From positions 67 through 64,066 of the forward strand of contig JBNPEB010000035.1 of the NCBI GenBank assembly GCA_051117335.1: a stretch of 64,000 bases of DNA. The letters are read 5' to 3'. Shown piece by piece: positions 1-64,000 of the stretch. A program made the position numbers and the translations under genes. The stretch is from Elainellaceae cyanobacterium. Lineage in GTDB: Bacteria; Cyanobacteriota; Cyanobacteriia; CAZCXK01. Numbering within the stretch: the first letter of the stretch is position 1; each line of letters starts with the position of its first letter. A model generated the notes under the pieces. It was not told the DNA's origin and did not search any database. It was given only the letters and a program-made list of their open reading frames with translations.

Positions 1-104
1 CCGATCGCCCTGTCGCTCATGCTTAATGGCCAGAAAATACTTTTTCAGCAAGCCCTAATTAGATAGTTAGAGAGCCTCTTCCATTCCCCTTTATCTGTCG
101 GGCT

Positions 105-596
105 TTACCACCAGCGCAGCTCAAGATAGCTGTGCTTTTGAAGCTTTAACTCGTCGTCTGTGATCCACTCCACAGGCTTGTAGGTGCCGAAGACGTGATC
201 CCACCAATCAACCGCAAGCCCAAAATTGTGATACCACATGTTGTATTTGTGGTGGACATAGTGGACAGGCATCTTCATCCAAAAGCACTTGGTTGGGTTT
301 TCGTGCTGAAGCTGATGGGCATAGGCTGAAAACGCAGCAAATGCTGTCGCGCCCAGAAACCAACCAATTCCAGCTTCCCACGAAATGAAAAACGGAATCA
401 CCATGGCAACGAGTCCGCCTTTGATGTAATCAAAAAATTCCCAGATGACACCTTGCCCCTCGTTGCGCTTGTGGTGATCACGATGCCGTTGTCCTACGCG
501 GGCATTAGCGTGCATGAGGCGATGCATCCAATACTCCACCAAACTGGCAAAAACGAAGGCACCGATAAAACAAATGGCTCCAACAATCATGGACAA
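105..596 (-). CDS. sterol desaturase / fatty acid hydroxylase family membrane protein
   Basis: Four His boxes (HRLMH, HRDHH, HQLQH, HYVHH) with hydrophobic segments. Confidence 0.85.
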   Translation of the reverse strand: MSMIVGAICFIGAFVFASLVEYWMHRLMHANARVGQRHRDHHKRNEGQGVIWEFFDYIKGGLVAMVIPFFISWEAGIGWFLGATAFAAFSAYAHQLQHENPTKCFWMKMPVHYVHHKYNMWYHNFGLAVDWWDHVFGTYKPVEWITDDELKLQKHSYLELRWW

Positions 597-698
597 ATTC
601 TCCTAATCATCGACTCACACCAACACACGTCCTTATATTCTGCCATTTGTGTTCAAATTCGGAGCAGTTTCAGAAAAGATTCTGATTCGCTGAGTCAT

Positions 699-2039
699 TC
701 AGAGAGGAGACGTAACCGATTGACCGGAAACGGATGAGGGCACCAGCGAATATCCAAATGCTTCTGCATATTGATGAGCAATAATTTCAGGGGTAAAGTG
801 GGATTTTAAATAGTGACGTCCCGCTTGTCCTAGACGATGGGTTTGTTGGGGATGATGGCTTAGAAAGCGAATAAAGCTGGCTAGCCCTTGAGCGTCGCCA
901 TTTTGGAACGCTGCGCCACACTCGGCACTAGCAATCAGTTCTATCAGGTAAGAGTGAGATTCGCAAATTGCAGCAACTGGACGACCCGACGCCAAAGCCG
1001 CATAAAGTTTGCTAGGCGCAACTAAGCCTTCCATCCCCGGACTGACACTCACTAGGGCGAGGTCGCACGCGGTAAGAGAGTAGGGCAAGTCGTATTTTTC
1101 TTGGTAGGGTAAAAATCGAAAATTGTGTAGGCCCTGCTCCGCAACGGTTTCTTTCAAAATTTTATAGCGCGCTCCGCTGCCGATAATCACAAATTTAATG
1201 GGGTCATGTTTGAGTAGTTGAGCCGCTTGTAATAAGGTTTCAATATCGTGGCATCGCCCCATATTGCCTGAATAGAGAACCGTAAAGCTTTCAACTAGAT
1301 GATGTTTCCAGGCAAACCAGTTGCGATGTTTCTCAATCGGGATAATCCAATTGGGGTCAGCCCAGCTATGAATCACAGAGATTTTAGGTGCGAGGGTTGG
1401 GTGCTTTTCTAAAATGCGATCGCGCATGGTAGAACTCAAGACAATAATGCGCTCGGCATCCTTCCAAATATGATAGTTGACTGTGCTCCAGAGTCTTGCA
1501 ATCCAGTGATCCGGGTGAATGACTCCTAGATTAATTGCGATATCAGGATATAAGTCGTAGAGCAAACAGATATAAGGTTTTTTGAAAATGCGATAGATAA
1601 GATACCCCAACATTGGCAAGAATGGAGGAGCCGTTGTCACGAGAATCGTGTCGCTGCGTTTTGCCAGTTTGATCAGATGCAGCCCTGCTCGTAAGCAAAA
1701 CAGTATGCCGTTGATAGCCTTGCCTCGAATCCGTTGGGGCCAAATGCTCGCCGTGCGCGATCGCCGAATTGATCGGTGGTTGGTTTGCTCATGACGTGGA
1801 GCAGACTGATCTTGAAACGCATACCCCGGCTGACTCGTAAAAATCTCGATTTGAAAGCCTTGGGTTTCGAGTTGCTGAGAAAGTTCATCCAAAAGTTGCC
1901 CAGTGGGCGCGTAGTCGGGGGGAAAGAATTGAGTGATGATGCTTACTATAGGAGCCGCTATAGGTCGAACGCTAGCCTGTGGAGTTTGATGGGAATGGGT
2001 AGGTGTTGTTGAAAATCGAAACAGTTTGCTGACTTGCAC
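699..2039 (-). CDS. glycosyltransferase family 4 (WcaI-like)
   Basis: TQFFPPD..TG N-terminal motif, YSGNMGRCH and PSKLY..LASG motifs. The ORF track starts at 2159, inside a MITE; the in-frame GTG at 2039 is a more plausible start (uncertain). Confidence 0.85.
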   Translation of the reverse strand: MQVSKLFRFSTTPTHSHQTPQASVRPIAAPIVSIITQFFPPDYAPTGQLLDELSQQLETQGFQIEIFTSQPGYAFQDQSAPRHEQTNHRSIRRSRTASIWPQRIRGKAINGILFCLRAGLHLIKLAKRSDTILVTTAPPFLPMLGYLIYRIFKKPYICLLYDLYPDIAINLGVIHPDHWIARLWSTVNYHIWKDAERIIVLSSTMRDRILEKHPTLAPKISVIHSWADPNWIIPIEKHRNWFAWKHHLVESFTVLYSGNMGRCHDIETLLQAAQLLKHDPIKFVIIGSGARYKILKETVAEQGLHNFRFLPYQEKYDLPYSLTACDLALVSVSPGMEGLVAPSKLYAALASGRPVAAICESHSYLIELIASAECGAAFQNGDAQGLASFIRFLSHHPQQTHRLGQAGRHYLKSHFTPEIIAHQYAEAFGYSLVPSSVSGQSVTSPL

Positions 2040-2084
2040 AGGTATTTGCAACCTCCAGTGAATGATCTGCGATGAGGACGGCTT

Positions 2085-2187
2085 ATACCAATTCTCGATT
2101 TTAGATTTGCGATTTTGGATTGACGGCCACCAGTCTTGCAGGGGTTCTAGCCTGCTCATTTGTAGCCTTACTTCGAAGAATTGGTAT
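2085..2187. mobile_element. 103-bp MITE-like element, copy 1
   Basis: Perfect 11-bp terminal inverted repeats ATACCAATTCT/AGAATTGGTAT; related copies at 30840 and 34559. Confidence 0.75.
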
Positions 2188-2667
2188 TATTGATTGCCAC
2201 CGTCTGGAGATGCCCGTTGGTTAAGGTAGTGCGAGTGCTGATTTTTGAGAAGTAAACCCCGTATGACTGAGACGAGGCGATTTTTCGGCAGATGATGGTC
2301 TAGAGTAGGTCTAATGTGATAGGAACAAATCAAGGCACGAGACGGTCAAAAAGACTGACCTGAGATCGTGCAATACATTTGTTCACGATACATTTGCTCA
2401 CGGTTCTACTCCCTCCATTTACAGCGTTTAAATTAAGCAGTCCGGGAGAATAAAGGTGTTGGTTTGGAATTTAATGGGATATTGAGAAGTTTTTGAAGTG
2501 GTTAAAAACTTCTTCTCAAATACGTGTCGGTGAGTTAGCGAATTGGCCTTGTGGCAGTCAGTTGAAGTTATGTGACCGAGGAGACGATCCAAATCCTCGT
2601 TAAAATCGTATTAGGATTATCTCAACGTAATACTCTCTTTCCTGCCCCTTCGATGTGAATTAGTCTC

Positions 2668-3258
2668 ATGAGCCAAGCAATCTCACCGACGTCTAAATGG
2701 CTAACATTTGAGGACTATCTTGCCTATGATGATGGTACTGATACCCGGTATGAGTTGGTGGATGGAGAGTTAGTGGAAATGCCGCCGGAATCCGATGACA
2801 ACTCTGAACTGGCAAGATTCCTGTTTGTGCAACTCCTAAAGCATGTTCCCTTTCAACGGATTGCATATAAGGAGACGGAAATTGAAGTGAGCGGACGGCG
2901 AGCAACCTGTAGACTGCCGGATCTCATGGTTCATAGCGAAGAGTCAAAGGCTGCCTTAGTAGGAAAGCCCCGTGGCACCATCACACGAGATATGCCACCG
3001 CCTGCTCTGGTCATTGAGGTGGTGAGCCCTGGCGCTTATAATCGCGCCCGCGATTACCGGCATAAACATACCGAATATGCAGCACGATGCATCGGGGAGT
3101 ATTGGATTGTTGATCCTCAGGATCAGCATGTAACGCTATGCAAATGGGTTGATGGCGCTTACGAGGATACGGTGTTTAAGGGGGGCGATCGCCTCGATTC
3201 TGATGTACTTCCAAACTTTGATCTCACAGTCAAGCAACTATTTTCGCTCAAGCATTAG
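2668..3258 (+). CDS. Uma2 family (DUF820) PD-(D/E)XK endonuclease
   Basis: YELVDGELVEMPPES, PD, LVIEVVSPG, EYWIVDP motifs. Confidence 0.9.
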   Translation: MSQAISPTSKWLTFEDYLAYDDGTDTRYELVDGELVEMPPESDDNSELARFLFVQLLKHVPFQRIAYKETEIEVSGRRATCRLPDLMVHSEESKAALVGKPRGTITRDMPPPALVIEVVSPGAYNRARDYRHKHTEYAARCIGEYWIVDPQDQHVTLCKWVDGAYEDTVFKGGDRLDSDVLPNFDLTVKQLFSLKH

Positions 3259-3290
3259 CTGCTGATTTTATCTAGACGTGCGATCGCCCT

Positions 3291-3872
3291 TTATGACCTG
3301 AGATGCTCAGCCATGCTGCGTCCGGTGCGTCCAGTGACGATCCATAGAAGCGATCGCCCGATATCACGTGCGGTTTTAAGCCACGATTCATTGGGCTGGT
3401 CGGAAGGGACAGTTATAGACGTATAGGCGATGCCGTGACTGCCGAGCACAAAGAAGGCGATCGCCCGTGCTCTGGGCATGTGAAAGTCGGAGGTGATCAG
3501 ATAAAGATGCTGAATATTATGGTCTTGAAAGGTATGAACTAGGGTTGTGAAATTGGTCACGGTGTCGGTGGCGCGGCGATCGAGATAGAGGCAATCGAGA
3601 GGAATGCCTGCAGCTTGAAAGATAGTTTGAGCCTGGTAGTCATAGATGCCGCTGGAGATCCAGATGGGGAGAGTGGGATGATTTTTGGCAAACCGAGCGG
3701 TGAATTCTTCTCGACTCGCCCCTCCGCCAAGAGTGAAAATGGCTTGGGGTTGGGGAAATTGGGCATGAGCGATCGCCAGTCGGATGGAGATAAAGGGGAT
3801 GAGTAGAAGGGGAATGACGCTGATCAGCAGGAAGAGAATCCGACATTTATGCTTGCTTCGAGATCTCTTCAT
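3291..3872 (-). CDS. YdcF/DUF218 (ElyC/SanA-like) family protein, copy 1
   Basis: N-terminal TM helix, LGGG, DTVTNF, LITSDFHMPRA motifs. Confidence 0.85.
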   Translation of the reverse strand: MKRSRSKHKCRILFLLISVIPLLLIPFISIRLAIAHAQFPQPQAIFTLGGGASREEFTARFAKNHPTLPIWISSGIYDYQAQTIFQAAGIPLDCLYLDRRATDTVTNFTTLVHTFQDHNIQHLYLITSDFHMPRARAIAFFVLGSHGIAYTSITVPSDQPNESWLKTARDIGRSLLWIVTGRTGRSMAEHLRS

Positions 3873-4645
3873 ACGGTGGGACAGGTAGATGATTAGCCTC
3901 TACTAATCTAATCGAAAGTATGAGTTCTGCCAGCATACGTTGCAAGGCATAGTAGCTTCCATGCCAACCGTCGAGGATGCCGCCTTTGAGGATAAGGCAT
4001 TAGATAAGAATGATCAGAGGAGCGAGGGGCGTGTGTTTGCGGAGGCGATCGCTCCATCCCAATTCTGATGTGGGGGGTTTCCTGCAGCTTTTTGACTTCA
4101 AGGATGGCGTAGCGATCTTGTGCCCAGAGCCAGCGGGTCAGGGATTTGCGATCGTCGTGGTGGATGGGATGAGTCAACCGAGCTGATTGTCCTTTCACCG
4201 TTAGAAGCTGAGTATGTCCGTCGTCGATATAAATAGATTGATCTTTTCGGAATAAAGACTGACGGGGTGGCAGGATGGTGCCGCGCAGGGGTTTGCCAAA
4301 GACGCAATATTTGAAAGGTATGAAGTAGCCGTCGATTTCTGATGGTGGGAATAGTATTTTTAACTCGTGAATGAGTTCGTCGGTCAACACATAGTCTGTA
4401 TCGAGTGACAGTATCCATTCGGTTTGAATATGCTCAGTACCGTAGTTCCATTGATTGGCATGGGTATCAAAGGGACGTTGCAAGAGTTGAACCTGAGGAT
4501 AGCTCTTTAGAATATCGAGTGTTTCATCGGTACTGTCGCTATCGATGACGATGATTTGCGTTGCCCAGGTGAGTTTGTGCAGGGTGCGAGCAATGTTGGG
4601 GGCTTCATTGTAGGTGAGAATGAGCGGCGTGATGGCTTCCAGCAT
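3847..4645 (-). pseudogene. glycosyltransferase family 2 (WaaE/LgtF-like), frameshifted
   Basis: Paralog of 9541-10365. +1 shift at the G6 run 4072-4077; the shifted frame (SELGWSDRLRK..LAP..*CLILKGGILDGW) matches the paralog but has an in-frame TAA at 4000-4002. Confidence 0.8.
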
Positions 4646-4699
4646 GAGCTATGTTGAAGGTCTCCACTTGAGACGTTACTATCGAGTTGCATTGCCTTC

Positions 4700-4990
4700 T
4701 ATAGACGGTGATGAGCCATCTGTTCAACTTTCTGACCTTCGCGATCGCTCAGCAAAGTGTGTTGTGCTGAAGGATGTGAGCTAGCAGACCTATCAGGCGT
4801 TGCTGCGTGATTTAGGAAGTCATCGCTCGTCGCGGTTGACCTATGACCAAGGAGTTTTAGAGATCTTCATGCCGTCTGAACTGCATGAAATGATTAATCG
4901 GCTGTTGGCGTTGATGGCAACGGCATTGACCGATGAACTAGGCATGAAGATTAAGGGATATGGCTGTGGTTACGATATCGGTAGAATACC
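4700..4990 (+). pseudogene. truncated Uma2-family fragment
   Basis: VVLKDVS*QTYQALL..RLTYDQGVLEIFMPSELHE is a typical Uma2 N-terminus; in-frame TAG at 4782-4784 where W is expected; breaks off near 4968. Confidence 0.7.
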
Positions 4991-5049
4991 GTAGCAACCG
5001 TGCCATCTGTTGAGGATGTTATAGGTTCGAGTTTTGATTTGCTTGAGTA

Positions 5050-5292
5050 TTGATGGGGGGCACGATGACGGTTGAACAAACGATGATAGAGAAATTGAGG
5101 AGATTGCCGCCTGAACAACAACGGCAACTTCTGGACTTTGCTGAGTTTTTGTTGCAGAAGGTTGAACAAAAGGAGCTAAGCTCCAGAGTCGATTGGCGTA
5201 GTCCTTGCGTCGGTATGTGGCGCGATCGAGATGATCTAGAGGACAGTACTGCCTGGGTTCGACAATTACGACAGCAGGAGTGGAACAGGTAG
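5050..5292 (+). CDS. DUF2281-like putative antitoxin
   Basis: LRRLPPEQQRQLLDFAEFL helix plus GMWRDRDDL..WVRQLRQQEW tail typical of VapB-like partners; no intact toxin follows. Confidence 0.7.
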   Translation: MMGGTMTVEQTMIEKLRRLPPEQQRQLLDFAEFLLQKVEQKELSSRVDWRSPCVGMWRDRDDLEDSTAWVRQLRQQEWNR

Positions 5293-5394
5293 ATTGTCTC
5301 AATGCATTTTATCCCATTTGATAATTAACCTTGGTTGTAGATCAAATTCTAAGAAAAGCTTTTTTTATTGCAGCGGATGTCCTTTCAGTTCAAC

Positions 5395-5547
5395 CTACGC
5401 ATTAGAGCTTGACAGGGCTTGAAGCTTGCGATTCAAGATTGATTGGTAAACTTCGATCAGCTGAGATGCAATGTTGTCCCAGGTGTAGTTTTGCAGGATG
5501 AATTGACGGGCGTGTTCAGCACTGCTGTTCCGGCAGGAATCGCCCAT
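5395..5547 (-). pseudogene. 3' fragment of a GT4 glycosyltransferase (F1)
   Basis: MGD[SCRNSSAE]HARQFILQNYTWDNIASQLIEVYQSI aligns to the C-terminus of 11328-12518 (MGDRAHQFILEYYTWDKIASQLI). Confidence 0.75.
5515..5538. repeat. 24-nt HIP1-inserted element, family B, copy 1
   Basis: GTG[TTCAGCACTGCTGTTCCGGCAGGA]ATCGC; matching empty site GTGATCGC at 6412-6419. Confidence 0.85.
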
Positions 5548-5912
5548 TACCGATTCAGCCATGTTCCCAAAAATTCTACCTGGTTCATCATCTCTTCAGC
5601 GGACTTAATGGCTGCCAGTTTCAACACCCCTTTCATCTGATTGCCAACGGGTTCTGTTTGTTTGGCGAGTATGATTCCTGCATGAGTCTTTCCATTGGCT
5701 AACCAGGTGGAGTGTATTCGATAAAAATCTCGGACATTAAATGAGTAAATCACCCGTTGATTCTCCAGCGCCCACTCTAGTTGCTGTTCATCAGATCGTC
5801 CTTGCATATCCACTTCGAGCGTAGACGTAACATCAGCCCCCCGATTTCGCAAAGCTTGCAGGAGACGCTTACTAGTAGCATCCTCGTCTAAATAGAAGCG
5901 AATGACCGTCAT
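5547..5912 (-). CDS. DUF5615 family PIN-like toxin (VapC45-like)
   Basis: RFYLDED, SDEQQLEWA, RVIYSFNVRDF, HAGIIL motifs; ATGA overlap with the upstream DUF433 gene. Confidence 0.85.
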   Translation of the reverse strand: MTVIRFYLDEDATSKRLLQALRNRGADVTSTLEVDMQGRSDEQQLEWALENQRVIYSFNVRDFYRIHSTWLANGKTHAGIILAKQTEPVGNQMKGVLKLAAIKSAEEMMNQVEFLGTWLNR

Positions 5913-6202
5913 TGGACGGCAGAAGATGCTTGAGCTGAAAGCCTCTCATATTCTGCGGCTTCATTAGCCAAGTCCTGCTCAATGGCTTGCTGATTAGCGT
6001 AGTAATAGGCAAGAGCGGCATGAACTTGAGCCAGCGTTAAATGGCTTTTGTCTGACACAATATCGTCTGCGCTGTACCCCTGTTTATACAGAGCAACAAT
6101 TCGTCGTACAGATGTCCCAGTGCCTGCGACAATGGGTCGTCCATCTTGAATGTCGGAGGATGTTGTAATGAGACTGCCAATGTCAACAAAGGTTTGAGCC
6201 AT
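5909..6202 (-). CDS. DUF433 family antitoxin
   Basis: GRPIVAGTGTSV and LTLAQVHAALAYY motifs. Confidence 0.88.
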   Translation of the reverse strand: MAQTFVDIGSLITTSSDIQDGRPIVAGTGTSVRRIVALYKQGYSADDIVSDKSHLTLAQVHAALAYYYANQQAIEQDLANEAAEYERLSAQASSAVQ

Positions 6203-6294
6203 TGATTGATGCCGGAAAAACTCATCTCAAGTTTAGCGTTTGTTTGATGGCGCGATCGCCCTAAAAAGATCCCAGTCAATATCCCAGGTCAAAC

Positions 6295-6477
6295 TCAAGA
6301 TCCGACGGGTTTTGAAATAGTGGGCTGTTGCTTCAAGATGGATTGATAGACTTCGATGAGTTGGGCGGCGATTTTGTCCCAGGTGTAGTTTTCTAGGATG
6401 AATTGACGGGCGTGATCGCCCATTGCTTTTGCTTCTTCTGGATGTTTCTGGCAGTGGATTAATGCGTTGGCGATCGC
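6295..6477 (-). pseudogene. 3' fragment of a GT4 glycosyltransferase (F2)
   Basis: AIANALIHCQKHPEEAKAMGDHARQFILENYTWDKIAAQLIEVY aligns to the end of 11328-12518; homology starts at HIP1 6470-6477. Confidence 0.8.
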
Positions 6478-6496
6478 CCATGTGCTGATTAACTAA

Positions 6497-6922
6497 CTAT
6501 TTCGGAGGATGCCATCCCACTTCAGTCCAAAGTTTACGAGAGATCACCAACTCAGCACGATTCATCCGAAGTGTGATGATAGAGACTCGACCCACTGTTG
6601 TTTTTCCAAGCATAAGTGAACCGTCAGTACTCCATTCAAAATGGTCAACCCAGGCTTGCATCTGAGGATGAAACAGACGAACATCTTGCTGAGATTGGTC
6701 ATCAAATACAGAAATCCTAGCAGCCTTGTATAGGTTGCAATCCCAACAGGCCAAACACAGATTACGCTTCTCTGTTGTTCCTCCCAACAATTCCGGCACG
6801 ATATGGTCAACGGTCAGGCGAATACCTGAAATGTGTTGTTGAGTTTGGCAATACGCACAACGGGATCTAAACTGGGCGACAACTTCGGCACGAACTCCAT
6901 CTGGAATCCTGGATTTACTCAT
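6497..6922 (-). CDS. HNH endonuclease
   Basis: CAYC..DHIVP..GG..NLCLACWDCN motifs. Confidence 0.9.
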   Translation of the reverse strand: MSKSRIPDGVRAEVVAQFRSRCAYCQTQQHISGIRLTVDHIVPELLGGTTEKRNLCLACWDCNLYKAARISVFDDQSQQDVRLFHPQMQAWVDHFEWSTDGSLMLGKTTVGRVSIITLRMNRAELVISRKLWTEVGWHPPK

Positions 6923-7332
6923 GGAACATCAGCAAGTGAGGATATATCGTGACCTCGTTCAGCCAGAAAAGTCGCCGCCTTAGCCCGAACCATCATAATG
7001 TGGTTAAAATGCTTCGATAATATTTGCACTTGTTCAGATTCTTCTGGGGTCAACCCCTGGCGTTGCTGCTTTTCCAACAACTCCTGCATTAAATCATTTT
7101 CGTCTTCAGAAGCTTGGGATGTAGCCGCATTCCACAACTCTTCATCCGTGAGTAGTGTGAGTTGGTTTAAGCGATCGCCCATATCGGTAGCCAACTCTGC
7201 ATCCGTCATTAACGCAGTATTAATCAGACTAACCGTTTCTTCTTCCAACGGTCGATCCGATTTTTGGGCTAAATCAACCAGCCGTTGATAGATTGAATCA
7301 GGTAATCGTAACGTCAATGTTTGCCAAACCAT
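6919..7332 (-). CDS. RHH-like protein, putative partner/antitoxin of the HNH nuclease
   Basis: TLTLRLPDSIYQRL strand-helix N-terminus; ATGA overlap with the HNH gene. Confidence 0.6.
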   Translation of the reverse strand: MVWQTLTLRLPDSIYQRLVDLAQKSDRPLEEETVSLINTALMTDAELATDMGDRLNQLTLLTDEELWNAATSQASEDENDLMQELLEKQQRQGLTPEESEQVQILSKHFNHIMMVRAKAATFLAERGHDISSLADVP

Positions 7333-7399
7333 AGCCCTATATCTGCATCAATACTCAAATGAGTTTTATTATACCTTGACCCATTGCTGGGGTTTACGC

Positions 7400-7530
7400 C
7401 CTCGTTTTGCCTTCTAACGAACTCATCAAACATAGTAAAAAACTGAGTGGCGATCGCATCCCCAGGTGTAGTGTTCTAGAATGAACTGGCAGGCGCGTTC
7501 AGCACTGCTGTTCCGGTAGGAATCGCCCTC
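7400..7530 (-). pseudogene. 3' fragment of a GT4 glycosyltransferase (F3), frameshifted
   Basis: GD[SYRNSSAE]RACQFILEHYTW then +1 shift to DAIATQ; left boundary approximate. Confidence 0.7.
7498..7521. repeat. 24-nt HIP1-inserted element, family B, copy 2
   Basis: GCG[TTCAGCACTGCTGTTCCGGTAGGA]ATCGC; empty site GCGATCGC at 11439-11446 in the intact GT4. Confidence 0.85.
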
Positions 7531-7543
7531 TTCCCTCATCACT

Positions 7544-7830
7544 TCAGGTTCTAAACGATGCTCGCACCTGAGGATGAAGGCTCGCCCCGGTGCGCCCGGT
7601 CACGATCCACAACATCGATCGCCCGATGTCGCGGGAGACATGCCACAGGGTTTCGTTGGGTTGCTTGGAGGGAATGGGGACGGGGGTAGTGATGATGCCG
7701 CGACTGCCGAAGACAAAGGAAGCAATGGCCCCGTGCGCGACGCATATGAAAGTCGGAGGTGATGAGGTAGACGTGGTGGATGTGGCGATCGCCCAAGTCG
7801 CTGACGAGGGAGGTGAAGTTGGTGACGGTG
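7544..7830 (-). pseudogene. YdcF 3' half, copy 2, frameshifted
   Basis: TVTNFTSLVSDLGDRHIHHVYLITSDFHMRRAR, then an extra G and continuation FVFGSRGIITTPVPIPSKQPNETLW; closely similar to 8862-9488. Confidence 0.8.
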
Positions 7831-7835
7831 TTTTA

Positions 7836-8840
7836 TCAATTGTTGGGCGTACACAACTCCACAATTAGGCTATCAGAATCAATGCAGAGTGATTGGTCAA
7901 TAAGTTCTGCTACGGCCTTATTTCCTTCAATACTCAAATGGACACCATCATGAAAATAGCTTTCAACAACAGATGTTGGCAGATCTGACCAAGCGGCTTG
8001 AGTATCAATAATAGGAATGTTCAACTCTTCGAGAATGGATATAAACTCTTGTTTATATTCTGGAGTAGTTGTTTGAGGAATTAAATCTTCCCGATTAGGA
8101 GTAAAAAGAACGAGTATAGGCGTATTGTTATCAACCTGTGAAATAAGTTCTCTCAAATACTCCATATTTTTTGTAAATTTTGCATCGAGAGCAGAAGTAT
8201 TTAGAGTTTGTGGGGATGACTCAGTGGGTAAAAGTCTTGCCATTCTAGGTAACAGATAACGACTGATAACTTCCTGGGTTGCCAGCAATGGGCGAACATC
8301 TGGGTAGCCTGGATGCGTTCCTACGACTTCACTTGTACTCATCGGTTGATATAAGTCATGAGTCCCGATTTGGAGAATGATTGCATCGCTGTTAAATGTC
8401 CCAAATTTTTTGACATAGCCTAATTGATTACCAATGCCCCATGATCCCGCTGAGGCATTGAGTACTTCTGAGGAGTAATTCGAATCAGTAAAGTGCTCTT
8501 CTAAAACTTCTGAAATAGTGTGCTCATGACTGGTTAAGCTACCGCCATTGAGAACGGAATCACCGACCATCATTAATCGCAATGTCCCCTGTTGTTTGGC
8601 TTCAGTAATGGGTTCAGAGCGTTGAGAATATTGGTTATAGAGAATGCGACGGCCAAAACGTTTGAGATCTTGATTGGGCCGAAACCGATAACCTGTCTCT
8701 GAATCGGTTTGGCTTAACACGGGGTATCCAAATCCAAAGCCGAGTCTTAGAGCAATTTCACCAAATGCAGCAAAAAATATCACGGCAACAAGAACCCATT
8801 GCCAATGGTTGCGGGCAGTCTTCAATAATTTCATTATCAA
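7836..8840 (-). CDS. SGNH/GDSL hydrolase family protein
   Basis: GDS block I, NASAGSWG, GTHD and DGVH motifs; N-terminal TM helix. Confidence 0.88.
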   Translation of the reverse strand: MIMKLLKTARNHWQWVLVAVIFFAAFGEIALRLGFGFGYPVLSQTDSETGYRFRPNQDLKRFGRRILYNQYSQRSEPITEAKQQGTLRLMMVGDSVLNGGSLTSHEHTISEVLEEHFTDSNYSSEVLNASAGSWGIGNQLGYVKKFGTFNSDAIILQIGTHDLYQPMSTSEVVGTHPGYPDVRPLLATQEVISRYLLPRMARLLPTESSPQTLNTSALDAKFTKNMEYLRELISQVDNNTPILVLFTPNREDLIPQTTTPEYKQEFISILEELNIPIIDTQAAWSDLPTSVVESYFHDGVHLSIEGNKAVAELIDQSLCIDSDSLIVELCTPNN

Positions 8841-8861
8841 TCGTGTTAGAAGGTTATCGTG

Positions 8862-9488
8862 TCAGAGTTGAGGATGAAACCTGGCTCCAGTGCGCCCGGT
8901 GATGATCCACAGGATCGAGCGCCCAATGTCGCGTGAGATGTGCCAGAGGGTTTCGTTGGGGTGCTTGGAGGGAATGGCGACGGGGGTAGTGGTGATGCCG
9001 CGACTGCCGAAGACGAAGAAGGCGATCGCCCGTGCGCGTCGCATGTGAAAGTCGGAGGTGATGAGGTAGACGTGGTGAATGCGGCGATACGGGCTGCGCC
9101 CAGGCAAGCCAACGCGAAAGTCGCTGACGAGGGAGGTGAAGTTGGTGACGGTGTCGATGGCGCGACGATCGAGGTGGAGGCGACTTTCGGCAATGGCGGC
9201 GCGTTGAAAGATGGCTTTGGATTCTTGGGTGGGGGCACCGGAAGACACCCAAATGTCTAGATTGGGGTGTTGCTGTGCGAAGAGTGCAGTGAATCTTTCT
9301 CGTTCGGGAATTCCTCCAAGTGTAAGGATGGCTTGAGGAGTGGGGGGGTGGATCTGGGCGAGAATTAGGCGGACGGGAATGAAACTAATGAGAAGGACAA
9401 GGATGGTGATGGTAACGGCAACCCACATTTTGCGATAGATTTTTGGGCGGAGATACATCGAGATTCGGCTGATGAAAATGGTCAGCAT
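8862..9488 (-). CDS. YdcF/DUF218 family protein, copy 3, with an 8-aa insertion
   Basis: DTVTNF and LITSDFHMRRA motifs; VGLPGRSPY segment comes from the 24-nt element. Confidence 0.85.
   Translation of the reverse strand: MLTIFISRISMYLRPKIYRKMWVAVTITILVLLISFIPVRLILAQIHPPTPQAILTLGGIPERERFTALFAQQHPNLDIWVSSGAPTQESKAIFQRAAIAESRLHLDRRAIDTVTNFTSLVSDFRVGLPGRSPYRRIHHVYLITSDFHMRRARAIAFFVFGSRGITTTPVAIPSKHPNETLWHISRDIGRSILWIITGRTGARFHPQL
9089..9112. repeat. 24-nt HIP1-inserted element, family A, copy 1
   Basis: GCGAT[ACGGGCTGCGCCCAGGCAAGCCAA]CGC; empty GCGATCGC at the homologous position 7785-7792. Confidence 0.9.
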
Positions 9489-9540
9489 TCCGCTCTAGTC
9501 TATCTGTTGTGGGGGTTGAGTCACCAGGTATGGGTTTGGA

Positions 9541-10365
9541 TCAATGTTCCTTTGGGTGAGACTGAGAGGTATTAGAAAAATCAGACAGGTCAGCTTCGAT
9601 GAGCTTGATGGAGAGCAGTAGCTCAGCGAGCATTCGCTGAAATGCGTAATACCATCCGCGCCAGCCATCAAGAATGCCGCCCTTGAGGATGAGGCAGTAG
9701 AGCAAAATCACGAAGGGAGCCAGAATTTTTTGCTGTCGAATGCGATCGCCCCAACTCAATTCTTCTAAAGCTGTTTCTTGAAGCTTCTTCACTTCGAGCA
9801 CCATGTAGCGGTCTTGTGCCCAGAGCCAGCGAGAGAGGGGTTTGCGATCGTCGTGATGAATGGGGTTTGTTAAGGATGCTGATTGTCCTTTCACCACTAA
9901 AAGCTGGGTATGTCCGTCATCGATGTAGTGCGTTGGCTTGCCTGGGCGCAGCCCGTCTTGCCTTTTGCGGAAAAGGGCTTGGCGGGGGGGCAAAATGGTT
10001 CCACGAAGGGGTTTGCCAAAGACGCAGTATTTGAAGGGGATGAAGTAACCATCAACGTCTGGGGAGGGGGAGAGGGCTTTTAGTTCATTAATGAGAGCAT
10101 CGGTGAGGACATAATCGGCATCGAGGGAAAGCACCCACTCGGTTTGAACATGGTCAATGCCTGCGTTCCATTGGTTGGCGTGGGTGTCGAACTTTCGTTG
10201 AACGGTTTCGACTTGTGGATAGGTTTTGAGAATGTCGAGGGTGTTATCTGTGCTGAAGCTATCGATAACAACAATGCGATCAGCCCAGGAAATAGGTTCA
10301 AGAGTACGTCTAATGTTATGTGCTTCGTTATAGGTAAGAATTAAAGGTGTGATATTCTGGAGCAT
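9541..10365 (-). CDS. glycosyltransferase family 2 (WaaE/LgtF-like), with an 8-aa insertion
   Basis: ILTYNEA, VIDSFSTD, LSLDADY motifs; 8 extra residues relative to 3847-4645. Confidence 0.9.
   Translation of the reverse strand: MLQNITPLILTYNEAHNIRRTLEPISWADRIVVIDSFSTDNTLDILKTYPQVETVQRKFDTHANQWNAGIDHVQTEWVLSLDADYVLTDALINELKALSPSPDVDGYFIPFKYCVFGKPLRGTILPPRQALFRKRQDGLRPGKPTHYIDDGHTQLLVVKGQSASLTNPIHHDDRKPLSRWLWAQDRYMVLEVKKLQETALEELSWGDRIRQQKILAPFVILLYCLILKGGILDGWRGWYYAFQRMLAELLLSIKLIEADLSDFSNTSQSHPKEH
9933..9956. repeat. 24-nt element, family A, copy 2, in a degenerate HIP1
   Basis: GCG[TTGGCTTGCCTGGGCGCAGCCCGT]CTTGC inside the GT2 gene. Confidence 0.85.
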
Positions 10366-10391
10366 ATTTGATTCTGATATGAGCTGAAAGT

Positions 10392-11252
10392 TTATATATT
10401 CTCAGCAACCGCTAGTAACGAGAAGGTATTTCCATCAGTAGGAGCAAGGCTTCTACCATTTAAAAGGGTGAAATCATAAGATTTCAGAAAATCTAAAACC
10501 TTGTTCTTTTCAGAAAAACCATCTAAATAAACTGCTTTTATTCTTTTTTCATCAAAGAGAGATTTAGCTCCTCTTAACACATTAAGTTCTTGACCTTCAA
10601 CATCAATCTTCAGAATTAGAGAATCTCCATCAAAATTAAATTGATCGAGTCGTTTGCAAGAGACTCTTATGGATCGATCTTTATAATGGTATTTAGATGA
10701 GTTTTCCATAGTTGTGAAAACGTGAGAAGCTGTTCCATAAACAAATTCGAGTTCCCCTTCTTGATCTGATATGGCACAGTTGAAAGATTCGAATTCGTAT
10801 CTCTCTGCATTTCTATTCAATCTTTTATATGTATCTGGATTTGCTTCAAATGAATAAACTCTTAAGTTTTCAAATACTTTCTTATACCGGGAAAGTACTG
10901 ATGAGAATATACCTACATTTGCACCTATATCTACAAATGAGTCACCATCCTTTAGCAAAGCTGATAGATTTAGAAGGATAGAAACCTCATCGCGGAGAAG
11001 ACTACCCTTTCTACACATGTTTGACGCCCTTAAATATCCACTTTCTTTTATGGTGTGAATGTTAATCTTTAAGTCAAACAAATTTACTTTTGTATTCCTA
11101 TTGCCAAACATTATTCTTGATATCCACCATCTGACCGTTGGCTTTTTGTTATAAAACTTGTCAACAAACCACATTAAGCTCATAATCCTACCTCCATTGA
11201 TAATTGGAATTGTGACAACATTAAATAGTTGGTCAATAACCGACGAAATCAA
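10392..11252 (-). CDS. FkbM family methyltransferase
   Basis: FVDIGANVG, FEANP, LKIDVEGQE motifs; true start probably a downstream Met. Confidence 0.9.
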   Translation of the reverse strand: MISSVIDQLFNVVTIPIINGGRIMSLMWFVDKFYNKKPTVRWWISRIMFGNRNTKVNLFDLKINIHTIKESGYLRASNMCRKGSLLRDEVSILLNLSALLKDGDSFVDIGANVGIFSSVLSRYKKVFENLRVYSFEANPDTYKRLNRNAERYEFESFNCAISDQEGELEFVYGTASHVFTTMENSSKYHYKDRSIRVSCKRLDQFNFDGDSLILKIDVEGQELNVLRGAKSLFDEKRIKAVYLDGFSEKNKVLDFLKSYDFTLLNGRSLAPTDGNTFSLLAVAENI

Positions 11253-11327
11253 TGCTTTAGATCAGTGTTCCTAATAAGCAAATCGCTTGATTAAATATAA
11301 GTCCTAAAATGTCGGTTGTACTTTGAA

Positions 11328-12518
11328 TTAAATATAGAGATGAGGCAACTGTTTATTTTTGATAATAGCGTCGTAAGTTTTTATTAATTGAGATGCTATT
11401 TTGTCCCAGGTGTAGTATTCGAGTATGAACTGATGGGCGCGATCGCCCATTGCTTTAGCTTCGTCTGGAGTGCTGAGGCAATCAATCAGCGCTTTTGCAA
11501 TGGCGTCGGCATCGATATCGACAACGTGGGCAGCTTTCGCAAGCTTAGCTTCTGGGAAGTTGCATCCGGTAGTTATCACACAGGGAAGTCCTGAGGCCAT
11601 TCCTTCTAACATAGACATGCTAAACCCTTCAGAATAGGAGGGCGCGACGTAGAGATTTGCAGCGGCGAGGGCTGCATATTTGAGGTCTCCCGTGAGCATT
11701 CCGGTAAAGGTGACGGCATCCAGACAATTTGCTTTAGAAAAGTATTCTTTAGCTGTTGGGAGAAAGCCAATATTATCTTGTCCGGCAACGATGAGATGAG
11801 CCTTGGGAAACTGTTGATAAACAAGACCGAAGGCTTGAGCCAGGAGGTCAAGCCCTTTTTTGGGGTCAATGCGGCCTAAAAAGAGGATGAGCTGTTTACC
11901 TGATGTGGTTGGAAACCTCTGGAAGAAGAGATCGGGTGAGGGCAGAGTTTGAAAGTCTTCGGCGTGGATACCGTTTGGAATTTTGGTCAATGGGGGCTTC
12001 AGCTTAAGAGGTTGGATGCCTTCAGCTTCTTGAGTGGCAAGGACGTGGATGGTGCTGGCTGTTTGTAGGGTTGGCTGTTCGAGAAGTCGATAATAGAACT
12101 GCTTTTTCCAGGCTTTGTAGGATAAAGCCCAGGGTTCTAACATGCCACGGGGAGTAATGATGTAGGGGATATTTTGCCAGCGACAAAACCAGTGAGCAAG
12201 GGTGATGTTTAGGGAGAAGATAGCGTTGGTGTGAACCAGGTCGTAGTCTTTAATGTGATTCCAGAGCCAGGTCAGAAGGGATGGGCTAAGTTTATAGTCG
12301 CTGAAGGGCAGATAAGGAAAGTATTGGATTCGATACTGAGGGTAAGTAATCCATTGTTTGAGGGGAACGTTGAGAGCAACGGAGGTGTCGGCGTTGGTCG
12401 TTACGATATCGATGGAAATGCCGTGTTGTCCGGTGGCTTTTGCGAGTTCGAGGATGCTTTTGGAGGGGCCACCATAGCTAAGACCAACGGCTGGAAGAAT
12501 AATGAGTATTTTCATCAA
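11328..12518 (-). CDS. glycosyltransferase family 4
   Basis: FLGRIDPKKG and PSYSEGFSMSMLEGMASG motifs. Confidence 0.92.
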   Translation of the reverse strand: MMKILIILPAVGLSYGGPSKSILELAKATGQHGISIDIVTTNADTSVALNVPLKQWITYPQYRIQYFPYLPFSDYKLSPSLLTWLWNHIKDYDLVHTNAIFSLNITLAHWFCRWQNIPYIITPRGMLEPWALSYKAWKKQFYYRLLEQPTLQTASTIHVLATQEAEGIQPLKLKPPLTKIPNGIHAEDFQTLPSPDLFFQRFPTTSGKQLILFLGRIDPKKGLDLLAQAFGLVYQQFPKAHLIVAGQDNIGFLPTAKEYFSKANCLDAVTFTGMLTGDLKYAALAAANLYVAPSYSEGFSMSMLEGMASGLPCVITTGCNFPEAKLAKAAHVVDIDADAIAKALIDCLSTPDEAKAMGDRAHQFILEYYTWDKIASQLIKTYDAIIKNKQLPHLYI

Positions 12519-12529
12519 TAGAAAAGCAA

Positions 12530-13156
12530 TTACTGATGAGGCTTAAAGAAGAACGCGGTATCGGTTACGCCATTACTTGTCCAGATTCTTCGCCAACCCT
12601 GTGTTTTTTCTAAAAATACTTTCCAATGCTCTGATGCAGGTTCCATTTGATGGGTTCTCGAATTTGGCGAGTAAGAGTGACAAGGCAAGAACCAGTTTGC
12701 ATTATCCAGAACTATAAATCCTCCACTCTTGACCTTACTTATAGCTTTCAGAGCACATAAATCACGCTGAAAGTAACCATCTACTAATGCAAAATTAAAA
12801 CTTTCATCCTCAACACTATTGACTACATTGACGTATTCTTGAGGGTCAACTATCAAGTGGTAGTCTCAATTACTCAGTTTTACCTCTTTTGCCTTTTGCG
12901 TTACATGATTATACCAATCGGTGTTTGACTCAATGCTCATGAGATGGTGAATGCGTTGAGCGAACCAAATCGTGCTACGACCAGATCCCCACTCTAGACC
13001 GACATCATCTTTTTGAAGGTAAGTAGAGAGAATGCTAATAGCTTGCGATGTTAACCAAGGTTCATCAGGATGAGTGTTCTCATAAATTGCTAAAGCTATT
13101 CGATTATAAATATACTTAGGACTCCAGTGATTAATTTTTCGCATTCTTTCATTCAC
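12530..13156 (-). pseudogene. class I SAM-dependent methyltransferase split by an in-frame TGA
   Basis: LEWGSGRST motif in the 5' ORF, LVDG..R and LDNA in the 3' ORF; both in one frame across TGA at 12866-12868 (SN*DYHL). Confidence 0.8.
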
Positions 13157-13162
13157 CTATAT

Positions 13163-14359
13163 TTATCTTAGTGCTAGGAACTGTAATAAAGCTCTGTCGA
13201 AAATACCGACTTTAGGTAATGGTTTCTCCAAAGCAACTTCGACCGCTTTTGCTAAATTAGTAGCAAAAGTTTTAGGGGACCATCTACTGATGATTTCTCG
13301 ACTAGCTTGCCCCATAGCTGCCAAATCACATTGCCCGGAAGATATTTTGAACATCAGGTCGGTAAGCTGATTGATGTCATAAGGGTCGAAAGTATAGCCG
13401 TTACGGCCTTCTTCTACTAAGTTAGGAGTGCACCCACAATGGCTGGAAACTAATACAGGAAGCTCTGACGCCATGGCTTCATTGACGACTAAACCCCATT
13501 GTTCTGTAGTACTGGCATGGACGAAGCAGTTGGCAAGCCCATAGTAAGCAGGCAATTCATCATAATGTTTGAAACCAGGAAGATGAATAAACTCGCTTTG
13601 TTGTAGTTGATCAATTTGAGACTGTAGTGCAGGTCTTAATGCGCCATCACCTAGAAGCACCAGATGCCAGGGCTCAGTCTTGGTTTGGGCATGATACTGA
13701 GCGTAAGCTTGGACAAGCCGAAATAGATTTTTTTTGTCAACAAAGCGAGCTGAAGCGAGAAAGAAGTGCTCTGGTAACCTAAGTTGGCTTCGTAGCTTTT
13801 GAGATTGCTGACGAAATTGAGCAGCTCCCTGGGTAAAGTATGTATTATCTACAGCATCATAGCCTAAGAAAATATTTTCTTCCGAAACGCCAAGCTGCAT
13901 GAGATATTCTTTATGTGAATGCCCCCCAACTAGAGTGCTTGAGCATAATTTAAGAATTCTCCTCTTTAAGTACTCCTTTAAAGAGTTACGTTGCATGTCA
14001 TGCCTTGTACTCTCTGACATAACAACTAGAGGAATTCTCATCTTTCGGCCAACGGACAACGATGTGAGTGAGCCAAAATCATTCCAACCATTAACCACTA
14101 AGACATCAGGGTTATGGGTCTGAAGAGCATTGACAAGATGACTCTCCAATACTTTTGGTCTGTAAAATTGTTCATTAGGTCTGTCAAATAAAGACACTTT
14201 TTCATAAATGCAATGTCCACTGGCTGTACCCCAGGGATAAGATCCTTTAGCAAACCACTCTAGCCCCAAGACTCGAAGATCGTGCTCAGCAGCGCTCAAC
14301 CTTGCATGATGATATGGACCAATATGATGGAAAATAATTGCTACTTTAGAAGGCCGCAT
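13163..14359 (-). CDS. glycosyltransferase family 4
   Basis: ARFVDKKN and EQWGLVVNEAMAS motifs. Confidence 0.92.
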   Translation of the reverse strand: MRPSKVAIIFHHIGPYHHARLSAAEHDLRVLGLEWFAKGSYPWGTASGHCIYEKVSLFDRPNEQFYRPKVLESHLVNALQTHNPDVLVVNGWNDFGSLTSLSVGRKMRIPLVVMSESTRHDMQRNSLKEYLKRRILKLCSSTLVGGHSHKEYLMQLGVSEENIFLGYDAVDNTYFTQGAAQFRQQSQKLRSQLRLPEHFFLASARFVDKKNLFRLVQAYAQYHAQTKTEPWHLVLLGDGALRPALQSQIDQLQQSEFIHLPGFKHYDELPAYYGLANCFVHASTTEQWGLVVNEAMASELPVLVSSHCGCTPNLVEEGRNGYTFDPYDINQLTDLMFKISSGQCDLAAMGQASREIISRWSPKTFATNLAKAVEVALEKPLPKVGIFDRALLQFLALR

Positions 14360-14491
14360 GAAATACCAACTTTGACTTAGTTTATGCTGTTTAACGTGTT
14401 TTCTATTTAATGTGTTTTTGCTAGTTTTGAAATATCTATCATCAAAAGTTTAGAAGAAGTAGATGTAGATAAAAAAACAGAGTTCAACTCA

Positions 14492-15856
14492 TTAATTCCA
14501 AGTGCGTCGGTCAATCACCCATCGACGCTTACCTGCTCGATTAGTTTGCAGATCCGTTACATAATTAAAGGGTGCATCGGAGAAGAACGAATGAACTTGA
14601 CCTAACTTATGCCGAATATTTTGTTCTAAATCAGGATGTATTTCTTTATTTACAATCAATGAAAACTCGGGACCATCATCATTTAGTATGAGTTGTACAT
14701 TAAATACTGAAGGTTCATCCTTAAAACAATGTACAAGGGCAACACTATGAATACTAGTGCCATCAGATAAGGTAATCATGTCATTTACGCGCCCTTCTTG
14801 CTCATCAAAAGCAACTACTAGGCCAAACTCGTCATGCTCTATTCCCGTGATAATATCCCCCTGTTTGTAACGAATCAAAGGTACATAACGTTTATAGAGG
14901 GTAGTAACCAAAGCAGCGCCCCGATTTAGGGACTCAAGAGAACCTTCTGTTTCCAGAATATTTAATTCAGGAAACAACGTATAAGGTGAATCATCAATCT
15001 TAAAGCCGACATGCCCAAAATCTACACCACCAAATTCTTGCACAATTGGGCATCCAAACACGGAACGTAAGAGATTAAATGTATCTGAACGTGGCGGGGG
15101 TTCAGCACAAGGCATAACAAATTTTACTCCGGCTTGCCTTAATGCTTTATGAAAATCTGGAGTATACCGGCATAATAAATCTAAGAGAGCAGCATAGCCG
15201 ATTAATCCTGCCGGTCGAATACGGATAATCTCCTGAGCTATTTGAAGCGCCTTTTCAGGATCAAGAGTATAAGCATCAAAGCGATGATAACCAGCTATCC
15301 AGTCTTTGGCTTTCCTAAGCGTATGATTGTAATAACGTCGCCATCCAGAACCTAATAAATGAGCATGTCCCCAAACTAAAACGAGTTGATTGTCTAGTGT
15401 ATAGCCAAGACGAATCCAAGGTACTAGCTTTGCGATTCTAAGTAAGGCTGAATTATGTCGCCATTCCCCTATTTGCAAAGGTTGGCCTGTTGAACCAGCA
15501 GTTGAGGTGTAACAGTCTGGTGGACCTGAAAATCTATGAAATTGTGCCTGTTTTTCCTTTAGAGTTATCCTATCTAAAATTGGAATGTGATAAAAATCTT
15601 CCCAAGATTTGATCTCTTGTGGCGCTTTGCCTTGAGCAACTAGACTTTGATAGTAAGGTACATCTGTAATACAATCCTGCCAAATCCGACGCAGTTTTTT
15701 TAATTGATTTGAGCGTTCAATATTATCAATCTTTGGTTGAAGTTGCACATTCCATTTTTGAGCTGCATCTAATTGAGATCGGAGTGGTAGCAACCTAGTG
15801 TTTCGCAGAAACATAAATATTGAAAAAATTAACAACTCGAAGGCAAACACAAACAT
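14492..15856 (-). CDS. phenylacetate-CoA ligase family (CapK-like) protein
   Basis: TAGSTGQP P-loop-like motif, QEFGGVDFG, PLIRYKQGD, EGRVND. Confidence 0.8.
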   Translation of the reverse strand: MFVFAFELLIFSIFMFLRNTRLLPLRSQLDAAQKWNVQLQPKIDNIERSNQLKKLRRIWQDCITDVPYYQSLVAQGKAPQEIKSWEDFYHIPILDRITLKEKQAQFHRFSGPPDCYTSTAGSTGQPLQIGEWRHNSALLRIAKLVPWIRLGYTLDNQLVLVWGHAHLLGSGWRRYYNHTLRKAKDWIAGYHRFDAYTLDPEKALQIAQEIIRIRPAGLIGYAALLDLLCRYTPDFHKALRQAGVKFVMPCAEPPPRSDTFNLLRSVFGCPIVQEFGGVDFGHVGFKIDDSPYTLFPELNILETEGSLESLNRGAALVTTLYKRYVPLIRYKQGDIITGIEHDEFGLVVAFDEQEGRVNDMITLSDGTSIHSVALVHCFKDEPSVFNVQLILNDDGPEFSLIVNKEIHPDLEQNIRHKLGQVHSFFSDAPFNYVTDLQTNRAGKRRWVIDRRTWN

Positions 15857-15893
15857 TTTGACTTTATATCGCTATCAATTTAATAAAATGAAT

Positions 15894-17153
15894 TTACATA
15901 CTACGATAAAGTCCTAAAACCTTAGCCTTTTTAACTTTCGCATATAGAAGAGCTGGACCGAGGAAAGCTACGATCTTTGGCCAAGTCATAAAAAAGCGAT
16001 CAGTACTGTGGGTAATAGATTCTAATGCTCCAGCAAAAACTAGCATCAGTAAAACTTGTGCAATGAAATGCCCTTGATTTGCGGCCCTAGAGAAACTTCT
16101 CATGAGATAAGCAATCAACAAAAACTTAACTGCACCGAAATACCAAAAAGACTCAAATGCATCAGACATTCCTGTATGCGTTGTTCCCGTATGAGGTATA
16201 TGACCAAATTCAAGCAATGCTGCTGGGTCTTGAGGTAGCATCAGACCTTGTTTTGTATCTTCTCCAATCCATTGACCAGGCACATAGAGTCTTATAAAGG
16301 AATTCCAGTGGCTAAGTCCAAAATCAAAATTTCCGCGTCGATCAAATGCTTCGATATTGTATGTAGCGTTTCGAAGTTCCAGACCACCTTTCGTAAAGAT
16401 TTCACGCAGATTACCAACATAATCAATTTGCGTGGCAGCAGACAAACCAGAGAAATCTTCACCAATAACAACACTTCGATAGTCACCAATGCTATTAATC
16501 CACAACGTACCTATCACTAGAATGCCAGCAATAAAAGCTCTGGGGGGCAACTTTCGATAACGAAACCACAATGCCAGACCAATAATGATTAATAGTTCTA
16601 TAGCAGATCTACGACGCCCCTGCATGACGATGCGATCAAAATAGAAAATTAAGTTGTAGCCAATGATCATGAGTGACCATTGCGAAGGCTTATGGATATG
16701 GCTGACTATCGCAAGCACCAGGCCAAAAGTTAAAAGACTTGAAAAAAACGCAAATATTGTAATTGGGCCACTCCATCTAGTTCCCGCATCGGGACTGAGT
16801 AAGCTGACTTGATAGAAAAAATAACTCCCAGCCAGAGAACTTATGGCTGCTGCAATCAGTAAACGTCGATGACTAAAAGGCCAGTTTAGAGCATTGAAAG
16901 GACGTTTATTAAGTGAGTGACCTATCCAGCAAGACCAGACGCATAGTAGCGTCATGAAAAGAGCTTTGTTGATAGCACCTGGGGGTAAACTGAGTGAGTT
17001 TATACTCAAGCCAATGAACTGAGGAATTACCCAACCAGAAAAAACTGCTGCAGCCAAGAAGGGATATTGTAATAGGTTCTTTTTATCTTTAAAGCCCCAT
17101 AGTAGAAGTGTCAGGCAAGAACCAATTAGACCTAAAAGCAATATCAAAGTCAT
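15894..17153 (-). CDS. probable Wzy-type polysaccharide polymerase
   Basis: About ten hydrophobic segments, GRR and R..YN motifs, located in a polysaccharide cluster. Confidence 0.65.
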   Translation of the reverse strand: MTLILLLGLIGSCLTLLLWGFKDKKNLLQYPFLAAAVFSGWVIPQFIGLSINSLSLPPGAINKALFMTLLCVWSCWIGHSLNKRPFNALNWPFSHRRLLIAAAISSLAGSYFFYQVSLLSPDAGTRWSGPITIFAFFSSLLTFGLVLAIVSHIHKPSQWSLMIIGYNLIFYFDRIVMQGRRRSAIELLIIIGLALWFRYRKLPPRAFIAGILVIGTLWINSIGDYRSVVIGEDFSGLSAATQIDYVGNLREIFTKGGLELRNATYNIEAFDRRGNFDFGLSHWNSFIRLYVPGQWIGEDTKQGLMLPQDPAALLEFGHIPHTGTTHTGMSDAFESFWYFGAVKFLLIAYLMRSFSRAANQGHFIAQVLLMLVFAGALESITHSTDRFFMTWPKIVAFLGPALLYAKVKKAKVLGLYRSM

Positions 17154-17170
17154 AGTTGTGATGAGTATCT

Positions 17171-18421
17171 TTAGCTGGCAGAATACATGACTGCTTGTTT
17201 AAGGGTTTCCAAAGCAGTTTGCTGGCTTTGAACTAAACAGTTCTGTAAAAGATTAACTGTTTCCTCATCCAAAGCACTGTCATAAAAACAGAGCAAGGCA
17301 TCACGAAGAGCTGGGGAGTCGCGAATGGGGACTATCCATTTCCTTAAGCTCTCATAGTTAGAGATGATAGAACCTGCATGATCGGTAGTAATGACAGGTA
17401 AGCCATGTTGCAGCGCCTCATAAGTGACCATCGCCGATCCTTCACAAATCGAGGGAAGTACAAATACATCTGCCCATTGATAAAGTGCTGCCATGTCAGA
17501 GCGCGGTACACGACCTAAAAACTGGCATACATCAGAATATCTATGAGTATTTTCATGCTTTATTTCTATCGTTCCGGCCACTTTACAAATAAATGGTATT
17601 TGTCCTTTAAGTTTTTGGAGCGCTTCTAATAAATAAGGAATTCCCTTTCGTAAGCCCACAGAACCAGCAAATAGAATATGTAGTCCATCCTTTCGCTTTT
17701 TCCAAGGAGAGCCAAACTCTTTAATAAAAGAAGTTTCAGCTTTAAGTTTCCCTAAAGGAACAACAGAGATTTTTTCAGGTTTCACACCTCTAGCTCTTAA
17801 AGAATCCTTGACGAAATATGAACCACAGATAATATGGTCTGCCAAATCTTGTTCCTGCTGCTCTCGCTCAGCAATCTCTACGTCTGCTTCTGTCAAGCTA
17901 ATGTCGCGAGATGCCCAAACAGGCCAAAGAGCCATCTCTTCTTGCAGAAGTTGATAGTAATAGCTACGCTCTGCAAGGGTCTGGTCTAGGATGCATCGCA
18001 ATCCTTGTTCTTTTGCATAGCGAAATAGTTCCAGGCAAGCGCCATTAAAGCCATAGACTGTATTGGCTTCGCCTAACCCATGTTGGATAATTCGATGACA
18101 AAATGATTTCCCTGCTTTCAGACAAATAGATGATACATTATCACTTTTTGAAAATCTTAGATTCTTTGCATATTGGTAGCCAAGCCATGGAAATTGGATA
18201 ACTTTTGCAGTATCAAGTTTCGGTTCATATCGGTTACTAGCCTTCTTGAGAAAGGTTGGTAAGGAATCAATCCCGTCTAATTTTCTAAGTAATATAAATG
18301 GCCAACTATTACCTGCATAGAAGTCTGTATGGAGAGTGTCAAGAATTTCCCATTGATGGAATAAAGTCGGTTCTTGATAATGTTTTCTAGCGCCAAGCTG
18401 AGCAACTAGTATGTTGATCAT
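17171..18421 (-). CDS. glycosyltransferase family 4
   Basis: FAGSVGLRKG and LPSICEGSAMVTYEAL motifs. Confidence 0.9.
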   Translation of the reverse strand: MINILVAQLGARKHYQEPTLFHQWEILDTLHTDFYAGNSWPFILLRKLDGIDSLPTFLKKASNRYEPKLDTAKVIQFPWLGYQYAKNLRFSKSDNVSSICLKAGKSFCHRIIQHGLGEANTVYGFNGACLELFRYAKEQGLRCILDQTLAERSYYYQLLQEEMALWPVWASRDISLTEADVEIAEREQQEQDLADHIICGSYFVKDSLRARGVKPEKISVVPLGKLKAETSFIKEFGSPWKKRKDGLHILFAGSVGLRKGIPYLLEALQKLKGQIPFICKVAGTIEIKHENTHRYSDVCQFLGRVPRSDMAALYQWADVFVLPSICEGSAMVTYEALQHGLPVITTDHAGSIISNYESLRKWIVPIRDSPALRDALLCFYDSALDEETVNLLQNCLVQSQQTALETLKQAVMYSAS

Positions 18422-18507
18422 TTTTACTTTATCTCTTGGTTATAGAGTAATTTTGATAGAGCCTTAATCTCATGTTTAAGATATCTCTAAATCGGATATC
18501 TAGGAAT

Positions 18508-19746
18508 TTATTCAAGCTTATTGAAAAGAAAAATTCTTGTTAATAGCAACATAGTAGCTAGCATATAGCTTGCAGATAAAGCAATTCCAAGACCAATTAA
18601 AGGATTGCTATATAGTTTAAGAAAAACTAAAAGTGAACAAAATGCGAATCCAAAATATTGCCCACTGCGTCCTAGTAACATCAATATATGCATCTTCCCC
18701 TTAGCAATAAAATATGATTTAAGCAGATTAAACAGAGTAGCACTTAATATGTAGCCATTCATAGAGAAGAATATTGCTACCACTGGTCGCCATACTTCTC
18801 CAAATATCATAGGAACTAATAAAGGAATCCCAAGTGCCATCAATACTATTGCTAAAGTAAGGAATCCAAATATTACCTTCAAACTTTTAATCAAAAATGA
18901 TTTTTGCCCATCAGCAGGATTTCGATGGCTAAAATAATTAATAGCCATTCGTTGTGAAAATGGTTGTAAAAACTGATGAGGTAGGATTGCAAGACGTTGA
19001 GCTTGGAAAAAATAACCTGCTCCTGTCTCTCCTGAAAAAATCCCTACAGTTAATATTACAAGCCGTCCAAATGAGCTTTCTAAAAAACCATCGAGCCAAA
19101 ATGCTCGAACTTGCTTGAAAAGTTCTTGCCAATCCCTGAGTTTAAGCCATCGTAATGGAATAGGTTGTATTCCACGTATGTACTTCAATCCTAGGATCAA
19201 GCTTCCTTGACGGACAAGCTCACGTGCATACAAGACAATTGAGCCTATTCCAAGTAATGCCCCTATTACAGCGAATATATGACCTGAGGAATGTGCTATC
19301 GTTTCTAATAAACTTAAATTCTTATATCGAAAGTTACGTTCATATAAGTTGATTTGCATTGATATCCAGTTCGTGGACAACGAACTTACCAAAAGTAAGG
19401 AAGCTTTTATATCAAGTTTATTGATTAAATATAGGATAGTTGAAGCAGCTATCAAGCCAACAAGGTTTTGCACAACATTTGCAGCTGCATACAAACTCAA
19501 TTTATCTTTTAATTCATCTTTTGGGGTTCTTAAGACAACGGTTCCGATAGGGATACTAATTATTGATTGAGCTAAACCAATATTAGCCATAACAATTGCA
19601 AAGCGACCGAAATCCTCAGGTAAAAGTATTCTAACTAATACAAGATTAGCTAAAAATGCTGTTGCCGCCTGAAAAACTGCTCCGCTCATCATCCATGCTG
19701 CATGACGGGCAATACTGCTTTGAACGCCTTTGAATCGTTTTCTCAA
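18508..19746 (-). CDS. Wzx-type oligosaccharide flippase
   Basis: LVRILLPEDFG motif and multiple TM helices. Confidence 0.85.
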   Translation of the reverse strand: MRKRFKGVQSSIARHAAWMMSGAVFQAATAFLANLVLVRILLPEDFGRFAIVMANIGLAQSIISIPIGTVVLRTPKDELKDKLSLYAAANVVQNLVGLIAASTILYLINKLDIKASLLLVSSLSTNWISMQINLYERNFRYKNLSLLETIAHSSGHIFAVIGALLGIGSIVLYARELVRQGSLILGLKYIRGIQPIPLRWLKLRDWQELFKQVRAFWLDGFLESSFGRLVILTVGIFSGETGAGYFFQAQRLAILPHQFLQPFSQRMAINYFSHRNPADGQKSFLIKSLKVIFGFLTLAIVLMALGIPLLVPMIFGEVWRPVVAIFFSMNGYILSATLFNLLKSYFIAKGKMHILMLLGRSGQYFGFAFCSLLVFLKLYSNPLIGLGIALSASYMLATMLLLTRIFLFNKLE

Positions 19747-19804
19747 ATAATGTTACTCCCTTAAGTATATTTATATAAAATTTGCAATTCAAAAAAGAAG
19801 TAAT

Positions 19805-20929
19805 TCAGCTTAGATGTATCGCAACTATGCTATCGTTTTTATTCTTATCAACACTGATTAATTCCACAAGAGTTCTTTCAATCCATTTCCTGAATAAGTG
19901 AAACTCCGATTCAATCTTAGTTAAGTCAGCTACATAAGCACCAGTTCTGGGATCGCAAGATATTGGGGCACGCTCAAAAATCTGTGGTCGTCTGTCGTTA
20001 GACTTAATATAATTTGAATAAAAAACTACAGGTTTTCCTGCAGCTAAAGTCACAACACATGAATGAACTCTATCTGAAATGGTAAGAGAAGTTCCCTGAT
20101 ATAAGCTTAAGTACGACAATGGGTTGAATGAGAGATATGAATTAGGCTTTGAAAAATCAACATTTATAAAGCTCGTCCCTATTCCATGATTAGGTCTGAT
20201 TATTTCATAAGAATCATAGCTGGAAGGAACATTTCTTAAAAATTCAAAATGCCTTAAATATTTCCAAAATAAACTATATTTTTCAAGCCTATAAGGCTGA
20301 ATATTAATATTCACTATTTCTTCATTCTCGATTTTTATGTAAATGTTCGGTTCAAAGTTTTTGTAGAATGAGAGAGTGATATATTTGTTGCTGCTTTTCA
20401 ATTTTGGCAATGGGCATAAAATATATGAGTAAAAAGCGCAGCATAAGCCATCATAGCAATTCTTAATAAATGGATTTAGTAAATCAAAAGTGTACCTATC
20501 CCTGCTCGATAATCCTAGTGGAGGATATTCTTGAAGGAAAGAAATAATTTTACTTAACTCGTGAGAATTTTCTTCTAAGCTAGAGTGAGAACTAAGGATA
20601 AGATAATCTGCTCCTTTCCTTTTAATCTCCTCGATAAAACTAGCATAATTTTCTAGGAAGCCAGCCCTGAATATTGGGCCAGAAAAGATATATATGTTTC
20701 CATCATAAATTTTCGATATGTTAAAAGCATTGTTCTTAAAGCGTTTTTTAGACGGGCTATTCAAACGAAATGCACGATTGATAGGACCATCTATCATGGC
20801 TACATTCGAGACATTTCCATACATTGACTTAAGCAAGTAATATATGGGGAACTGATAAAACCCGTCTCCTACATTGTTCCAAGTTGAGTTTTCGATTAAG
20901 ATGCTCTTCTGCTCTACGCATTTAGGCAT
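19805..20929 (-). CDS. polysaccharide pyruvyltransferase family protein
   Basis: NVGDGF N-terminal motif, SSRDRYT, ISDRVHSCV. Confidence 0.7.
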   Translation of the reverse strand: MPKCVEQKSILIENSTWNNVGDGFYQFPIYYLLKSMYGNVSNVAMIDGPINRAFRLNSPSKKRFKNNAFNISKIYDGNIYIFSGPIFRAGFLENYASFIEEIKRKGADYLILSSHSSLEENSHELSKIISFLQEYPPLGLSSRDRYTFDLLNPFIKNCYDGLCCAFYSYILCPLPKLKSSNKYITLSFYKNFEPNIYIKIENEEIVNINIQPYRLEKYSLFWKYLRHFEFLRNVPSSYDSYEIIRPNHGIGTSFINVDFSKPNSYLSFNPLSYLSLYQGTSLTISDRVHSCVVTLAAGKPVVFYSNYIKSNDRRPQIFERAPISCDPRTGAYVADLTKIESEFHLFRKWIERTLVELISVDKNKNDSIVAIHLS

Positions 20930-21307
20930 TTTTAGTTCTCCTGATTTATAGCTCTTACCGAGTCAAAAACTTTTATCAAAAGTCTGTGAAATCCAAAAGG
21001 GCAATAGAAGCATTGCCTAGACTTTGATAAGAAATCAACATGACCTATTAGTGCAGTACTTAGTAGCAACATGTTTTATCCGCTCTGCTCCGCAGATAAG
21101 TATGATATGAACTTCACCCATACGGCCTTTCATCCCATACAGCAAAACGCCTCTCATCATCTCTGTTCAACCTTTTGAATCAGCCATCAGGACAATGGGC
21201 GATACGCACACAGCGCAGGTAAATTAACGCCACAATTCACCCGCAACATTCTTAGTTCTCATCCCAAAAATCTAAGGATGTCGCCATTCCGTCTCCATGA
21301 ACACGAC

Positions 21308-21334
21308 AAAAAAAGAGTGAGCACTGCTCACTCT
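21308..21334 (-). terminator. intrinsic terminator in R1
   Basis: AGAGTGAGC-agt-GCTCACTCT stem followed by a T-run on the minus strand, downstream of the PIN gene. Confidence 0.75.
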
Positions 21335-21499
21335 CTAATCAAGAGGTTTGATGATGACCCTAACCATGCTCCATCAGCGCATGACCCAAAATCTAGATTA
21401 AGAGCCATAGCGTTCCAAACAGAAAACGGACACCCGTCAACCGAGACAATAAACCTGTAGACAGTCCTGACCCCATCGAAACCGTGAAGATTCAGGGCG

Positions 21500-21523
21500 T
21501 TGGCTTGCCTGGGCGCAGCCCGT
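21500..21523. repeat. 24-nt HIP1-inserted element, family A, copy 3
   Basis: GCG[TTGGCTTGCCTGGGCGCAGCCCGT]ATCGC at the right edge of R1. Confidence 0.9.
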
Positions 21524-21546
21524 ATCGCCCCTTCAAAACCCACCTT

Positions 21547-21936
21547 TCACAGTAACTTTCCATCAAGCTCCTCATACTTGGAAAACTGACGATCAACTGA
21601 CATTAAATCGCAATCGTGAGCGATCGCCGTTGCAATAATCAATCGATCTTGTGGATCTCGGTGATGCTCTGGAAGGTCTACCGCAATACTTGCAATTTGT
21701 GGAGTGATAGACAGGAGAGTAACATCAGAACCCTCAAGTGCTCTTTCAAACCAGGTTATTCGATCAATCGACAACTCGATGCGCCCATGACCGTCTAGCC
21801 AAGCAACCTCAAAACAACTAATAGCAGACACTGCCACAGCATCGCTCGACTCAATCTGTTCCTTTCGCGCTGCTCCAAGCTTCGCAATGTCTTCGTTAAT
21901 CCACCACAGCCAGATGTGAGTATCCAAAACAATCAT
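21547..21936 (-). CDS. VapC-like PIN toxin (PIN1)
   Basis: MIVLDTHIWLW, SAISCFE, HRDPQDRLIIATA motifs; ATGA overlap with the upstream antitoxin. Confidence 0.9.
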   Translation of the reverse strand: MIVLDTHIWLWWINEDIAKLGAARKEQIESSDAVAVSAISCFEVAWLDGHGRIELSIDRITWFERALEGSDVTLLSITPQIASIAVDLPEHHRDPQDRLIIATAIAHDCDLMSVDRQFSKYEELDGKLL

Positions 21937-22214
21937 TGAGGAAGATTCCAATCACTTTCCGGAATCGTATCAATGATGTCGCCTAAAGTTGTCATCTTTC
22001 CCGCAATATCAGAGTGAGGAGCACGTCGCTTAGTTGTTGGGGCACTCACAGTGTCAATCACCAGAAAAATAGCCTCAAACTGCTTATTCGGTGGTAACTT
22101 AGGGACATGCTTTAAGTTCCCCGATGCATCTGTTTCCAGCATCAACCGTTCTGCATCCATTGCTGAGTCTCCCATTAACCTGGCTTCTCTACGCTTATAG
22201 CACAGTCCCAGCAA
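21933..22214 (-). CDS. putative VapB-like antitoxin AT1
   Basis: Small gene coupled to PIN1; true start probably MGDSA or MDAER. Confidence 0.7.
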   Translation of the reverse strand: MLGLCYKRREARLMGDSAMDAERLMLETDASGNLKHVPKLPPNKQFEAIFLVIDTVSAPTTKRRAPHSDIAGKMTTLGDIIDTIPESDWNLPQ

Positions 22215-22300
22215 TCATTCACACAGACGCAATACACACCACGTGTAGATAGGTCACGCCACGGATTACTCGCAACTTTCTTAGCTCTCATCATGCACAC

Positions 22301-22560
22301 CTGAGGATGCCGCCATTCCGTCTTCATGAACACGACGAAAAAAAAGAGTGAGCACTGCTCACTCCTTGATAAAGAGGTTTGATGATGACCCTAACCCTGC
22401 CCCATCAGCGCATGACCCAAACTCTAGATTAAGAGCCGTAGAGTTCCAAACAGAAAGCGTACACCACTCAACCTAGACAATAAACCTGTAGACAATCCTA
22501 ACCCCATCGAAACCATGAAGATTTAGGGACTTTTACTCGCCTGGGCATCACCCGTATCGC
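22301..22560. repeat. non-coding repeat R, copy 2, ending in a degenerate family A element
   Basis: Alignment to R1; GCCTGGGC..CCCGTATCGC at 22539-22560; terminator-like hairpin 22338-22364. Confidence 0.88.
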
Positions 22561-22604
22561 CCCTCTTGGCCTCCACTCACCCTACACACGACTTGGCAAA
22601 CTTT

Positions 22605-22661
22605 ACGAAGAAAAAAGGGTTGTGGGCGCGCAACGCGCGCCCACAACCCTTTTTTCTTCGT
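22605..22661. terminator. perfect 27-bp inverted repeat, probable bidirectional terminator / REP-like palindrome
   Basis: ACGAAGAAAAAAGGGTTGTGGGCGCGC-aac-GCGCGCCCACAACCCTTTTTTCTTCGT. Confidence 0.75.
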
Positions 22662-22742
22662 TGCAATTGGAGAAGTTTGCCAAGTCGTACCTACAAACTC
22701 TGAGGGTGAATCATCAGGATGGTGTTATCAGAAGAGAGGGCG

Positions 22743-22766
22743 TTGGCTTGCCTGGGCGCAGCCCGT
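22743..22766. repeat. 24-nt HIP1-inserted element, family A, copy 5
   Basis: GCG[TTGGCTTGCCTGGGCGCAGCCCGT]ATCGC. Confidence 0.9.
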
Positions 22767-22798
22767 ATCGCTCTATATCTTTCCTTGAATCCCACCAC

Positions 22799-23173
22799 CT
22801 ACAACCGTTCAAGCAGTGGATCAAAAAGCTTTAAATCAGGAATCCACCGGAAATCATCCGTATTGTGGGTCAGTAGCGTTAGGTCATACCGGAGAGCAGT
22901 TCCCGCAACCAATGAATCTCCTAGTGACAATTTACGCTGTTGTCTCAGTTCAATCGCTTGAGTCGCAACATCATGCGTAACGGGCAGAATATCCGTAACG
23001 TCAAAAAATTCCTCAAAAAATTGGCGATCGCAGTCACTCAGCTTGTGATATCCAAAGACCTCAACATAGCTGACTAGAGACACTGAAGGAGCATGCTCAG
23101 CAATAAAATCCCGTAACACTTCGTTTTGAGGCTGAGCCGCATAAATAATGAGATTACTATCCAGCAACATCAC
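22799..23173 (-). CDS. VapC-like PIN toxin (PIN2)
   Basis: LLDSNLIIY, SYVE, LGDSLVAGTAL, THNTDDF motifs; ATGA overlap with AT2. Confidence 0.9.
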   Translation of the reverse strand: MMLLDSNLIIYAAQPQNEVLRDFIAEHAPSVSLVSYVEVFGYHKLSDCDRQFFEEFFDVTDILPVTHDVATQAIELRQQRKLSLGDSLVAGTALRYDLTLLTHNTDDFRWIPDLKLFDPLLERL

Positions 23174-23505
23174 GATTCACGATCAGGTAGCCCTCGCTCC
23201 TGTCGGATATCCCGTTGCCACATGAATGGATCAACATCACTAAATGTTCCTCCCTCAGCAACTTTAGCCAGTGCAGCAGCCATTGCCTTGCCCCGGTTTA
23301 AGGATGAGATAGAACGCTCCTCAGGTTGCATGGCAGGCACATCACCAACAACCAGAAAAATAGCCTCCAATTGCTTATTCGGTGGCAACTTAGGAACATG
23401 CCTTAAATTTCCCGATGCATCTGTTTCCAGAATTAACCGTTCTGCATCCATTGCTGAGTTTCCCATCCACATGGCTTCTCTAATCTTATCGCACAATCCC
23501 AGCAA
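23170..23505 (-). CDS. putative VapB-like antitoxin AT2
   Basis: Shares the MDAER..EAIFLV segment with AT1/AT3 but has a DPFMWQRDIRQERGLP tail. Confidence 0.7.
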   Translation of the reverse strand: MLGLCDKIREAMWMGNSAMDAERLILETDASGNLRHVPKLPPNKQLEAIFLVVGDVPAMQPEERSISSLNRGKAMAAALAKVAEGGTFSDVDPFMWQRDIRQERGLPDRES

Positions 23506-23638
23506 TCATTCGCATAGACACAGTACACACAACGTGTGGATACATCATTACATCGCGAACACTACCACATAAATCAAAGCTTCTTTTTTCACCCCGTAAT
23601 TGGCAACTTACGAACCTGTACAGGTTTATCCTCTACCG

Positions 23639-23881
23639 TCAAAGCCTAACCGTCTTTGAGTTCCTGGTAACTCGATCTGAAACAGCCCAAGCCGCATAGT
23701 TGAGCGCTTGTTGAATATCCTCAGCTTCCAACTCTGGATACGCCTCAAGTATTTCTGAAATCGATAGACCGCTCGCAAGTAGCTTCAAAATAAAACCAAC
23801 AGTGATTCGCATTTCACGAATCGTTGGCTGTCCCAAGCAAACCATTGGATTGAGGGTAATTCTATCAAGTGGGTTCGTCAT
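23639..23881 (-). CDS. DUF433 domain protein (orphan)
   Basis: RITLNP..CLGQPTIR.MRITV..IL..LASG..YPELE.EDI..ALNYAA. Confidence 0.88.
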   Translation of the reverse strand: MTNPLDRITLNPMVCLGQPTIREMRITVGFILKLLASGLSISEILEAYPELEAEDIQQALNYAAWAVSDRVTRNSKTVRL

Positions 23882-23985
23882 TTGGAAACGAATATACAGT
23901 GCCTATTCGAAATGTTAGCTGATCTCAGAGCCTCCAATCGACTCCATAATGCACCCGCATTCGTCTTATGTCTCATCACGAACAC

Positions 23986-24163
23986 CTAAGGATGTCGCCA
24001 TTCCGTCTCCATAACCACGAAAAAAAAAGAGTGAGCACTGCTCACTCTTCAATCAAGAGGTTTGATGATGACCATGACCATGCTCCATCAGCGCATGACC
24101 CAAAATCTAGATTAAGAGCCGTAGAGTTCCGAACAGAAAACGTACAGCTCTCAACCTAGACAA
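23986..24163. repeat. non-coding repeat R, copy 3
   Basis: Alignment to R1/R2; hairpin 24027-24049 plus minus-strand T-run, directly downstream of 24170-24544. Confidence 0.88.
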
Positions 24164-24169
24164 AATTCA

Positions 24170-24544
24170 CTACGCCGCCGCAGCAGGTTGCGCCGCAGCA
24201 GGTTGCGATCGCACTGGGCGTTTCCGCTCACTCTTCCGCTTTCCTCCTGCCATCTCATACTCATTGCTATTCTTCCCATAGGTCGTCGCAATGCCCATCA
24301 GCATCAGCTCCGACATATCCTTCAGCTCCTTCTCCGCCGCCTCCACATCATTAATCAAACTATCAAGCTTCGAAAGCGCCATGTTATAGTCCGACAGAAG
24401 AGTTCTCAAATGCGAAATTTTCGAGTTGTAATTGTCCAGAGACAACCCATTTCCCATATCCAACTTGAGATCAATCGACTGGATTGCCACAGCTCGCAAC
24501 TCAGACTTATTCAAAACCGGAGACGTTCTTTTTTTTCTAGGCAT
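24170..24544 (-). CDS. hypothetical helical protein with basic termini
   Basis: 124-aa ORF, amphipathic helices, YEMAGGKRKSERKRP end; resembles an uncharacterised family I recall from cyanobacteria (not verified). Confidence 0.75.
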   Translation of the reverse strand: MPRKKRTSPVLNKSELRAVAIQSIDLKLDMGNGLSLDNYNSKISHLRTLLSDYNMALSKLDSLINDVEAAEKELKDMSELMLMGIATTYGKNSNEYEMAGGKRKSERKRPVRSQPAAAQPAAAA

Positions 24545-24944
24545 TGCCTTAAACTTCCTGATGTGTAGAATTACCCGTCTTTCAACCCGCAGTGATTACC
24601 GTGAGAACATCCTCAATAGAACTCCCTCAATAGAATCCACCCTGAAGAAATCCTCAATCCCATGTTTCGTAAAGACTCTTCTACTCTAATCAGACCCATA
24701 TCTTCCAGGGTTGAGCAAGAACACGGAAACGATTGCAAACCATGCTGCGATATTAAAAAAAAGTGTCGTATTGTTACGGAACCGATTTAAGAGGATATTG
24801 ACCTCGTTTTTTTACGCTACCCATCCATCCAATACGACGAGAGACAAACCCCATTCTCAAAAACTTCCATCACACTCGATTGCACGTTAATGAAATCGAT
24901 ATTTGCTTATATCTACGTTGATTAGACTTAAACGAAACTTATAT

Positions 24945-25457
24945 TCAGAACAACCAACTCGATTCAACTCCTATCGAATCGAGTTTGACTTCCATCAAAT
25001 CGAGTTTGACTCTTATTGAATCGAATTTGACTTCCATCAAACTCGATTCAACTCTTATCAAAGCGAGTGCCTCTGGTTCCTTTTCTCTAAATGGGAACCC
25101 CATAAGCATGTCAAAAAAATGGCGAAATGCTCTTAACGAATTGAGCAATCCATAACTCTCTGTTGAGATGACTGCAAGGCGAACCCCATCGATAGATTGA
25201 GTCATGCGCTGTAATAGCAAGCTGTGCCAGTGAGAAGTATTTGACACATTATTCTCGAAGTATGATGCAATAAGCTTTAGCAAGTCTTCGATTGCACTGT
25301 AACTGTTGTGCAACTGATAGGCCACGCCCTCCAACTTCTCAGGATTACCTGGAGCCAAACCTTTGGATCGCTCCTCCAGTAATGCAAACACTCGTTCAAT
25401 GGCTTGCCGCTGAGCCAAAATATCTGCCTTCAGGACAGCTAGCTCATTCTCCTGCAT
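24945..25457 (-). pseudogene. HepT-like HEPN RNase toxin, frameshifted
   Basis: LHNSYSAIE, WHSLLL; LRAFRHFF then -1 shift (adding one base restores RHFFRHAYG); the ORF tail runs into the 21-bp repeats. Confidence 0.75.
24956..25065. repeat. 21-bp periodic repeat array
   Basis: About five 21-nt units starting AACTCGATT or AATCGA(G/A)TT. Confidence 0.7.
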
Positions 25458-25526
25458 AGCAGACCCCGCTGACGAATCCGTTCAGCAAAATGACACTCAG
25501 GCCTGCAATCGTAAGATAGGCAGTCC

Positions 25527-25885
25527 TTACAGCTCATTCCCTTCTGAGAGAATCGTTTTCGCCAATTCCGGACGACATCGCTCCATCGCCACCAAATCGA
25601 CCTTAAATTCAGGCGACACATACTGTAAGCATGCGATTGCTATCAAATAATCATCTTGAGACAATCCCCAAACCGCTAAGTCAACATCAGACGAAAGCGA
25701 AAACCACTGCCGATGACTCAACGAACCAAACACCATCACCCGTGTTGCACCATACTCTTGTTTCAAGATACATGCCGCCTGCTAAGCAACCGTCATCGCC
25801 CGCTCAAGTCGCTGAGCCAGTTGATTGTTTCTTTCTTCCTGGCGTTGTCTTAACGTTTCTCGATAGTCAGCAAGATGATGCACAG
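25527..25885 (-). pseudogene. MNT nucleotidyltransferase antitoxin with premature stop
   Basis: VFGSL..SDVDLAVWG..KVDLV; N-terminal helix separated by in-frame TAG at 25782-25784; 5' boundary approximate. Confidence 0.75.
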
Positions 25886-25941
25886 CTCTAGAGTTTGATG
25901 AATAGTCTCAGAATACAGCCAGATGTGAGTATCCAAAACAA

Positions 25942-26247
25942 TCATTGAGGCAGATTCCAATCACTTTCCGGAATCGTATCAATGAGGTCGCCCAAAATTC
26001 TCATCTTTCCCGCAATATCAGGGTGAGGAGCACGGCGCTTGATAGTTGGGGCACTTACAGTGTCAATCACCAGAAAAATAGCCTCCAACTGCTTATTCGG
26101 TGGCAACTTAGGAACGTACCTTAAATTTCCCGGTGCATCTGTTTCCAGGATTAATCGTTCTGCATCCATTGCTGAGTTCCCCATCAACATGGTTTCTCTA
26201 CGCTTAATCCCAACGATCATTAGCACAGACGCGATGCACGCCAGCAA
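25942..26247 (-). CDS. putative antitoxin AT3 (near-identical to AT1), followed by a ~10-codon PIN1 remnant
   Basis: Sequence match to 21933-22214; MIVLDTHIWL remnant at ~25916-25945. Confidence 0.7.
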   Translation of the reverse strand: MLACIASVLMIVGIKRRETMLMGNSAMDAERLILETDAPGNLRYVPKLPPNKQLEAIFLVIDTVSAPTIKRRAPHPDIAGKMRILGDLIDTIPESDWNLPQ

Positions 26248-26269
26248 TCCTCATTTTGAAACGTTATTT

Positions 26270-26440
26270 TGAAACGTTAGACCAATAGCCTGAGCCGCAA
26301 CATCATTCATGATTGGCAGGACATCTGTAATCTCAAAAAATTCTTCAAGAAACGGGCGGCGATCGCTCAACGTGTGATGCCCTAAGCATCTCAATATAAC
26401 TAACCAAAGAAACAGAAGGAGCATGTTCAGCAATAAAGAT
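26270..26440 (-). pseudogene. internal fragment of a PIN2-like toxin
   Basis: FIAEHAPSVSLVSY and FLEEFFEITDVLP..DVAAQAI match 22799-23173 in shifted frames. Confidence 0.7.
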
Positions 26441-26508
26441 CTGCGAAGGGGCGTCCTATAACTAGATTGTCATTTTTCCAATGATCTGCCGGGGATGGTT
26501 CAATCGAT

Positions 26509-26570
26509 TACGATGCAGTACTCTCAAAACTCGATTTGGCGTCATTAAAACTCGATTCAACACCTCGTAT
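26509..26570. repeat. second 21-bp periodic array (AAACTCGATT units)
   Basis: AAACTCGATT twice at 21-nt spacing plus a degenerate unit; same core as 24956-25065. Confidence 0.55.
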
Positions 26571-26601
26571 TGGCCTCTAGCGAATTCTATACAATAACGG
26601 T

Positions 26602-27417
26602 ATGAGCCACGGTGTTTCATCTCAACATTCATCTCAATCCCAAGAAGCGCTCGAACAGCGACGACAAATCGCCCTACACGTCGCCGCCGAGAGCGATCGT
26701 CTGCTTCGCGATCAGTTCGGCGCAACCGGAGTGACGGTATTTGGTTCTCTAGCCGGACAAAGTCCCTGGCATTGGGATTCAGATATCGATTTGGCGGTCG
26801 AAGGGTTGGATTTTGAGCAGTGGTTAGCGGCAGTCGATGCAGTGCGGGCGATCGCTCCAGATTGGCTTTCCGTCGATGTCGTCCGTCTCGAAACCCTCAA
26901 TCCTGCCGTCCGCCATCGAGTATTACAGCAACATCAGATGACTCAAAACAAATTTCTCGCCTTAAAAGACCATCTCGATGACGAAGTTCGGGCACTGGAT
27001 CGGTGTGTTCAAGAACTTGTTCCAGCCATTGATCGAGCAAAAGAGCGACTAGAAAGCTACGATGTTTGGGCATTAGCGAGTTACATCAACGATTTTTATC
27101 GGCGCTGCGAACGCATGAGCGAACGGGTGGCGGTTGCCCTCGACGGACGCTTGCCCCAGGGAGCCAACTGGCACCAAGCCCTGTTGAGGCAGGTCGCAGA
27201 ACATGGAGGAAACGACCGTCCACCCGTGTGGTCGGGTGCGTTGTTGTTTGATTTAGATGAATATCGTCGGTTTCGGCACGTCGTGCATCACAAATATGGC
27301 GATGAGCTGCACCCCGACTATGTGCTCAAGCTAGCCGAACTTGCGCCCCAGATGGCCCCAAAAATCAAGGAGGCGATCGCGCACTTCAATGAGTGGCTTG
27401 TTGATCAGCCCTCCTAG
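26602..27417 (+). CDS. fused MNT nucleotidyltransferase - HepT-like HEPN protein
   Basis: N-terminal FGSL..SDID motif and C-terminal RHVVHHKY (RX4HXY) in one ORF. Confidence 0.85.
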   Translation: MSHGVSSQHSSQSQEALEQRRQIALHVAAESDRLLRDQFGATGVTVFGSLAGQSPWHWDSDIDLAVEGLDFEQWLAAVDAVRAIAPDWLSVDVVRLETLNPAVRHRVLQQHQMTQNKFLALKDHLDDEVRALDRCVQELVPAIDRAKERLESYDVWALASYINDFYRRCERMSERVAVALDGRLPQGANWHQALLRQVAEHGGNDRPPVWSGALLFDLDEYRRFRHVVHHKYGDELHPDYVLKLAELAPQMAPKIKEAIAHFNEWLVDQPS

Positions 27418-27419
27418 AC

Positions 27420-27720
27420 ATATCACGCTCTGCAACCCAGACTGCCTCTTGCATCAACGTCTGATAAAACCGGGATGGATTTGCCGCCATCTGCAGCCAC
27501 TCCGCCTGCGTATACACCACCGACTCGACTGGAACTGGAATCTCATTAAACTGCCAGCCCAGCGATCGCTGATGAAACAGGCGATCGCTCGCCTACACAA
27601 CGACAATCAAATCCAAATCACTGCCAACCCCTGCATCTCCCCTCGCAGCGGCAACACCGACGAAGGAAATTGTGTCGCCATCGCTACTGCTCCAACTCAC
27701 CCTATTTAGGGTAACAGCGG
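27420..27720 (-). pseudogene. degraded MNT nucleotidyltransferase
   Basis: ARGDAGVGSDLDLIVVV*ASDR..PVPVESVVYTQAEW on the minus strand; in-frame stop and scrambled 5' end. Confidence 0.65.
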
Positions 27721-27798
27721 CTTGATTCCTCCACGGTTGTTCTCCACTGCTGCTAAATATCCAGTTGATCCGTGGGATGGGTTAAACGAGGGCCTTTT

Positions 27799-28650
27799 CT
27801 AGTCTGCATCTGGATCAATTCCCATTTGCCGAAGACGTTCGGCTAAACGATCGGCCCGTTGACGTTCCCGTTCTGCGCGTTGGCGCTCCTGGTCTGCGCG
27901 TTGACGCTCCTGGTTTGCCCGCTGGCGCTCCTGTTCTACCCGTTGGCGCTCCTGTTCTACCCGTTGGCGCTCCTGCTCAACTCGCTGCTGTTCCTGTTCA
28001 ACAGGGGTCAAAATCCAGTTTTGGTCTTTGTCATACCACCTGAGCCAGAGTCGATTAATGCCTTCATAGTGTCCTTGCCAGAGTCCTAACCCAAGTTCTA
28101 AAGACTCCATCCAGATGCGCGGTTCATCAAGCTCTAGTTCCATATAGCGATCTGCTTGGAGCATGAAGCTTCGCAGCCGATCGGTGTATCGGTCGAAGAC
28201 GACATAATATGGAATTCGCAGAATTTGCTCATATACCTGCCATTTGCTAGGAGGTTGATCTACACGACGAAGAGAGCGCCCCAAATCGTCTGCCTCAGTT
28301 CCAGGGGACAAGAGCTCAACCACAACAAATGGATCTACTCCCTCCTGCCATACGACATAGCTCAGCCGCAAATCACGCTCTTCGTATAGTCGAGGAATGC
28401 CCACGACGGCAAACCAATCAGGACGCTTATGCCAAAGGGGATGGCGGGAGTCATAGTAAAGATTGAGATCGGTTGCAGCAAATCGTTCGTGCTCTGCAAA
28501 GGTGGGAGGGCAAAACGTGTCGCTCAACAGCCGGGGTTGATAGATATGAAAAACATCTGGCAAACCAGGCTCCTCCGGATCTTCACTCGGAAGATCATAC
28601 ATGGTGGGCAAGACGTCTTTGGGGGAACGAGGTGGATCAGTTTGAAACAT
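27799..28650 (-). CDS. Uma2 family endonuclease with C-terminal QERQR coiled-coil repeats
   Basis: LPTMYDLPSEDP, RPDWFAV, VVELLSPGT; 21-nt tandem repeats in the 3' end. Confidence 0.9.
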   Translation of the reverse strand: MFQTDPPRSPKDVLPTMYDLPSEDPEEPGLPDVFHIYQPRLLSDTFCPPTFAEHERFAATDLNLYYDSRHPLWHKRPDWFAVVGIPRLYEERDLRLSYVVWQEGVDPFVVVELLSPGTEADDLGRSLRRVDQPPSKWQVYEQILRIPYYVVFDRYTDRLRSFMLQADRYMELELDEPRIWMESLELGLGLWQGHYEGINRLWLRWYDKDQNWILTPVEQEQQRVEQERQRVEQERQRVEQERQRANQERQRADQERQRAERERQRADRLAERLRQMGIDPDAD

Positions 28651-28758
28651 ATCCCAGTAGGAACCTTAGAGGTTCAAGTATTAGCGAGTTTGCAGATGTT
28701 TGTAGGGCACGAGCATTGTAGAATTGCCCTTCATTCTTTCATATTATTCTCCTTATTT

Positions 28759-29175
28759 TTATGCCTGCTGTTCTAAATAGTGGCTGATATGGCTGAGCAA
28801 TGTTTGAGAGGAGGCGATCGCACTCTGAGCTTCCGTTTGGGTATAGGCTTCAGCAGGCGTCAAATCGGCGAGAGCATCTGGATATCGGGTCGGAATATAA
28901 AGTTTATCTAATCCCAACCCCGTGTCTAAAAGCGGCATGAAATCGTGGCTAAGCGATTCAGGCAAGTCGCGAATCAGCTTACCAATTGAACACCCCCACG
29001 GATCGAGGTCATGTGCCATCCAGACTGCCTTCATGGCTTTTTCTCCAGCTTGCTGGGCATAGAAACAGGCTTGAGGATATTTGTTTGCCATCAGCAATGC
29101 TCGTGCAGCATCGAGATCATCCATGGCCTGCTGATACCATCGCCTAGCGTTCTGTCGACGTTTTTCCTCGCTCAT
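28759..29175 (-). CDS. HEPN domain protein
   Basis: ACFYAQQAGEKAMKA and LYIPTRYPD motifs; start moved to MSEEK. Confidence 0.85.
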   Translation of the reverse strand: MSEEKRRQNARRWYQQAMDDLDAARALLMANKYPQACFYAQQAGEKAMKAVWMAHDLDPWGCSIGKLIRDLPESLSHDFMPLLDTGLGLDKLYIPTRYPDALADLTPAEAYTQTEAQSAIASSQTLLSHISHYLEQQA

Positions 29176-29236
29176 CCAGCACAATTCCTTCTTGGAGCAC
29201 CCGACGAATAAATTGTTGTGTTTATGCCGAAAACTA

Positions 29237-30004
29237 CTAGATAGAATCAGGCCGAGCGTCAGGGTCAACTCCCAAAGCTCTCAACTGGTCTGCTAGCCGT
29301 TCTGCCCGTTGGCGTTCCTGCTCTGCCCGTTGGCGTTCCTGCTCTACTCGCTCTTCAGCGTTCAAGATCCATTGATTCTCGGCATCATACCATCGCAACC
29401 ACAGCCGATTAATTCCTTGATAGGTGCCTTGCCAAAGTCCTACCCCTAAATTTAGAGTTGGCATCCAAATCCGAGGTTCAGAAAGGGATTGTTCGCTGTA
29501 GCGATCGGCTTGTAGCGTAAAGACTCGCAGCCTATCGGTATAACGGTCAAACACAATATAGTAAGGAACTCGGAGAATCTGTTCGTATACTCGCCACTTG
29601 GTTGGCGGTTGCTCAGTCGTTCGCAACGTTTGACCTAAATCGTCTTTTTCAGTGCCGGGAGATAAGAGTTCAACCACTACAAAGGGATCAGCGCCCTCTT
29701 GCCAGGTGACGTAGCTGAGTCGCAAATCTCGTTCTTCATAAAAGCGATCGATTCCCACGACAGCGAACCAGTCGGGTCGCTTATACCAATGGGGATGACG
29801 CACATCGTAGTAGAGATTGAGATCAGAGGCTACAAAGATTTGATCTGCAGAATAAGCAGGAGGACAAAACGTCTCCCGCAACAGTTGGGGTTGATAGATA
29901 TGAAATTCGTCCGGCACGCCCGGTTCGTTTGGATCTTCACTAGGAAGATCATACATCGTGGGCAGAGTTTCTTTTGCAGGTCGAGGCGGATCAGATTGGT
30001 ACAT
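29237..30004 (-). CDS. Uma2 family endonuclease
   Basis: Close paralog of 27799-28650. Confidence 0.9.
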   Translation of the reverse strand: MYQSDPPRPAKETLPTMYDLPSEDPNEPGVPDEFHIYQPQLLRETFCPPAYSADQIFVASDLNLYYDVRHPHWYKRPDWFAVVGIDRFYEERDLRLSYVTWQEGADPFVVVELLSPGTEKDDLGQTLRTTEQPPTKWRVYEQILRVPYYIVFDRYTDRLRVFTLQADRYSEQSLSEPRIWMPTLNLGVGLWQGTYQGINRLWLRWYDAENQWILNAEERVEQERQRAEQERQRAERLADQLRALGVDPDARPDSI

Positions 30005-30300
30005 GAGGAGAACCTTTGCCGTTACCTATTGCCGTTATTTGACGACATATCCTCGGGATAACCATTGCGATAATATGCGTCCACACGCCTTGTACCGACA
30101 CGGCTTGACATCTGTTAAAAGTTTAATCTACGTTGTCACCTTGTCACTCTATGTCGCAACTACACTGTTGTAATTACGCTGCGACGCGTTATCACTCTAT
30201 GGTTGTAATTCTTACAACATGTTGTAATCACACTACAATACATTGCTCACCAGCCTCAATGAATCAGTGAGCTGGTTTAGCGATCGCATAACCCAGGCCG

Positions 30301-30726
30301 TTAGCTCATAAATTTGAAGTCATTGAGATGACCATATTGATTGCGTCGGGCTTGGCGACGCGTAAACTCGCTAACCGACGTATTTCCATCGGGATGCATC
30401 ACCCGCACCTGTTGCCATAGCTCATGAGGCGCAATGTCTATCTCATAGGTGCGATCGCCCGTTTTGGTTACATGATACCAACGGGTTTCTTGGCACTGAT
30501 CGCACCAAAATGCTTCGAGCCATTCATGCTCCAAGGGAACAGTGGTTTTGCTAGCGACCAATAATCTGGCTGTGCGGCGTCCGACTCCTCGCTGCTGAAG
30601 TTGTGTCGGGCAATCGGCAAATAGCGGATATTTTTGACTGACGCTATCGAGATAGCACGCATGAATCAGGCAATAGATAGCCCGTCGTTTCGAGCGCTTC
30701 CGATTTCGGGCACACCTTCTCTGCAA
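30301..30726 (-). CDS. hypothetical protein, possibly metal-binding
   Basis: Basic N-terminus, CLIH and WCDQC motifs. Confidence 0.7.
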   Translation of the reverse strand: MQRRCARNRKRSKRRAIYCLIHACYLDSVSQKYPLFADCPTQLQQRGVGRRTARLLVASKTTVPLEHEWLEAFWCDQCQETRWYHVTKTGDRTYEIDIAPHELWQQVRVMHPDGNTSVSEFTRRQARRNQYGHLNDFKFMS

Positions 30727-30839
30727 ATCTGCCTCCTTGATTACGACACGGAACTAGAAGGCTAGGGTGGAGAGACTGAGATCGTAAAGACCGTCGAAGC
30801 CCGCTCCTTAACGCTGGGTTGAATTTAATGGTTTAGGTT

Positions 30840-30949
30840 ATACCAATTCTCGATTTTGGATTTTGGATTTTGGATTTTGGATGGACGAGCAAAAGCCCTG
30901 ATTGGATTCCAGCCTGTTCATCTATAGTCCTACTTTGAAGAATCGGTAT
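30840..30949. mobile_element. MITE-like element, copy 2 (diverged, expanded ATTTTGG heptamers)
   Basis: ATACCAATTCT..AGAATCGGTAT ends; internal GATTTTG tandem. Confidence 0.7.
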
Positions 30950-30963
30950 TAGACCTGTGTAGA

Positions 30964-31070
30964 TTGGGTTGAGGCCACGCTCACGTAGCGTCTCCGAAGG
31001 AGAAAACCCAACACCCGCATGGGTTACGCTATCGCTCTAGCGAAGCTATGCCCAAAGAGCTTTACCATCC
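30964..31070. repeat. two adjacent REP-like palindromic elements with internal inserts
   Basis: TTGGGTT..AACCCAA enclosing a TCTCC-gaa-GGAGA hairpin, then ATGGGTTACGC..ACCAT. Confidence 0.45.
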
Positions 31071-31156
31071 TTTTGATTTTGTCCGTCTCCAAAGTGTTTT
31101 ACAAAAATCGTTGGTGCTCATCCGGATCAGAGCCAAGGCTTTTAAAGCAATTTGAC

Positions 31157-31876
31157 CTAGTTGTGATGGCAGCTTAAAGCCACCCAGGTTCCTCCTGATG
31201 TGCTTCCTCCTGTGATTTCGATGCGGTTGTTGCGGGCGGTTGGGCACGCGAGGTGTCCCCCGGCGCGGACGGTAAAGTCGTCAAAGTCTCGATCTTGCTG
31301 ATCCGGGGGCACTAGGAGCGAACCAGTATCATCCCACCGGAGCAAGATTCCACCCTCAGCCAAATCAATGAAATCGCCGTCAAACATCAGTAATCGCTGA
31401 TTACCCGGATTGCGATCGCTCAGCGAGTAAATTGTTTGGGCAGGCTGGCCGTTATAGCGCGATTCTAGGTAGAAGGCATAGGGCGTATCGGCTTCAAATT
31501 CAAATTCTGCCAGTGGATTGGGAACCGTCATTCCCCTTGTCCGCGATCGCTCTTCTGCCATGAGCGGAATCTGTTCACCCGTCGTCAGATTCACAACCCC
31601 AAACGTAGACTGATAGACCCCATCCGACTGCACAAATTCAAATTCCACAATCGTGTCAACGTCAAAAATGATGCCTTGATTGCCAAACTGCTCCTGAGCC
31701 TGGGCAGGTAAGGCAACTAGATTTGCCGCAAGTCCGAGGAGTCCGGTGATGAACGATGCGGATACGAGCGATGCAAGTCTAGACGCCGGGGTGACGTTTA
31801 CCCGACGTCCAGCGAGCCAGGATGCGAGATAATCAGGCCATACTCCATTTAATCGATGTTGCATAGCACTTACCAC
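31157..31876 (-). CDS. exported hypothetical protein with DUF4114-like C-terminal domain
   Basis: Signal/TM segment ending AQAQE; WDD..DRDFDDFTV motif. Confidence 0.65.
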   Translation of the reverse strand: MVSAMQHRLNGVWPDYLASWLAGRRVNVTPASRLASLVSASFITGLLGLAANLVALPAQAQEQFGNQGIIFDVDTIVEFEFVQSDGVYQSTFGVVNLTTGEQIPLMAEERSRTRGMTVPNPLAEFEFEADTPYAFYLESRYNGQPAQTIYSLSDRNPGNQRLLMFDGDFIDLAEGGILLRWDDTGSLLVPPDQQDRDFDDFTVRAGGHLACPTARNNRIEITGGSTSGGTWVALSCHHN

Positions 31877-32283
31877 GGTCTTTCTCGAAGCGGATCAACG
31901 GTCACGGGCTGATCTTGAACGCGGGCTAAAAACCGCTGGGTGTCACCGAGCGAGCGGTTGTAATCTTCACACTCTGCTGTCGTTGTTTGAGACGGAGCTG
32001 GGCCTCGCGCAAACCGACGCGGGCCATCCTCTGAGCGTTCGATCGAGTCAACGCAGCTTGCGTATGCTTCGTCAAGTTGAGCAGCAAGCCGCCGTGCCTC
32101 TGCCAAAACGTCGGGATCGAGGCGATCGCCATAGTCATCAAAGAAATCAGGAGCCACGCTGTTAAAAACATTGGTTCCTGAGATATCAGACAGATTAGGA
32201 AACGGTTGAGCCGCAGCGGGACGGGCGATCGCGCTTCCCATGATGATGAGCCCTATTGACCCTATGTAATACCATTTGTTCAT
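31870..32283 (-). CDS. secreted hypothetical protein
   Basis: Signal peptide ending PAAAQ. Confidence 0.7.
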   Translation of the reverse strand: MNKWYYIGSIGLIIMGSAIARPAAAQPFPNLSDISGTNVFNSVAPDFFDDYGDRLDPDVLAEARRLAAQLDEAYASCVDSIERSEDGPRRFARGPAPSQTTTAECEDYNRSLGDTQRFLARVQDQPVTVDPLRERPW

Positions 32284-32307
32284 CCTGTGCCCTCCTGGTG
32301 AGTGTGG

Positions 32308-34542
32308 TTAAAAACTCGCGCCAAACCCTAAAACAAATCGTGCGCCATCACCCGCGCCTGCAATATCACGCACTGCGGGCGTGATCACGATATTGGCGTT
32401 GCGAAACGGAGCGATAGACAATCCCATGGCTAAATCTTGTCCAGTCCATTCGGTGATAAAACTCACAGGCTCAGCAATCCGCAGTGCGATGCTGCCAAAC
32501 GGACTGACGGTTGAATTGTCTTCGGCAATATCGCGCTCGTGGCGAAACTGCCCGGTGCCGGCTCCTCCAGTGACGGCGAGACGGCTAAAGGGTTGGCTCA
32601 GGCTGTCGCGAAGCCGGAAGATTTTGGTCATCGATCCGTAGATTGAATCTTCAAAATCGCCGTCTTCCTCGCCCGTAATCAAAAATCCATTCCAGCCGAC
32701 CGATGCCGATAGGCTATCTGAAAACCGTCGGTGAATGCGGGCATTGAAGCCGCCTGTACCAAAATTGCGGTTGCTGCCAAAGCTGGCGATCGTGTAAGAC
32801 AGCTCGACTCCAACGGCACGCCGAGCGTCGCCCAAGCCGATTCCAATGCCTACTGCGCCATCCGCTTCTTCGCTATAGCGTGTGTCTTCTTGAAACGTGC
32901 CGCTAATAAACACGGTGCCACCGTCTACGCCAAATCCAGCGGGGTTGGCGATCGTTAAGGCAGGGGCGCTGCGATCAAAGGGGCGGATGCTAGATGTGAG
33001 TTGTTCGAGGTCGTCGAGTTCTAAGAGGGTGCGTTCAAAAATGTCGGGATTCGGGGGTTCGAGACAGTCAGCAGCCGTCAAAATCGCTGCCGCTGATGAG
33101 GTCGACCTCGGAGATGAGGATTCTGATGGAGAAGGTAGCGAGGCAGACGATGATCGGGGAATCGTCTGAGGTGAACCCGATGTCACAACATACCGACTCA
33201 CGTTTGCAGTAGCAGGCAGGTCGGGAACCTGTCCAATCGTTGATAGTGCTTGATACAGGAAGGCTGCCGTATCTGCTCGGGTTGCCGATTGGTTTGGGTT
33301 TAGACGGGTAACGTCGGGATAGTTGACGATGATGTCGTGGTCAATTGCAGCGGCGATCGCCCCTCGACTATCGGCTGAAATTTGCTCAGCATCGTCAAAA
33401 AAATCAGGCAACGAGGCCGCACTCTCGTTGGTTGCCGTAAGCCGTAACCCTCTTACCAATGAGGCGATCGCCTCAGCACGTGAAATGGTTTGGTCGGGGG
33501 CAAATTGCTGGGCAGACGTCCCGTTGAGAAATCCGTTTTGATACGCAGACTGAATTGCAGTGGCGGCCCAATGATTAACGGGCACATCAACAAACGCAAA
33601 CGACGGACGCAGGGATTCAACGGTGGGAAACGCAGTTTGAATCATCGTGGCATATTGGGCACGGGTCACGGGTGCGTTTGGGCGAAAGGTGCCATCGTCA
33701 AATCCTTGGATGATGCCTTCTGCGACGAGGGCACGAATGGAGGATTCTGCCCACGTTCCCTCAACGTCTGCAAGTCCAGAAAAGCTGGTCGCCTGAGAGA
33801 GTTGCTGAGTCTGCCGACGCGCTGCCAGGTGCTCCATGATGTCGGCTTCGATGGCAGCTACCTGCCTTGCGATGTCTGACTCTGGAGCCGTATAGATGCG
33901 ATCGCCCATACGTTCGGGCTCTGCTATATCGAGGCGAGGGTTAGTCGCTGCTACGGAAGGGAGTTCGGTGGCTGAGGAGCGACTAGCTGAGGCGGTTGAA
34001 ATCGTCGATGCAGAATTAGTATCGGCATCACGAACGGGTTCGGCTGCTTCGTTCTTAGTTGCGCTAGAGCGAGTTGCATGAGCGCGATACGCGGCGCTAG
34101 TCGCCATCTGAAATTCATCTTGGATGATAACTCGATCAAAGACGATGCGTTCAGAGGACGCCGACACCAAATGTCCTGGTTGTGACGGATCTGGTTGTGA
34201 CAGGTCTAGCTGTGACGCATCAATCGAACCTTCTGCAACTAAATTCTCGTCTGCTGAAGGGGCTATTAGCGAGGCTGGGCTAGAAAAATCAGACGTGCTC
34301 AGCGTTTCGGGCGGTATAACCGGGTCAATTGCACCGGGCACGTCAGCTACATCGACCGCATCATTGTTTTCGGGGACATCGGGTAGGGGCTCAGGGGGTG
34401 GGCTGGCGATCGCCTGTTGGGTAAAATCCCGGACGGTGAAAGCAGCGAGTGTATAAATAGCAGCAGTGTAAAATCGCATAACCGGGCTCGATAAATCGTC
34501 ATAGCAGGGATGCCGTCGCGATGCTCTCACCATCAAAATCAA
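32308..34542 (-). CDS. S-layer homology (SLH) domain protein with probable C-terminal beta-barrel
   Basis: Three SLH repeats (GIIQGFDDGTFRPNAPVTRA; FVDVP..WA; NYPD..LNP..ATRA); alternating beta strands and terminal Phe; start may be 34479. Confidence 0.8.
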   Translation of the reverse strand: MILMVRASRRHPCYDDLSSPVMRFYTAAIYTLAAFTVRDFTQQAIASPPPEPLPDVPENNDAVDVADVPGAIDPVIPPETLSTSDFSSPASLIAPSADENLVAEGSIDASQLDLSQPDPSQPGHLVSASSERIVFDRVIIQDEFQMATSAAYRAHATRSSATKNEAAEPVRDADTNSASTISTASASRSSATELPSVAATNPRLDIAEPERMGDRIYTAPESDIARQVAAIEADIMEHLAARRQTQQLSQATSFSGLADVEGTWAESSIRALVAEGIIQGFDDGTFRPNAPVTRAQYATMIQTAFPTVESLRPSFAFVDVPVNHWAATAIQSAYQNGFLNGTSAQQFAPDQTISRAEAIASLVRGLRLTATNESAASLPDFFDDAEQISADSRGAIAAAIDHDIIVNYPDVTRLNPNQSATRADTAAFLYQALSTIGQVPDLPATANVSRYVVTSGSPQTIPRSSSASLPSPSESSSPRSTSSAAAILTAADCLEPPNPDIFERTLLELDDLEQLTSSIRPFDRSAPALTIANPAGFGVDGGTVFISGTFQEDTRYSEEADGAVGIGIGLGDARRAVGVELSYTIASFGSNRNFGTGGFNARIHRRFSDSLSASVGWNGFLITGEEDGDFEDSIYGSMTKIFRLRDSLSQPFSRLAVTGGAGTGQFRHERDIAEDNSTVSPFGSIALRIAEPVSFITEWTGQDLAMGLSIAPFRNANIVITPAVRDIAGAGDGARFVLGFGASF

Positions 34543-34558
34543 GGGCTAAGGGGATCTA

Positions 34559-34661
34559 AAACCAATTCTTCGAAGTAAGGCTACAAATGAACAGGCTAGA
34601 CCCCTTGCAAGGCTGGTGGCCGTCAATCCAAAATCGCAAATCTAAAATCGAGAATTGGGAT
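34559..34661. mobile_element. MITE-like element, copy 3 (inverted relative to copy 1)
   Basis: Reverse complement of 2085-2187 with about 6 mismatches in 103 bp by eye. Confidence 0.8.
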
Positions 34662-34770
34662 AAACCATTGATTTGAAAGGATGTGCAAGAGCTACCCACT
34701 GATACAAAGCCCAAATTTGCCCGTCAGGAAAATATATTGACACTTCACGAATTCCGCGAAGATTAAAGAT

Positions 34771-35553
34771 TTAGTGGGAATTCATCCAGGCTGAAAGGGG
34801 CTGGGCAAGCTGGTCGAGCGAGAGTCGCTGAATGCAGTCATCCTGTTCAGCCTGGGTGCGATCGCCCTGGGTGTTATAGCCCCAGTCGGCTAGAAAAAGC
34901 TTGACGGATTCAAGATCGGGCTGTGATTTGACGGATTGTAGGGTTTTGAGCCGATCTTCAACAAACCAAATCTCAGGAGAGGATGCAGTCGCCTGAAGCT
35001 GGCGCAGGGTTTGATGCTTGGGCTGCTTGATCTCTTTGCCATAAATCGCGTCAGCCGGAATTTCTACCGCTTGCTGATGCAGCAGTTGTTTCACAAATCG
35101 GCCTTCTTTGGTTGTGATAATCATGACCTGGGTTGAACTGGCGAGCAACTGCTGGAGCCGATCAAGGATGCCTGGATAAAATCGATGCTGAGCCAGCCAG
35201 TTGTCTACGTCGCGGGCAATCCACTCGTCGCGCCCTCCGTCTACGAGTGCAGCGAGCTGAGCCGGGTCTATTCCCTCGGTCTTGACTTGTTGATGAGCGA
35301 TCGCCTGCCAGTGATCCAAAATCTCTTCGTCTGACATGCCCATCAAGAGCGATCGCAACACCAGCGGCATTTCCCAGCCCGTTTCTACAACGGGACGCAA
35401 TCGATAAAACCGCTCGGCGAGTCCATCAGGCGGCGTGCTAGAGTCGGGTTTCCAAATGCGGCAATATGCGTTCCATGCCGTCTGGAAATATTCAATCAGT
35501 CCGTCACAAATCACGCCGTCAAAGTCGAATGCCAAAATGTCGGGGGCTGTCAT
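34771..35553 (-). CDS. HAD family hydrolase
   Basis: FDFDGV, TTK, K, VED motifs. Confidence 0.9.
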   Translation of the reverse strand: MTAPDILAFDFDGVICDGLIEYFQTAWNAYCRIWKPDSSTPPDGLAERFYRLRPVVETGWEMPLVLRSLLMGMSDEEILDHWQAIAHQQVKTEGIDPAQLAALVDGGRDEWIARDVDNWLAQHRFYPGILDRLQQLLASSTQVMIITTKEGRFVKQLLHQQAVEIPADAIYGKEIKQPKHQTLRQLQATASSPEIWFVEDRLKTLQSVKSQPDLESVKLFLADWGYNTQGDRTQAEQDDCIQRLSLDQLAQPLSAWMNSH

Positions 35554-35621
35554 GTTGACTATTGGATGGGGTTCACCGTGATTGTACGCGAAGCCTGTCA
35601 GATTTCAGCAGTGTTTGAGTG

Positions 35622-37004
35622 TCATCCCCAATCATCACGATGCAGCTCATCTAAAAATGCTGAGATTTCAGCCGCCAGCCACTCTTGCTCGATAGACGTT
35701 AGGGTTGAACCAAATCGGTGAGTTCTTACCCCTTCCTGCAATGCACATGAGCGGACGGGCATATTGTTGATTGAAAATCCTGTGTTGTCGTTAGCAGTAA
35801 TGCTGGAGAGATCGCGGGTGTTGCCCGTGACGGTGCGCTTCCAGAGCAAAATTTGGCGCACCAGGCGAAACCGATCAGGATACAGCTCGAAGTGAACACG
35901 GTTGGTTGCTCCTCCAATGGCTCGACTCATTAACCCCAATCCGACGAGCCAAAATGGGATCGAAAATAGGGCAAAAAATAGGGATGCACTGGCCGCGCCG
36001 ACCGTCCAAACGACAAGAAACGCATTCCAAAATAGGGCAAAAATGCCGAGTGATAGAGTGTGACTGTTAATTCCGGTGGGCGGAATTTGAATCGTCAACT
36101 GAGACGGATTGCGCTGGAGAGTGACCCGGCTGCGGGCAGGTTTTTGTAAGCGAACGGGCAGCGATCGCCCCTCGCTTTTCAGATCTACAGGTTCTCGCCG
36201 GAGCGCATCCAACGCCTCTTGAGCAGACTGGATGCGATCTTCTACAGCGGGTTCAAGCAAGCAATCGAGCCAGTTGGCGAATCGAGATGAAACCTGCACA
36301 TAGGGGCGAAAGTCTAGCTTTATCCGACGTTGGGGCAGATCGTCGGGCGATCGCCCCGTTAGCAAAAATACAATGGTCGCCCCTAGCGCATAGAGATCAG
36401 ATGCAGGAGTCACCTGTCCGCGAAACTGTTCAGGTGGCATGTAGCCAATCGTGCCGACGAAGGTGCCGCTTTTGCTGATGGTGTAACGGTAAATATCTTG
36501 AACGGCACCAAAGTCGACTAAAAAAATCGTGCCGTCTGGCTGGCGAATGATATTCTCAGGTTTGATGTCTCGGTGAATCACCGGGGGGCTGAGGCGATGA
36601 ATGTAGGTCAAAATATCCAAAATCTGAACCACAATTTCGGTGAGACTCGCTTCATCCAAATGCAAACCCTGTTTAATCAAATTGGCGAGCGAGTCACCCG
36701 GAATGAGGTCTCGAACCAGATAAAACTGGCGATCGCCTTCCGTATCAATGTGAAAGTAATCGACATAACGAGGAATGGCAGGGTGGTCGAGCGCTGACAG
36801 CACGTTTGCTTCTCGCTCGAGCAGCTCTAGCACCTTCCATTCACCCATTTGCCGAAGTGACACCGTTTTGATGGCAACCCGCTGCTGAGTGTGCAAATCA
36901 GTTGCTTCATAGGTGGTTCCCATGCCACCAACTCCCAATGGCGCAATGATTTGATAGCGATTGGCAATCGTGTCGTTGGTTTGATGTGAGGTTTCCACGC
37001 TCAT
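35622..37004 (-). CDS. serine/threonine protein kinase with C-terminal TM segments
   Basis: GVGGMG, VAIK, HRDIKPEN, DFG, YMPPE. Confidence 0.95.
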   Translation of the reverse strand: MSVETSHQTNDTIANRYQIIAPLGVGGMGTTYEATDLHTQQRVAIKTVSLRQMGEWKVLELLEREANVLSALDHPAIPRYVDYFHIDTEGDRQFYLVRDLIPGDSLANLIKQGLHLDEASLTEIVVQILDILTYIHRLSPPVIHRDIKPENIIRQPDGTIFLVDFGAVQDIYRYTISKSGTFVGTIGYMPPEQFRGQVTPASDLYALGATIVFLLTGRSPDDLPQRRIKLDFRPYVQVSSRFANWLDCLLEPAVEDRIQSAQEALDALRREPVDLKSEGRSLPVRLQKPARSRVTLQRNPSQLTIQIPPTGINSHTLSLGIFALFWNAFLVVWTVGAASASLFFALFSIPFWLVGLGLMSRAIGGATNRVHFELYPDRFRLVRQILLWKRTVTGNTRDLSSITANDNTGFSINNMPVRSCALQEGVRTHRFGSTLTSIEQEWLAAEISAFLDELHRDDWG

Positions 37005-37101
37005 TTCCCCAAACTGGTGAAAAGTACGAACGCTTATATACCTACTGTATCGAGAATCACCGTGCTAGACTAATCTAACCCAAGCCCTGTTACCCCGTGC
37101 T

Positions 37102-37338
37102 ATGACGACCAACCAACGGCTTGACCGCATTGATGAAAAGCTCGAAATCTTGATCGATCAGGTTGGCCGTCTCACCGAAGGGTTAACCGAGTTTAGATCT
37201 GACATGCGAGATATCAAAAATTCCATTCGTGAGCTGACCGAGACGAATCGTCAAGTCGCTGAAACCACACGCCAACAAGCTGAAACCACTGCAAATCTGG
37301 TACGCATCGTGGATCGACTCTTGGATGAGAGAAATTAA
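37102..37338 (+). CDS. small coiled-coil hypothetical protein
   Basis: Heptad pattern RLDRIDEKLE..; 78 aa. Confidence 0.65.
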   Translation: MTTNQRLDRIDEKLEILIDQVGRLTEGLTEFRSDMRDIKNSIRELTETNRQVAETTRQQAETTANLVRIVDRLLDERN

Positions 37339-38232
37339 TTAGGTTTTGATGCCTGTGGTTGCAATGCCGCGAATAAACTGACGTTGACCGATTAAAAATA
37401 GCCCAACCACTGGAACAGTCGCAATCACCACAGCCGCCATCAACAGTGACCAGCTATTGGTAAACTGCTCTTGGAATTCTGCTAGCGCAAGCTGTACCGT
37501 TCTCAGCTCAGGACGCGTCGTGAAAACGAGCGGCTTAAACAAGTCGTTCCACTCGCCAATGAACGTAAACAAAAATAAGGTGACGAGAGCAGGACGAGCC
37601 AGAGGAATTAAGACTCGAATCAAAATTTGCAGCCGAGTTGCGCCATCAACGGCAGCGGCTTCTTCTAACTCAACCGGAATCGTTGAAAAATATTGCCGCA
37701 TCAGAAAAATCCCGAAGCCGTTGGCAGCCGTTGGCAAAATGAGCGCGCCGTAGGTGTTAATCAGGTGTCCCCATTTCAGCACTAAAAAAATGGGGATGAC
37801 TAAAATTTGAAAGGGGATGACTAATGTGACGAGTACGACCAGCAAAACCGCCCGTCGCCCTCGAAAGGTGAGTCTCGCTAGCGCATATCCCGCTAGAGCA
37901 GATGTAACAATCTGACAGGCTGTAACGGCGATCGCTACCAGCGTCGAGTTTGCAAATGCGAGTAAAAAGTTAGCGCGTTCCCATGCGTCCTGATAGTTGG
38001 ACAATGACCACTGACGCAGAGATTCCAGACGAAGACTTGAGGCAGCTTCCGCTGGAACTAATGACATGAGCACAATCACCCCAATCGGGGATAAGACGAG
38101 TCCTGCGCCAATCACCAGCAACACTAGATTGAGCCATCGCATCAGACGATGAGGAAATGTTTGAGATGCTGAAAGCCGGACACCCTGAGAGTTAGTCATC
38201 GTAGTGAGAAGAAATAGCGGCAAAATTGCCAT
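37339..38232 (-). CDS. carbohydrate ABC transporter permease (MalG-like)
   Basis: ELEEAAAVDGA (EAA motif), FIGEWND. Confidence 0.92.
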   Translation of the reverse strand: MAILPLFLLTTMTNSQGVRLSASQTFPHRLMRWLNLVLLVIGAGLVLSPIGVIVLMSLVPAEAASSLRLESLRQWSLSNYQDAWERANFLLAFANSTLVAIAVTACQIVTSALAGYALARLTFRGRRAVLLVVLVTLVIPFQILVIPIFLVLKWGHLINTYGALILPTAANGFGIFLMRQYFSTIPVELEEAAAVDGATRLQILIRVLIPLARPALVTLFLFTFIGEWNDLFKPLVFTTRPELRTVQLALAEFQEQFTNSWSLLMAAVVIATVPVVGLFLIGQRQFIRGIATTGIKT

Positions 38233-38307
38233 TCACAAATCGATTGTGGATTTGTTTATTACTCTATCTCGACTTCTCACTGACTACTCATCCAATTGGA
38301 TGGCAAT

Positions 38308-38985
38308 CTATTCAGTAATATCTACAGGCGGATGATAGCCATGCTCAAACGCATAGCGGATTAATTGCGAGCGATTCTCTAACTGAAGTTTATTGAGAAT
38401 ATTGCTGAGATGGGTTTGCACCGTTCTCGGACTTAAGAACAGGCGATCGCCAATTTGCTTATTGGTAAAGCCCTGAATCACTTCTCCAAACACGCGTTTT
38501 TCTGCTGGAGTCAGTGGGAGTGGGTCAGGAGTCGGGGCAGGAGTTGGCTCGATTGCAGCGGGGGGCGTAGTTACGATAGATTGCTGCATGAGTTTGATAA
38601 TTTCAGAATTAAGTCGGCGCGATCGCTCCAGTTGGGACTCGATTTTGGCCACTAATTCTCTCGGTTCAAATGGTTTGACAAGATAATCATCAGCCCCCAT
38701 CTTATGTCCTTCGATGCGGTCGTCTACGTCTTTACGACTGGATAAAAAGATAAACGGCACCAACTGACCTGACCGCAACGCTCGTAGTCGGTGACAAAAC
38801 TCTAGCCCATTCATTTCGGGCATCAGCACATCAGACACGACAACATCAGGCACGTCCTGCTCGAACAGAGTGAGTCCTTCTATCCCAGAACAGGCATGAC
38901 GCACCGAGTACCCACGATTTGTGAGATAGCGATTAAGCGCAGTTGCGAGTGTGGTATCGTCATCAACGATTAGAATCTTCTTCAT
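38308..38985 (-). CDS. NarL/LuxR family response regulator
   Basis: Receiver domain plus LTPAE..SPRTVQTHLSNILNKL HTH. Confidence 0.93.
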   Translation of the reverse strand: MKKILIVDDDTTLATALNRYLTNRGYSVRHACSGIEGLTLFEQDVPDVVVSDVLMPEMNGLEFCHRLRALRSGQLVPFIFLSSRKDVDDRIEGHKMGADDYLVKPFEPRELVAKIESQLERSRRLNSEIIKLMQQSIVTTPPAAIEPTPAPTPDPLPLTPAEKRVFGEVIQGFTNKQIGDRLFLSPRTVQTHLSNILNKLQLENRSQLIRYAFEHGYHPPVDITE

Positions 38986-39308
38986 GGGGCGAGTCGATGA
39001 TCATTTTGCTATCCAGTGTTCCCGTTCGTGCAATTTGGTAAACATTGCATGTAGGCCCAAATCAAGTTCGAGACTAAAAATCTTCTATATCCGACCCGTT
39101 TCTGTAATACTGCTATCGGTTGCATCGTTTATGAATCTGATACGCTGCCCAAAAACTGGATAATCGTGTCTAATTTGCTGTGCAATCTAACTGTTCGACC
39201 TAAAATTAACACTGTTAAATCACACCCGTTTTTTAGGGTGTCCAGCAGCCACACAATCACCAGATTCTAAAAATTGTTGAGTTTGCGTACACGCTTAGAT
39301 CAGCCGCT

Positions 39309-40736
39309 ATGTATCAAAAAATCACCCCTCCCACGACTGGTTCTCGGATCACATTCAAGGATGGCGAACCCATTGTCCCAGACGATCCCATCATCCCGTT
39401 TATTCGAGGAGATGGAACGGGGGTAGACATTTGGCCTGCGACTCAGCACGTCTTAGATGCAGCAATTGAGACGGCTTATGGTGGCAAGCGCAATGTGAAC
39501 TGGTTCAAAATTTATGCTGGAGATGAAGCCTGCGACGTGTACGGCGACTTTCAGTATTTACCCGAAGATACGCTGCAAGCAATCCGAGACTACGGGGTTG
39601 CCATCAAAGGTCCGCTCACGACTCCGGTTGGTGGAGGCATTCGGTCTTTAAATGTGGCATTGCGACAGATTAATGCTCTCTATGCCTGCGTCCGCCCTTG
39701 CAAGTATTATCCAGGCACTCCCTCGCCTCATCGGAGCCCTCACAAATTAGATGTGATCGTCTATCGAGAGAATACAGAAGATATTTACCTCGGTATCGAA
39801 TGGAAACAGGGTAGTGACGTGGGCGATCGCCTCATTAAGCTCCTAAACGAAGACCTGATTCCAGCAACGCCTGAACACGGTAAAAAGCGAATTCCCCTTG
39901 ACTCTGGGATTGGGATCAAACCCATCAGCAAGACCGGCTCTCAACGACTCGTGCGACGAGCCATGAAGCATGCCCTTCGACTACCCAAGCCCAAGCAAAT
40001 GGTGACTTTGGTGCATAAGGGCAACATCATGAAATATACGGAAGGAGCATTTCGAGATTGGGGCTACGAACTGGCGATTACCGAGTTTCGTGCAGACTGT
40101 GTCACCGAGCGAGAATCCTGGATTCTTAGTAATAAGGAAAATAATCCCGACATTTCAATCGAAGCAAATGCCCAGCAGGTCGAACCTGGATATGCATCGT
40201 TGACAAAAGACAAAAAAGCAGAGATTTGCGAAGAAGTGAAAGCAACTCTCGATGCCATCTGGTCAACTCATGGAAACGGTCAATGGAAAGATAAAATCAT
40301 GGTCAATGACCGCATCGCTGACAGCATTTTTCAGCAAATTCAAACTCGCCCAGATGAGTACTCCATCCTTGCCACAATGAATTTAAACGGCGATTATCTC
40401 TCAGATGCAGCAGCGGCAATTGTCGGAGGGCTAGGAATGGGCCCAGGCGCAAATATTGGTGACACCTGCGCAATTTTCGAAGCCACCCACGGCACTGCGC
40501 CTAAGCATGCAGGGCTCGATCGAATTAATCCGGGTTCTCTGATCTTGTCGGGAGTCATGATGCTGGAATACTTAGGATGGCAAGATGCTGCTGATTTGGT
40601 GAGAAAAGGAGTTGGCGCAGCAATTTCTAGCCGAAATGTGACCTACGATCTGGCACGCATGATGGAACCCCCCGCTCAACCGCTAAAGTGTTCCGAGTTT
40701 GCAGACGCAATTATCAGTTACTTCGGTGATTCATAA
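39309..40736 (+). CDS. icd: NADP-dependent isocitrate dehydrogenase
   Basis: [41 protein letters not shown]. Confidence 0.97.
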
Positions 40737-40778
40737 GTGTTTTAATCAGGGTTTTGATTAATTGAGTGCCCCTCTGAA

Positions 40779-41984
40779 CTATTGAGGCGAAACGGTGAAT
40801 TGTCTAGCCCCAGGTAAGTAGTTAGGTCCGGTTCGACTAACGACTGCTGAAGTTGGAGAGGTTTGACTTGATTGAGGCTGTGGGTAACTTTGAGGCGGAG
40901 GTGTATATGCTGGGGCTCCGCCATTTGGGACACCTGTTCCAGGAAATTGGTTAGGAGATAACACCGTTCCGCTCTGATTCGGAGCCGTTGGTGGAACGAT
41001 GGATGGGGCCGTGAATGCTCCAGGCTGACGTTGCAGTGAGTTCGGTGTGCGTCCCGAGGTGCTCGGTGCTGACGTTGAAGGGACAGCCAACGTTGGCGGG
41101 AGTGTATACCCCGTTGTACCTGGAGCAGGTGATGTCTGAAAATACGGAGAACTGCTGGGAATCGTCTGATTCTGACCAGCCACTCCTGACGAAGATGGAT
41201 TGGGTGAGGTGGTGCTAGATGAGTTGGGGGAAAATTGTTGTGGTGTGGATGGGGCAGGCGAATTATATCGCTCTAGAGCAGATTGTAGAGGGTTGACAGG
41301 TGGCTGTACCGAACCTGGACTAGACGAGGCAGCCCCGTTTGCTGGCGATGAAAGGCTACCAAAGCTCGGTAATGCTAAGCTAGGGCTTGCCAAACTAGGA
41401 CTGCTATTCGACGGAACCGCACTAGAAAAATTAGCAGAACTCGGTAGATCATTACTTGCATCGTTTGACGCAAATGGATTCAGAAGTGAGCGATCGCCCT
41501 CCCTTGCACCTCCAGATTCAGCCTCTAACGAACCAGGCGCGGTCAAAAGCTGGTCAGACAACAAAGAACTCGGATCATCCGGGGCTTGAGTCAACGCGTC
41601 ATCGGATGTGCCATCCTGGCCAAATCCCTGGATTTCATCAAACAAGAGCGGCAAGCTGTCAATATCTGCTCCAATCGCGTTATCCTCTGCGGGGGGGAGC
41701 GCTTCAGACCCATTTTGATTGGCTGCTTCTTCTGAGGGGCCGTCATTGATGGGGGTGCGATCGCGCTGGTCAACCTGAAACCATTCAGGATGAGTCCAGT
41801 ACTCAACAATAAAAAATGTAGCCAGCACCAAAACAACACTGGCCCCCCAAAACATCGGACGTTTTACAAACTGGAGCCGAGCTTTGAGATAACGGAAAGA
41901 GGTTGGAAACTGATTTCGGAGTGGCATAGTTCTAAAATGCTCACGCATGCTTGCGAATGAACGAGTCTCGGCTAACCGAGCCAA
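40779..41984 (-). CDS. membrane-anchored Ser/Pro-rich hypothetical protein
   Basis: Single TM helix near the N-terminus, long low-complexity tail. Confidence 0.75.
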   Translation of the reverse strand: MARLAETRSFASMREHFRTMPLRNQFPTSFRYLKARLQFVKRPMFWGASVVLVLATFFIVEYWTHPEWFQVDQRDRTPINDGPSEEAANQNGSEALPPAEDNAIGADIDSLPLLFDEIQGFGQDGTSDDALTQAPDDPSSLLSDQLLTAPGSLEAESGGAREGDRSLLNPFASNDASNDLPSSANFSSAVPSNSSPSLASPSLALPSFGSLSSPANGAASSSPGSVQPPVNPLQSALERYNSPAPSTPQQFSPNSSSTTSPNPSSSGVAGQNQTIPSSSPYFQTSPAPGTTGYTLPPTLAVPSTSAPSTSGRTPNSLQRQPGAFTAPSIVPPTAPNQSGTVLSPNQFPGTGVPNGGAPAYTPPPQSYPQPQSSQTSPTSAVVSRTGPNYLPGARQFTVSPQ

Positions 41985-42169
41985 TCTATTGACTAATGAC
42001 GCTAAATTAGCCTATCGGTTTCTTGTTTGTCTTTATCCTAGTCTCTATTTCCGCAAGGACGCTGAATGAGTCAACAGTCTTCGCTAGGACTTAACATGCG
42101 AATCTGAGTCAGAAAAGTCAGTCTGTACAGACACGCATCAATCATCTTTCGTCCATGGGTATCCCTATT

Positions 42170-43369
42170 CTATTGAGAAGCCCTCACAAGGAGTAATGCT
42201 CCCATGCCAAATCCAAAAAGGTTAGGCAGCCAAGCGCTGACAATGGGTGTCAAAACGTCTGAGTGAGCGAGCGCGCTGCAAATCGAATAAAGCAAATAAT
42301 AGCTAAAAATAATAACGATACTAATAGCAAAGCTGGTCGCTCTACCAGTTCGACGTAGTCGACATCCTAAGGCAGATCCAACGATTCCAAAAACGACGCA
42401 TGCAAATGGAAGCGCATATTTTTCGTGGATTGTAATTAACAATCGTCTGAGTCTAGATTGACTCCCTCGTTGCCGCAGTAGTCTAACCCGTTCCCATGAT
42501 TCTGCCAGGTTCATTTCATTCGGATCTTGACGCTCGCTAGAGGCAATATCCAAGGGCGTCCGAGGAAGTTGGACCTGCTGATGTTGAAACTTCAGAATGT
42601 TGCTGTAAGAGCCATCTGCCGAAACTAAATAAATCGTGCCGTTAAAGAAGTCCCACGTCTTATCTGAAAAATTCCAGACGGCTGATTCTGCACTGATAAT
42701 CTGGTTCAGCTTTGCCTGAGTGAAATCTAGAACCGTCAGCCCGCGCATCTCTTTTCCGTCAAATCGACTGGCATAGAACAGGCGAGTGAGAACCTCGTCA
42801 CGACCATCTCCCTGAATTTCTTGATATTCCTGGTACAGAATATTTTCTTCTTGGAAATCGGGCCAGCGATCTTGTCCGAGTGCTCGTTCTAATGTCGTTG
42901 ACGCTCGATAATTAGCCGCTGGCACAATTAACTCATTAAATGTAAAGGCTAGACCCGTCACGGCAAAACTCAAAATAACTGCCGGAATGATCATCCGATA
43001 CACACTGATGCCACATCCCTTTAGAGCCGTTAGCTCACTATCGCTTGAAAGACGGCTATAGGTCATCAGCGTCGCTAGCAAGACAGACATCGGAAAGGCG
43101 TACGAAATAAATTCTGGAATTTTGAGCAACAGAATCTCAAGGGCTGTCTCAAGGGGTAATCCATATTCTGCAACCCGTCGAATCAGGTCAAATAGCGCCC
43201 CAACAGAAACTCCTAATGATGAAAATGCGCCGACCCCAAACAAGAATGGAAAAACCAGCTCGTTTGCTAAGTAGCGATCCATTACTGAAATTTGAGGAAT
43301 CCAGTTTTGGGGTTTGAGTCGATTATGTGGAAGTTTAGAAACGCCTGATGCCATATAGATAAGAGTCAA
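42170..43369 (-). CDS. LptF/LptG family permease
   Basis: MDRYL, SELTALKGCGIS, AWLPN motifs. Confidence 0.92.
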   Translation of the reverse strand: MTLIYMASGVSKLPHNRLKPQNWIPQISVMDRYLANELVFPFLFGVGAFSSLGVSVGALFDLIRRVAEYGLPLETALEILLLKIPEFISYAFPMSVLLATLMTYSRLSSDSELTALKGCGISVYRMIIPAVILSFAVTGLAFTFNELIVPAANYRASTTLERALGQDRWPDFQEENILYQEYQEIQGDGRDEVLTRLFYASRFDGKEMRGLTVLDFTQAKLNQIISAESAVWNFSDKTWDFFNGTIYLVSADGSYSNILKFQHQQVQLPRTPLDIASSERQDPNEMNLAESWERVRLLRQRGSQSRLRRLLITIHEKYALPFACVVFGIVGSALGCRLRRTGRATSFAISIVIIFSYYLLYSICSALAHSDVLTPIVSAWLPNLFGFGMGALLLVRASQ

Positions 43370-43601
43370 TTAGTTCGGCTGCGAATTAGATCATCATGAT
43401 GAACCCTGACTTATTATTTCGCAGATTGCGATGATTCTCATTGTACTGAGAGAAAAAAGATTGGGGATGTCGCACAATCGCCAGCAATTCTCAGTATGGA
43501 GAGGCGTTGCCAATGCGGGCAAGATTCCGCACTACGTTTCTATGCCCCTAGGGCTATACTTCTATGATATATCTTTACGCTCTCGCGTTAGGACGCTGAA
43601 C

Positions 43602-43638
43602 GTATGTAGAACCCGCGCGCCGCGCGGGTTCTACATAC
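43602..43638. repeat. REP-like perfect palindrome (18-bp arms)
   Basis: GTATGTAGAACCCGCGCG-c-CGCGCGGGTTCTACATAC with GTAG/CTAC feet. Confidence 0.7.
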
Positions 43639-43688
43639 AAACCTAAACTCGTAGGGCTATAAAAGGGACTGTTGAGCATGAGGTCGGC

Positions 43689-44531
43689 ATGGACTGGCAG
43701 GAAATTTCAGGCAATTGGGTATTAATTCCGCAACGCCCAACCGCAATCGTACATTTCTTAGGGGGAGCGTTTGTCGCAACGGCTCCTCAGGTTACCTATC
43801 GATGGCTGTTAGAGAACCTTGCCCAACAGGGCTATGCCATCATCGCCACGCCATTTGTGAACACCCTCGACCATGCAGTCATGGCCCGACAGGCGCTCAA
43901 TACCTTTGAGCAAGCGCTGGAGTACCTGCAAGGAACTGTGTTTAAGAAATATCTGCCAATCTATGGCGTCGGTCACAGTATGGGATGTAAGCTTCACGTG
44001 CTCATCTGTGCTGTGTTTGAGCAAGAACGAGCCGGCAATATCTTAATCTCGTTTAACAACTTTCCGGCAAAGCGATCGATTCCCTTCCTAGAGCAATTTT
44101 CTCAAGCCTCCTCGATAGTTGACACGATGCGTCAGTCATTTCCGATGGTGGCAGAATTTACTGACCAATTCATTAAAGTGTCGCCTGCTCGCGATGTCGA
44201 ATTCGTCCCCTCACCCAATGAAACCAATCAGATTATTGCAAACGAATATAACGTCTCTCGCAACTTGCTCATCAAGTTTAGAAAAGACGATATCGATCAA
44301 ACCCAATCATTAGCGGATATCATGCAGCAACGGTTTCCTGAGCTGACAACGCTACGTATCCTCAACGGCAATCACCTCACTCCCCTGGGTCAAGATATAA
44401 ACTGGCAGGCGGGCGAAACCTTCTCTCCAGTCGATGCGATCGCCCAAGCTGTTAAGCAAAACGTGTATCAAGATTTGAATGACCTCAAACGCAACCTGCT
44501 GATGTGGTTAAATCCCCTAGCGTCTGTGTAG
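43689..44531 (+). CDS. DUF1350 family alpha/beta hydrolase-like protein
   Basis: HFLGGAF, GHSMG, NILISFNN, GNHLTP. Confidence 0.88.
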   Translation: MDWQEISGNWVLIPQRPTAIVHFLGGAFVATAPQVTYRWLLENLAQQGYAIIATPFVNTLDHAVMARQALNTFEQALEYLQGTVFKKYLPIYGVGHSMGCKLHVLICAVFEQERAGNILISFNNFPAKRSIPFLEQFSQASSIVDTMRQSFPMVAEFTDQFIKVSPARDVEFVPSPNETNQIIANEYNVSRNLLIKFRKDDIDQTQSLADIMQQRFPELTTLRILNGNHLTPLGQDINWQAGETFSPVDAIAQAVKQNVYQDLNDLKRNLLMWLNPLASV

Positions 44532-44777
44532 CCAAGGGCGATCGCAAAACGCTAAACGCTAACTACTACCAATCAAACAGTTGCCTCAGCGACTAAAGTT
44601 CTCTTGACAGAGACGCTTTCCTTTTACTCTGCGAGAAGCTGCAAGCGTCTATAACCGCCGGACTAAAGTCTAAAGGAATCCCAGCAGAGACACCTACATA
44701 GACGCAAAAATTGGTACAGAATAGTGTTCGGGAGCGCTGCAAAAATCCGACCTTCGCTCACTTGCTCATGAACGCAA

Positions 44778-46478
44778 ATGGAGTCTAAGCCCATGATTCT
44801 CAAGAAAAAACCTGCCCTCGTGCTGACGTTGGGCGCTGCCGTTGCATTGATTGTGGGTGGGGGACTTGCCTACTGGTTTTTAACCAATCGTCGGTTATCA
44901 TCTGGCGATTTGCCCGTCGGGGTGACTGTTGTGCCCCAAAATGCTCTGATGACGCTTTCGTTTTCAACCGATGAAGCCAAGTGGGAACAGTTGCAGTCAC
45001 TAGGAACATCTGAAACGCAAACGACTCTCCAAGAAAATCTCAATAACCTGCGCGATCGCCTGCTGACCGAAAACGGCTATGACTATGCAGAAGACATTCA
45101 GCCTTGGGTCGGCGATGAAGTAACCGTTGCGTTTCTCTCCCCGTCCTCGAATCCGTCAGACGGCGACTCCGAGTCAAACGCGCAACCCGCTCCATCGGAC
45201 GAGCCGCAAGATGCCATTTGGATTTTGCCAATTACTGATCCCCTCCAGGCACAAGAATCATTAACAAAGTCTGAGGAGGCAGATGCCGAGGAAGCAACTA
45301 CGCGGGAGTATAACGGGCTTGATATCCGAGAATTTTCTGGCGAGTCTGGTCAAGGCTATGCGGCTACCGTGATCGATCGCCAGTTTCTCGTCGTCTCAGA
45401 TGCGCCCGCCGCTATCGAGCAAGTCATCGATACCTTCAAAGGGCAAGATTCTGTGGCCCAAATTCCGGGATACCGGCAAGCACTGCGCCAAGTTGCAGTT
45501 GCCGATCCGTTTCTTCAGACATATGTCAATGTGCCTGTCGCGAGTCAGATTGCCGCCAATAACAACCAACCTATTCCGTCTCAGGGCTTAGCTTCACTCC
45601 AAAATAATCAAGGATTTGCCGCAACAGTTATTTTAGGTGAGGAAGGCGTTGAGATTCAGGGCATCGCGTGGCTGAATCCAGATAGCGCGGCCACCTATGA
45701 GGCAAAAAATGCGGCTCGTCGAATGCCAGAATTCCTTCCTACCGAAACACTCACAATGGTATCGGGTGGTAATTTGCAGCAGCTATGGCAAAATTACAGC
45801 GAACGAGGAGACACCACGTCTGGGGGGCCATTTAGCCCTAATAATCTGCGAGCGGGGCTGCAGGCAACAACGGGCTTAAATATGGATGATGACCTGATAG
45901 CGTGGATGGATGGAGAGTTTGCGTTGGCGCTAGTCCCCACTGCTGAAGACACGGCAGAAGGGGGCGGGGTCGGTGTTTTATTTATGGTGCAAGCGAGCGA
46001 TCGCACTGCCGCTGAACAGACGCTAACCAAGCTTGATGAGGTTATGGAGAGCCGATATCGCTTTCAGGTTAATGAAACTGAAATCAGCGGTGCAAATGTC
46101 GTTCAATGGACGCAACCCCTAGCAGGACTGACGCTAACCCGGGGATGGCTAAACAATGACGTGACCTTCTTAGCCTTTGGTCCGATTGCAGACGGCTTCT
46201 TACCTAACCCCAACACGGCGCTAGATGAAAACAGTCTATTCCAGCAAGCAACCGCGTCTGGGCTAGAGCCAAACAACGGTCACTTTTTTGTCAATCTCGA
46301 AGCAATGAACAGTGCCGATGCTAATGTACCGCTTCCAAGTCTTCCCCCAAAGAATCAGGCATTTGTGAATGCAATTCGCGCCATTGGCGTCACCTCTGCC
46401 ATTGAAAATGAATACAGCACCCGATACGACATTTCCGTCTTACTTAAAACCAGCGCTGACTCTGAGCCGTCAGACTAG
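44778..46478 (+). CDS. DUF3352 domain protein
   Basis: N-terminal TM, DIQPWVGDE, WMDGEFALA. Confidence 0.82.
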   Translation: MESKPMILKKKPALVLTLGAAVALIVGGGLAYWFLTNRRLSSGDLPVGVTVVPQNALMTLSFSTDEAKWEQLQSLGTSETQTTLQENLNNLRDRLLTENGYDYAEDIQPWVGDEVTVAFLSPSSNPSDGDSESNAQPAPSDEPQDAIWILPITDPLQAQESLTKSEEADAEEATTREYNGLDIREFSGESGQGYAATVIDRQFLVVSDAPAAIEQVIDTFKGQDSVAQIPGYRQALRQVAVADPFLQTYVNVPVASQIAANNNQPIPSQGLASLQNNQGFAATVILGEEGVEIQGIAWLNPDSAATYEAKNAARRMPEFLPTETLTMVSGGNLQQLWQNYSERGDTTSGGPFSPNNLRAGLQATTGLNMDDDLIAWMDGEFALALVPTAEDTAEGGGVGVLFMVQASDRTAAEQTLTKLDEVMESRYRFQVNETEISGANVVQWTQPLAGLTLTRGWLNNDVTFLAFGPIADGFLPNPNTALDENSLFQQATASGLEPNNGHFFVNLEAMNSADANVPLPSLPPKNQAFVNAIRAIGVTSAIENEYSTRYDISVLLKTSADSEPSD

Positions 46479-46593
46479 CTGACTCGATTCGTTTCTATTT
46501 CTCATGAGGAGCAAGACTCGATAGGATAGAGAGAGATACTAAACGAATCTGCTTAATATTCAATTTTTGACAGACCTACGGGGAGATATCTGG

Positions 46594-47667
46594 ATGGATC
46601 TGGTCACGCTGCAAAACTGGCTCGACAACACATCATTTGCACTGTTATTTGCCACGATGTTGGCATATTGGGGAGGCGCAGCATTTCCTCGAATTCCGTA
46701 CCTCTCAACTTTGGGGACGACCGGAATGGCGATCGCCAACTTGTGCATTGCAGCGCTCTTAGGTGCGCGATGGCTTGAGGCAGGCTATTTCCCGCTCAGC
46801 AACCTATACGAATCACTGTTTTTTGTCGCATGGGGCATTACAACCCTGCATCTGGTTGCAGAAAATATGAGCCAGAGTCGCTTGGTCGGCGTCGTCACGG
46901 CTCCCGTTGCGATGGCAATTACGGCATTTGCAGCCTTGTCGTTGCCCGCTCAGATGCAGGCTTCCGAGCCCCTCGTGCCTGCCCTCAAATCTAACTGGTT
47001 GATGATGCACGTCAGCATCATGTTGATTAGCTACGCCGCCCTCATGGTGGGGTCGCTGCTGTCTGTGGCGTTTCTAGTTGCCACGCGCGGACAATCGGTT
47101 GAGTTGCGTGGCAGCTCGGTTGGAACGGGGGCATTTCGCGATCGTCGATATCGAGTGTTGCAGTCTAATGAACCCGCTGCTATCTCCTCAACAGATTCCC
47201 TGTCTTCATCATTGGCATCTGATCCCCAGGTTCTAAACGCACCACCACAGCCCAATGGAGCCACAGCCGTCCTAGAAGCAACTCATCCGGTTGCCGTAGC
47301 GCATTCGTCAGTTTCTGCCTCTACCGAGATCCTATCGCCGCAACGTTTAACCCTTGCTGACACGTTGGATAATGTCAGCTATCGAATTATTGGACTTGGA
47401 TTTCCGTTGTTAACGATTGGTATCATTGCCGGAGCCGTGTGGGCCAATGAAGCCTGGGGATCTTACTGGAGTTGGGATCCCAAGGAAACTTGGGCACTGA
47501 TTACGTGGTTGGTGTTTGCCGCTTATCTGCACGCTCGCATCACTCGCGGCTGGCAGGGTCGACGCCCTGCAATACTCGCTGCCTCTGGCTTTGTGGTCAT
47601 TTGGGTGTGCTATTTAGGGGTCAATCTCTTAGGGAAAGGGCTGCATAGCTATGGGTGGTTTTTCTAA
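46594..47667 (+). CDS. ccsA: cytochrome c biogenesis protein CcsA (also annotated CcsB), system II
   Basis: [37 protein letters not shown]. Confidence 0.95.
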
Positions 47668-47704
47668 CATCCCGCGACATGTTTGTGACGGTTGAGCAAT
47701 CGCC

Positions 47705-48778
47705 ATGCCCCATCTAGCCAAATGGACTGATTTGCACGCGCGACTGCATCGGGCTATTCGGCAACGTCATCTTCTAGAACCGCGTCAGTGCCTTTTAATA
47801 GCGGTATCAGGGGGGCAAGATTCGCTCTGCTTAATGCAGCTTTTAATAGACCTCCAGCCCAAATGGAACTGGCATTTGGCGATCGCCCACTGCAATCATC
47901 GCTGGCATCCTGAGGAGGATCACGTTGCCGAGTATGTGGCAACCCTAGCTCAACAACGACATCTTCCCTTCTACAGCTCAACATCGGCCCAGATTGACCG
48001 GCGTGAGGCCGCAGCGCGGCAGTGGCGCTATCAAGAATTAACTCAAATCGCCCAGAATCACGGCTATACGGCGGTTGTTACCGCTCACACCATGAGCGAT
48101 CGCGCTGAAACAGTCCTCCACAACCTGATCCGTGGAAGCGGAACAGACGGCTTGCAGGCGCTAGACTGGCAACGAAATTTAGCTCCCCGTGTGATGCTGG
48201 TGCGACCGTTGCTAGACATCACGCGGGCTGAAACGGAAAGATTTTGCCAATCTCGACACCTTGCTATTTGCGTTGATCCATTCAATCAAGATCCGCGCTA
48301 TACCCGAAGTCGAATTCGCCACGATCTGATCCCTCATTTGAAAGCGCAGTTTAATCCTCAAATTGAGTTAGCGCTTCACCAAACTGCGGAAATATTACGG
48401 GCGGAGGCTGATTATCTTTCGACTCAAGCCGATGCCGTATTTCAGCGAGCGATCGCGCCTAGAGAGCCGCCCCTATTTGAGCCCCAAGAATCATCAGATG
48501 AACCGCTCAATCATAAATTAACTCCGCCGTTGCAGATCAACCGCATCGTGCTGCAAACGGTTCCACTTGCGCTTCAACGACGCGTCATGCGCCGATGTCT
48601 GCACGCTATTCTGCCTAGCGCTCCCAACTTCGACCACATCGAAAAACTGACCGCGCTCATCTCTGCCCCCCATCGCACTCAGAGCGATCCATTCCCAGGA
48701 GGAGCGATCGCCCGAGTCGATCAGGATTGGATCATCTTTGAAGACTTGCAGCAGACCGATATCAACCGTCGTTCTTAA
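47705..48778 (+). CDS. tilS: tRNA(Ile)-lysidine synthetase
   Basis: AVSGGQDS PP-loop, AH..SDRAET, RPLL, R..IRH. Confidence 0.95.
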   Translation: MPHLAKWTDLHARLHRAIRQRHLLEPRQCLLIAVSGGQDSLCLMQLLIDLQPKWNWHLAIAHCNHRWHPEEDHVAEYVATLAQQRHLPFYSSTSAQIDRREAAARQWRYQELTQIAQNHGYTAVVTAHTMSDRAETVLHNLIRGSGTDGLQALDWQRNLAPRVMLVRPLLDITRAETERFCQSRHLAICVDPFNQDPRYTRSRIRHDLIPHLKAQFNPQIELALHQTAEILRAEADYLSTQADAVFQRAIAPREPPLFEPQESSDEPLNHKLTPPLQINRIVLQTVPLALQRRVMRRCLHAILPSAPNFDHIEKLTALISAPHRTQSDPFPGGAIARVDQDWIIFEDLQQTDINRRS

Positions 48779-48810
48779 TACGGCCAAATACGGCTAACGC
48801 GCTCCATGCC

Positions 48811-50565
48811 TCAGGATGCTGCTAGTTCAGGAGACGGGTTGTCAGTCAACTGCTGGACTTGCTGCTGCATTTCATGGATGGCCTGCAGCTGGTAATCTCC
48901 TGACTCCTGAAACTGAGCAATCAAGTTGGCGATCGCCTCTAGTTTTTCCTTGAGACCGTTTAGATTATCCTGAATCGGTTGCAAGACATCTCGATACGCA
49001 TTGACCTTGCCCCATAATTCAGCCAGCGCCGCGCTCTTCGACTTCCACTCCTGCTCAAACTGCTTGAGCTCGGCCAAAACCGACTCTTGAGCAGTCGCTT
49101 TCTGCTGGACTTGCTCTTCCGTCTCAACGACCGATCCCTGCATCTGCTGGACCTGTTCTTCAAGCTTTTGCAATTCTTGAGACTGATGCTGTCGAATCGA
49201 ATCAATTTGGCGCAGAAGGGGTTCCATGTTGATATCGCTTTGCTGACCATCGTCTAGAGGTAGGCCCTGACGACGAGCCAAAATAATCTTGTGCTGCTTG
49301 AGAACCGCCTCACGCTCTTGGAGGTTTCGACGTTGTCCTACTAACGTCTCGTTCAGCATCCGATAGCTCTCTTGCTCATCTGCAAGCTGAGTTTCCAAGC
49401 TTAGACGATCATATTCACTAGCCTGCTGGATCTGAGCGCGGAGTTTTTCAATTTCCTCTTGCTGTAGATTTAGCTCTTCTTCTTGACTGCTGACAAAGCG
49501 AGAATTTTTCTCAAGCTCTTGCTGCAATTCAGTGACGGTTGTTTGCAGAGTTTCTAGCTGCATTTGCTCTAAGGCATTCACGTCAACTTTTGCAACAGGT
49601 CCTGTGCCTGATGTCTCTGCAAGATAGCGGGCCTGTTCGTATAAATCGGTCTGTTGCTGAACGTGAGATGACAGTGCCCGAATCGCATCTTGCTTCGCCT
49701 CAAGCGCGCTCTTTTGTCGACTCAATTCAGCCTGCGTGTGTTCCAAAATCTCTTGATCCTGGTGCCATTGATGCCAACGATCTTGCAAATCTTGGGATTG
49801 CCCGTCGACCTCACCTTGCATCTGTTGAGCAGACGATTGCTGCTCTTCGAGATTTTGCCAGTGTTGATTAAGCGCCTCTTGTTGCTGAGAGACGATCTCA
49901 AACGATGTATTAAGCTGTTCTCGAATTGAATCAGTGGGGGCAACGGTGCTGGAAATTCGGTGGAGCAATTCTTGAATATGTTGGGCTTGGGAATCATCTA
50001 GGCCAGCAGCGTGCTGTATCTGGTCTTGTTGCTCTTCAAAGCGGCGTTTTTCGCCCTCAAGATGTGCCCAAGCGCCTTCAAGTTCTTGCGTCTTACGGGT
50101 AAATTCCTCTTGCAAACGATTGACTTGTTCTTGCGCTACGTCAATTTCTTGGCGCTGCTGCTCCAATCGTTCAAAATCTTCCTCCATTTGTTGAAGCTGC
50201 TCTTGCCGAGCTTCCATCTCCATTTCCCGACGATTTAATTCTTGGCTTTGATACGTCAGAGATTGCTTCCACTGTTCAATTTCTTCTTCTTGAGTTTTAA
50301 ATTTTTCCTGCAATCGGGAGAAATTTTGCAAGATGCTGACGAGTTGACGTCCCGCCTCCGAGTGTCGTTGAACCTGCCTATTGGAAGACAGATCGACCAT
50401 AACTAAGGTGCCGGAGTTGTAGTTCACATCATCGGGGGCCGGAATGCTCTCTTCGCCAACAGCACTCCACGTATTCTCAGCTCGCTGACAAGCTAGGAGT
50501 TTAAATTCGACTTTACTGCTGCCAATAACCCTGCTCTTCTTCTGTACTTCCGCTAAATACAGCAC
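48811..50565 (-). CDS. hmpF: pilus motility taxis protein HmpF (coiled coil)
   Basis: MLYLAEVQK..KLLACQR N-terminus, long coiled coil, divergent from the che cluster. Confidence 0.88.
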   Translation of the reverse strand: MLYLAEVQKKSRVIGSSKVEFKLLACQRAENTWSAVGEESIPAPDDVNYNSGTLVMVDLSSNRQVQRHSEAGRQLVSILQNFSRLQEKFKTQEEEIEQWKQSLTYQSQELNRREMEMEARQEQLQQMEEDFERLEQQRQEIDVAQEQVNRLQEEFTRKTQELEGAWAHLEGEKRRFEEQQDQIQHAAGLDDSQAQHIQELLHRISSTVAPTDSIREQLNTSFEIVSQQQEALNQHWQNLEEQQSSAQQMQGEVDGQSQDLQDRWHQWHQDQEILEHTQAELSRQKSALEAKQDAIRALSSHVQQQTDLYEQARYLAETSGTGPVAKVDVNALEQMQLETLQTTVTELQQELEKNSRFVSSQEEELNLQQEEIEKLRAQIQQASEYDRLSLETQLADEQESYRMLNETLVGQRRNLQEREAVLKQHKIILARRQGLPLDDGQQSDINMEPLLRQIDSIRQHQSQELQKLEEQVQQMQGSVVETEEQVQQKATAQESVLAELKQFEQEWKSKSAALAELWGKVNAYRDVLQPIQDNLNGLKEKLEAIANLIAQFQESGDYQLQAIHEMQQQVQQLTDNPSPELAAS

Positions 50566-51643
50566 GCTGATGTTCCTCTTTCGTGTCTATGCCTGATATC
50601 AAGATAAGCTTTTTGTCATTGAGTTCGTCGTCTGCATCCAGTTTAAGGAGACAATGCTCAACTAGACAATATTCGTAGAGAGGGTCTACCCAGAGCTGAT
50701 CGAAAATCAACCGGCTGTGGTCAATCATATCTTTACATTAAAGAAACCCTCGATATCGATGACAAGACTCATCGACGAAACCCCGGTTCGCTCTATTCAC
50801 TCATAGATCACCATCCTTCAAGATCGTTAAGCTAGTTAAGCTGAATCACACATGAGTCGCGCCTTTATCCTTCAGAGCTGACAGCCTGACATCATTTTCT
50901 ATCCATTAAGATTCTGACGAAAAACGACTCAATCAAGTTCATTGCGTTTTATTAGCGATGACCCTCGTTTAGGCGATTCTCAAAATTTTTCAAAATTTGT
51001 AGATGTTTATTCTGATGGCGATCGCCCAAAACTTCATCTGGGCATCATTATACGAACAAAGCGCTGCTTGGCAGGCAAATATTCGATTGGTTCACCAGTA
51101 GGGACCTCTAAGTTTTGCTAACACATCGTGTAAACATCGTGTAAGCACCGAGTCTGCACATTAACCACCTGAGGCTAATGGTGATACTCACTCTGTTCTA
51201 AATTCCCAGGATAATCCAGTGGGTGAGTGAATCGGTGCCTTGATGCGAAATTATTCGGAATTATACGGTGAAATCATGAAACCTGTTGCTCCTGATCGAT
51301 GCAAAACAATGTTTGATTCAATTAAAACTAACTCGATTTATCGATTCAAATTGCGCAAATTGAACTTATAGGTTCATCTATTGGAAAAGAAGATATGTTA
51401 AGCAATCCGGGATGGAGCTATCACCAATTCAGATTCACCGTAGATTGGTAGTGATAAAAGCTGTTTTACTGAGGCGGCTTCAAGAGAGTTATAGTGTATG
51501 ACATGTCAGTGAATTCTTGCTAATTGAAGTGTTTGAATTGAACGCTAATATCCACAGCCATGGGTGCATCCACGTCATAATTTAACTGTAATTTTAGACA
51601 ATCGGGCAGATGTCTAAGTAATTAGAGAGAGTGATTTAACTAC

Positions 51644-52945
51644 ATGCAGGGCGAGCTGAACGAAATAGACATTCGCAGTATTTTGCAGCTCATTGAGTTA
51701 GGACAACGTACCGGTGAGCTATTTGTCGAAGCCTACAGCCCTCCTAGAAGGCTCCTGGGTGGCGATCGCTCATCTAATTTGCCGCTGACTCGCTCTTCGT
51801 GGTTCGTTTTCTTCCTCAACGGAAAAATCATTTATGCGGGCGAAAACAGCGGTAATCTAGCTCGATTAAACGATTATTTACGCCGCTATCAGGTTCAAAA
51901 TGACTTAAGTGAGATTAACGTCTCATCCATCGCTACGGTCAACGCCCCCGAATACGGACATTTGTGGGCATTGTTAGAAAATCATGTGCTGACGCCGGCT
52001 CAAGGACGAACTATCATCCAAAGCATGGTTCACGAGACGCTATTTGACTTGCTGAGTCTGCACCAAGGCTCGTTTATTTTTGAAATTAGCCCGCCGCTGA
52101 CGCCTCAGCTCACCACGCTAGAAATCAGCTCGTTGGTGGGCACAATTATGACGCAAATCCAAGCATGGAAACAGCTTCATCCCCTCATTAAATCTCCAGA
52201 CCAATGTCCGGCGATCGCCCATGCAGAGCGGTTACGGGAAAATTTGAAAGAGAGCACCTTCAACGCTCTAGATCGTTGGGTCGATGGAAAAACGTCGATT
52301 CGGCAAATGGCCCGCTATCTCAATCGCGACATTCTGGCGATCGCAAAAGCTCTATATCCTTACGTTCAGCGAGGGTATGTCCACATTCACTATCCCCTCT
52401 CCGAAACCGCAATTCCGTCACCATCAGCGCTAGAGCATTCGAATTCGCCCAACCCCCCCCAGATTGTCTGCGTTGACGATGGAGCAACCATTCGCAAAGG
52501 CGTGGAATACATCCTAAATCAGCGAGGCTACCGCGCCACCGCAATTGGCAACCCATTAGATGCCTTCAGCCTCGTTTTCCATCTCAAGCCCGACCTGATT
52601 TTTTGCGATATTGCGATGCCCGAGCTTGACGGATACGAAATTTGTGCTATGCTCCGCCAATCCAAGGCATTTCGACAGACTCCAATTATCATGTTGACGG
52701 GGAAAGACGGATTTATAGATCGGCTTAAAGCTCGTATTGTTGGCGCAACTGACTATCTCACTAAACCCTTTGGAGAACAAGAACTGCTTACACTAGTTGA
52801 GAAATATGCGGGGCGAGGCAGCCTCGATAGGTCTCAAATACCGTCTAAAACTGACAAACTACTAGCAGAACCCCTAGAAGATGAGTTAGAAATTGATATT
52901 CCTGAATCTGTTAAGCCGTCTGAGTCTTACAGCAGTGCGCCATAA
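51644..52945 (+). CDS. PatA-type response regulator (DUF4388/PATAN plus receiver; HmpA/PilG-like)
   Basis: MQGELNEIDIRSILQLIELGQRTG N-terminus and C-terminal REC. Confidence 0.9.
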   Translation: MQGELNEIDIRSILQLIELGQRTGELFVEAYSPPRRLLGGDRSSNLPLTRSSWFVFFLNGKIIYAGENSGNLARLNDYLRRYQVQNDLSEINVSSIATVNAPEYGHLWALLENHVLTPAQGRTIIQSMVHETLFDLLSLHQGSFIFEISPPLTPQLTTLEISSLVGTIMTQIQAWKQLHPLIKSPDQCPAIAHAERLRENLKESTFNALDRWVDGKTSIRQMARYLNRDILAIAKALYPYVQRGYVHIHYPLSETAIPSPSALEHSNSPNPPQIVCVDDGATIRKGVEYILNQRGYRATAIGNPLDAFSLVFHLKPDLIFCDIAMPELDGYEICAMLRQSKAFRQTPIIMLTGKDGFIDRLKARIVGATDYLTKPFGEQELLTLVEKYAGRGSLDRSQIPSKTDKLLAEPLEDELEIDIPESVKPSESYSSAP

Positions 52946-53035
52946 ATTCCTTTATCCTAGTCCTACACGATCATATAGAGAATGAATTGTTAAACATCTT
53001 TCCCGTTCGCATATGCGGTTAACAGGCAGGCAGTT

Positions 53036-53401
53036 ATGAGTACAGTTCTTGTTGTGGAAGATAGCATGACCCAACGGGAGATGATTACCGACCTTCTCAA
53101 GGGAAGTGGTCTTAACGTAACCGTGGCTAGTGACGGCATTGAGGCATTAGAGTACATCAAGGGGCACTGTCCCGATTTAGTCGTATTAGATATTGTCATG
53201 CCTCGAATGAACGGATATGAAGTGTGTCGTCGCTTGAAGGCTGACCCCAAAACCCAAAACGTACCGGTTGTAATGTGTTCGTCAAAGGGAGAAGAGTTCG
53301 ATCGCTACTGGGGAATGAAGCAAGGCGCAGATGCCTACATTGCTAAACCCTTTCAACCTACTGAATTGGTGGGCACGGTCAAACAACTTTTGAGAGGATG
53401 A
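53036..53401 (+). CDS. hmpB: CheY-like response regulator (HmpB/PilH-like)
   Basis: Single receiver domain with DIVMP and KPF. Confidence 0.85.
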   Translation: MSTVLVVEDSMTQREMITDLLKGSGLNVTVASDGIEALEYIKGHCPDLVVLDIVMPRMNGYEVCRRLKADPKTQNVPVVMCSSKGEEFDRYWGMKQGADAYIAKPFQPTELVGTVKQLLRG

Positions 53402-53422
53402 GTTTTGTGAAAAAGGTTAGGC

Positions 53423-53956
53423 GTGATGGTCGGTAATCCAGATTTCTTAACAAATAAAGGGCAAGAGCAGGTTCCGGAATTTCAAGAATTAGAAAGTCCG
53501 GAAGGTGAATTGCACCTTAGATTTTTTACCTCCTCCGGGGATGAATTTGCTCTGCCCGCAACCGGGATTCGTGAAGTGATTTCGCCATCCCCCGAACGGG
53601 TCACACCGATCCCGAACATTTCTCCTCTGCTTTTGGGTACCCTCAACGTGCGAGGACGGGTGATTTGGGTCGCTGACCTCGGTCAGTTTCTCGGAGACGC
53701 GACCCCGTTAGGAACCGATCGCTCAGAGATTCCGGTCATCGCTGTCGAAGACCAAGATATGATGCTGGGTTTAGCGGTCGATCGCATTATCGGAATGGAT
53801 TGGCTTGATATTGATGAGGTGCAAATGCCAACAAATGTACCCGATGGAATGGCTCCTTTTCTAAGAGGAGAATGGATATCTGAAGAGCCTTCAGATCGCT
53901 ACCTTCGCTTGCTAGACCAAGTCGCAATTCTTCGGTCGGCACGGTGGGCGGCATAG
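53423..53956 (+). CDS. hmpC: CheW-like adaptor (HmpC/PilI-like)
   Basis: GTLNVRGRVIWVADL, GLAVDRI. Confidence 0.88.
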   Translation: MMVGNPDFLTNKGQEQVPEFQELESPEGELHLRFFTSSGDEFALPATGIREVISPSPERVTPIPNISPLLLGTLNVRGRVIWVADLGQFLGDATPLGTDRSEIPVIAVEDQDMMLGLAVDRIIGMDWLDIDEVQMPTNVPDGMAPFLRGEWISEEPSDRYLRLLDQVAILRSARWAA

Positions 53957-53999
53957 ATGTATAACTCGATAGAATACTCGCACAGGCGGGAGAGAGCAA

Positions 54000-56858
54000 A
54001 TGGGACCAGGCACTGACTACGCACAAGAATATCAACAGGCTGAACGCGCCTACATGTTGGGCAACTACGAGGAGGCAGCTCAAATCGTTGATCGATTATT
54101 AGAGAGTCATTCTGATGATCTAAACGTGCAGCTGTTGAGAGGACATATCTATTGTTACGGGTTGCAGCGATACGATATTGCCCGTGATCAATATCAGTCA
54201 GTATTGGATATGACCTCAGAACCCGAGTATGTAGACTATGCCAACAATGGGTTAGCCTATGCCAGCCAGTTTGGTGTCGATAATGGAGGGTTTGAGGAGT
54301 CCCATGAATTCTCCGAGGAGTCAGATGGCGAATGGCAGGATTTAGCGAATGCTGATTTAGGAGACGATGCTAATTTTTCAGGGTCTAATTTAGAATCAGC
54401 GAGTGAGCCTGCACTTGAGCAGTCCTCAAATCAAATGCGATCTACGCTTGACCAAAATGATTTCTTTATTGATGGCAACGAGGCATTTGCCGACGATCCG
54501 TTTGCTCTTGATGAAGACGCATCTGATCCGTCAGAATCCACACCATCCGCCGAACCCCTTGACGATCCGTTTTCATTTGATCAGTCATTTGAGGACGATC
54601 AACCCGAGGCCTCTGCTGACGACTCCCCATTTAATGCCGATTTAAATTTTGATCAGTCTCTTTTCTCAGAGTCTCTAGAGGATCTCGACGAGTCTTCCTA
54701 TTCATCTCCATCTGAAACGCGAGATGCGACCTTAGCAGATGAGATGTTTGCCTATGGTTCTGACAGCGCATCGACAGCTCCGCATGAAGCTCAGCGCGAC
54801 AATGACGAAGAAACTCTCTTTATGGGCGGTGTCGATGAGTTTGACATAGCAGCAGACGATTTTGATGCCAATCTCGATTCGTCACCCGACTACTACGCCT
54901 CCGATTATTCTGATGCTGAGTCAAATTATTCGGATTCCGCATCGAACTATGATGAATCCGAAATGCAATCCTCCTACGGAGATCAAGGCGAGCAGACATT
55001 CGTCTCTGAAAGTGGATCAGAATTTGACTTCGATAGCCTTGATGATATCGACCATGATGGTCTTTCGACGAGCGATGAACCTGCATTTCAACAATCATCA
55101 AATGCGCCTAGTCATGATCGAAGTAGCAGTGTCGATTTCTTAGATGAGTTCGATGAGTTTGACGATCTAGGAAGCTTGCCTGATTTTGATTTGTCAGATA
55201 ACTCGGCTGGTTTTACAAGTCCAACGGTGGGTTCAGGGTTTGGGCCGTCTAGCGATGATTCTATCCCTGATGATGAGGTCGGATTTGACACAGATGAATT
55301 TGTAGATCAGTCTATTATTCGGGAAGAAGAAATTTTTAGCATTTCAGGGACGGCCGATCAACTGCCAACGTTTGCTCAGTCGGGCACCCGGAGTGGCGAA
55401 CAGCCAGAGGTCATGGTTGAGCAAGGATGGCTTGCGCCTCTTGAAAATGCATCGATGACTGCCAAACGAGTGATCATCGCCGGAGTGACAGGCGTTGTCT
55501 CTGCGATCGCGGTTGCCGTGGTGAGCTACGGTGCGGCTAGCGTCTTTGCCGATCAACAACAAAAGAGCGCTGTTGCCAGAACAGGGGGCATCATGGCGGT
55601 TGCTGCCGGGTTAACGAGTTTTGGGGCGGCATTCGCCCTCGGTCAGGCCGCCTTTCGACCGATGCAAAAAACGACAGATGATTTGCATTCGCAATTTGAA
55701 GCAGTGTCACGTGGGAATCTCAACGCTCAGGCTACCGTCTATTCAGAAGATGAGTTTGGTAAGCTCGCCAACGAGTTTAATCAGATGGCGCGCATCATTC
55801 TGACAACCACGAGTGAGGCACAGCGCAAAGCAGAAGAGCAAGAGCAGGCGAAGGAAGACCTACAGCGTCAAGTGATTCGACTGCTAGACGATGTAGAAGG
55901 AGCTGCTCGTGGTGATTTGACGGTGCAGGCCGAAGTCACGGCGGACGTGCTTGGAGCCGTCGCAGACTCATTCAACCTGACGATTCAAAACCTGCGGGAA
56001 ATCGTGTTGCAAGTTAAACAAGCGGCGCGGCAAGTGAGTAAGGGATCAGCAGAAAATGAAATCTTTGCGCGATCGCTCTCATCGGATGCGCTTCGCCAAG
56101 CGGAGGAGCTAGCCGTCACACTCAATTCGGTGCAGGTGATGACCAACTCGATTCAACGAGTCGCAGAGAGCGCTCGTGAGGCAGAAGAGGTGGCTCGCTC
56201 GGCATCTGCAACGGCTCTTAAAGGGGGTGAGGCGGTAGAACGCACCGTATCGGGCATCTTGGAGATTCGCGAAACGGTGGCAGAAACCACGCGTAAAGTA
56301 AAACGCCTAGCCGAATCGTCCCAAGAAATCTCCAAGATTGTCGCATTAATTTCGCAGATTGCATCTCGAACCAACCTGCTTGCCTTAAACGCCAGTATCG
56401 AGGCTGCCCGAGCCGGAGAAGCGGGTCGTGGTTTTGCGATCGTCGCCGATGAAGTGCGCCAGCTCGCCGATCGAGCGGCAAAAGCATCGAAGGAAATTGA
56501 GCAAATTGTGTTGCAGATTCAGAGTGAGACGGGGTCTGTGATGACTGCGATGGAAGAAGGCACCCAGCAGGTGATTGAAGGGACTCGACTTGCAGAACAG
56601 GCGAAGCGATCGCTTGAAGATATCATTCAGGTTTCTAATCGAATTGACGTGCTAGTACGCTCAATTACCGCTGATACCGTCGAACAAACCGAGACCTCTC
56701 GCGCCGTTGCCCAGGTTATGCAATCGGTTGAGCTGACAGCTCAAGAGACCTCTCAAGAAGCCCAACGAGTATCCGGTTCACTCCAAAGTTTGGTGGGCGT
56801 TGCGCGCGATTTGCTTAACTCTGTCGAACGATTCAAAGTGGAGCCCGATACCAAATGA
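54000..56858 (+). CDS. hmpD: methyl-accepting chemotaxis protein with TPR and acidic linker (HmpD/PilJ-like)
   Basis: TPR N-terminus, two TM helices, [34 protein letters not shown]. Confidence 0.92.
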
Positions 56859-57068
56859 CCTTTGATGGGTTCTAATGATGGTTGCTAAATAGAGCGATGA
56901 GTTAGGAGGATTTTGCCAAAATAGAGGATGATAGTTTCCAAATTACTCAGCACGTTAGTCGTTATGATGACCCTGCTCTACTCGCGATCGCAGGTTCAGT
57001 TCTTAAAGGTTTCATGAGCGTTATAGTAGATGGGCGAATCGCCCGCAGTATGCAGAAGGGGTACCGCG

Positions 57069-60000
57069 ATGCAGTCAGAACAACAACAGCGGATAATGGG
57101 CTACTTTATTGAGGAGGCTAAAGACCACCTCAATACAATCGAGCAAGGATTGCTGAACCTGCAAAGCACTATTGGCGACTCAGAAATGGCCAGTGAGGTT
57201 TTTCGTGCTGCTCACTCTGTTAAAGGTGGGGCTGCGATGTTGGGACTCGACAGCATTCAGAAAACCTCTCACCGCTTAGAAGACTACTTCAAAGTCTTAA
57301 AAGAATGTCCGATTCAAGTTGACCAAAAGCTCGAAACGCTTCTACTTCGAGTGTTTGATACTCTACAAGATCTTTTAGAACAGCTACAGGGACCGTTTGG
57401 CCTGCCTGCGGACAAAGCTCGCGAGATGATAGAAGATGTAGAGCCAGTTTTCGACGAGCTTAACCAACATCTCAGCGGACTTGTCGAAAAAGCAGGGGTA
57501 AGTCCTCCAGCGGATGTTGATCTCAGTACTCGCCATGCCGTTGCATCTGTAGAGTCTCCTGCATCCACAGTCGCATCATCAAGCCAAGACAATTCATTAA
57601 AGCATTTCTTCCATCATGAGGTGCCGATTAAGCTCCGCGAAATGTTGCAGGTTTTCAAAAATGCTGAACCATCTGCGGGGCGTCAAACTCTAGATTCAAT
57701 GTGCCAACGCTTGAATCAGGCGGGGGCCGACTTTGATCTGCCAGAGTGGAGCAGCTTAATCGATACGACGCGACGGGCGATCGCTCATCCCGATAATAGC
57801 TTCCGCACGCTTGCGCCCATTGTCATCAAAGACTTAAAGCAGGCTCAAGAACTTGTCCTGGCTGATCGAGCTGATACCATTCGCGCAAGTGAGGCGCTGC
57901 TGGAGCTAGCTCCGGCTGCATCTGAGCCCATGTTAGATGATGAGATCGACGAGTTTGATATTGATGCGCTGATGGCTGATGCAGGCGTTGAGTTAGCAAG
58001 CGATGCGCCCGAATTTCTAGATCTTGACTTCACCTCAATTGATCTATCGGATGATCTATCGGATGATCTATCGGATTCGGAAGACTTTAATCTCGCCGCT
58101 GGATCTTCACCTGCATTAGAGGATGATGACTGGTTCACAGAGATCAGCGCTACTCACGATGATGACAACTCTGAAGGCAGTGATTTGCTTGACGAACTAA
58201 ATCCCTCCGACCCTGATGAATCCTCATCGTCTGGGGCTGAGGCAGAGGCATCTGCGGTTTCGTCAACCGGCCAGTCAGACTATCTAGATCCATCTCATCC
58301 CGTTAGCCCGAATGGTCCCGAAGTCGGGATGGCCGAACTCAACAGTCTTGCCGATTTGTTTGAGAATGAAGTTCCTGAACTAGAGATGACATGGCAGGAA
58401 GATGAGTCAACCAGTCGATTTTCAGATGGCTTGTCTGATTCTCTCGAATTTGATGAATCTAACGATTTTTCCGATCTGCTCTTTGATCAAGTCGAGGATG
58501 AGAGCGATCAATCCAATCCGGCAGACGTTCCCGGCGACGATGATATCTCGGATCTGCTCAATCGTTCAGACATCGAAACAAACGACTCCCTTGATACGTC
58601 TGAAGACCTCATCGACCTGTCTGCACTCGATGAGTTGGCAGACTCGCTAGACGCTGTCTTAGAGGTATCAGACTCTGAGCACCCTGATCTGCTAAATTCT
58701 CCAGACGGGGATACATCTCGCCACGATGATAGTGGAGTTCAGCCAGAATCGGCGGAGCCGGTAGTCGATGAATTCAATGCAGACTTTGACAATCTAGGCG
58801 AATTTTTTGACGAACTAGACGCCAATGAACTAGATGCTGATATCGCCTTTGATGAAGATTCGACCTCAAGTGCTGAGCTAGATGATTTAGATGCGTTATT
58901 TGATGAAATCTCTGACGACACTGATTCCCCTCCCTCAGAACCATTCGATCTGCCATCGAGCGAAGCAGACAGTCTTGATTTACCGGATTTAGATTCGAGT
59001 GATTGGGATGTTTTGGGCATAACAGATGACGCTGCATCTCCAGTCGAAGCACCTGATACTCAATCCGATGCAGATTTACTTGATTCTGAGACGGCTCTCG
59101 ATTTCGAATCCGCGCTTTCAGAGGATACGACCGATATTGAAAATCCATTTGAGGCGATCGCCGCTGAAGAGGCACTTGCTCCTTCAGATTCAGCGGCTGA
59201 AGAGTCAGCCAATGATACCGATTTGACATCAGATCTATGGGGCGATCGCCTTGAGGAAGACCCTCATCCAGACAGTAATGGGCCGGGTGACGTTTGGGAA
59301 TCCGGCACCGACTCAGCGGATACCAGCATGGCGGAAGTAGACCATGCGGCTGAGCTTGTGAGTGAGTCTGCGGTGTCAGAGACCGAGGCGACAAGCTTCG
59401 AAGCGGCTGAAGAAGGCCGTGAGGAGATGGCAGAATCAGCAATCTCGCCGGATCATGACATCACTGACGCACTCGATCTCGGTGGATTAGACATCTCAGA
59501 TGACTTCTCACCTGATTCAGATGACCTCTCCGGTGAAGAATTTGCCAATCTCTTTGGCGAGACGGACGCTGATTCAGCGTCAGACACCGCAGCCAGCGCG
59601 GACCATGCGCCCGAATCAGCGTCTGAAGACCTAGACCTAGACGATCTGTTTAGTTCGGATCCATCTGACGCGGATCGCTCCTATGACGGTGACGATTTAG
59701 ATCTGGGTGACAATTTGTTTGACGACAACGATGCACTCGCCTTAGATTTCAATCCAGATCTCGAAAATGTATCGGAGGTTGATGAGGCGATCGCCGGGTT
59801 AGATTCGGATACGACAGGCGATCCCAATCCATTTGATTTAGACGATGTATCGGCTGCGCCTGAGGCAATAGATCCTGAGTTAATTGATGATCCTGAGTTA
59901 ATTGATACAGAACAGCCTGAAGACGCTGACTCCCTCGATGTTGCTGCCGATGAGCTCGATGCCTCACTGTCAATGGCCCCTGAAGCCGGTGATTCTGATC

Positions 60001-62462
60001 GCGACGTTTCAGAGTTGGGCGCATTCTTCGATGACGAGGCTGACACGTCAGACCCTGGTTTAGATACTAGCTCAGACGCTGATGAATTGAGTCAGCAAGA
60101 CCTCTCGTCTCAAGAGGACAACTTCGATGCTCTTGAAGCATTACTAGACAATGAGGATGAAGATTTAGACGCTCCTGCACCGCCAGGCAGTAGCTTTTTT
60201 GAGGCTGACCAAGCGGATGATGAAGCCGCCGTAGATCCTAACGATGATTTTGCCGACCTAGAAGCACTCTTAGATGACGAGCGTCCGTTTGGCGACGAAG
60301 ACACATCGGAAGATTCTGAGAATACTATCGCGGATGCCGAGGCTGATTTGATGCCTTCCCTGATGAATCCGGTTGACGATTTTGATGATCTCGAACGGCT
60401 TCTGGCTGATGCCGATCAGACATTGGGAGGCCCCCCAACCAGCATTACAACTAGGCGCACATCTCCTGCAACTGCGCGCCGAACTGGGCGACGGGGGATG
60501 TTGAGCGATCAAACCATGAGGGTTTCGGTTAAACATCTCGATAATCTCAATAACTTAGTCGGTGAACTCGTCGTCAATCGAAACAGTCTGGAGCAAACCC
60601 AAGAAAGACTCCGACAGTTTCTAGATAATTTGCTGTATCAGGTGCAGCAGCTCGGTGATGTTGGTCAGCGAATGAGAGACTTATACGAGCGATCGCTCCT
60701 CGAAAGCTCTCTCCTATCGAGCCGACGACACTATCAAATTTCTCAAGGCTCTAGTTCTCCAAGCAGCCCTATCCATTCGACAGGGGCAAGTTTTGACGCT
60801 CTTGAGATGGATCGATTTACCGGCTTCCATACGCTCTCTCAAGAAATGATTGAGCTAATCGTACGGGTGCGTGAATCAGCATCTGATATCGACTTTGTCG
60901 TAGATGAAAGCGATCAGATTACTCGAATGTTTCGCCAGGTTACCACCCAGCTGCAAGAAGGTCTGACGCGATCGCGGATGGTGCCCTTTGCGCAGGCGGC
61001 TGATCGTCTTCCGCGAGCAGTTCGAGACATTTCTATCAAATGCGGCAAACAAGCCGAACTGATGATCGAAGGGCGCGACACACTCATCGATAAGATGATT
61101 TTGGAACAGCTTTATGATCCGATGACGCACCTGGTTAACAACGCAATCACCCATGGCATCGAACCCCCCAACGAGCGAATTAACGCGGGTAAGCCCCCTA
61201 TTGGTCGGATCACTGTTCGGACATTTCACCAAGGCAACCAAACAGTGATTTCTGTGACCGACGACGGTGCCGGAATCGATCCGGAGAAAGTCAGTCAAAA
61301 AGCGGTCGAGCGCCGGTTAATTACCGCCGAGGAAGCGAGATCCATGTCTCGACTGGATATTTACGATCTGCTATTCCATCATGGATTTAGCACCAAGGAT
61401 AAAGCCGATGACTTCTCCGGACGAGGCGTTGGCATGGATGTGGTTCGCACAAGCTTAAATGAGATTCGAGGTGTTATCAACATCGACTCTACGGTTGGCA
61501 AAGGAACAACGTTTACGATTCGGTTGCCGTTAACGCTGAGTATTTCCAAAGCACTGCTGTGTGTCAGCAATCGTGCCCGGATCGCATTCCCGATGGATGG
61601 GGTAGAGGATATGCTCGATGTTCCCCAAGATCGCATTCAAACGGATGATCAGGGACGTTCTTGCATTCTATGGAGAGATATTCTGCTCCCCTTTAATCCG
61701 CTTTCTGATTTGCTGCGATACAACCGAACGCTAGGGAGAGGCAGCGTTTACGGCGGGAATCAGGAAGAAGATATTGTTTCTGTGGTGGTGTTGAGAAGTG
61801 CCGGAAATTTCTTGGCATTACAGGTGGATCAAGTCTTAGGGGAGCAGGAAATTGTTATTAAGCAGCTTGAGCCTCCAGTGCCTAAGCCCATCGGCATTGC
61901 CGGAGCAACCGTGCTCGGTGATGGGCGTATCATGCCGATTGCCGACGTTTTAGAGCTCATCGATCTATCCCTAGGGCGAATCCGTCGCGAAGCTGGTAGT
62001 TCTTTATGGGAGCGAGATAGCGCCCAACCGCCCGCTGAAATGCCGCCCGCGAAGAGCGAACCGACGGTGCTGATTGTTGACGACTCGATTACGGTGCGCG
62101 AATTGTTATCGATGACCTTCAGTAAGGTGGGGTATCGAGTCGAACAGGCTCGTGATGGGCAAGAAGCATGGGAGAAGCTCCGGTCAGGGTTGCCCTGCCA
62201 GCTCGTATTCTGCGATATTGAGATGCCACGGATGGATGGCCTAGAACTCTTATCACGGATTCAGAAAGACCCTCATCTTAACCCCCTCCCCGTTGCCATG
62301 TTGACCTCGCGCGGTGCCGATCGCCACCGCCAAATGGCGGTTCAGCTTGGTGCAAAAGGATATTTCACTAAGCCCTATTTAGAAGAGGCGCTGCTCGATG
62401 CAGCTCAACGCATGTTAAAAGGAGAAGTGCTCGTCACGAGCGTGGACGAAGACCCAGCATAG
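57069..62462 (+). CDS. hmpE: CheA-like hybrid histidine kinase (Hpt, acidic linker, HATPase, CheW, REC; HmpE/PilL-like)
   Basis: FRAAHSVKG, HLVNNAITHG, DDGAG, GRGVGMD, C-terminal REC; start taken as MQSEQ. Confidence 0.92.
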   Translation: MQSEQQQRIMGYFIEEAKDHLNTIEQGLLNLQSTIGDSEMASEVFRAAHSVKGGAAMLGLDSIQKTSHRLEDYFKVLKECPIQVDQKLETLLLRVFDTLQDLLEQLQGPFGLPADKAREMIEDVEPVFDELNQHLSGLVEKAGVSPPADVDLSTRHAVASVESPASTVASSSQDNSLKHFFHHEVPIKLREMLQVFKNAEPSAGRQTLDSMCQRLNQAGADFDLPEWSSLIDTTRRAIAHPDNSFRTLAPIVIKDLKQAQELVLADRADTIRASEALLELAPAASEPMLDDEIDEFDIDALMADAGVELASDAPEFLDLDFTSIDLSDDLSDDLSDSEDFNLAAGSSPALEDDDWFTEISATHDDDNSEGSDLLDELNPSDPDESSSSGAEAEASAVSSTGQSDYLDPSHPVSPNGPEVGMAELNSLADLFENEVPELEMTWQEDESTSRFSDGLSDSLEFDESNDFSDLLFDQVEDESDQSNPADVPGDDDISDLLNRSDIETNDSLDTSEDLIDLSALDELADSLDAVLEVSDSEHPDLLNSPDGDTSRHDDSGVQPESAEPVVDEFNADFDNLGEFFDELDANELDADIAFDEDSTSSAELDDLDALFDEISDDTDSPPSEPFDLPSSEADSLDLPDLDSSDWDVLGITDDAASPVEAPDTQSDADLLDSETALDFESALSEDTTDIENPFEAIAAEEALAPSDSAAEESANDTDLTSDLWGDRLEEDPHPDSNGPGDVWESGTDSADTSMAEVDHAAELVSESAVSETEATSFEAAEEGREEMAESAISPDHDITDALDLGGLDISDDFSPDSDDLSGEEFANLFGETDADSASDTAASADHAPESASEDLDLDDLFSSDPSDADRSYDGDDLDLGDNLFDDNDALALDFNPDLENVSEVDEAIAGLDSDTTGDPNPFDLDDVSAAPEAIDPELIDDPELIDTEQPEDADSLDVAADELDASLSMAPEAGDSDRDVSELGAFFDDEADTSDPGLDTSSDADELSQQDLSSQEDNFDALEALLDNEDEDLDAPAPPGSSFFEADQADDEAAVDPNDDFADLEALLDDERPFGDEDTSEDSENTIADAEADLMPSLMNPVDDFDDLERLLADADQTLGGPPTSITTRRTSPATARRTGRRGMLSDQTMRVSVKHLDNLNNLVGELVVNRNSLEQTQERLRQFLDNLLYQVQQLGDVGQRMRDLYERSLLESSLLSSRRHYQISQGSSSPSSPIHSTGASFDALEMDRFTGFHTLSQEMIELIVRVRESASDIDFVVDESDQITRMFRQVTTQLQEGLTRSRMVPFAQAADRLPRAVRDISIKCGKQAELMIEGRDTLIDKMILEQLYDPMTHLVNNAITHGIEPPNERINAGKPPIGRITVRTFHQGNQTVISVTDDGAGIDPEKVSQKAVERRLITAEEARSMSRLDIYDLLFHHGFSTKDKADDFSGRGVGMDVVRTSLNEIRGVINIDSTVGKGTTFTIRLPLTLSISKALLCVSNRARIAFPMDGVEDMLDVPQDRIQTDDQGRSCILWRDILLPFNPLSDLLRYNRTLGRGSVYGGNQEEDIVSVVVLRSAGNFLALQVDQVLGEQEIVIKQLEPPVPKPIGIAGATVLGDGRIMPIADVLELIDLSLGRIRREAGSSLWERDSAQPPAEMPPAKSEPTVLIVDDSITVRELLSMTFSKVGYRVEQARDGQEAWEKLRSGLPCQLVFCDIEMPRMDGLELLSRIQKDPHLNPLPVAMLTSRGADRHRQMAVQLGAKGYFTKPYLEEALLDAAQRMLKGEVLVTSVDEDPA

Positions 62463-62738
62463 AACCCAATTCGTTGGGAGGATGTTTTAAGGCTCTTGTT
62501 CTGTAGGTCTTAGAATTTCCATCCTGCGGTACATGCGATCGCTCAATCATTTGAACGATTCTGGAAGTAATCGCAGTACTCTGCGCAATGGCGAATATAT
62601 CTTCACTCCATGCCGCTTTGATAGGCTGTTTTAATAGGCTGCTCTAATCAGGGTCACACTGTCGGTCGACGATGCTATTTTACTGAATATCATGTCATTG
62701 AAGCTATTTGTCTAGTTTGCTATAAAGCGGGAACTTTC

Positions 62739-63362
62739 ATGTCTGACCAAACTGTCTCAACCCAAACCCCAACGTCACAACCTCCATCACCGCCGTCATC
62801 CCAACTGTCTCAATCGCCTCCTATGCCAGAGATTCAGCAGGCTGCGTCAGCATTGCGCGTAGCGGGATGGACGAGTTTTTGGGTGCAGTTGGCGATCGCC
62901 CTTGTGTCTGGCGTGATTCTAGTTGTGGCTTTATTTAGCCGCAATATCGAAGATGGTTCTCAAACTCCGACAACCGGCTTTTCGTTATTTTTGGCCGTGT
63001 GCGGCATCATCATATTGCTGTTTACGCTAGTGACCTCATTTCGCTGCACTCGCTTTGCGCGACAGTTTCGCCGCCGACCTCCAGAAGAATATCCCGACAA
63101 GAGTGCGATTGTTCGCGTCTTAGTGGTGGGGTTGGTTGCTAGCCTGATTGGTCTGCTTGTGAGTTTGGTAGGCGCAGAAACAGGGCTAGGCATCTTGTTA
63201 GCTAAGTCCTTCTCACAACCTCAAGGCGCTGCCGTTTATACTCCCGACAAGATCATTCGAGTCCTTGATATTTTGGTTCCTCTCATCAACACCAACTTAA
63301 TCGCAGCGCATTTTGTCAGCAATGTGACCTCGCTGTGGATGATTCGCCAAGTAAGAGGATAG
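62739..63362 (+). CDS. DUF3611 family membrane protein
   Basis: GW.SFWVQL, LLAK..SQPQG, N.IAAHF. Confidence 0.8.
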   Translation: MSDQTVSTQTPTSQPPSPPSSQLSQSPPMPEIQQAASALRVAGWTSFWVQLAIALVSGVILVVALFSRNIEDGSQTPTTGFSLFLAVCGIIILLFTLVTSFRCTRFARQFRRRPPEEYPDKSAIVRVLVVGLVASLIGLLVSLVGAETGLGILLAKSFSQPQGAAVYTPDKIIRVLDILVPLINTNLIAAHFVSNVTSLWMIRQVRG

Positions 63363-63392
63363 CAAGAGGGTAGCCCTATTTCTGCAACATCC

Positions 63393-63998
63393 CTATTCGT
63401 TTTGCAAATGCCCTGCGGCGATCGCCTCATTCAAAATCGTTTCGACCAGCGACCACAGTTCGGGCGACACGTCTTTCACAGGCTGCATCCGACCGAGCAC
63501 CTGAGAGCGGGTAATCGTGTGAATTCTCCAGGTGCCGCCATCCGTTTGCCAGTTGTGTAAGAGGGGCTGCAAACAGTCGAGCGCCCGAGCAAACCGAGCT
63601 TCTGGGGTGATCTTCGCTTCAAATTCATCCCAAAGAGCGCGCAGCTTGGTGCCTTGGTCGGTGGGAAGCAGCCCAAATAGGCGATCGGCAGCGGCAATTT
63701 CGCGGTCGGCTTTGTCTTGATTGCCCTGAGCGTCGTAGCAGAAGGTGTCTCCCGCATCGATTTCAACCAAATCGTGAATGAGCAGCAGCTTGATGACCCG
63801 GAGCGTATCAACCGGGACAGGCGAATATTCACAAAGGGCGATCGCCATCATTGCCAAATGCCATGAATGTTCGGCGCTGTTTTCTCGCCGAGACGAATCA
63901 GTCAACAGAGTTTGGCGCAAGATGCCTTTTAGCTTGTCAATCTCAATCACAAATTGTATTTGCTGAGCAAGACGCGCTGATTCAATTTGAACGTTCAT
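63393..63998 (-). CDS. HD domain-containing hydrolase
   Basis: RENSAEHSW, IHDLVEI.AGD, D.LQP. Confidence 0.9.
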   Translation of the reverse strand: MNVQIESARLAQQIQFVIEIDKLKGILRQTLLTDSSRRENSAEHSWHLAMMAIALCEYSPVPVDTLRVIKLLLIHDLVEIDAGDTFCYDAQGNQDKADREIAAADRLFGLLPTDQGTKLRALWDEFEAKITPEARFARALDCLQPLLHNWQTDGGTWRIHTITRSQVLGRMQPVKDVSPELWSLVETILNEAIAAGHLQNE

Positions 63999-64000
63999 AG

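What the first reader, a model, noticed from the sequence alone, without database searches (positions are those of the whole stretch)
5395..7830. Integrase-free cassette stack: glycosyltransferase 3' ends alternate with different TA-like modules and break at HIP1
Seen, reading the minus strand: ydcF 3' half, GT4 3' end F3, RHH+HNH pair, GT4 3' end F2, DUF433+DUF5615 pair, GT4 3' end F1. All three fragments match the end of the intact GT4 (11328-12518) but differ from it and from each other. Homology of F2 begins at HIP1 6470-6477; F1 and F3 begin at the ATG-GGC-GAT HIP1 site, which in both carries a 24-nt insert. No integrase or transposase is present in the window. Known: elements that integrate in a gene 3' end leave duplicated 3' ends, and HIP1 has been proposed as a recombination substrate, though its function is unresolved. 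Inference: serial capture of cassettes by recombination at HIP1, using the GT4 tail as a landing pad; an integron-like array without attC. Caveat: F1 and F3 use the same ancestral site, so they are not independent.
Basis: partly seen in the sequence, partly recalled or inferred. Interest (0 to 1): 0.78.

Follow-up and report, generated by a model that had tools for sequence, protein, structure and literature searches.

The report
Gene-tail and toxin-antitoxin stack joined at HIP1
In a cyanobacterial sugar-polymer gene cluster, leftover ends of a glycosyltransferase gene alternate with toxin-antitoxin gene pairs, and several joints lie exactly in the abundant 8-base HIP1 palindrome, which looks like natural evidence that HIP1 serves as a crossover point rather than a new integron-like machine.

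Summary
On the minus strand a ydcF 3' half is followed by three GT4 C-terminal remnants: F3 (~7548-7384), F2 (6477-6295) and F1 (5547-5395). They alternate with an RHH-like/HNH pair and a DUF433/DUF5615 pair. No integrase or transposase was found among ORFs of at least 140 aa in 1-42 kb.

Related loci place the stack in a conserved cyanobacterial cluster, GT4b-GT4-[variable]-GT2-ydcF. The GT4|GT2 joint of this cluster is a recurrent insertion hotspot. Comparable tail stacks occur in a MAG (L002), a metagenomic lineage (L067-72) and Anabaena (L021).

The same two-gene modules occur elsewhere in another order and in unrelated contexts. Where both parental sequences are available, the crossover lies inside a HIP1 shared by both. 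This holds for four joints:
- HNH end|F2
- DUF5615 end, with three different right-hand partners
- F2 end|DUF433 leader
- L067 tail-end×tail-start

About half of all junctions are not at HIP1. An unselected end-point test was not significant.

In the window every cluster-gene remnant is a pseudogene, while the TA genes are intact.

Best reading: these are scars of repeated allele displacement in an HGT hotspot, joined and pruned by HIP1×HIP1 microhomology recombination. It is not a dedicated integron-like system. The 24-nt inserts are SDR5-type mini-elements.

The parts
11328..12518 (-). Intact GT4 glycosyltransferase (tail class iii), with HIP1 at the MGDR codons (11439-11446)
   Evidence: Pfam Glycos_transf_1/Glyco_transf_4. 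Orthologues at 55-65% identity in 30+ cyanobacterial loci.
10392..11252 (-). FkbM-type methyltransferase inserted between GT4 and GT2, without tail duplication
   Evidence: tblastn 71% to L001, same position.
9541..10365 (-). GT2 copy A (intact), carrying a 24-nt family-A mini-insert at 9933-9956
8862..9488 (-). DUF218/ydcF copy A (intact), carrying a family-A mini-insert at 9089-9112
   Evidence: Pfam DUF218.
7836..8840 (-). SGNH/GDSL hydrolase, the last gene of the current functional allele
   Evidence: Pfam Lipase_GDSL_2.
7549..7832 (-). ydcF' 3' half, a frameshifted pseudogene. It is 97% identical to the L002 ydcF over 100 nt. The junction with SGNH is not at a HIP1.
7384..7548 (-). F3, a GT4 tail remnant of class ii (WDAIATQ type). 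It has a 24-nt insert at 7498-7521 in split HIP1#2, HIP1#3 at 7450-7457 and a 1-nt frameshift.
6919..7383 (-). RHH-like antitoxin candidate (ORF 6919-7332) with its own upstream region containing TATAAT. The module's left edge lies at about 7384-7397.
   Evidence: Homology edges against L055, L056 and L063. Weak RelB-like match.
6497..6922 (-). HNH endonuclease (PtuB/IscB-like HNH domain), overlapping its partner gene by 4 nt
   Evidence: Pfam HNH; PADLOC and NCBIfam. 209 homologues, always found with the same partner gene.
6470..6477 (.). Junction HIP1 (J_a). To its left the sequence matches the HNH module as in L063. To its right it matches the GT4 tail as in L002, L067 and L001.
6295..6469 (-). 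F2, a GT4 tail remnant of class i. It has a degenerate HIP1#2 (GCGATCAC, 6418-6425) and a variable C-terminus with a terminator-like hairpin at 6271-6288.
6252..6259 (.). Junction HIP1 (J_f, tail HIP1#4). To its right lies the DUF433 leader shared with L002 and L067. To its left lies a different tail end.
5909..6202 (-). DUF433 antitoxin candidate
   Evidence: Pfam. 88-90% aa identity in L002 and L067.
5547..5912 (-). DUF5615 PIN-like toxin candidate
   Evidence: Pfam. 85% aa identity in L067. Also found outside GT clusters in L073, L076 and L088.
5515..5550 (.). Junction J_b: TAATGGGCGAT + 24-nt SDR-type insert (5515-5538) + CACGCC. In L067 the same spot is an intact HIP1 joined to RHH'. In L002 it is joined to a class iii tail.
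5395..5514 (-). F1, a GT4 tail remnant of class i
5050..5292 (+). DUF2281/VapB-like orphan antitoxin, convergent with F1. In L046 it is followed by an Uma2 gene that is missing here.
3908..4994 (-). GT2' (3908-4645, frameshifted at the C-terminus, about 70% identical to copy A), preceded by an Uma2 fragment (4800-4994, + strand). Collinear with Uma2-GT2 of L067.
3291..3872 (-). DUF218/ydcF copy B, the end of the displaced older allele
   Evidence: Pfam.

Best explanation
The stack is a pile of recombination scars in a horizontal-transfer hotspot. It is not a cassette-capturing machine.

The host is an Elainellaceae-like cyanobacterium. Its polysaccharide cluster has the widely conserved core GT4b-GT4-[variable]-GT2-ydcF. 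Small selfish two-gene modules (DUF433/DUF5615, RHH-like/HNH, DUF2281/Uma2) accumulate at the GT4|GT2 joint.

New alleles of this segment arrived repeatedly by transfer. Each was anchored by homology upstream or in the GT4 tail, and its other end was joined illegitimately. The previous allele was therefore pushed downstream rather than cleanly replaced.

The displaced copies (GT4 bodies, ydcF', GT2') then decayed. They were pruned by deletions between short identical sequences, above all HIP1 (GCGATCGC, often ATGGGCGATCGC). HIP1 is the commonest 8-12-nt identity shared by unrelated cyanobacterial DNA.

What survives is of two kinds. First, the TA-like modules, which resist loss. Second, the last 100-190 nt of each GT4 copy, which carries the start signals of the next gene.

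Shown: the anatomy, the recurrence in other genomes, the mobility of the modules, HIP1 inside several two-parent junctions, and decay of all non-TA remnants.
Inferred: the order of events, the one-sided (homology-facilitated illegitimate) mode of integration, addiction as the reason the TA pairs persist, and a passive (microhomology) rather than enzymatic role for HIP1.
For: 1. Conserved order GT4b-GT4-[0-7 kb variable]-GT2-ydcF in about 40 loci.

2. Extra 5'-truncated tails occur in several other loci:
- L002: intact GT4 with an F2-like tail, DUF433, truncated DUF5615, a class iii tail, then GT2.
- L067-72: two different DUF433/DUF5615 pairs alternating with tails, then RHH'-HNH'.
- L021: Uma2 genes alternating with tails.
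- L022, L030 and L039.

3. The modules also sit in unrelated contexts.

4. Two-parent junctions lie inside HIP1:
- HNH end as in L063 × GT4 tail as in L002.
- DUF5615 end joined to F1 (window), RHH' (L067) or a class iii tail (L002), each starting ATGGGCGATCGC.
- F2 end|DUF433 leader at 6252-6259.
- L067 tail HIP1#4 × HIP1#1.

5. The mosaic switch in the L067 fragment falls at HIP1#2. Segment 1 matches the resident L067 GT4 at 30/50 and segments 2-3 at 77/78 (Fisher 6e-9). Against the L002 GT4 the figures are 47/50 and 60/78.

6. Curated tally: 7 of 14 junctions at HIP1 against 2.7% expected (P 3e-8).

7. All cluster-gene remnants are frameshifted or truncated, while the window's TA genes are intact.

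8. A second array at 21.2-24.2 kb has the same design. Its repeats R1 and R2 begin at a HIP1 occupied by a 24-nt insert.

9. Literature: a HIP1-flanked 352-bp smtB excision, HIP1-promoted excision also in E. coli, and a Chi-like effect of HIP1 in transformation (PMC13756078, PMC4390886, 10.1101/2024.09.10.611283).
Against: - Half of the junctions are not at HIP1.
- The unselected end-point test is not significant (2/23 within 3 nt, P 0.13). The curated tally is post hoc, and some junctions in related genomes may share ancestry.
- No strain-level comparison was possible, and no reads support the window's own assembly.
- One-sided integration that produces a duplication rather than a deletion is not the commonest outcome reported for homology-facilitated illegitimate recombination (my knowledge of de Vries and Wackernagel 2002).
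- Toxicity or addiction of these pairs is untested. TA genes have decayed in L002 and L067.
Confidence: 0.6

Rival explanations
1. True HIP1-bounded cassettes. Units of the form [HIP1 - GT4 tail - TA pair - HIP1] are excised as circles by HIP1×HIP1 recombination. This may be helped by a HIP1-cutting activity, the same one that inserts the 21-24-nt mini-elements at GCG^ATCGC. The circles re-integrate by homologous crossover in a resident GT4 tail. The result would be an integrase-free, attC-free analogue of an integron array.
For: - The unit F2-DUF433-DUF5615 is bounded by HIP1 on both sides, in the window (6470-6477 and 5540-5547) and in L067 (7510 and 8370). RHH'-HNH' in L067 is bounded by HIP1 8370 and 8782.
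- The unit order differs between genomes.
- The modules are co-oriented.
- Mini-inserts sit in junction HIP1s of F1, R1 and R2, and in the F3 HIP1 about 20-27 nt inside its junction.
- Elhai 2015 notes that directed cutting at HIP1 could explain SDR5 insertion.
Against: - No candidate enzyme is known, and no circles were observed.
- The left edge of the RHH-HNH module and the ydcF' joints are not at HIP1.
- FkbM sits between GT4 and GT2 without any tail duplication.
- Mini-inserts at junctions may only reflect tolerance in non-coding DNA.
- HIP1-promoted excision works equally in E. coli (Robinson 1997, cited). That argues for passive short-repeat recombination.
Confidence: 0.17
2. Nuclease-driven homing. 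A cassette-encoded nuclease (HNH, PIN-like DUF5615 or Uma2) cuts the conserved GT4 tail, or HIP1, in chromosomes lacking the cassette. Repair from a cassette-bearing copy co-converts the donor tail plus cassette and leaves the resident tail downstream. Free-standing homing endonuclease genes in phage and mitochondria behave this way.
For: - Every module next to a tail encodes a nuclease-fold protein.
- The pattern of a foreign tail, then an ORF, then a displaced resident tail matches the Allomyces atp6 case (my knowledge of Paquin et al. 1994).
- Cyanobacteria are polyploid, which would favour copy-to-copy conversion.
Against: - DUF5615/PIN domains are typically RNases paired with antitoxins.
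- The same modules sit in many unrelated sites without tails.
- No target-site conservation is shown beyond HIP1.
- The partner genes look like antitoxins.
Confidence: 0.08
3. Assembly artefact. A metagenome assembler chained alternative strain alleles of one locus through shared tail sequence.
For: - The window appears to come from a contig of about 64 kb.
- No public run holds the stack, so it could not be checked.
Against: - The three tails share at most about 20 nt of exact identity and are only 72-87% alike. That is too little to mis-join at usual k-mer sizes.
- Analogous stacks are assembled independently in at least 5 samples for the L067 lineage, and in L002 and L021.
Confidence: 0.05
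4. Local tandem duplication of a [tail + TA] unit by unequal crossing-over, followed by divergence and gene replacement, with no foreign DNA.
For: - L021 t1 and t2 with their Uma2 genes are clearly tandem duplicates.
- The L067 tail and fragment are 77/78 identical downstream of HIP1#2.
Against: - The window's tails fall into three allele classes, each with its closest relative in other genomes. F3 resembles L067, F2 resembles the L002 GT4, and the GT4 tail resembles L002 t2.
- The intervening modules are unrelated to each other.
- ydcF' is 97% identical to the L002 ydcF but 82% to its neighbour copy.
Confidence: 0.05

Closest known systems
HIP1-flanked illegitimate recombination (smtB 352-bp excision in Synechococcus PCC 6301, Gupta 1993; HIP1-promoted excision, Robinson 1997; plasmid recombination in PCC 7002, Akiyama 1998)
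   Same: The crossover lies inside a HIP1 present in both partners, and one HIP1 is left at the joint. No dedicated recombinase gene lies nearby.
   Different: Here the joints link unrelated modules and gene tails across several genomes and genera, building and pruning a multi-unit stack. The earlier cases were a single laboratory deletion or plasmid events.
Integron / chromosomal superintegron cassette arrays
   Same: A co-oriented series of small genes, many of them TA pairs, separated by a repeated boundary element. Unit order differs between relatives.
   Different: There is no IntI, attI or attC. The boundary element is a diverged gene 3' end plus an 8-bp palindrome. The remnants are pseudogenes of displaced alleles, and half the joints lack HIP1.
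Tandem accretion of integrative islands at gene or tRNA 3' ends
   Same: The 3' end of the target gene is repeated between successive inserts.
   Different: Those repeats are short, near-identical att sites made by an integrase carried in each island. Here the tails are 100-190 nt, 72-87% alike, from different alleles, and no integrase is present.
Homology-facilitated illegitimate recombination in natural transformation (de Vries and Wackernagel 2002; Prudhomme 2002)
   Same: One end is anchored by homology and the other is joined at a 3-12-nt microhomology. This explains foreign segments abutting truncated resident genes.
   Different: It has not been demonstrated in cyanobacteria for this locus. 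Here the microhomology is repeatedly the same motif, and the outcome is stacking as well as replacement.
Free-standing homing endonuclease genes that bring a foreign gene 3' end and displace the resident one (e.g. Allomyces atp6)
   Same: The order is intact gene with a foreign tail, then a nuclease ORF, then the displaced resident tail as a pseudogene.
   Different: The ORFs here are paired like TA systems and occur widely away from any tail. No cleavage specificity is known.
SDR5 small dispersed repeats of Nostocaceae (Elhai 2008)
   Same: The 24-nt inserts in F1 and F3, and the 21-nt insert in the L021 tails, sit between the 3rd and 4th base of HIP1 (GCG^ATCGC on one strand) and keep the reading frame.
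   Different: The window's elements are 24 nt, have different sequences, and occur in a non-heterocystous Elainellaceae-like genome. SDR-like repeats were reported absent outside Nostocaceae (PMC5861425).

Membership tests
Integron | IntI tyrosine recombinase gene next to the array | tested here: not met
   Pfam on all ORFs of at least 140 aa in 1-42 kb shows no integrase or recombinase domain.
Integron | attC imperfect inverted repeat at each cassette end | tested here: not met
   No inverted repeats of at least 12 nt at unit edges in 5200-7950. The edges are HIP1 octamers or have no motif.
Integron | Co-oriented cassettes whose order varies between relatives | tested here: met
   All units lie on the minus strand. 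L067 has tail-DUF433-DUF5615-RHH'-HNH', whereas the window has RHH-HNH-tail-DUF433-DUF5615.
Integrase-made tandem islands at a gene 3' end | An integrase in each element and short near-identical att repeats | tested here: not met
   No integrase is present. The tails are 72-87% identical over 68-86 nt.
HIP1×HIP1 illegitimate recombination | Junction inside a HIP1 that is present at that position in both parental sequences, with one copy retained | tested here: met
   Met for J_a (L063 × L002), J_b (three right-hand partners), J_f and J_k. Not met for about 7 other junctions.
HIP1×HIP1 illegitimate recombination | Junctions closer to HIP1 than random positions | tested here: inconclusive
   Unselected HSP ends: 2/23 within 3 nt against 2.7% expected, P 0.13. 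Curated two-sided junctions: 7/14, P 3e-8, but chosen post hoc.
Type II toxin-antitoxin module | Two small adjacent co-directional genes with overlapping stop and start | tested here: met
   6919-7332/6497-6922 and 5909-6202/5547-5912 each overlap by 4 nt. The pairing is conserved in all homologous loci.
Type II toxin-antitoxin module | Recognisable toxin and antitoxin domains | tested here: inconclusive
   DUF5615 (PIN-like), DUF433 and HNH pass the Pfam thresholds. The RHH-like partner has only a sub-threshold RelB-like hit, E 0.012. There are no PADLOC hits for the DUF433/DUF5615 pair.
Type II toxin-antitoxin module | Toxicity neutralised by the partner | not testable with these tools
   Needs expression assays.
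SDR5-type mini-element (for the 24-nt inserts) | Precise insertion between bases 3 and 4 of HIP1 | tested here: met
   F3 reads GGCGAT^24 nt^CGCGCC on the minus strand, which is GCG^ATCGC on the plus strand. F1 is the same, with CAC after the insert. L002 and R1/R2 show this for family A.
SDR5-type mini-element (for the 24-nt inserts) | Dispersed multi-copy family in the genome | tested here: inconclusive
   Family B has only the 2 copies in the window and none in 88 loci. Family A has at least 4 copies in the window, one in L002, and many contigs in a soil metagenome.

The most novel reading that the evidence does not exclude
HIP1 octamers act as the recombination sites of an integrase-free cassette system. 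Units made of a gene-tail anchor plus a TA pair are cut out and rejoined at HIP1. The agent may be the same unknown activity that inserts SDR-type 21-24-nt mini-elements at GCG^ATCGC. The units re-enter by homology in the tail, so cyanobacteria would shuffle and stack small modules at conserved gene ends.
Probability: 0.18. Interest if true: 0.85.

Novelty: new variant of a known kind. Interest (0 to 1): 0.6.

Why it matters
The function of HIP1 has been open for some thirty years. Recent bench work points to a Chi-like or uptake role in transformation (10.1101/2024.09.10.611283; PMC13756078).

This locus and its relatives supply natural junctions for which both parental sequences can be named and the crossover lies inside HIP1. 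The question therefore becomes testable by comparative genomics and by simple transformation assays.

The locus also shows how toxin-antitoxin pairs pile up inside a polysaccharide gene cluster. It explains orphan 'mini-ORFs' that are really glycosyltransferase tails. And it flags the GT4|GT2 joint as a cross-genus hotspot.

Tried and rejected
Tools and look-ups that gave nothing:
No genome-wide search for further stacks or mini-element copies was possible.
- Exact-protein look-up of the window's HNH found no other assembly.
- No public run holds the stack. Laid contigs were fragments from relatives only, so the assembly could not be verified.
- The Elhai 2008 paper is not held.

Tests with negative or weak results:
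- The automated test of all blastn HSP ends against HIP1 was not significant. Gene-edge noise dominates it.
- The promoter scan found nothing on the minus strand.
- Rfam found nothing.
- The inverted-repeat scan found no attC-like structures.

Ideas dropped:
- F1-F3 as functional small proteins. This was rejected because L002's equivalent has in-frame stops and F3 is frameshifted.
- A degenerate HIP1 at the F3|RHH joint (GCGTAAAC, 4/8 matches). It is not convincing.
- Simple insertion of a TA pair into one GT4 tail. This was rejected because the tail region is present twice and from different allele classes.


Full report
**What is there**

The window is HIP1-rich cyanobacterial DNA, with 76 GCGATCGC in 64 kb against 1.5 expected. 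Its isocitrate dehydrogenase is 97% identical to that of an Elainellaceae MAG.

Read on the minus strand, bases ~21000 to ~700 form a polysaccharide cluster. It holds a pyruvyl transferase, a flippase, several GT4 genes, an FkbM methyltransferase, GT2, DUF218/ydcF and an SGNH hydrolase.

The finding sits inside this cluster. The order on the minus strand is:
- GT4 (11328-12518)
- FkbM
- GT2 (9541-10365)
- ydcF (8862-9488)
- SGNH (7836-8840)
- ydcF' 3' half (~7832-7549, frameshifted)
- F3
- RHH-like (6919-7332) and HNH (6497-6922)
- F2
- DUF433 (5909-6202) and DUF5615 (5547-5912)
- F1
- a convergent DUF2281/VapB-like gene (5050-5292) and an Uma2 fragment
- GT2' (3908-4645, frameshifted)
- ydcF (3291-3872)

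tblastn and DNA repeats confirm that F1, F2 and F3 are GT4 C-terminal remnants. They differ from the intact GT4 and from each other, at 72-87% identity.

No integrase or transposase domain occurs in ORFs of at least 140 aa within 1-42 kb. There are no attC-like inverted repeats and no Rfam match.

**The locus in other genomes**

I scanned one genome per species with an alignment of the four tails, which returned 54 loci. About 40 of them share the order GT4b-GT4-[0 to ~7 kb variable]-GT2-ydcF. The GT4|GT2 joint is therefore a general hotspot. In the simplest loci the GT4 stop overlaps the GT2 start (L016, L002 tail 2).

Extra 5'-truncated tails recur in several loci.

- L002 (a MAG, the closest relative found) has this order: an intact GT4 whose tail is 80% identical to F2 at nucleotide level, DUF433 (90% aa), DUF5615 with a 270-bp internal deletion, a second decayed tail of the same class as the window's intact GT4, then GT2 and ydcF. 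That ydcF is 97% identical to the window's ydcF'.
- L067-L072 are contigs of one lineage from at least five samples. Their order is: GT4, a different DUF433/DUF5615 pair, a tail fragment, the same DUF433/DUF5615 pair as in the window (85-88% aa), a truncated RHH'-HNH', a methyltransferase, Uma2 and GT2.
- L021 (Anabaena sp. FACHB-1237) has GT4, DUF29, Uma2, a tail, Uma2, a tail, a carbamoyltransferase, Uma2, a methyltransferase and GT2.
- L022, L030 and L039 carry single extra tails.

The RHH-like/HNH pair and the DUF433/DUF5615 pair also occur between unrelated housekeeping genes and in TA-rich islands. They are therefore independently mobile two-gene modules.

**The junctions**

For several joints both parental sequences can be named.

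- **J_a (window 6470-6477).** Left of the HIP1 the window follows the HNH module exactly as in L063/L065, which carry a HIP1 at the same place and then diverge. Right of the HIP1 it follows the GT4 tail as in L002, L067 and L001, whose intact genes have this HIP1 as the codons Ala-Ile-Ala.
- **J_b (DUF5615 stop, TAATGG + HIP1).** The same left side is joined to F1 in the window, to RHH' from its Met-Gly-Asp-Arg codons in L067 (the window's HIP1 7171-7178), and to a class iii tail in L002. All three right partners begin ATGGGCGATCGC.
- **J_f (6252-6259).** The DUF433 leader is shared with L002 and L067, but the tail end to its left differs.
- **J_k (L067 7510).** A tail-end remnant (…IDVYEGIMG) is joined at HIP1 to a tail start (AIAHALITCL…).

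The L067 fragment is also a mosaic that switches at HIP1#2. Its first segment matches the L002 GT4 at 47/50 and the resident L067 GT4 at only 30/50. The next segments match the resident GT4 at 77/78.

The L021 tails start exactly at HIP1#1, and the L030 tail starts inside HIP1#2.

Other junctions are not at HIP1:
- SGNH|ydcF' (7832)
- ydcF'|F3 (between 7569 and 7548)
- F3|RHH module (7384-7397; the left edge of the module is defined by L055, L056 and L063)
- the internal deletions in L002 and L067
- the tails of L022 and L039

**Statistics, stated plainly**

An unselected test took every blastn alignment end in 5300-7900. It gave 2 of 23 clusters within 3 nt of an intact HIP1, against 2.7% for random positions (P 0.13). 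Many of those ends are simply gene edges of diverged homologues.

A curated list of rearrangement junctions with evidence on both sides gives 7 of 14 at HIP1 (P 3e-8 at 2.7%; still 9e-4 if the chance rate is set at 13%). This list was chosen post hoc, and some events may share ancestry.

I regard HIP1 involvement as real for a subset of the joints, not as a rule.

**The 24-nt inserts**

F1 and F3 carry TCCT(G/A)CCGGAACAGCAGTGCTGAA exactly at GCGAT^CGC. On the other strand that is GCG^ATCGC. This is the insertion point described for the SDR5 mini-repeat of Nostocaceae (PMC4390886).

The insert is better conserved (23/24) than its flanks (29/37). The binomial P is 0.02 and the Fisher P is 0.06. 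It may therefore have entered twice, or have been homogenised.

The Anabaena tails in L021 carry a 21-nt insert at the same HIP1.

A second 24-mer (family A) sits in ydcF, in GT2, in L002's tail HIP1#4, and at the start of repeats R1 and R2 of a second array.

**The second array**

At 21.2-24.2 kb three copies of a 228-300-nt element alternate with PIN-type TA pairs. R1 and R2 begin at a HIP1 occupied by family A. R3 is the natural downstream region of the gene at 24170-24544, whose last codons hold an intact HIP1. This is the same design built on a different anchor.

**Interpretation**

In the window every remnant of a cluster gene is a pseudogene (ydcF', F1-F3, GT2'), while the TA genes are intact.

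The remnants belong to three tail classes, each with its nearest relative in a different genome:
- F1 and F2 with the L002 GT4
- F3 with L067
- the intact GT4 with L002's decayed tail

This argues for repeated arrival of foreign alleles of the GT4…GT2-ydcF segment. Each displaced its predecessor rather than cleanly replacing it. Decay and pruning followed.

Joints between unrelated sequences at an 8-12-nt identity are what short-repeat illegitimate recombination produces, and HIP1 is by far the commonest such identity in these genomes. HIP1-flanked excision is documented (Gupta 1993, as cited in PMC13756078) and works in E. coli too (Robinson 1997, as cited in PMC4390886). A Chi-like effect of HIP1 in transformation has been reported (10.1101/2024.09.10.611283).

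The tails probably persist because they carry the start region of the next gene. In L002 the GT2 start codon lies inside the tail's last codons. The TA pairs probably persist because they resist loss. Both points are inferences.

**Rivals**

- A real HIP1-bounded cassette system (circles excised at HIP1 and re-entering by tail homology) is not excluded. Two units are HIP1-bounded on both sides in two genomes, and unit order differs between genomes. However, there is no enzyme, no circle, and too many non-HIP1 joints.
- Nuclease-driven homing is suggested by the nuclease folds of the inserted genes, but it lacks any direct support.
- An assembly artefact is unlikely, because the tails share at most ~20 nt of exact identity and similar stacks are assembled independently elsewhere. 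The window itself could not be checked with reads.

**Limits**

I could not search the window's own genome for further stacks or mini-element copies, and I could not compare close strains.

Noticed in passing
window 9089-9112, 9933-9956, 21500-21523, 22743-22766 (degenerate ~22531-22555); L002 5459-5490: A 24-nt element (core GGCTTGCCTGGGCGCAGCC, found in either orientation) is inserted in HIP1 sites. It adds 8 codons to the intact ydcF and GT2. In a soil metagenome 11-13 contigs end on either side of it, so it is multi-copy in relatives. It looks like an SDR5-type mini-element in a non-heterocystous lineage, where such repeats were reported absent.
   Followed up: partly
L021 8100-8160 and 9390-9450 (Anabaena sp. 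FACHB-1237): Both GT4 tail remnants carry the 21-nt insert TCCTAGGTCGCGCTGCGCTAT at GGGCGAT^CGC. The intact GT4 of the same locus has a plain HIP1 there. This is probably SDR5 itself.
   Followed up: no
window 21222-24163: A second stack lies here. Three copies of a 228-300-nt element (R1-R3, 64-88% alike) alternate with antitoxin+PIN pairs and a DUF433 gene. R1 and R2 start at a HIP1 holding the family-A insert. R3 follows the gene at 24170-24544, whose tail has an intact HIP1 (24205).
   Followed up: partly
window 5050-5292 (+) and L046 175-1491: The DUF2281/VapB-like gene is followed by an Uma2 nuclease gene in L046, but that partner is missing in the window. This suggests a DUF2281-Uma2 pair behaving like a TA module. 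Uma2 matches the PADLOC candidate defence family PDC-S03.
   Followed up: partly
window 3847-4645 and 7544-7864: GT2' has a C-terminal frameshift. ydcF' has two 1-nt frameshifts, one of them at the position where the intact copy has HIP1 9022-9029.
   Followed up: partly
L028 (Anaerolineae MAG) 8048-12775: A Chloroflexi contig carries SGNH-GT4-FkbM-GT2 followed by a DUF433/DUF5615 pair (44-47% aa identity) in reverse orientation. The cluster and its association with this TA family cross phyla.
   Followed up: no
window 2080-2189, 30838-30951, 34557-34666: A ~110-nt repeat (94% identity between two of the copies, in inverted orientation) lies near gene starts, outside the arrays.
   Followed up: no
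L002 5915-5950: At the DUF5615|tail joint the motif AATGGGCG(T/A)T is present twice in tandem (TAATGGGCGTTAATGGGCGATCGC). This is a 10-nt duplication at the same GCGAT^CGC position where the window has its 24-nt insert.
   Followed up: no
L009 8984-11772; L044 and L045 ~10900-11990: Some genomes hold full tandem duplicates of GT4 (L009) or of ydcF (L044, L045). These could be intermediates before pruning.
   Followed up: no

Follow-up and report, generated by a model that had tools for sequence, protein, structure and literature searches.

HIP1 (GCGATCGC) is a palindrome, and at two related remnants of GT4 glycosyltransferase genes in the 64,000-nt stretch of cyanobacterial DNA analyzed here (the window), a 24-base sequence, B, is found exactly inside it. 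The locus raises the question of whether B belongs to the micro-insertions that split HIP1, which were reportedly first described by Elhai et al. in 2008, in Nostoc, and of how it came to occupy both sites. To our knowledge, the purpose of HIP1 and the mover of the small dispersed repeats (SDRs) have puzzled the field for over 15 years. We favor, with moderate confidence, the interpretation that B is a very low-copy insert of the SDR5 type that was placed precisely at the HIP1 bond GCGAT^CGC, probably by two acquisitions.

Two copies of B inside HIP1

On the plus strand, B reads TTCAGCACTGCTGTTCCGG(C/T)AGGA and HIP1 is split at GCG^ATCGC; the minus strand reads TCCT(G/A)CCGGAACAGCAGTGCTGAA. 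The two 24-mers were found where the initial annotation had placed them, together with the C/T difference that it had reported, which is the sole one between the copies (positions 5534/7517). The features of the locus are as follows.

5395..5514, minus strand: tail1, GT4 3' remnant (HARQFILQNYTWDN...stop), L038-like allele class
5512..5543, plus-strand reading: split imperfect HIP1 around copy 1, GTG-B-ATCGC
5515..5538, minus strand: B copy 1, minus-strand letters TCCTGCCGGAACAGCAGTGCTGAA
5547..6202, minus strand: cassette 1, toxin-antitoxin-like pair of DUF433 (5909-6202) and a DUF5615 PIN-like gene (5547-5912)
6295..6481, minus strand: tail2, GT4 3' remnant from the 'AIA' HIP1 (6470-6477) to the stop, with GTGATCGC at 6412-6419 as an empty B site; terminator-like hairpin at 6288-6271
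6497..7332, minus strand: cassette 2, 137-aa gene (6919-7332) and HNH endonuclease gene (6497-6922)
7441..7497, minus strand: tail3, 57-nt GT4 remnant, L056-like allele class; contains a HIP1 of its own (7450-7457) and an extra nucleotide (1-nt insertion, TGGGG)
7495..7526, plus-strand reading: split HIP1 around copy 2, GCG-B-ATCGC
7498..7521, minus strand: B copy 2, minus-strand letters TCCTACCGGAACAGCAGTGCTGAA, 1 mismatch to copy 1, in loop 1
11328..12518, minus strand: intact GT4 glycosyltransferase with an uninterrupted HIP1 at 11439-11446

Both uninterrupted octamers cited earlier as empty alleles are present, GTGATCGC in tail2 and GCGATCGC in the full-length gene, where it codes for 'GDRA' of MGDRAH. 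The GTG variant flank is common to 5512 and 6412, and target duplication is absent at B, as had been stated. The remark that 24 nt keeps the reading frame is true but carries little weight, since neither copy is within an intact gene; both are in gene remnants truncated at the 5' end. In these dead remnants, B probably has no function of its own.

No third copy was detected in the window at up to 3 mismatches (shuffles with any match, 0/100), and B is present twice in the 5.9 Mb genome, at paralogous sites separated by 2 kb. The label 'family' in the initial annotation was not supported: the genome, relatives, species genomes, and metagenomes searched yielded just these two copies. Of the two doubts that it had itself raised, that only two copies exist or that B equals a described SDR, the first was borne out. 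The genome-wide count of GCG-N24-ATCGC that it had proposed gave no excess at 24; across the whole genome, the counts of GCG-N(L)-ATCGC showed nothing at this spacing beyond the 3-nt coding periodicity, and such counts cannot detect small families because chance co-occurrence of HIP1 halves dominates them.

B was absent from 60 relatives (the host shares its GTDB family with only 3 other species, and the remaining relatives are 'same class') and from about 185,000 species genomes, with no cyanobacterial carrier. The JGI metagenome contigs contained 5 chance matches without HIP1 context and no B, and none of the genome or metagenome sets searched held a source copy. A search of 400 class genomes for relatives with one hairpin gave five twin-hairpin-like matches to hairpin 2, which were rejected as false positives: three represent a single conserved coding segment (..AISEATAKLNA..) in orthologues, and the others fit chance.

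Empty sites in GT4 homologues

The proposed precise insertion of 24 nt at GCG^ATCGC was supported, together with its matched empty sites, which include GT4 genes of two other cyanobacteria (L038 and L040), in which HIP1 is unbroken, ATGGGCGATCGCGCC, at the position of B. The eight codons of B are missing in about 100 of the 120 GT4 homologues scored by pattern; every other tail that was read by eye also lacks them, and the MG-xx-AR...YTW spacing is kept in those B-less homologues. An orthologous locus was sought in two same-genus genomes and one same-family genome and was found in none of them, these being too diverged at the DNA level. Judged from the homologous sequences, B is a derived insertion and not the result of a deletion in relatives.

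Relationship to other inserts that split HIP1

Two multi-copy families in the genome of B, Family A and Family C, split HIP1 at the bond used by B, the exact bond being ambiguous for Family C because it ends in AT, which makes an AT duplication possible. Family A comprises about 17-20 copies on many contigs (e.g., ACGGGCTGCGCCCAGGCAAGCCAA and variants), and its stem 1 is upheld by compensatory changes: pair 4:12 occurs as UA, CG, GC, and UG and is paired in 16/16 sequences, and the covariation score was reached by 0 of 500 shuffles. Three clean 24-nt filled/empty paralogue pairs of this family at GCGAT^CGC lie in the window. Four of its copies, clustered within 14 kb, are identical at 24/24 positions, which makes local spread of such elements plausible; copies elsewhere are 3-5 nt different.

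B resembles Family A in its length of 24 nt, its GCGAT^CGC bond, its AA end, and its filled/empty paralogue pairs, and some Family A copies, like B, adjoin homology breakpoints of toxin-antitoxin cassette arrays. However, the two have no sequence similarity, B has 2 copies against the 17-20 or so of Family A, and the second hairpin of Family A is weak, whereas both stems of B are 4 bp long. Family C (e.g., AGTCCTTTGGGACTGGTCTTTGACCAT), in which compensatory changes are visible, shares with B the pair of adjacent short hairpins within a split HIP1, but it is 26-27 nt long, multi-copy, and unrelated in sequence. As the unrelated sequences A, B, and C use the same HIP1 bond in one apparently non-Nostoc genome, the specificity of insertion appears to come from target and shape rather than from the sequence of the insert.

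The closest published counterpart is SDR5 of Elhai et al. 2008 (Genome Res 18:1484), which we know through PMC4390886, PMC5861425, and PMC13756078; in Nostoc punctiforme and relatives, it sits between HIP1 nucleotides 3 and 4 (PMC4390886), and its length is given as 21 nt (PMC13756078). As far as it is described in these articles, SDR5 shares with B the HIP1 bond GCG^ATCGC, the tiny size (SDR range 21-27 nt), the non-coding nature, the lack of target duplication, and the ability to add in-frame codons, and it differs in being 21 nt and not 24 nt long. SDR5 is also a dispersed multi-copy repeat, whereas B has two copies at paralogous sites and is unrelated to any sequence in the sequenced Nostocaceae. 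The host of B is probably outside Nostocaceae, its GTDB family of 3 other species not fitting that large family. Published SDRs are multi-copy in Nostoc genomes, and the stems of B with the loops left free occur in 0 cyanobacterial genomes among the GTDB species representatives. B is apparently none of the described Nostoc SDRs, a point on which the initial annotation had taken no side and which was judged indirectly, by presence in genomes. The splitting of HIP1 at the same place by Families A and C in the same genome makes B fit the SDR5-type class, and B is a very low-copy addition to these known mini-insertions, not a proven mobile family.

Short hairpins, a fixed short target, and no target duplication are also features of REP/REPIN elements, which RAYT (Y1/HUH) transposases mobilize, and of IS200/IS605 ends, but no longer element with B-like ends was found. 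A miniature of either kind was rejected, as there is no cognate Y1/HUH gene flanked by or ending in B hairpins. The genome has seven PF01797 matches, none of them flanked by A or B; one such gene and a Family A copy are 1.2 kb apart, yet this gene has its own REPs, and the RAYT-like gene on contig C20 has its own GTAG-type REP. An integron attC-type site was likewise rejected, as B is at only 2/5 reiterated sites and no integrase is on its contig (C64), where tyrosine and serine recombinases (PF00589, PF00239) gave no match.

Folding of B

The minimum-energy fold of the minus strand is (T)TCC-TGCC-GGA(A) followed by CAGC-AGT-GCTG. This is the two-hairpin structure claimed earlier, with the single difference between the copies in loop 1 and no stem change, but the predicted fold is no better than those of shuffled sequences (p ~0.08-0.16). 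Among 295 24-nt spacings between HIP1 halves, only B has the strict twin hairpin. B does not resemble a terminator, and a search of Rfam with it gave no match at E<=1.

A fold that is not significant, together with the lack of B relatives in any set searched, would suit a one-off indel or break-repair filler that landed in HIP1 and was then copied, with no element involved. We consider this very unlikely. The exact 24-nt length and the exact bond recur in Family A of the same genome, and neither half of B was found as the end of a longer element. A templated filler was rejected in particular: there is no local template, and the 11-14-mers of B are matched at chance level in unrelated coding contexts.

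Hybrid HIP1 joints in the cassette stack

B lies in a stack of GT4 remnants and cassettes whose homologue in L056 allows the native surroundings of several HIP1 sites to be read. Cassette 1 has 83% DNA identity to L056 1153-1874, and the 137-aa gene of cassette 2 is a homologue of the L056 87-aa 'MGDRLNQL' gene. At copy 1, L056 shows that the left half, read in the orientation of the gene (TAATGGGCGAT, 5539-5549), natively flanks the DUF5615 gene on its 3' side, and the homology to L056 stops exactly at 5539, the edge of B. At copy 2, the bases past GGGCGAT (7529-7568) differ from the GT4 sequence upstream of this site and resemble the GT4 C-terminal 'DVYGEIVGD' HIP1 context. The two copies have unrelated left flanks, in one case the cassette's own HIP1 and in the other a GT4 C-terminal HIP1; because the bases left of each B are the left half of another HIP1 and not the GT4 one, B sits in hybrid HIP1 joints. 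In the homologous stack of other cyanobacteria (L055-L058), every joint has an intact HIP1 and no 24-mer. Exact-protein look-ups with the cassette genes and the tail1 ORF matched no other assembly.

Two acquisitions or one duplication

The age of B relative to its surroundings was evaluated from the tails, all flank statistics being based on 38-56 nt. Tail1 and tail3 differ at 15/55 positions and belong to different allele classes, while the copies of B differ at 1/24, which makes separate acquisition somewhat likelier than plain duplication. The contrast in divergence (one-sided Fisher p=0.015, or p=0.004 with GGGCGAT included) suggests that B is younger than its flanks. Each of these two tails is closer to a B-less relative than to the other, tail1 to tail2/L038 (8/56 differences) and tail3 to L056 (8/55).

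Alternatively, B may have been inserted once and the GGGCGAT-B-tail unit then copied by HIP1-associated rearrangements, one tail being later converted from a neighboring B-less tail by a tract that ended at the heterologous B. In favor of this, B has just two copies, which occupy paralogous sites at a distance of 2 kb, and rearrangement with breaks at HIP1 is demonstrable at the locus. Tail1 and tail2 also form a mosaic, 2/38 different beside the site and ~23% further on, and if B is only as old as their split, a single difference is not unlikely (P of at most 1 difference, 0.14). However, the tails in their different allele classes are each nearer a B-less tail of another genome, and B is significantly more alike than its flanks. 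The unrelated left flanks mean that duplication needs two separate joints formed exactly at the left edge of B, and the conversion tract must stop within 1-2 nt of it. A single insertion followed by copying, with tail1 converted by a tail2-like donor, is doubtful, although conceivable, and from sequence comparison, two acquisitions seem somewhat more likely. The chance of two random HIP1 insertions coinciding at such paralogous sites is ~5e-4, so any second B event must be homology-guided or local.

Possible mechanism and link to rearrangement

For an SDR5-type insert acquired twice, a putative trans-acting activity would place tiny, non-coding, hairpin-forming DNA at GCGAT^CGC without target duplication. 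The process that made Families A and C may also have made B, and its machinery would recognize hairpins, in single-stranded DNA or RNA, together with HIP1 halves. The second copy of B could have arisen by local copy-paste or by HIP1-microhomology-templated copying between diverged GT4-tail sites 2 kb apart. B alone adds little, being one further HIP1-splitting micro-insertion sequence at the minimum possible copy number, while a genome with several active-looking families would be a reasonable place to seek the enzyme.

The hybrid joints bring in a different explanation, in which B is part of joining itself: a 24-mer inserted, or a folded recombination site (loosely integron attC-like), when two HIP1 sites cut at GCGAT^CGC are joined, with SDR-type insertion and HIP1-to-HIP1 cassette shuffling as two results of one activity. 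At both copies, homology ends exactly at GCGAT^, and Family A shows the same geometry in a second toxin-antitoxin array: its copies at 21500 and 22532 lie at the end of the R repeat, and homology stops ~9 nt beyond. The contig encodes no tyrosine or serine recombinase, and PvuI and AsiSI-type enzymes cut at this bond (REBASE); we counted both points in favor. On the other side, the joints of the L055-L058 stack are all intact, many copies of Families A and C are contained in long intact ORFs and have homologous sequence on either side, and the support comes from two independent arrays only, in one window. We regard this explanation as quite unlikely.

A related idea, that a single activity cutting cyanobacterial DNA at GCGAT^CGC yields both SDR-type 24-mers and HIP1-to-HIP1 rearrangement, with a folded 24-mer captured or copied into the joint, is unlikely as well. 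If it were true, B and the Family A copies at R repeats would be marks of HIP1 joints where toxin-antitoxin cassettes and gene tails stack, and HIP1 would be a genome-wide landing pad of an integrase-free cassette-shuffling system. The stack with B and the insert-free stack of other cyanobacteria provide a natural before/after comparison for the cutting and rejoining of HIP1.

Reiterated (AT)GGGCGAT^C sites carry B in 2/5 cases in this stack and in none in that of L056. The idea that one GT4 site had been reiterated five times was weakened by L056, according to which several are distinct native HIP1 sites (AIA, GDRP, and the start of the MGDRLNQL gene) that have merely GGGCGATCGC in common.

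Element B splits HIP1 in two glycosyltransferase remnants

The 24-nt element B, TTCAGCACTGCTGTTCCGG(C/T)AGGA, occurs at 5515-5538 (copy 1) and 7498-7521 (copy 2), the sole matches within the window at ≤3 mismatches; none of 100 shuffled controls gave a match. The copies are flanked as GTG-B-ATCGC and GCG-B-ATCGC, respectively, and homologous sequence carries unsplit octamers at 6412-6419 (GTGATCGC) and 11439-11446 (GCGATCGC), which bears out the initial annotation of two copies splitting the cyanobacterial palindrome HIP1 with matched empty sites. HIP1 is frequent here, with 76 GCGATCGC in the window compared with 1.5 expected, and 8,615 sites (1.46 per kb) in the 5.9-Mb assembly of 49% G+C, a density that marks the host as a cyanobacterium. 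Read in gene orientation, on the minus strand, B is TCCT(G/A)CCGGAACAGCAGTGCTGAA, which is predicted to fold into two mini-hairpins of 4 bp each, the only difference between copies falling in loop 1, a loop position as had been proposed. The folding energy of B was no better than that of shuffles (p 0.08-0.16), no terminator-like features were found in it, and it matched no Rfam family.

The genes and remnants around B are as follows:
11328-12518, minus strand: GT4 glycosyltransferase gene, the only intact GT4 among the four sites
About 5395-5514: tail1, 5'-truncated GT4 3' remnant (B-bearing)
6295-6481: tail2, 5'-truncated GT4 3' remnant (empty)
7441-7497: tail3, 5'-truncated GT4 3' remnant (B-bearing)
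5547-6202: cassette 1, DUF433 + DUF5615 PIN-like gene
6497-7332: cassette 2, 137-aa gene + HNH gene

The GT4 tails and the two small cassettes alternate. Because both B sites are 5'-truncated remnants, the earlier remark that 24 nt keeps the frame is moot for B. A 1-nt insertion in tail3 at 7459-7463 (TGGGG vs TGGG) shifts the GT4 frame, confirming that it is a dead remnant.

Insertion rather than deletion

In a pattern count, the MG-xx-AR...YTW spacing was fixed in about 100 of 120 GT4 homologues, and other GT4 tails, read individually, had the same spacing; eight extra residues at the B position were seen in none of the homologues scored or read. HIP1 at this site arises from the common MGDRAR codons of GT4, and L038 and L040, GT4 genes of two other cyanobacteria, retain an intact ATGGGCGATCGCGCC at the B position. 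These homologues and intact octamers make B a derived insertion at GCGAT^CGC. PMC4390886 gives the same bond for insertion of SDR5, a small dispersed repeat of Nostoc.

Copy number of B and comparison with SDR5

The designation of B as a family did not hold. The genome contains two copies at ≤4 mismatches, and a search of 60 relatives at ≤3 mismatches, two of them from the same genus, found none. With the B loops left free, all GTDB species genomes gave 29 chance-like matches, none cyanobacterial and none in HIP1 context, and five matches in JGI metagenome contigs were attributable to chance. The genome-wide GCG-N-ATCGC spacing check that had been suggested showed no peak at 24. Among 295 24-nt spacings, B alone had the strict twin hairpin.

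We also scanned 400 class genomes for B-like twin hairpins, fixing each hairpin in turn, and obtained five matches, all false positives. Three of the five (L050, L051 and L052, in G302, G068 and G101) were one conserved orthologous coding segment, ..AISEATAKLNA.., which lies between GCGAT and CGC, imitates a twin hairpin of 24 nt and warns that pattern scans for such HIP1 elements return orthologous false positives.

B and SDR5 share the insertion bond and general nature. SDR5 is described as 21 nt and confined to Nostocaceae (PMC13756078, PMC5861425); B is 24 nt, and the family of its host is small, comprising just three further species. B was absent from all sequenced Nostocaceae representatives. 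An SDR-like insertion of B is supported, and its independent mobility is not established. B is a new member, with minimal copy number, of an already known kind of element.

B lies in hybrid HIP1 joints

A close DUF5615 homologue (P0122, 85% identity) led to a homologous stack in other cyanobacteria (L055-L058), in the order GT4, DUF433/DUF5615 pair, GT4-tail remnant starting at an 'AIA' HIP1, second DUF433/DUF5615 pair, 87-aa 'MGDRLNQL' gene homologous to the 137-aa gene of the window, and methyltransferase. HIP1 is intact at all joints of this stack, and the 24-mer is present at none of them. In the window, 6261 to 5539 matches L056 1153-1874 (83%), and homology ends exactly at GCGAT^ (5539), beyond which L056 continues as CGCTTAAAT... 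vs B and then tail1 in the window. The displaced continuation of L056 lies at 7186→6879 and 6581→6469. The window stack of toxin-antitoxin cassettes and GT4 tails (5395-7870) is a rearranged version of an L055-L058-type stack (e.g. L056:1-2340).

Because L056 homology ends at GCGAT^, the ATGGGCGAT left of B at tail1 is the cassette's HIP1 half, not GT4. Left of B at tail3 is a remnant like the GT4 C-terminal '...VGD(RP)' HIP1. Thus both copies occupy hybrid HIP1 joints whose left partners are unrelated. B is chiefly useful for marking a locus suited to studying HIP1-mediated joining. The contig bearing the window encodes no tyrosine/serine recombinase.

L056 1153-2290, contiguous there, corresponds here to 6261-5539, 7186-6879 and 6581-6469, broken at HIP1 sites. 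The 137-aa gene (6919-7332) has an N-terminal extension of ~50 codons relative to its 87-aa L056 homologue, whose start codon lies within a HIP1 (ATGGGCGATCGC) overlapping the DUF5615 stop.

One acquisition or two

Tails were compared with gaps over about 55 nt. Tail1, tail2 and L038 differ among themselves at 6-8/56 positions and tail3 from L056 at 8-9/55, and the two allele classes differ at 13-17/55. The B copies differ at 1/24, and GGGCGAT + B at 1/31, against 15/55 for tail1-tail3 (one-sided Fisher, p=0.015 and p=0.004, respectively). Plain duplication of one B+tail unit is disfavoured, since each B-bearing tail has a closer relative without B and a derived CAC is common to tail1 and empty tail2. 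Two random insertions would fall at paralogous sites with a chance of about 5e-4, so any second acquisition must have taken place locally or with homology or microhomology as a guide. It is also possible that B+tail was duplicated and tail1 then converted by a tail2-like donor; were B of the same age as the tail1-tail2 split, ≤1 difference would be expected with a probability of 0.14.

Candidate mechanisms

AsiSI/SgfI cuts at GCGAT^CGC and PvuI at the core CGAT^CG (REBASE). Because these enzymes cut that bond, a HIP1-specific cut would be a reasonable first step for insertion and HIP1-to-HIP1 joints alike. Nearby sequence did not serve as a template for B, and B halves were not found as ends of a longer element. 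None of the genome's seven Y1/HUH genes is associated with Family A (described below) or B. The RAYT-like Y1 gene on contig C20 (210 aa; L044:1356-2228, about 29885-30757) has its own GTAG-type REPs; inverted palindromes of REP type, 30 nt long (GTAGGTTGGGTTGACGCAGGAAACCCAACA), lie on either side of the gene, each adjoining a HIP1.

Other HIP1-splitting inserts in the genome

A class of HIP1-splitting inserts exists in this genome. Family A (24 nt; ACGGGCTGCGCCCAGGCAAGCCAA and its variants) comprises about 17-20 copies, almost all of them with GCGAT...CGC flanks, and gives clean 24-nt filled/empty paralogue pairs:
9089-9112: Family A copy; counterparts, intact HIP1 at 7785-7792 and empty site at 3515-3538
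9933-9956: Family A copy; empty counterpart at 4231-4244

The latter copy lies inside a GT2 gene (9541-10365) whose paralogue (3908-4645) is empty at 4231-4244; one side is GGCAAG, not GCGAT, so the copy does not occupy a canonical HIP1. Pair 4:12 of stem 1 is UA in eight, CG in four, GC in two and UG in two, and the covariation score was reached by 0/500 shuffles; stem 1 is thus kept by compensatory change. Four copies within 14 kb (9089-9112, 9933-9956, 21500-21523 and 22743-22766) are 24/24 identical, and those on other contigs are 3-5 nt different, suggesting that the element spread locally or that the region was imported recently. This clustering provides a precedent for local spread. In two R repeats the same end is occupied by a Family A copy, perfect at 21500-21523 and degenerate (7 mismatches) at 22532-22555, and the repeat homology ends about 9 nt past these copies; the element copies differ by 29% vs 13% for the repeats, the reverse of the B pattern.

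In Family C, a twin hairpin of 26-27 nt fills split HIP1 (GCGAT...AT/CGC), with compensatory changes in both stems:
C77:3256-3282, Family C copy
C74:40978-41004, Family C copy
C24:1351-1377, Family C copy
C20:6716-6741, Family C copy
C29:1098-1124, Family C copy
C33:68678-68704, Family C copy

Its terminal AT makes the insertion bond ambiguous, and a 2-nt AT duplication would fit. B has the length, bond and terminal AA of Family A and is laid out as a twin hairpin like Family C, and has no sequence similarity to either. The association of inserts with junctions is not general, because many Family A and C copies lie in long intact ORFs and the L056 joints are insert-free. An 18-nt hairpin (TAGGCAAAGCCTACGCTG) between GCGAT and CGC at four places (C5:7396, C16:24044, C16:26041 and C81:76094) may represent one more small repeat associated with HIP1.

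Follow-up and report, generated by a model that had tools for sequence, protein, structure and literature searches.

In a 64,000-nt stretch of DNA from an Elainellaceae cyanobacterium (hereafter, the window), two families of 24-nt sequences, A (ACGGGCTGCGCCCAGGCAAGCCAA) and B (TCCTGCCGGAACAGCAGTGCTGAA), are inserted into the cyanobacterial palindrome HIP1 (GCGATCGC) at the bond GCGAT^CGC. Together with an A-like 24-mer that we call C, they are very probably recently mobile micro-insertions of the SDR5 (small dispersed repeat 5) type that target HIP1, and are passengers at the junctions between modules. A and B are new families of this known kind, found outside Nostocaceae, in Elainellaceae.

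The original prediction that A and B split HIP1 at this bond was confirmed, with four exact copies and one decayed copy of A, and two copies of B. To these seven copies we add C as an eighth 24-mer, identical to A at 14 of 24 positions (Table 1). Bond and polarity are the same for every copy at the filled HIP1 sites of the window. At A1, A2 and B1/B2, alignment of filled against empty sites leaves only this bond possible, and shows no duplicated target base. The unit is non-coding, its length lies within the range of about 21-27 nt that marks SDR5-type repeats, and gaps relative to empty paralogues and orthologues are exactly 24 nt long. No copy of A or B occurred by chance in any of 100 shuffles. 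Because A is 24 nt long and lacks stop codons in all six frames, its copies can persist within genes as additions of eight residues, which for A2 are DGLRPGKP.

Table 1. Filled HIP1 sites, empty counterparts and the R1 core in the window (insert positions in parentheses)
Feature	Position	Strand	Description
B1	5512..5543	-	GCGAT + B (5515-5538) + CAC; start of GT4-tail fragment F1, 3 nt past DUF5615 stop
Empty HIP1	6252..6259		Site where relative L010 has an A-like 24-mer (reciprocal polymorphism)
Empty counterpart of B site	6412..6419		GCGATCAC; fragment F2; CAC variant common to B1
B2	7495..7526	-	GCGAT + B with one change (7498-7521) + CGC; in GT4-tail fragment F3
Empty HIP1 at A1 site	7785..7792		DUF218 gene fragment (paralogue)
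A1	9084..9115	+	GCGAT + A (9089-9112) + CGC; in frame, 8 codons, intact DUF218 gene 8862-9488(-)
A2	9930..9961	-	GCAAG + A (9933-9956) + CGC; in frame, intact GT2 gene 9541-10365(-)
Empty HIP1 at B site	11439..11446		Intact GT4 gene 11328-12518(-)
C	21199..21230	+	GCGAT + ACGCACACAGCGCAGGTAAATTAA (21204-21227) + CGC; R1 left edge, inverted relative to A3
R1 core	21231..21496	-	Conserved non-coding module with terminator-like hairpin
A3	21497..21528	-	GCGAT + A (21500-21523) + CGC; R1 right edge, 18 nt past PIN1 stop
C', decayed 23-nt counterpart of C	22229..22260	+	GCAAT + ACACACCACGTGTAGATAGGTCA (~22234-22256) + CGCC; R2 left edge
A5, decayed A	22527..22560	-	ACGGGTGATGCCCAGGCGAGTAAA (22532-22555); flanks GCGAT and AGT; R2 right edge
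A4	22740..22771	-	GCGAT + A (22743-22766) + CGC; 27 nt past PIN2 stop

Empty counterparts of the filled sites are present both in the window and in related genomes. In an orthologous locus with 84% nucleotide identity to the window (L010), HIP1 is uninterrupted at the A1, A2 and B1 sites, all of which are filled in the window. The A1 site is a perfect empty HIP1 at position 5227 of L010, and a paralogue within the window (~3515-3538) also lacks the insert. DNA orthologous to the A2 site is likewise empty, reading GCGAGCGC in L010 and ACGATCGC in a further relative, L012, and the eight residues contributed by A2 are missing in all eight of the closest GT2 homologues. At the B1 site, the orthologous F1 junction in L010 is empty. 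The states of the two genomes are reciprocal, with three sites filled only in the window and one filled only in L010. The insertions are thus shown to be precise and recent, and to have taken place independently in related genomes. All copies have one bond and one polarity, and paralogues as well as orthologous loci differ, in both directions, in whether a site is filled, which supports the idea that site-specific machinery of some kind acts on HIP1.

Family A is widely dispersed. We found it in 49 contigs of a soil metagenome (X1), in which the shared part consists of the 24-mer plus the HIP1 halves, and the sequences diverge directly outside. MAGs of Elainellaceae and other cyanobacteria also have loci that hold A, with copies in L001-L003 and L010 within different genes. 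The genes that hold A elsewhere encode a kinase-WD40 protein (twice), a TsaB-like protein, a GDSL lipase, an alpha/beta hydrolase and a GT4 tail, with a GCGAT-like 5′ flank and a CGC-like 3′ flank in every case. On sequence evidence, A is a true dispersed repeat with many contexts. B had no matches in GTDB genomes, JGI metagenomes, plasmids, viral contigs or the metagenome runs X1-X3, and its only two copies lie in paralogous GT4 tails in the window.

As both B copies have paralogous flanks, they may have resulted from one insertion followed by gene conversion. However, B1 and B2 are identical at 23 of 24 positions in the element and at only 32 of 44 in the flanks, and the filled F1 is most similar to the empty F2 (40 of 44). 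That the elements are so much more similar than their flanks favours two separate B events. A3 and A5 are positional homologues with flanks of 91% identity, yet A3 corresponds exactly to the consensus and A5 differs at 7 of 24 positions. This pattern needs re-insertion or conversion, and is not accounted for by the SDR5-type reading.

SDR5 is described from Nostoc punctiforme and other heterocystous cyanobacteria (PMC4390886, PMC5861425, PMC13756078), with an insertion point between the third and fourth bases of HIP1 (PMC4390886). One of these papers reports no SDR-like repeats outside Nostocaceae (PMC5861425). We recovered SDR5 empirically as GCGAT^GCCTACGGCGGGCTACGCCTA^CGC, with a 21-nt insert, at 137 places in 52 of 72,556 plasmids, all 52 from Nostocales. 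These copies confirm that the position between the third and fourth bases corresponds, on the opposite strand, to GCGAT^CGC, the bond used by A and B. SDR5 further resembles A and B in its fixed polarity, the absence of target duplication, the lack of coding capacity and its survival in frame within genes. SDR5 is built of two mini-hairpins with a 1-nt spacer and a 2-nt tail whose last base is A. B has exactly this layout, and A fits it only loosely. On the other hand, A and B are 24 nt long instead of 21, and do not align with GCCTACGGCGGGCTACGCCTA; A and one SDR5 variant share only the 9-mer GGCTGCGCC. None of the plasmids searched holds A or B, and their host is a member of Elainellaceae, whereas SDR5 belongs to Nostocaceae and other heterocystous cyanobacteria. 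For the host, the best ICD hit is an Elainellaceae MAG at 97% identity, the next hits reaching 87% or less, and further A copies occur in an Elainellaceae MAG. The original SDR5 paper is that of Elhai, Kato, Cousins, Lindblad and Costa (2008, Genome Res 18:1484). SDR4 and SDR6 of N. punctiforme, from the same work, reportedly share a predicted fold with SDR5 with little sequence similarity, and are reportedly not HIP1-specific. Compared by description only, SDR4 and SDR6 are like A, B and SDR5 in that several sequence families have one architecture.

C, the R1 core and A3 form a 322-nt unit between HIP1 halves, in which C and A3 make up inverted arms of 38 nt, with 71% complementarity, around a 264-nt core. 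This entire unit is absent from one X1 contig, where 21194 is joined to 21524 over a HIP1-like octamer, this empty site being a single contig with a left side of 27 nt. The complementary arms and the missing unit could mean that the 24-mers are terminal inverted repeats of a miniature transposon that targets HIP1, exemplified by C, core and A3, whose ends are recognized by a transposase, and that solo copies are one-ended or minimal derivatives. Some SDRs are reportedly located within minitransposons, as Elhai et al. are said to have noted in 2008. We nonetheless consider this explanation unlikely. The R core was not found as a dispersed repeat in metagenomes X1-X3, where A is dispersed (depth 0 over 21222-21443), R3 is without both ends, and the ends of R2 are barely complementary. 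Moreover, two A copies in inverted orientation in L002 surround WD40-coding sequence and no transposon, and solo copies are far more numerous than composites. MITE/REP-type elements do resemble the 24-mers in being non-autonomous, dispersed and hairpin-forming, but the solo 24-mers are around ten times smaller than MITEs, do not duplicate their target and lack terminal inverted repeats. They fall short of every defining trait of a MITE, which is multi-copy, 100-500 bp long and has terminal inverted repeats and a target-site duplication. The unit of C, R1 core and A3 looks MITE-like in its arms and apparent empty site, but has no target duplication, and its core is unrepeated in X1-X3.

As SDR5-type insertions, A, B and C are very probably protein-less 24-nt units that are copied into the HIP1 octamer at GCGAT^CGC. 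Because 24 nt cannot encode the necessary machinery, it must act in trans. We tentatively propose a nick-and-copy mechanism, which we regard as possible. A HIP1-specific nick would occur at GCGAT^CGC, the bond that is cut by PvuI/AsiSI-type enzymes. The exposed 3′ end would then prime synthesis, with an RNA or single-stranded DNA copy of a site that already holds an insert as template. The split HIP1 halves of this copy would offer 5 nt and 3 nt of homology for the priming and re-joining steps. Such a mechanism would explain the fixed polarity, the absent target duplication and the exact ends, and also how the 322-nt stretch between HIP1 halves could act as one unit. A bolder and rather unlikely extension is that the split HIP1 halves alone are the ends that are needed. 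A further HIP1 could then receive a copy of anything between GCGAT and CGC in a filled site, whether a 24-mer, the 322-nt unit or, possibly, the HIP1-bounded toxin-antitoxin modules of the window, L010 and L012. If this is true, HIP1 and a nicking and copying activity would constitute an integrase-free cassette system, the 30-year-old puzzle of HIP1 would gain a function in gene exchange, and the 24-mers would be its smallest and fittest passengers.

It had also been predicted that A and B share a three-way-junction fold, which was not confirmed. B does fold in this way as DNA (-5.7 kcal/mol), as do 26 of 200 shuffles, but A has no such fold, is less stable than its own shuffles (z ~ +1), and requires a 2-nt loop in its second hairpin. 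The GCG/CGC closing stem is not evidence for a junction, because it is available to any insert in the palindrome. The folding energies of A and B are no better than those of shuffles, and give the junction no thermodynamic support in either family. Covariation over eight A-like sequences amounted to two double changes, both of them in C, with a score that was also attained by 28 of 500 shuffles. The decayed A copy, as predicted, does keep hairpin 1, with GGGT/GCCC retained via a G-T pair. The claim that both families consist of two mini-hairpins stands for B, which has the strict SDR5 layout (found in ~0.5% of random 24-mers), but for A only in a relaxed layout (1.8%). The proposal of a structure-recognising enzyme agrees with our results as regards site specificity, given the constant bond and polarity, and the two-hairpin layout of B agrees with that of SDR5.

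The copies are indeed positioned at the starts of F1 and F3, at the right edges of R1 and R2, and just past the PIN2 stop. These positions had led to the suggestion that filled HIP1 sites are minimal attC-like sites, at which a structure-recognising recombinase would swap toxin-antitoxin and glycosyltransferase-tail modules in both arrays. We consider this very unlikely. attC sites are imperfect palindromes of 55-140 nt with conserved R and L boxes, R''/L''-L'/R', used by the integrase IntI. Like the 24-mers, they are situated at cassette ends, and they are recognized as folded single strands. Unlike attC sites, the unit here is 24 nt, copies occur within genes, and junctions occur without the unit. 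The attC box pair GTTRRRY / RYYYAAC is absent from A and B on direct reading, and no integrase domain turned up in the ORFs between 3.9 and 24 kb of the window. In favour of the suggestion, B has a defined two-hairpin layout, and filled sites bound both the R1 and the R2 core on both sides. Module edges do coincide with HIP1-type sites, in that 9 of 34 homology-block ends have one within 10 nt, versus 7% expected. Within the same distance of such an end are 6 of 9 filled sites and 2 of 21 empty ones (naive Fisher p = 0.003). This statistic takes R1/R2 and F1/F3 to be independent, and both non-coding location and shared ancestry (R1/R2, F1/F3) confound it.

The F1 junction consists of the DUF5615 end, TAATGG, HIP1 and the GT4 tail, and L010 has the same junction with an empty HIP1. 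The F-like fragment of L012 begins at an empty HIP1, and in the window, too, empty HIP1 sites mark the end of F2 and the far end of F3. In addition, A1 and A2 are inside intact genes, and six A copies in other genomes are in frame in intact genes, with no rearrangement. Since relatives have the same junctions with empty HIP1, the 24-mers are therefore later passengers and not attC-like sites, and we infer that the junctions are older than the inserts found at them. Copies would be located at module edges because those edges are HIP1 sites in non-coding DNA.

Finally, the idea that the 24-mers are ancestral and immobile, with the ‘empty’ sites arising by deletion, has nothing specific in its favour beyond the formal symmetry of insertion and deletion for any single pair of sequences, and can hardly be correct: each deletion would have to rebuild a perfect palindrome, at four different loci, and the occurrence of the same 24-mer in at least 49 unrelated contexts, the lack of the segment in all close GT2 homologues and the reciprocal states of L010 and the window effectively refute it.

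The 24-nt inserts that split HIP1 octamers in this window are real and go beyond chance. All nine filled sites (HIP1 octamers carrying an insert) are confined to 5.5–22.8 kb of the window, and 0 of 64 HIP1 octamers outside 4.5–24.3 kb are filled (Fisher p between 3e-6 and 2e-4, by the number of events taken as independent). The inserts belong to three sequences, A, B and C (see the table), of which C and its decayed counterpart C′ are two copies additional to those listed in the original prediction. Owing to the high density of HIP1, counts of GCGAT-N(k)-CGC spacings over the 64 kb gave no excess at k = 24 by count alone. The rest of the window was also searched for a local template of A, B or C and yielded just 10- to 11-mers, at chance level. 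Since all six frames of A are free of stop codons, and the reading frame differs among its copies, it is a DNA-level element and not a peptide module.

Coordinates of inserts, HIP1 sites and other features (positions in the window unless a locus is named)
Feature	Position	Description
A1–A4	9089, 9933, 21500, 22743	A, ACGGGCTGCGCCCAGGCAAGCCAA; four exact copies
A5	22532	decayed copy of A
B1, B2	5515, 7498	B, TCCTGCCGGAACAGCAGTGCTGAA; one difference between the two copies
C	21204–21227	ACGCACACAGCGCAGGTAAATTAA; plus strand, between GCGAT and CGC, left edge of R1; 14/24 identity with A
C′		decayed 23-nt counterpart of C; left edge of R2
Start of F2	6470–6477	empty HIP1
End of F3	7450–7457	empty HIP1
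GT4 tail site	6252–6259	empty HIP1; counterpart of an A-like copy in L010
R core, three copies	21231–21496, 22261–22528, 23941–24163	non-coding module
Spot between GT4 gene tail and GT2 gene	5395–7864; L010:3263–4013; L012:4190–5244	small modules
Imperfect palindrome	22588–22688	about 100 nt; perfect 27-bp inverted repeat at 22605–22631 / 22635–22661
HIP1-free segment	12000–21000	polysaccharide genes
Tandem duplication	L010:3863–3897	10-nt unit
A-like copies, Elainellaceae MAG contig	L002:1858–6521	four copies
A-filled HIP1, alpha/beta hydrolase	L001:2773–2796, L003:1417–1440, L004:10589–10612	near gene start
Rejected match to A	L009:3124–3147	viral contig

The DNA of the window is cyanobacterial. 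Its GC content is 47%, the HIP1 octamer GCGATCGC occurs 76 times against about 1.5 expected, and the encoded isocitrate dehydrogenase is 97% identical to a protein of an Elainellaceae MAG, with the next matches at 87% or below. A 15-kb core contig from the relative with this 97% isocitrate dehydrogenase has 88–90% DNA identity to the window, and in this comparison neither A, B or C nor any indel of at least 12 nt was found. The filled sites lie within an exopolysaccharide gene cluster at 3.9–24 kb (GT2 and GT4 glycosyltransferases, FkbM methyltransferase, flippase, pyruvyl transferase, GDSL lipase and DUF218 genes), which is broken up by small toxin-antitoxin-like modules: DUF433/DUF5615, a small partner ORF with HNH, and two PIN pairs. 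One segment of polysaccharide genes has 39–41% GC and zero HIP1, versus about one HIP1 per 0.8 kb elsewhere, and is probably DNA from a donor without HIP1. No Rfam family matches anywhere in the window, the R module included.

Paralogues inside the window define the insertion bond. At the B site, the intact GT4 gene has ATGGGCGATCGCGCC in its tail and F2, one of the GT4-tail fragments F1–F3, reads ATGGGCGATCACGCC, both with no insert, and in F1 and F3 B lies exactly between GCGAT and C(A/G)C. The intact DUF218 gene is filled with A1, while the same site reads GGCGATCGCC in a DUF218 fragment and is likewise without the insert in a third DUF218 paralogue. At the A2 site, the GT2 paralogue is short by exactly the 24 nt. 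Since the edge bases of the insert, after GCGAT and before CGC, mismatch HIP1, the bond must be GCGAT^CGC, with zero bases duplicated. The comparison of filled and empty paralogues thus bears out the proposal that A and B have the same length and insertion bond, namely 24 nt at GCGAT^CGC.

Related genomes extend this comparison. In L010, a locus of assembly GCA_964465285.1 with 84% identity to the window across GT2 plus DUF218, the A1 site is a perfect, empty HIP1, the A2 site is empty and reads GCGAGCGC, and HIP1 at the B1 site is empty. This locus also has an A-like copy of its own, AAGGGCTGCGCCCAGGCAAGCCAA, in the GT4 tail, where the window has an empty HIP1. In L012, a JGI contig with 82% identity, the A2 site reads ACGATCGC and none of the 20 HIP1 octamers is filled, and the residues DGLRPGKP are missing from all eight of the closest GT2 proteins (69–88% identity). 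As the differences between filled and empty run both ways between related genomes, insertion took place after their divergence, in both lineages. L010 further carries a 10-nt tandem duplication (TTAATGGGCG followed by TTAATGGGCG) that ends exactly at GCG^ATCGC of an empty HIP1, at an F1-like junction, and that might be a repair scar left by cutting at the bond that takes 24-mers.

Beyond the window, A recurs as a dispersed family. A pattern covering A or B together with the HIP1 flanks detected just three loci among 185,579 representative genomes and a single one in the JGI metagenomes. Each of the four is an A locus, where A and its variants are in frame, inside ordinary genes. An Elainellaceae MAG contig has four A-like copies within 5 kb, in a Ser/Thr kinase-WD40 gene (two copies in inverted orientation, one in a linker and one between WD40 repeats), a TsaB-like gene and a GDSL lipase. 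Their loops (TGC, TAG, TCC and TAC) differ, and the first stem is retained in three of the four. Two different genomes have A in the same HIP1 site, close to the start of an alpha/beta hydrolase gene, and the element differs at 1 of 24 positions while the flanks have visibly diverged, so that either an old insertion was preserved or the site was hit repeatedly. In the soil metagenome X1, 49 contigs match the 24-mer and the HIP1 halves alone, with unlike sequence beyond them, and X1 read depth over the window rises and falls exactly at 21495–21530. Every A copy has a GCGAT-like 5′ flank and a CGC-like 3′ flank, and the polarity is therefore fixed.

Plasmid searches with A and B gave chance matches in non-cyanobacteria only, and viral contigs gave nothing real for either. 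One 23/24 match to A, in a viral contig of 64% GC with no HIP1 and no HIP1 halves alongside, was rejected as a chance match at the expected rate of the pattern. B has no match in genomes, metagenomes, plasmids, viral contigs or the three metagenome runs. Within the window, the B copies are identical at 23 of 24 positions and their flanks at 32 of 44, and the filled F1 is nearest to the empty F2 (40/44, with the CAC variant common to both). This pattern implies either two entries into the same HIP1 of paralogues or conversion between them.

The closest known counterpart is SDR5, which as published is 21 nt long, lies within HIP1 and occurs in heterocystous cyanobacteria (PMC13756078, PMC4390886, PMC5861425). 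We recovered SDR5 empirically from pNPUN01, a plasmid of Nostoc punctiforme, by scanning 200 kb for sequences inserted between GCGAT and CGC. The 21-nt insert found, GCCTACGGCGGGCTACGCCTA, fits the published description; a variant, GTCTACGACAGGCTGCGCCTA, has a compensatory change in the first stem, and 52 plasmids, all from Nostocales, contain the insert with HIP1 flanks at a total of 137 places. Its insertion bond is identical to that of A and B and its two-hairpin layout to that of B, although it has no useful sequence in common with either. The literature reports no SDR-like repeat beyond Nostocaceae (PMC5861425). A, B and C thus add new sequence families to the known SDR5 kind, in another cyanobacterial order (in Elainellaceae), and HIP1-targeted micro-insertion now extends beyond Nostocaceae.

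In predicted folds, the two-hairpin layout appears to be a real regularity. Two adjacent 3-bp hairpins can be drawn in about 6% of random 24-mers, and a strict layout (a hairpin from the bond, a 0–2-nt spacer, a second hairpin and a tail of at most 3 nt) in 0.5% of them; B has the strict layout, and A only a relaxed one (1.8% of random 24-mers). The three-way junction that had been proposed as common to A and B does not hold up. It is the best structure of B as single-stranded DNA (−5.7 kcal/mol), with 26 of 200 shuffles equally good, and it was not obtained for A, which folds worse than shuffles and whose second hairpin requires a loop of 2 nt. A closing stem such as GCG/CGC comes with any insert in a palindrome, and neither A nor B stands out in RNA folding. 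For covariation, with eight A-like sequences only, 90% of cells pair, there are two double changes, both in C, and the observed score is reached by 28 of 500 shuffles.

The paralogous and orthologous sites establish that insertion occurs at one bond, with one polarity and no duplication, and that it is recent, repeated and performed by a trans-acting agent. The restriction enzymes AsiSI/SgfI cut the bond GCGAT^CGC, and PvuI cuts CGAT^CG, the core of that site. We suggest that after a strand-specific nick at GCGAT^CGC the T 3′ end could prime synthesis templated by a copy (RNA or DNA) of a filled site, and that the ATCGC and GCG halves of this copy would pair with the two target sides. Such nicking and copying would account for the polarity, the exactness, the lack of duplication and a capacity for 322 nt. 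In the 2008 SDR study (Elhai et al.), the authors reportedly favoured an RNA template. Two findings are not explained by the proposed mechanism: A3 equals the consensus exactly and A5, its counterpart by position, departs from it at 7 of 24 bases, though their flanks are 91% alike, and copies cluster locally (nine in 17 kb of the window, four in 5 kb of the MAG contig). Directed cutting at HIP1 was already proposed by Elhai to explain SDR5 insertion (PMC4390886).

The original prediction correctly placed copies at cassette edges (the starts of F1 and F3, the right edges of the R module copies R1 and R2, and just past the stop of the PIN2 gene), and it read filled HIP1 sites as attC-like recombination points. 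Within the window, 9 of 34 homology-block ends lie at most 10 nt from a HIP1-type site, versus 7% expected (p = 4e-4), and block ends coincide with 6 of 9 filled versus 2 of 21 empty sites (p = 0.003, a naive value that takes R1/R2 and F1/F3 as independent). This edge statistic is confounded with location, since seven of the nine filled sites are in non-coding or pseudogene DNA and most empty sites are in working genes. Moreover, the junctions are present with empty HIP1. L010 has the same junction as F1 (DUF5615 end, TAATGG, HIP1, GT4 tail) with HIP1 empty; in L012 an HNH module has HIP1 at the GT4 gene end on one side and, on the other, a GT4-tail fragment beginning exactly at an empty HIP1; and in the window, F2 starts and F3 ends at empty HIP1. 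A1, A2 and most copies elsewhere are inside intact genes, with nothing rearranged. These observations argue against an attC-like role, and of the original interpretation a site-specific process at HIP1 is what stands. A better reading separates two matters that had been merged: module junctions tend to be HIP1, filled or not, in three genomes, and HIP1 in dispensable DNA later collects 24-mers.

Which small modules occupy the spot from the GT4 gene tail to the GT2 gene varies among the three related genomes: DUF433 in L010, HNH with a small partner on the opposite strand in L012, and both, stacked, in the window. In all three, the module is followed by a GT4-tail fragment starting at HIP1, filled or empty.

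The strongest point in favour of linking 24-mers with module movement is the R1 unit. In it, the 264-nt R1 core is flanked by inverted arms of 38 nt and 71% complementarity, formed by C on the plus strand and A3 on the minus strand. An X1 contig with 88% identity to the 3′ end of the PIN1 gene joins 21194 via seven bases (GTGACCG) straight to 21524, and its junction, ...CAGGACAGTGACCGATCGCCCCTT..., consists of the outer flanks of the unit meeting over a HIP1-like octamer. The 322 nt of C, R1 core and A3 are thus absent as one block; this is one contig with only 27 nt on the left side, for which a chance match at that exact place is roughly estimated at 1e-6. In R2 both ends are decayed, and R3 has neither. 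It follows that a longer stretch can act as one insert when bounded by 24-mers at two HIP1 halves, which is the basis of the reading that HIP1 halves alone may serve as ends. The three R cores are 85–91% conserved and, on the gene strand, contain a hairpin resembling a terminator (AGAGTGAGCAGTGCTCACTCT and a run of T); the 24-mer ends have diverged far more (57–71%). An attC-like hairpin in the R core was considered and rejected: the consensus fold gives the terminator only, with no covariation. The left flank of C has no similarity to antitoxin upstream regions.

The locus bears on how SDR-type elements move, a question since 2008, and on the purpose of HIP1, a question since the 1990s. It offers unusually clean natural experiments in four HIP1 sites at which two related genomes show reciprocal filled and empty states, together with two unrelated families that share one bond and one polarity, an A identical across genomes, and a 322-nt single insert. 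The 24-mers also add 8 residues to working genes, and are therefore relevant to annotation and protein-family alignments.

Finally, the interval from the decayed A5 to A4, two copies in direct orientation, contains an imperfect palindrome with a perfect inverted repeat, which may be a hairpin MITE or a two-way terminator.

Follow-up and report, generated by a model that had tools for sequence, protein, structure and literature searches.

Few words in any bacterial genome are as over-represented as HIP1, the palindrome GCGATCGC, whose function is still debated. SDR5 (small dispersed repeat 5), known from Nostoc punctiforme and its relatives, was reportedly described by Elhai et al. in 2008. To our knowledge, no DNA transaction other than SDR5-type insertion targets a specific bond within HIP1, and the literature we know of has treated such inserts since 2008 as a Nostocaceae peculiarity. 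SDR5 lies precisely between nucleotides 3 and 4 of HIP1 (PMC4390886), and SDR-like repeats were stated not to be found outside Nostocaceae (PMC5861425); the SDR5 work is summarised in PMC4390886, PMC5861425 and PMC13756078. A HIP1-nested element of Nostocales was recovered empirically by us from pNPUN01 and PLSDB. It is the 21-mer TAGGCGTAGCCCGCCGTAGGC, with the layout TA-[GGC GTA GCC]-C-[GCC GTA GGC], and in plasmids it occupies 156 positions spread over 57 records, almost all of them from Nostocales. Its length, bond and host range agree with the published descriptions, from which we infer that it corresponds to SDR5 as published.

The window analysed here, a 64,000-nt stretch of an Elainellaceae genome, contains the 24-mer TTGGCTTGCCTGGGCGCAGCCCGT (family A) in four exact copies and one decayed copy. 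The first-pass annotation of this DNA had listed four identical copies and a degenerate one at about 22531-22555; all were found in these places (Table 1), and the window holds no further match at up to three mismatches, with none expected from shuffled sequences. Three of the four exact copies split HIP1 as GCG-element-ATCGC; the fourth (9933) occupies a near-HIP1 site, with the flanks GCG-element-CTTGC. Taking out the 24 nt restores GCGATCGC exactly, and the DNA alignment shows no target duplication. The copy at 21500 is located 24 nt past the stop of ORF 21547-21951(-). The decayed copy at the 3' end of repeat R2 is homologous to the one that ends the non-coding repeat R1, so the copies at 21500 and 22531 represent one ancestral insertion, later duplicated. 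The earlier claim that different contexts imply independent insertions thus holds for the copies generally, but not for this pair. Repeat R3 was weighed as a possible unfilled version of the site in R1 and R2, but this was rejected, as its homology stops short of the site. Between 1 and 26 kb four independent filled sites stand against 20 empty HIP1 sites, versus none against 56 beyond (hypergeometric p ~0.007); the lack of copies already noted for 31-64 kb extends over 26-64 kb.

Table 1. Filled and empty insertion sites in the window.
Feature	Position	Strand	Remarks
Family A copy, ydcF copy 3	9089..9112	-	exact; gene-sense orientation; gene 8862-9488, minus strand
Family A copy, GT2 copy 2	9933..9956	+	exact; antisense to gene 9541-10365 (minus strand)
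Family A copy, HIP1 at 3' end of non-coding repeat R1	21500..21523	+	exact
Decayed family A copy, 3' end of repeat R2	22531..22555	+	position-homologous to the 21500 copy
Family A copy, intergenic HIP1	22743..22766	+	exact; 33 nt past stop of ORF 22799-23173(-)
Empty HIP1 GCGATCGC, ydcF copy 2 fragment	7785..7792		unfilled counterpart of the 9089 site
Unfilled counterpart, GT2 copy 1	4232..4243		empty site between 4236 and 4237
Family B 24-mer TTCAGCACTGCTGTTCCGGCAGGA	5515..5538	+	GCG replaced by GTG in flanks (GTG-element-ATCGC); in GT4 3' fragment
Family B second copy, one mismatch	7498..7521	+	GCG-element-ATCGC flanks; paralogous GT4 3' fragment

Two of the family A copies lie inside genes, ydcF copy 3 and GT2 copy 2, both full length when compared with homologs. 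The ydcF paralog is unbroken over 7730-7831, which aligns with 9029-9088 plus 9108-9154 with an offset jump of exactly 24 nt. In GT2, the paralogous blocks 4077-4231 and 4244-4543 align with 9773-9927 and 9964-10263 at offsets of 5696 and then 5720, which is again a jump of exactly 24 nt. At the protein level the Asp of G-D-R in YdcF becomes V-GLPGRSP-Y and the GT2 insert reads DGLRPGKPT, each with a net gain of eight residues. The eight extra codons that had been reported for both genes, in ydcF copy 3 against a plain HIP1 in copy 2 and in GT2 in the opposite orientation with a near-HIP1 flank (GCG/CTTGC, the slash marking the insertion point), are therefore confirmed to the nucleotide. All 37 homologs examined (19 of YdcF and 18 of GT2, the closest at 85-89% identity) are devoid of the insert. 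Paralogs and closest orthologs have an intact HIP1 or near-HIP1 where the 24 bases are missing: the site reads GCGAG/CGC in the closest GT2 ortholog (L051), and several GT2 orthologs read R-S-H there, consistent with G CGA TCG C. Because precisely the 24 nt are absent from these sequences and the HIP1 or near-HIP1 site is present, the eight-residue additions to YdcF and GT2 are lineage-specific insertions. Finding the eight residues in outgroup orthologs had been set beforehand as the refuting observation; they are absent there, and the proposal of a recent, frame-preserving insertion stands, with exactly 24 nt gained after the split from orthologs that are 85-89% identical.

Family A has the predicted layout TT-[GGC TT GCC]-T-[GGGC GNA GCCC]-GT, i.e., a 2-nt leader, a mini-hairpin, a 1-nt linker and another mini-hairpin. 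The loop varies by lineage, with GCA in the window and MAGs and GTA in metagenomes. In the aligned copies 95.6% of cells are paired, versus 18-63% with the partners slid, a value to be read with the scan pattern having fixed most positions in the metagenome set. Compensatory double changes were seen at two pairs, one in hairpin 1 (C-G to T-A) and one in hairpin 2 (G-C to A-T), and rest on two or three diverged copies. The folding energy does not improve significantly on that of shuffled controls (z-scores between +0.9 and -0.7), and the minimum free energy fold is a different, single hairpin. G-T wobble changes, 4 against 2, do not clearly pick either strand. The decayed copy has lost the first hairpin and retained the second as GGG-CATCA-CCC. 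The window variant has no stop codon in any of the six frames.

Family B, the other 24-mer in the window, is unrelated to family A in sequence and shares with it the bond, the length class and the two-hairpin build. Its copies at 5515 and 7498 probably stem from the same ancestral insertion.

Family A was also found in Elainellaceae and Leptolyngbyaceae MAGs and at ~30 metagenome loci. Among 185,579 species genomes scanned for exact matches, only one, an Elainellaceae MAG, had it; the copies in the Elainellaceae MAG and in metagenomes have GCG and ATCGC flanks, and the isocitrate dehydrogenase (Icd) of the window is 97% identical to that of an Elainellaceae MAG. The relatives L049 and L051 have family A copies of their own at other sites. 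In L053, a close relative's syntenic core contig (~89% nucleotide identity, corresponding to 30.6-43.5 kb of the window), there is no copy and no indel of at least 12 nt, hence no polymorphic site. No cyanobacterial match was obtained in 72,556 plasmids, only chance ones in proteobacteria and actinobacteria, and none at all in the viral contigs searched or in Rfam. Among sequencing runs considered for population polymorphism, two contained the sequence weakly (share 0.06), too little to use.

The insertion bond GCG^ATCGC (GCGAT^CGC on the other strand) recurs at ~40 unrelated sites in several genomes. Nine metagenome matches without HIP1 flanks (L006, L016, L027, L030, L031, L033, L034, L038, and L039) were taken to fit the degenerate pattern by chance and left out. 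Nearly all of the family A copies are located at that bond, with both orientations represented, and none was found at a different bond. At 39 distinct sites there is at most one mismatch to GCG/ATCGC; further near-HIP1 copies are L001:3777 and those in L004 and L041. GG precedes the left half in 49% of filled versus 24% of empty sites (p=0.0009), and C follows the right half in 85% versus 60% (p=0.0014); the extended target GGGCG^ATCGCC is preferred. Local pairs of copies 380-840 nt apart occur in L001, L005, L015, L020, and the window, where four copies lie within 14 kb. Neighbouring copies are frequently oppositely oriented, which argues against a strictly replication-strand-specific mechanism.

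With ORFs of at least 120 aa taken into account, 27 of the 47 distinct filled sites (~57%) are inside ORFs, while for empty HIP1 sites the number is 493 of 584 (84%), so filled sites are depleted in ORFs. Coding insertions occupy five of the six frames, and the frame in which the commonest variant would give a stop is not represented among the 27. Due to this depletion and the missing stop-giving frame, coding copies look like tolerated survivors and not like a purpose, and the protein-diversifying role suggested by the first-pass annotation is not borne out.

Several classes of mobile repeats invite comparison. IS200/IS605 elements move by single-strand "peel and paste" transposition. Family A resembles them in having a fixed 4-5 nt neighbour (GCGAT^ on one strand), no target duplication, hairpins near both ends and a polarity defined relative to the bond, but it is ~10 times shorter than their known derivatives, leaving no room for guide sequences, and the opposite orientation of adjacent copies goes against strict strand specificity. 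Like MITEs, it is a small, dispersed, non-autonomous repeat; unlike them, it has neither terminal inverted repeats (the ends are TTGG… and …CCGT) nor a target-site duplication, and measures 24 nt versus ~100-600 nt. REP/REPIN elements are mobilised by RAYT (HUH Y1) transposases (Bertels & Rainey 2011, PMC3116915). Family A is similarly very short, hairpin-forming, non-autonomous and at times arranged in inverted pairs, and its GTA variant contains the GTAG motif. However, REPs lie outside genes and lack any single fixed target octamer, whereas more than half of the family A sites fall within ORFs, and what separates its inverted pairs is gene sequence and not part of an element.

The likeness to SDR5 goes further: the insertion bond in HIP1, the absence of target duplication, a length divisible by three (~21-27 nt), two predicted mini-hairpins with GTA/GNA triloops, sites both within conserved genes and between genes, signs of recent mobility in the form of filled and empty sites, and no known enzyme. 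In contrast to SDR5, which is described with a 21-nt consensus and as confined to Nostocaceae or heterocystous cyanobacteria, family A is hosted by non-heterocystous Elainellaceae and Leptolyngbyaceae, with a handful of exact copies per genome counted here. We consider it likely that family A is an SDR5-type, HIP1-nested mobile micro-repeat constituting a distinct sequence family. It had been suggested to be a relative of Nostoc SDR5, and it is one in kind, by the common HIP1 bond and two-hairpin layout. The alternative named in advance as fatal to the original claim, that family A is simply SDR5 and belongs to the Nostoc sequence family, is highly improbable. The bond and layout are identical, and an 11-mer, GGCGTAGCCCG, is common to the metagenome variant and the Nostocales 21-mer, but it belongs to hairpin 2 in family A and to hairpin 1 in the 21-mer, so the sequences are not collinear. 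The lengths also differ (24 versus 21 nt), the plasmids in which the 21-mer is so common in Nostocales lack the 24-mer, and the exact genome scan places family A in the single Elainellaceae MAG.

As for the mechanism, the active form would be a single strand folded as two mini-hairpins, with DNA favoured since C(GNA)G, the triloop motif of the main loop, is known to give very stable DNA mini-hairpins. HIP1 would be nicked by a trans-acting activity at the PvuI/AsiSI-type cut position and the element would be copied in from an existing filled site, the HIP1 half-sites serving as short homologies; insertion could take place in either orientation relative to genes and would leave no target duplication. 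Protein insertions of eight residues would then be tolerated by-products, given the length divisible by three and the stop-free window variant. Taken alone, this enzyme-dependent nick-and-copy mechanism is plausible, though the chances are somewhat against it. Dedicated machinery might also be dispensed with if microhomology-guided template switching or gene conversion operates among HIP1 sites: a nascent strand ending in ...GGCG would pair with a filled HIP1, copy 24 nt and return via ATCGCC, and HIP1 specificity would reflect homology and not enzyme recognition. The same half-sites on every copy, the enrichment of the longer GGGCG and ATCGCC flanks in filled sites, the local clusters, which fit nearby donors, and the fact that a transposase-like partner was not seen within the window speak for such copying. 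Yet 3-6 nt of homology is very little for recombination, the near-HIP1 copies (9933 and those of L001, L004 and L041) are poor in right-hand homology, and tolerance in accessory DNA could also give clustering. Moreover, the unrelated families A and B and the Nostocales 21-mer share the two-hairpin layout and a T-rich 2-nt leader, a common layout which pure homology copying does not need. Overall, we find template switching unlikely.

The element could instead be a selected functional module, such as a cassette that diversifies proteins, a site for regulation or protein binding, or a recombination site at cassette edges. It is in-frame and, in the window variant, stop-free in all six frames; the copies at 21500 and 22743 lie immediately downstream of toxin-antitoxin-like genes and at the border of repeat R, and the homology of the metagenome contigs L017/L025 and L003/L015 stops within 7-25 nt of the element. 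The contig-edge effects may, however, come from assemblies breaking at repeats, the copy in R2 is decayed, Rfam has no match, and the ORF depletion points the other way. As the peptides vary by frame and orientation, no common protein function is possible, and we regard selection for a function as very unlikely. The chance that an ancestral segment was deleted elsewhere, or that the copies are a coincidence or assembly artefact, is negligible: no match is expected by chance, the identical 24-mer occurs in unrelated genes and independent assemblies, and none of the homologs examined has the insert.

What is new here is a distinct sequence family; the SDR5-type kind is known, little studied and described in the Nostoc group. 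As families A and B are distinct and have a common bond, length class and two-hairpin build, their presence in Elainellaceae/Leptolyngbyaceae means that HIP1-nested inserts are broader than reported. We can also speculate, against the odds, that HIP1 is a dedicated landing site for a phylum-wide superfamily of two-hairpin, ~21-27-nt single-stranded DNA micro-elements moved by HIP1-specific GCGAT^CGC nicking, in which families A, B and Nostocales SDR5 may be unrelated in sequence and built alike. If true, the long-unexplained HIP1 octamer would be linked to a concrete DNA transaction, and no smaller site-specific mobile elements would be known.

A mobilisation assay could use the clean empty/filled pairs in intact genes as well-defined substrates. 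In annotation, family A explains the odd eight-residue insertions VGLPGRSPY, DGLRPGKPT, LACLGAAR, TGCAQASQ, and RATPRQAN in cyanobacterial proteins that are otherwise conserved. The AF2 model of GT2 is poor (pLDDT 54.5, below 50 in the insert region) and no solved homolog of GT2 spans the insert. In the AF2 model of YdcF, the insert sits in the loop between helix 113-126 and strand 139-145, with a pLDDT of ~71 versus >85 on both sides.

Family A, a 24-mer, occurs in four exact copies (see the table), beyond which the window holds no match at up to three mismatches; none is expected in shuffled sequence. The HIP1 octamer GCGATCGC is itself found 76 times in the window against 1.5 expected. Three of the four exact copies are flanked as GCG/24 nt/ATCGC, i.e., they split HIP1 after base 3, and the flanks of the copy at 9933 are GCG/…/CTTGC. 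Every checked detail of the observation in the first-pass annotation was borne out.

Family A, family B and associated features of the window
Feature	Position	Strand	Sequence	Remark
Family A, exact copy	9089-9112	-	TTGGCTTGCCTGGGCGCAGCCCGT	in ydcF copy 3
Family A, exact copy	9933-9956	+	TTGGCTTGCCTGGGCGCAGCCCGT	in GT2 copy 2
Family A, exact copy	21500-21523	+	TTGGCTTGCCTGGGCGCAGCCCGT	end of repeat R1
Family A, exact copy	22743-22766	+	TTGGCTTGCCTGGGCGCAGCCCGT	
Family A, decayed copy	~22531-22555			end of repeat R2
Possible decayed inverted family A copy	21207-21230	-	TTAATTTACCTGCGCTGTGTGCGT	in GCG/…/ATCGC, 5' edge of R1
Family B 24-mer	5515-5538		TTCAGCACTGCTGTTCCGGCAGGA	same HIP1 bond as family A; inside GT4 3' fragment
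Family B 24-mer	7498-7521		TTCAGCACTGCTGTTCCGGCAGGA with one mismatch	same HIP1 bond as family A; inside GT4 3' fragment
Family B, empty counterparts	6412-6419, 11439-11446			
GT2 copy 1	3908-4645	-		probable frameshifted pseudogene
ydcF copy 2	7544-7864			3' fragment
Perfect 27-nt inverted repeat	22605-22661		ACGAAGAAAAAAGGGTTGTGGGCGCGC / …	3-nt spacer; between R2 and the 22743 copy
Low-GC island	10400-21000			polysaccharide-synthesis genes

At both coding sites, which lie in full-length genes, comparison of repeats within the window gives a register shift between paralogs of exactly 24 nt. The ydcF copy 2 fragment runs unbroken through GCGATCGC (7785-7792), where the same sequence in copy 3 is interrupted by the element; in GT2, 4232-4243 of copy 1 is the counterpart of 9928-9963 of copy 2. 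The closest YdcF ortholog, from a Leptolyngbyaceae MAG, is 85% identical by BLASTP (89% in alignment), and the closest GT2 ortholog is 86% identical (88% in alignment) and has 266 aa against 274 aa in the window. The DNA of both the YdcF ortholog and paralog reads GGGCG/ATCGCC at the site, and that of the GT2 ortholog GCGAG/CGC, which departs from HIP1 by a single mismatch; R-S-H, the reading expected from G CGA TCG C, is found there in several GT2 orthologs that are more distant. The eight extra residues, which outgroup orthologs might have shared, are present in none of the 19 YdcF and 18 GT2 homologs aligned. Orthologs and paralogs devoid of the insert and the exact 24-nt gain thus mark an insertion rather than a deletion and uphold the proposed recent mobility, while a role in diversifying proteins is unsupported. 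The YdcF insert falls in a loop (AF2 model, pLDDT 83.7) bounded by helix 113-126 and strand 139-145; the AF2 model of GT2 was too poor to place its insert, and none of the solved homologs extends over that position. Beyond about residue 200 (…ETPHIRIGMERSPPQTH…), GT2 copy 1 is no longer similar to any homolog.

When genomes, one for each species, were scanned for exact matches, only an Elainellaceae MAG carried the 24-mer. Both of its copies are in GCG/ATCGC and intragenic, one in a gene for a Ser/Thr kinase-WD40 protein and the other in a gene for an alpha/beta hydrolase; the same 8-kb locus has three further variants. A metagenome scan leaving the loop and one 3' base free found 42 loci, about 33 of them cyanobacterial, with GTA as the dominant variant loop. 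Two contigs retrieved for their ortholog genes, independently of family A (L049 and L051), each carry a copy of their own, at another site; one of these adds GVGLPGRSPY to a GT4 tail and is absent from the GT4 of the window and of L049. None was found in the viral contigs and cyanobacterial plasmids scanned. The window encodes an isocitrate dehydrogenase that shares 97% identity with its counterpart in an Elainellaceae MAG, and a syntenic contig from this relative (about 89% DNA identity) has no family A copy. The host is thus a non-heterocystous, Leptolyngbya-like cyanobacterium.

At all 47 distinct sites of HIP1 type, GCG abuts the 5' TT end and ATCGC the 3' end of the element. Taking out the 24 nt restores the octamer, therefore there is no target duplication. 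Longer HIP1 flanks are enriched at filled sites: GG precedes GCG in 49% of filled and 24% of empty sites (p=0.0009), and C follows ATCGC in 85% and 60%, respectively (p=0.0014). Within the same DNA, 27/47 filled sites and 493/584 empty ones lie inside ORFs of at least 120 aa, thus insertions are depleted in genes, yet by no means barred from them. Within ORFs the element is found in either orientation and in five of six frames; no coding copy uses the remaining frame, which has a TAG in the GTA variant. The GCA variant of the window is stop-free in every frame.

The layout of family A is TT-[GGC TT GCC]-T-[GGGC GNA GCCC]-GT. Over 18 distinct copies the two hairpins are 95.6% paired, against 18-63% with slid partners, and compensatory double changes occur at two pairs (C-G to T-A in hairpin 1, G-C to A-T in hairpin 2), in a sample with few diverged copies and most positions fixed by the scan pattern. 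The folding energy is not better than that of shuffles, and MFE folding yields one hairpin that competes with the two-hairpin layout. Family B, unrelated in sequence, repeats the order of TT, hairpin, T, hairpin: TT-[CAGC ACT GCTG]-T-[TCC GGCA GGA].

[quoted passage not shown] A split-HIP1 scan of 200 kb of N. punctiforme pNPUN01 yielded GCG/TAGGCGTAGCCCGCCGTAGGC/ATCGC, and 57 plasmid records, almost all from Nostocales, contain this 21-mer with its flanks at 156 places in total. From its length, bond and host range, we infer that it is SDR5. The 21-mer, TA-[GGC GTA GCC]-C-[GCC GTA GGC], shares its layout with families A and B. The 11-mer GGCGTAGCCCG is common to it and the GTA variant of family A but occupies opposite hairpins, so the two are non-collinear. 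The suspected kinship with SDR5 thus holds in bond and proposed two-hairpin layout, but the element is not simply SDR5: it appears to be of the SDR5 kind and outside the SDR5 sequence family. SDR-like repeats were not found outside Nostocaceae (PMC5861425); family A represents this kind of repeat, already described but obscure, in a lineage from which it had been reported absent.

Gain at one HIP1 bond is precise, polar and duplication-free, and occurs in several lineages with lineage-specific variants. The recognised form would be a folded single strand. An RNA intermediate was reportedly proposed in 2008; we lean towards DNA because the C(GNA)G triloop is unusually stable in DNA mini-hairpins. 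On the complementary strand the insertion bond reads GCGAT^CGC, which is the cut position of PvuI/AsiSI-type enzymes. Cutting at HIP1 was raised earlier as the reason for the precision (PMC4390886). A nick at GCGAT^CGC and subsequent copying of the element out of a filled site, with HIP1 half-sites serving as short homologies, would yield the observed gain.

In the main rival explanation, template switching does this copying with no dedicated enzyme. The bias towards extended flanks and the local clustering of copies agree with it, but insertions at poor HIP1 matches and the architecture common to unrelated families weaken it. Close neighbours are mostly oppositely oriented, which makes strict strand specificity of the IS200/IS605 type unlikely. 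Such pairs, 380-840 nt apart, were seen in metagenome loci L001 (3375/3777), L005 (2570/2950), L020 (8547/9075) and L015 (886/1519) and in the window (9089/9933), three of them each within a single ORF. One copy per 50-100 kb would produce less clustering than this; local copying and local tolerance are candidate causes.

The homologous non-coding repeats R1 and R2 both terminate in family A, so the two copies are one ancestral insertion duplicated together with the repeat. R3 was rejected as the empty allele, as its homology stops before the site. A terminator-like hairpin AAAAAAAGAGTGAGCACTGCTCACTCT is present in each of R1-R3. TTAATTTACCTGCGCTGTGTGCGT equals family A at 15/24 positions, differs mostly by transitions and may bracket R1 as an inverted copy that has decayed. 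The R2 copy has about eight changes from family A, unlike those at the site shared by loci L003 and L015, where the element is 100% identical and the flanks only 88% (P about 0.05 under neutrality); copies may be homogenised in some cases and left to decay in others.

Homology between L017 2410-2482 and L025 1438-1510, and between L003 1761-2164 and L015 861-1268, ends 7-25 nt past the 3' side of the element and persists on the 5' side; that between R1 and R2 likewise ends just past the 3' side. Either recombination at filled HIP1 sites or breaks in the assembly could account for these stops. An odd copy at L025 1243-1266 (-), GCGATCGC-CCCGTAGCC-TGGGCGTAGCCCGT-ATCGC, immediately follows an intact HIP1; it retains hairpin 2 but has another sequence in place of hairpin 1, possibly the outcome of a nested insertion or a rearrangement. 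The low-GC island (36-43% against about 50%) was probably acquired horizontally; it is bordered by family A copies on the left (9089, 9933) and right (21500, 22743), and HIP1 is absent between 11446 and 21620.
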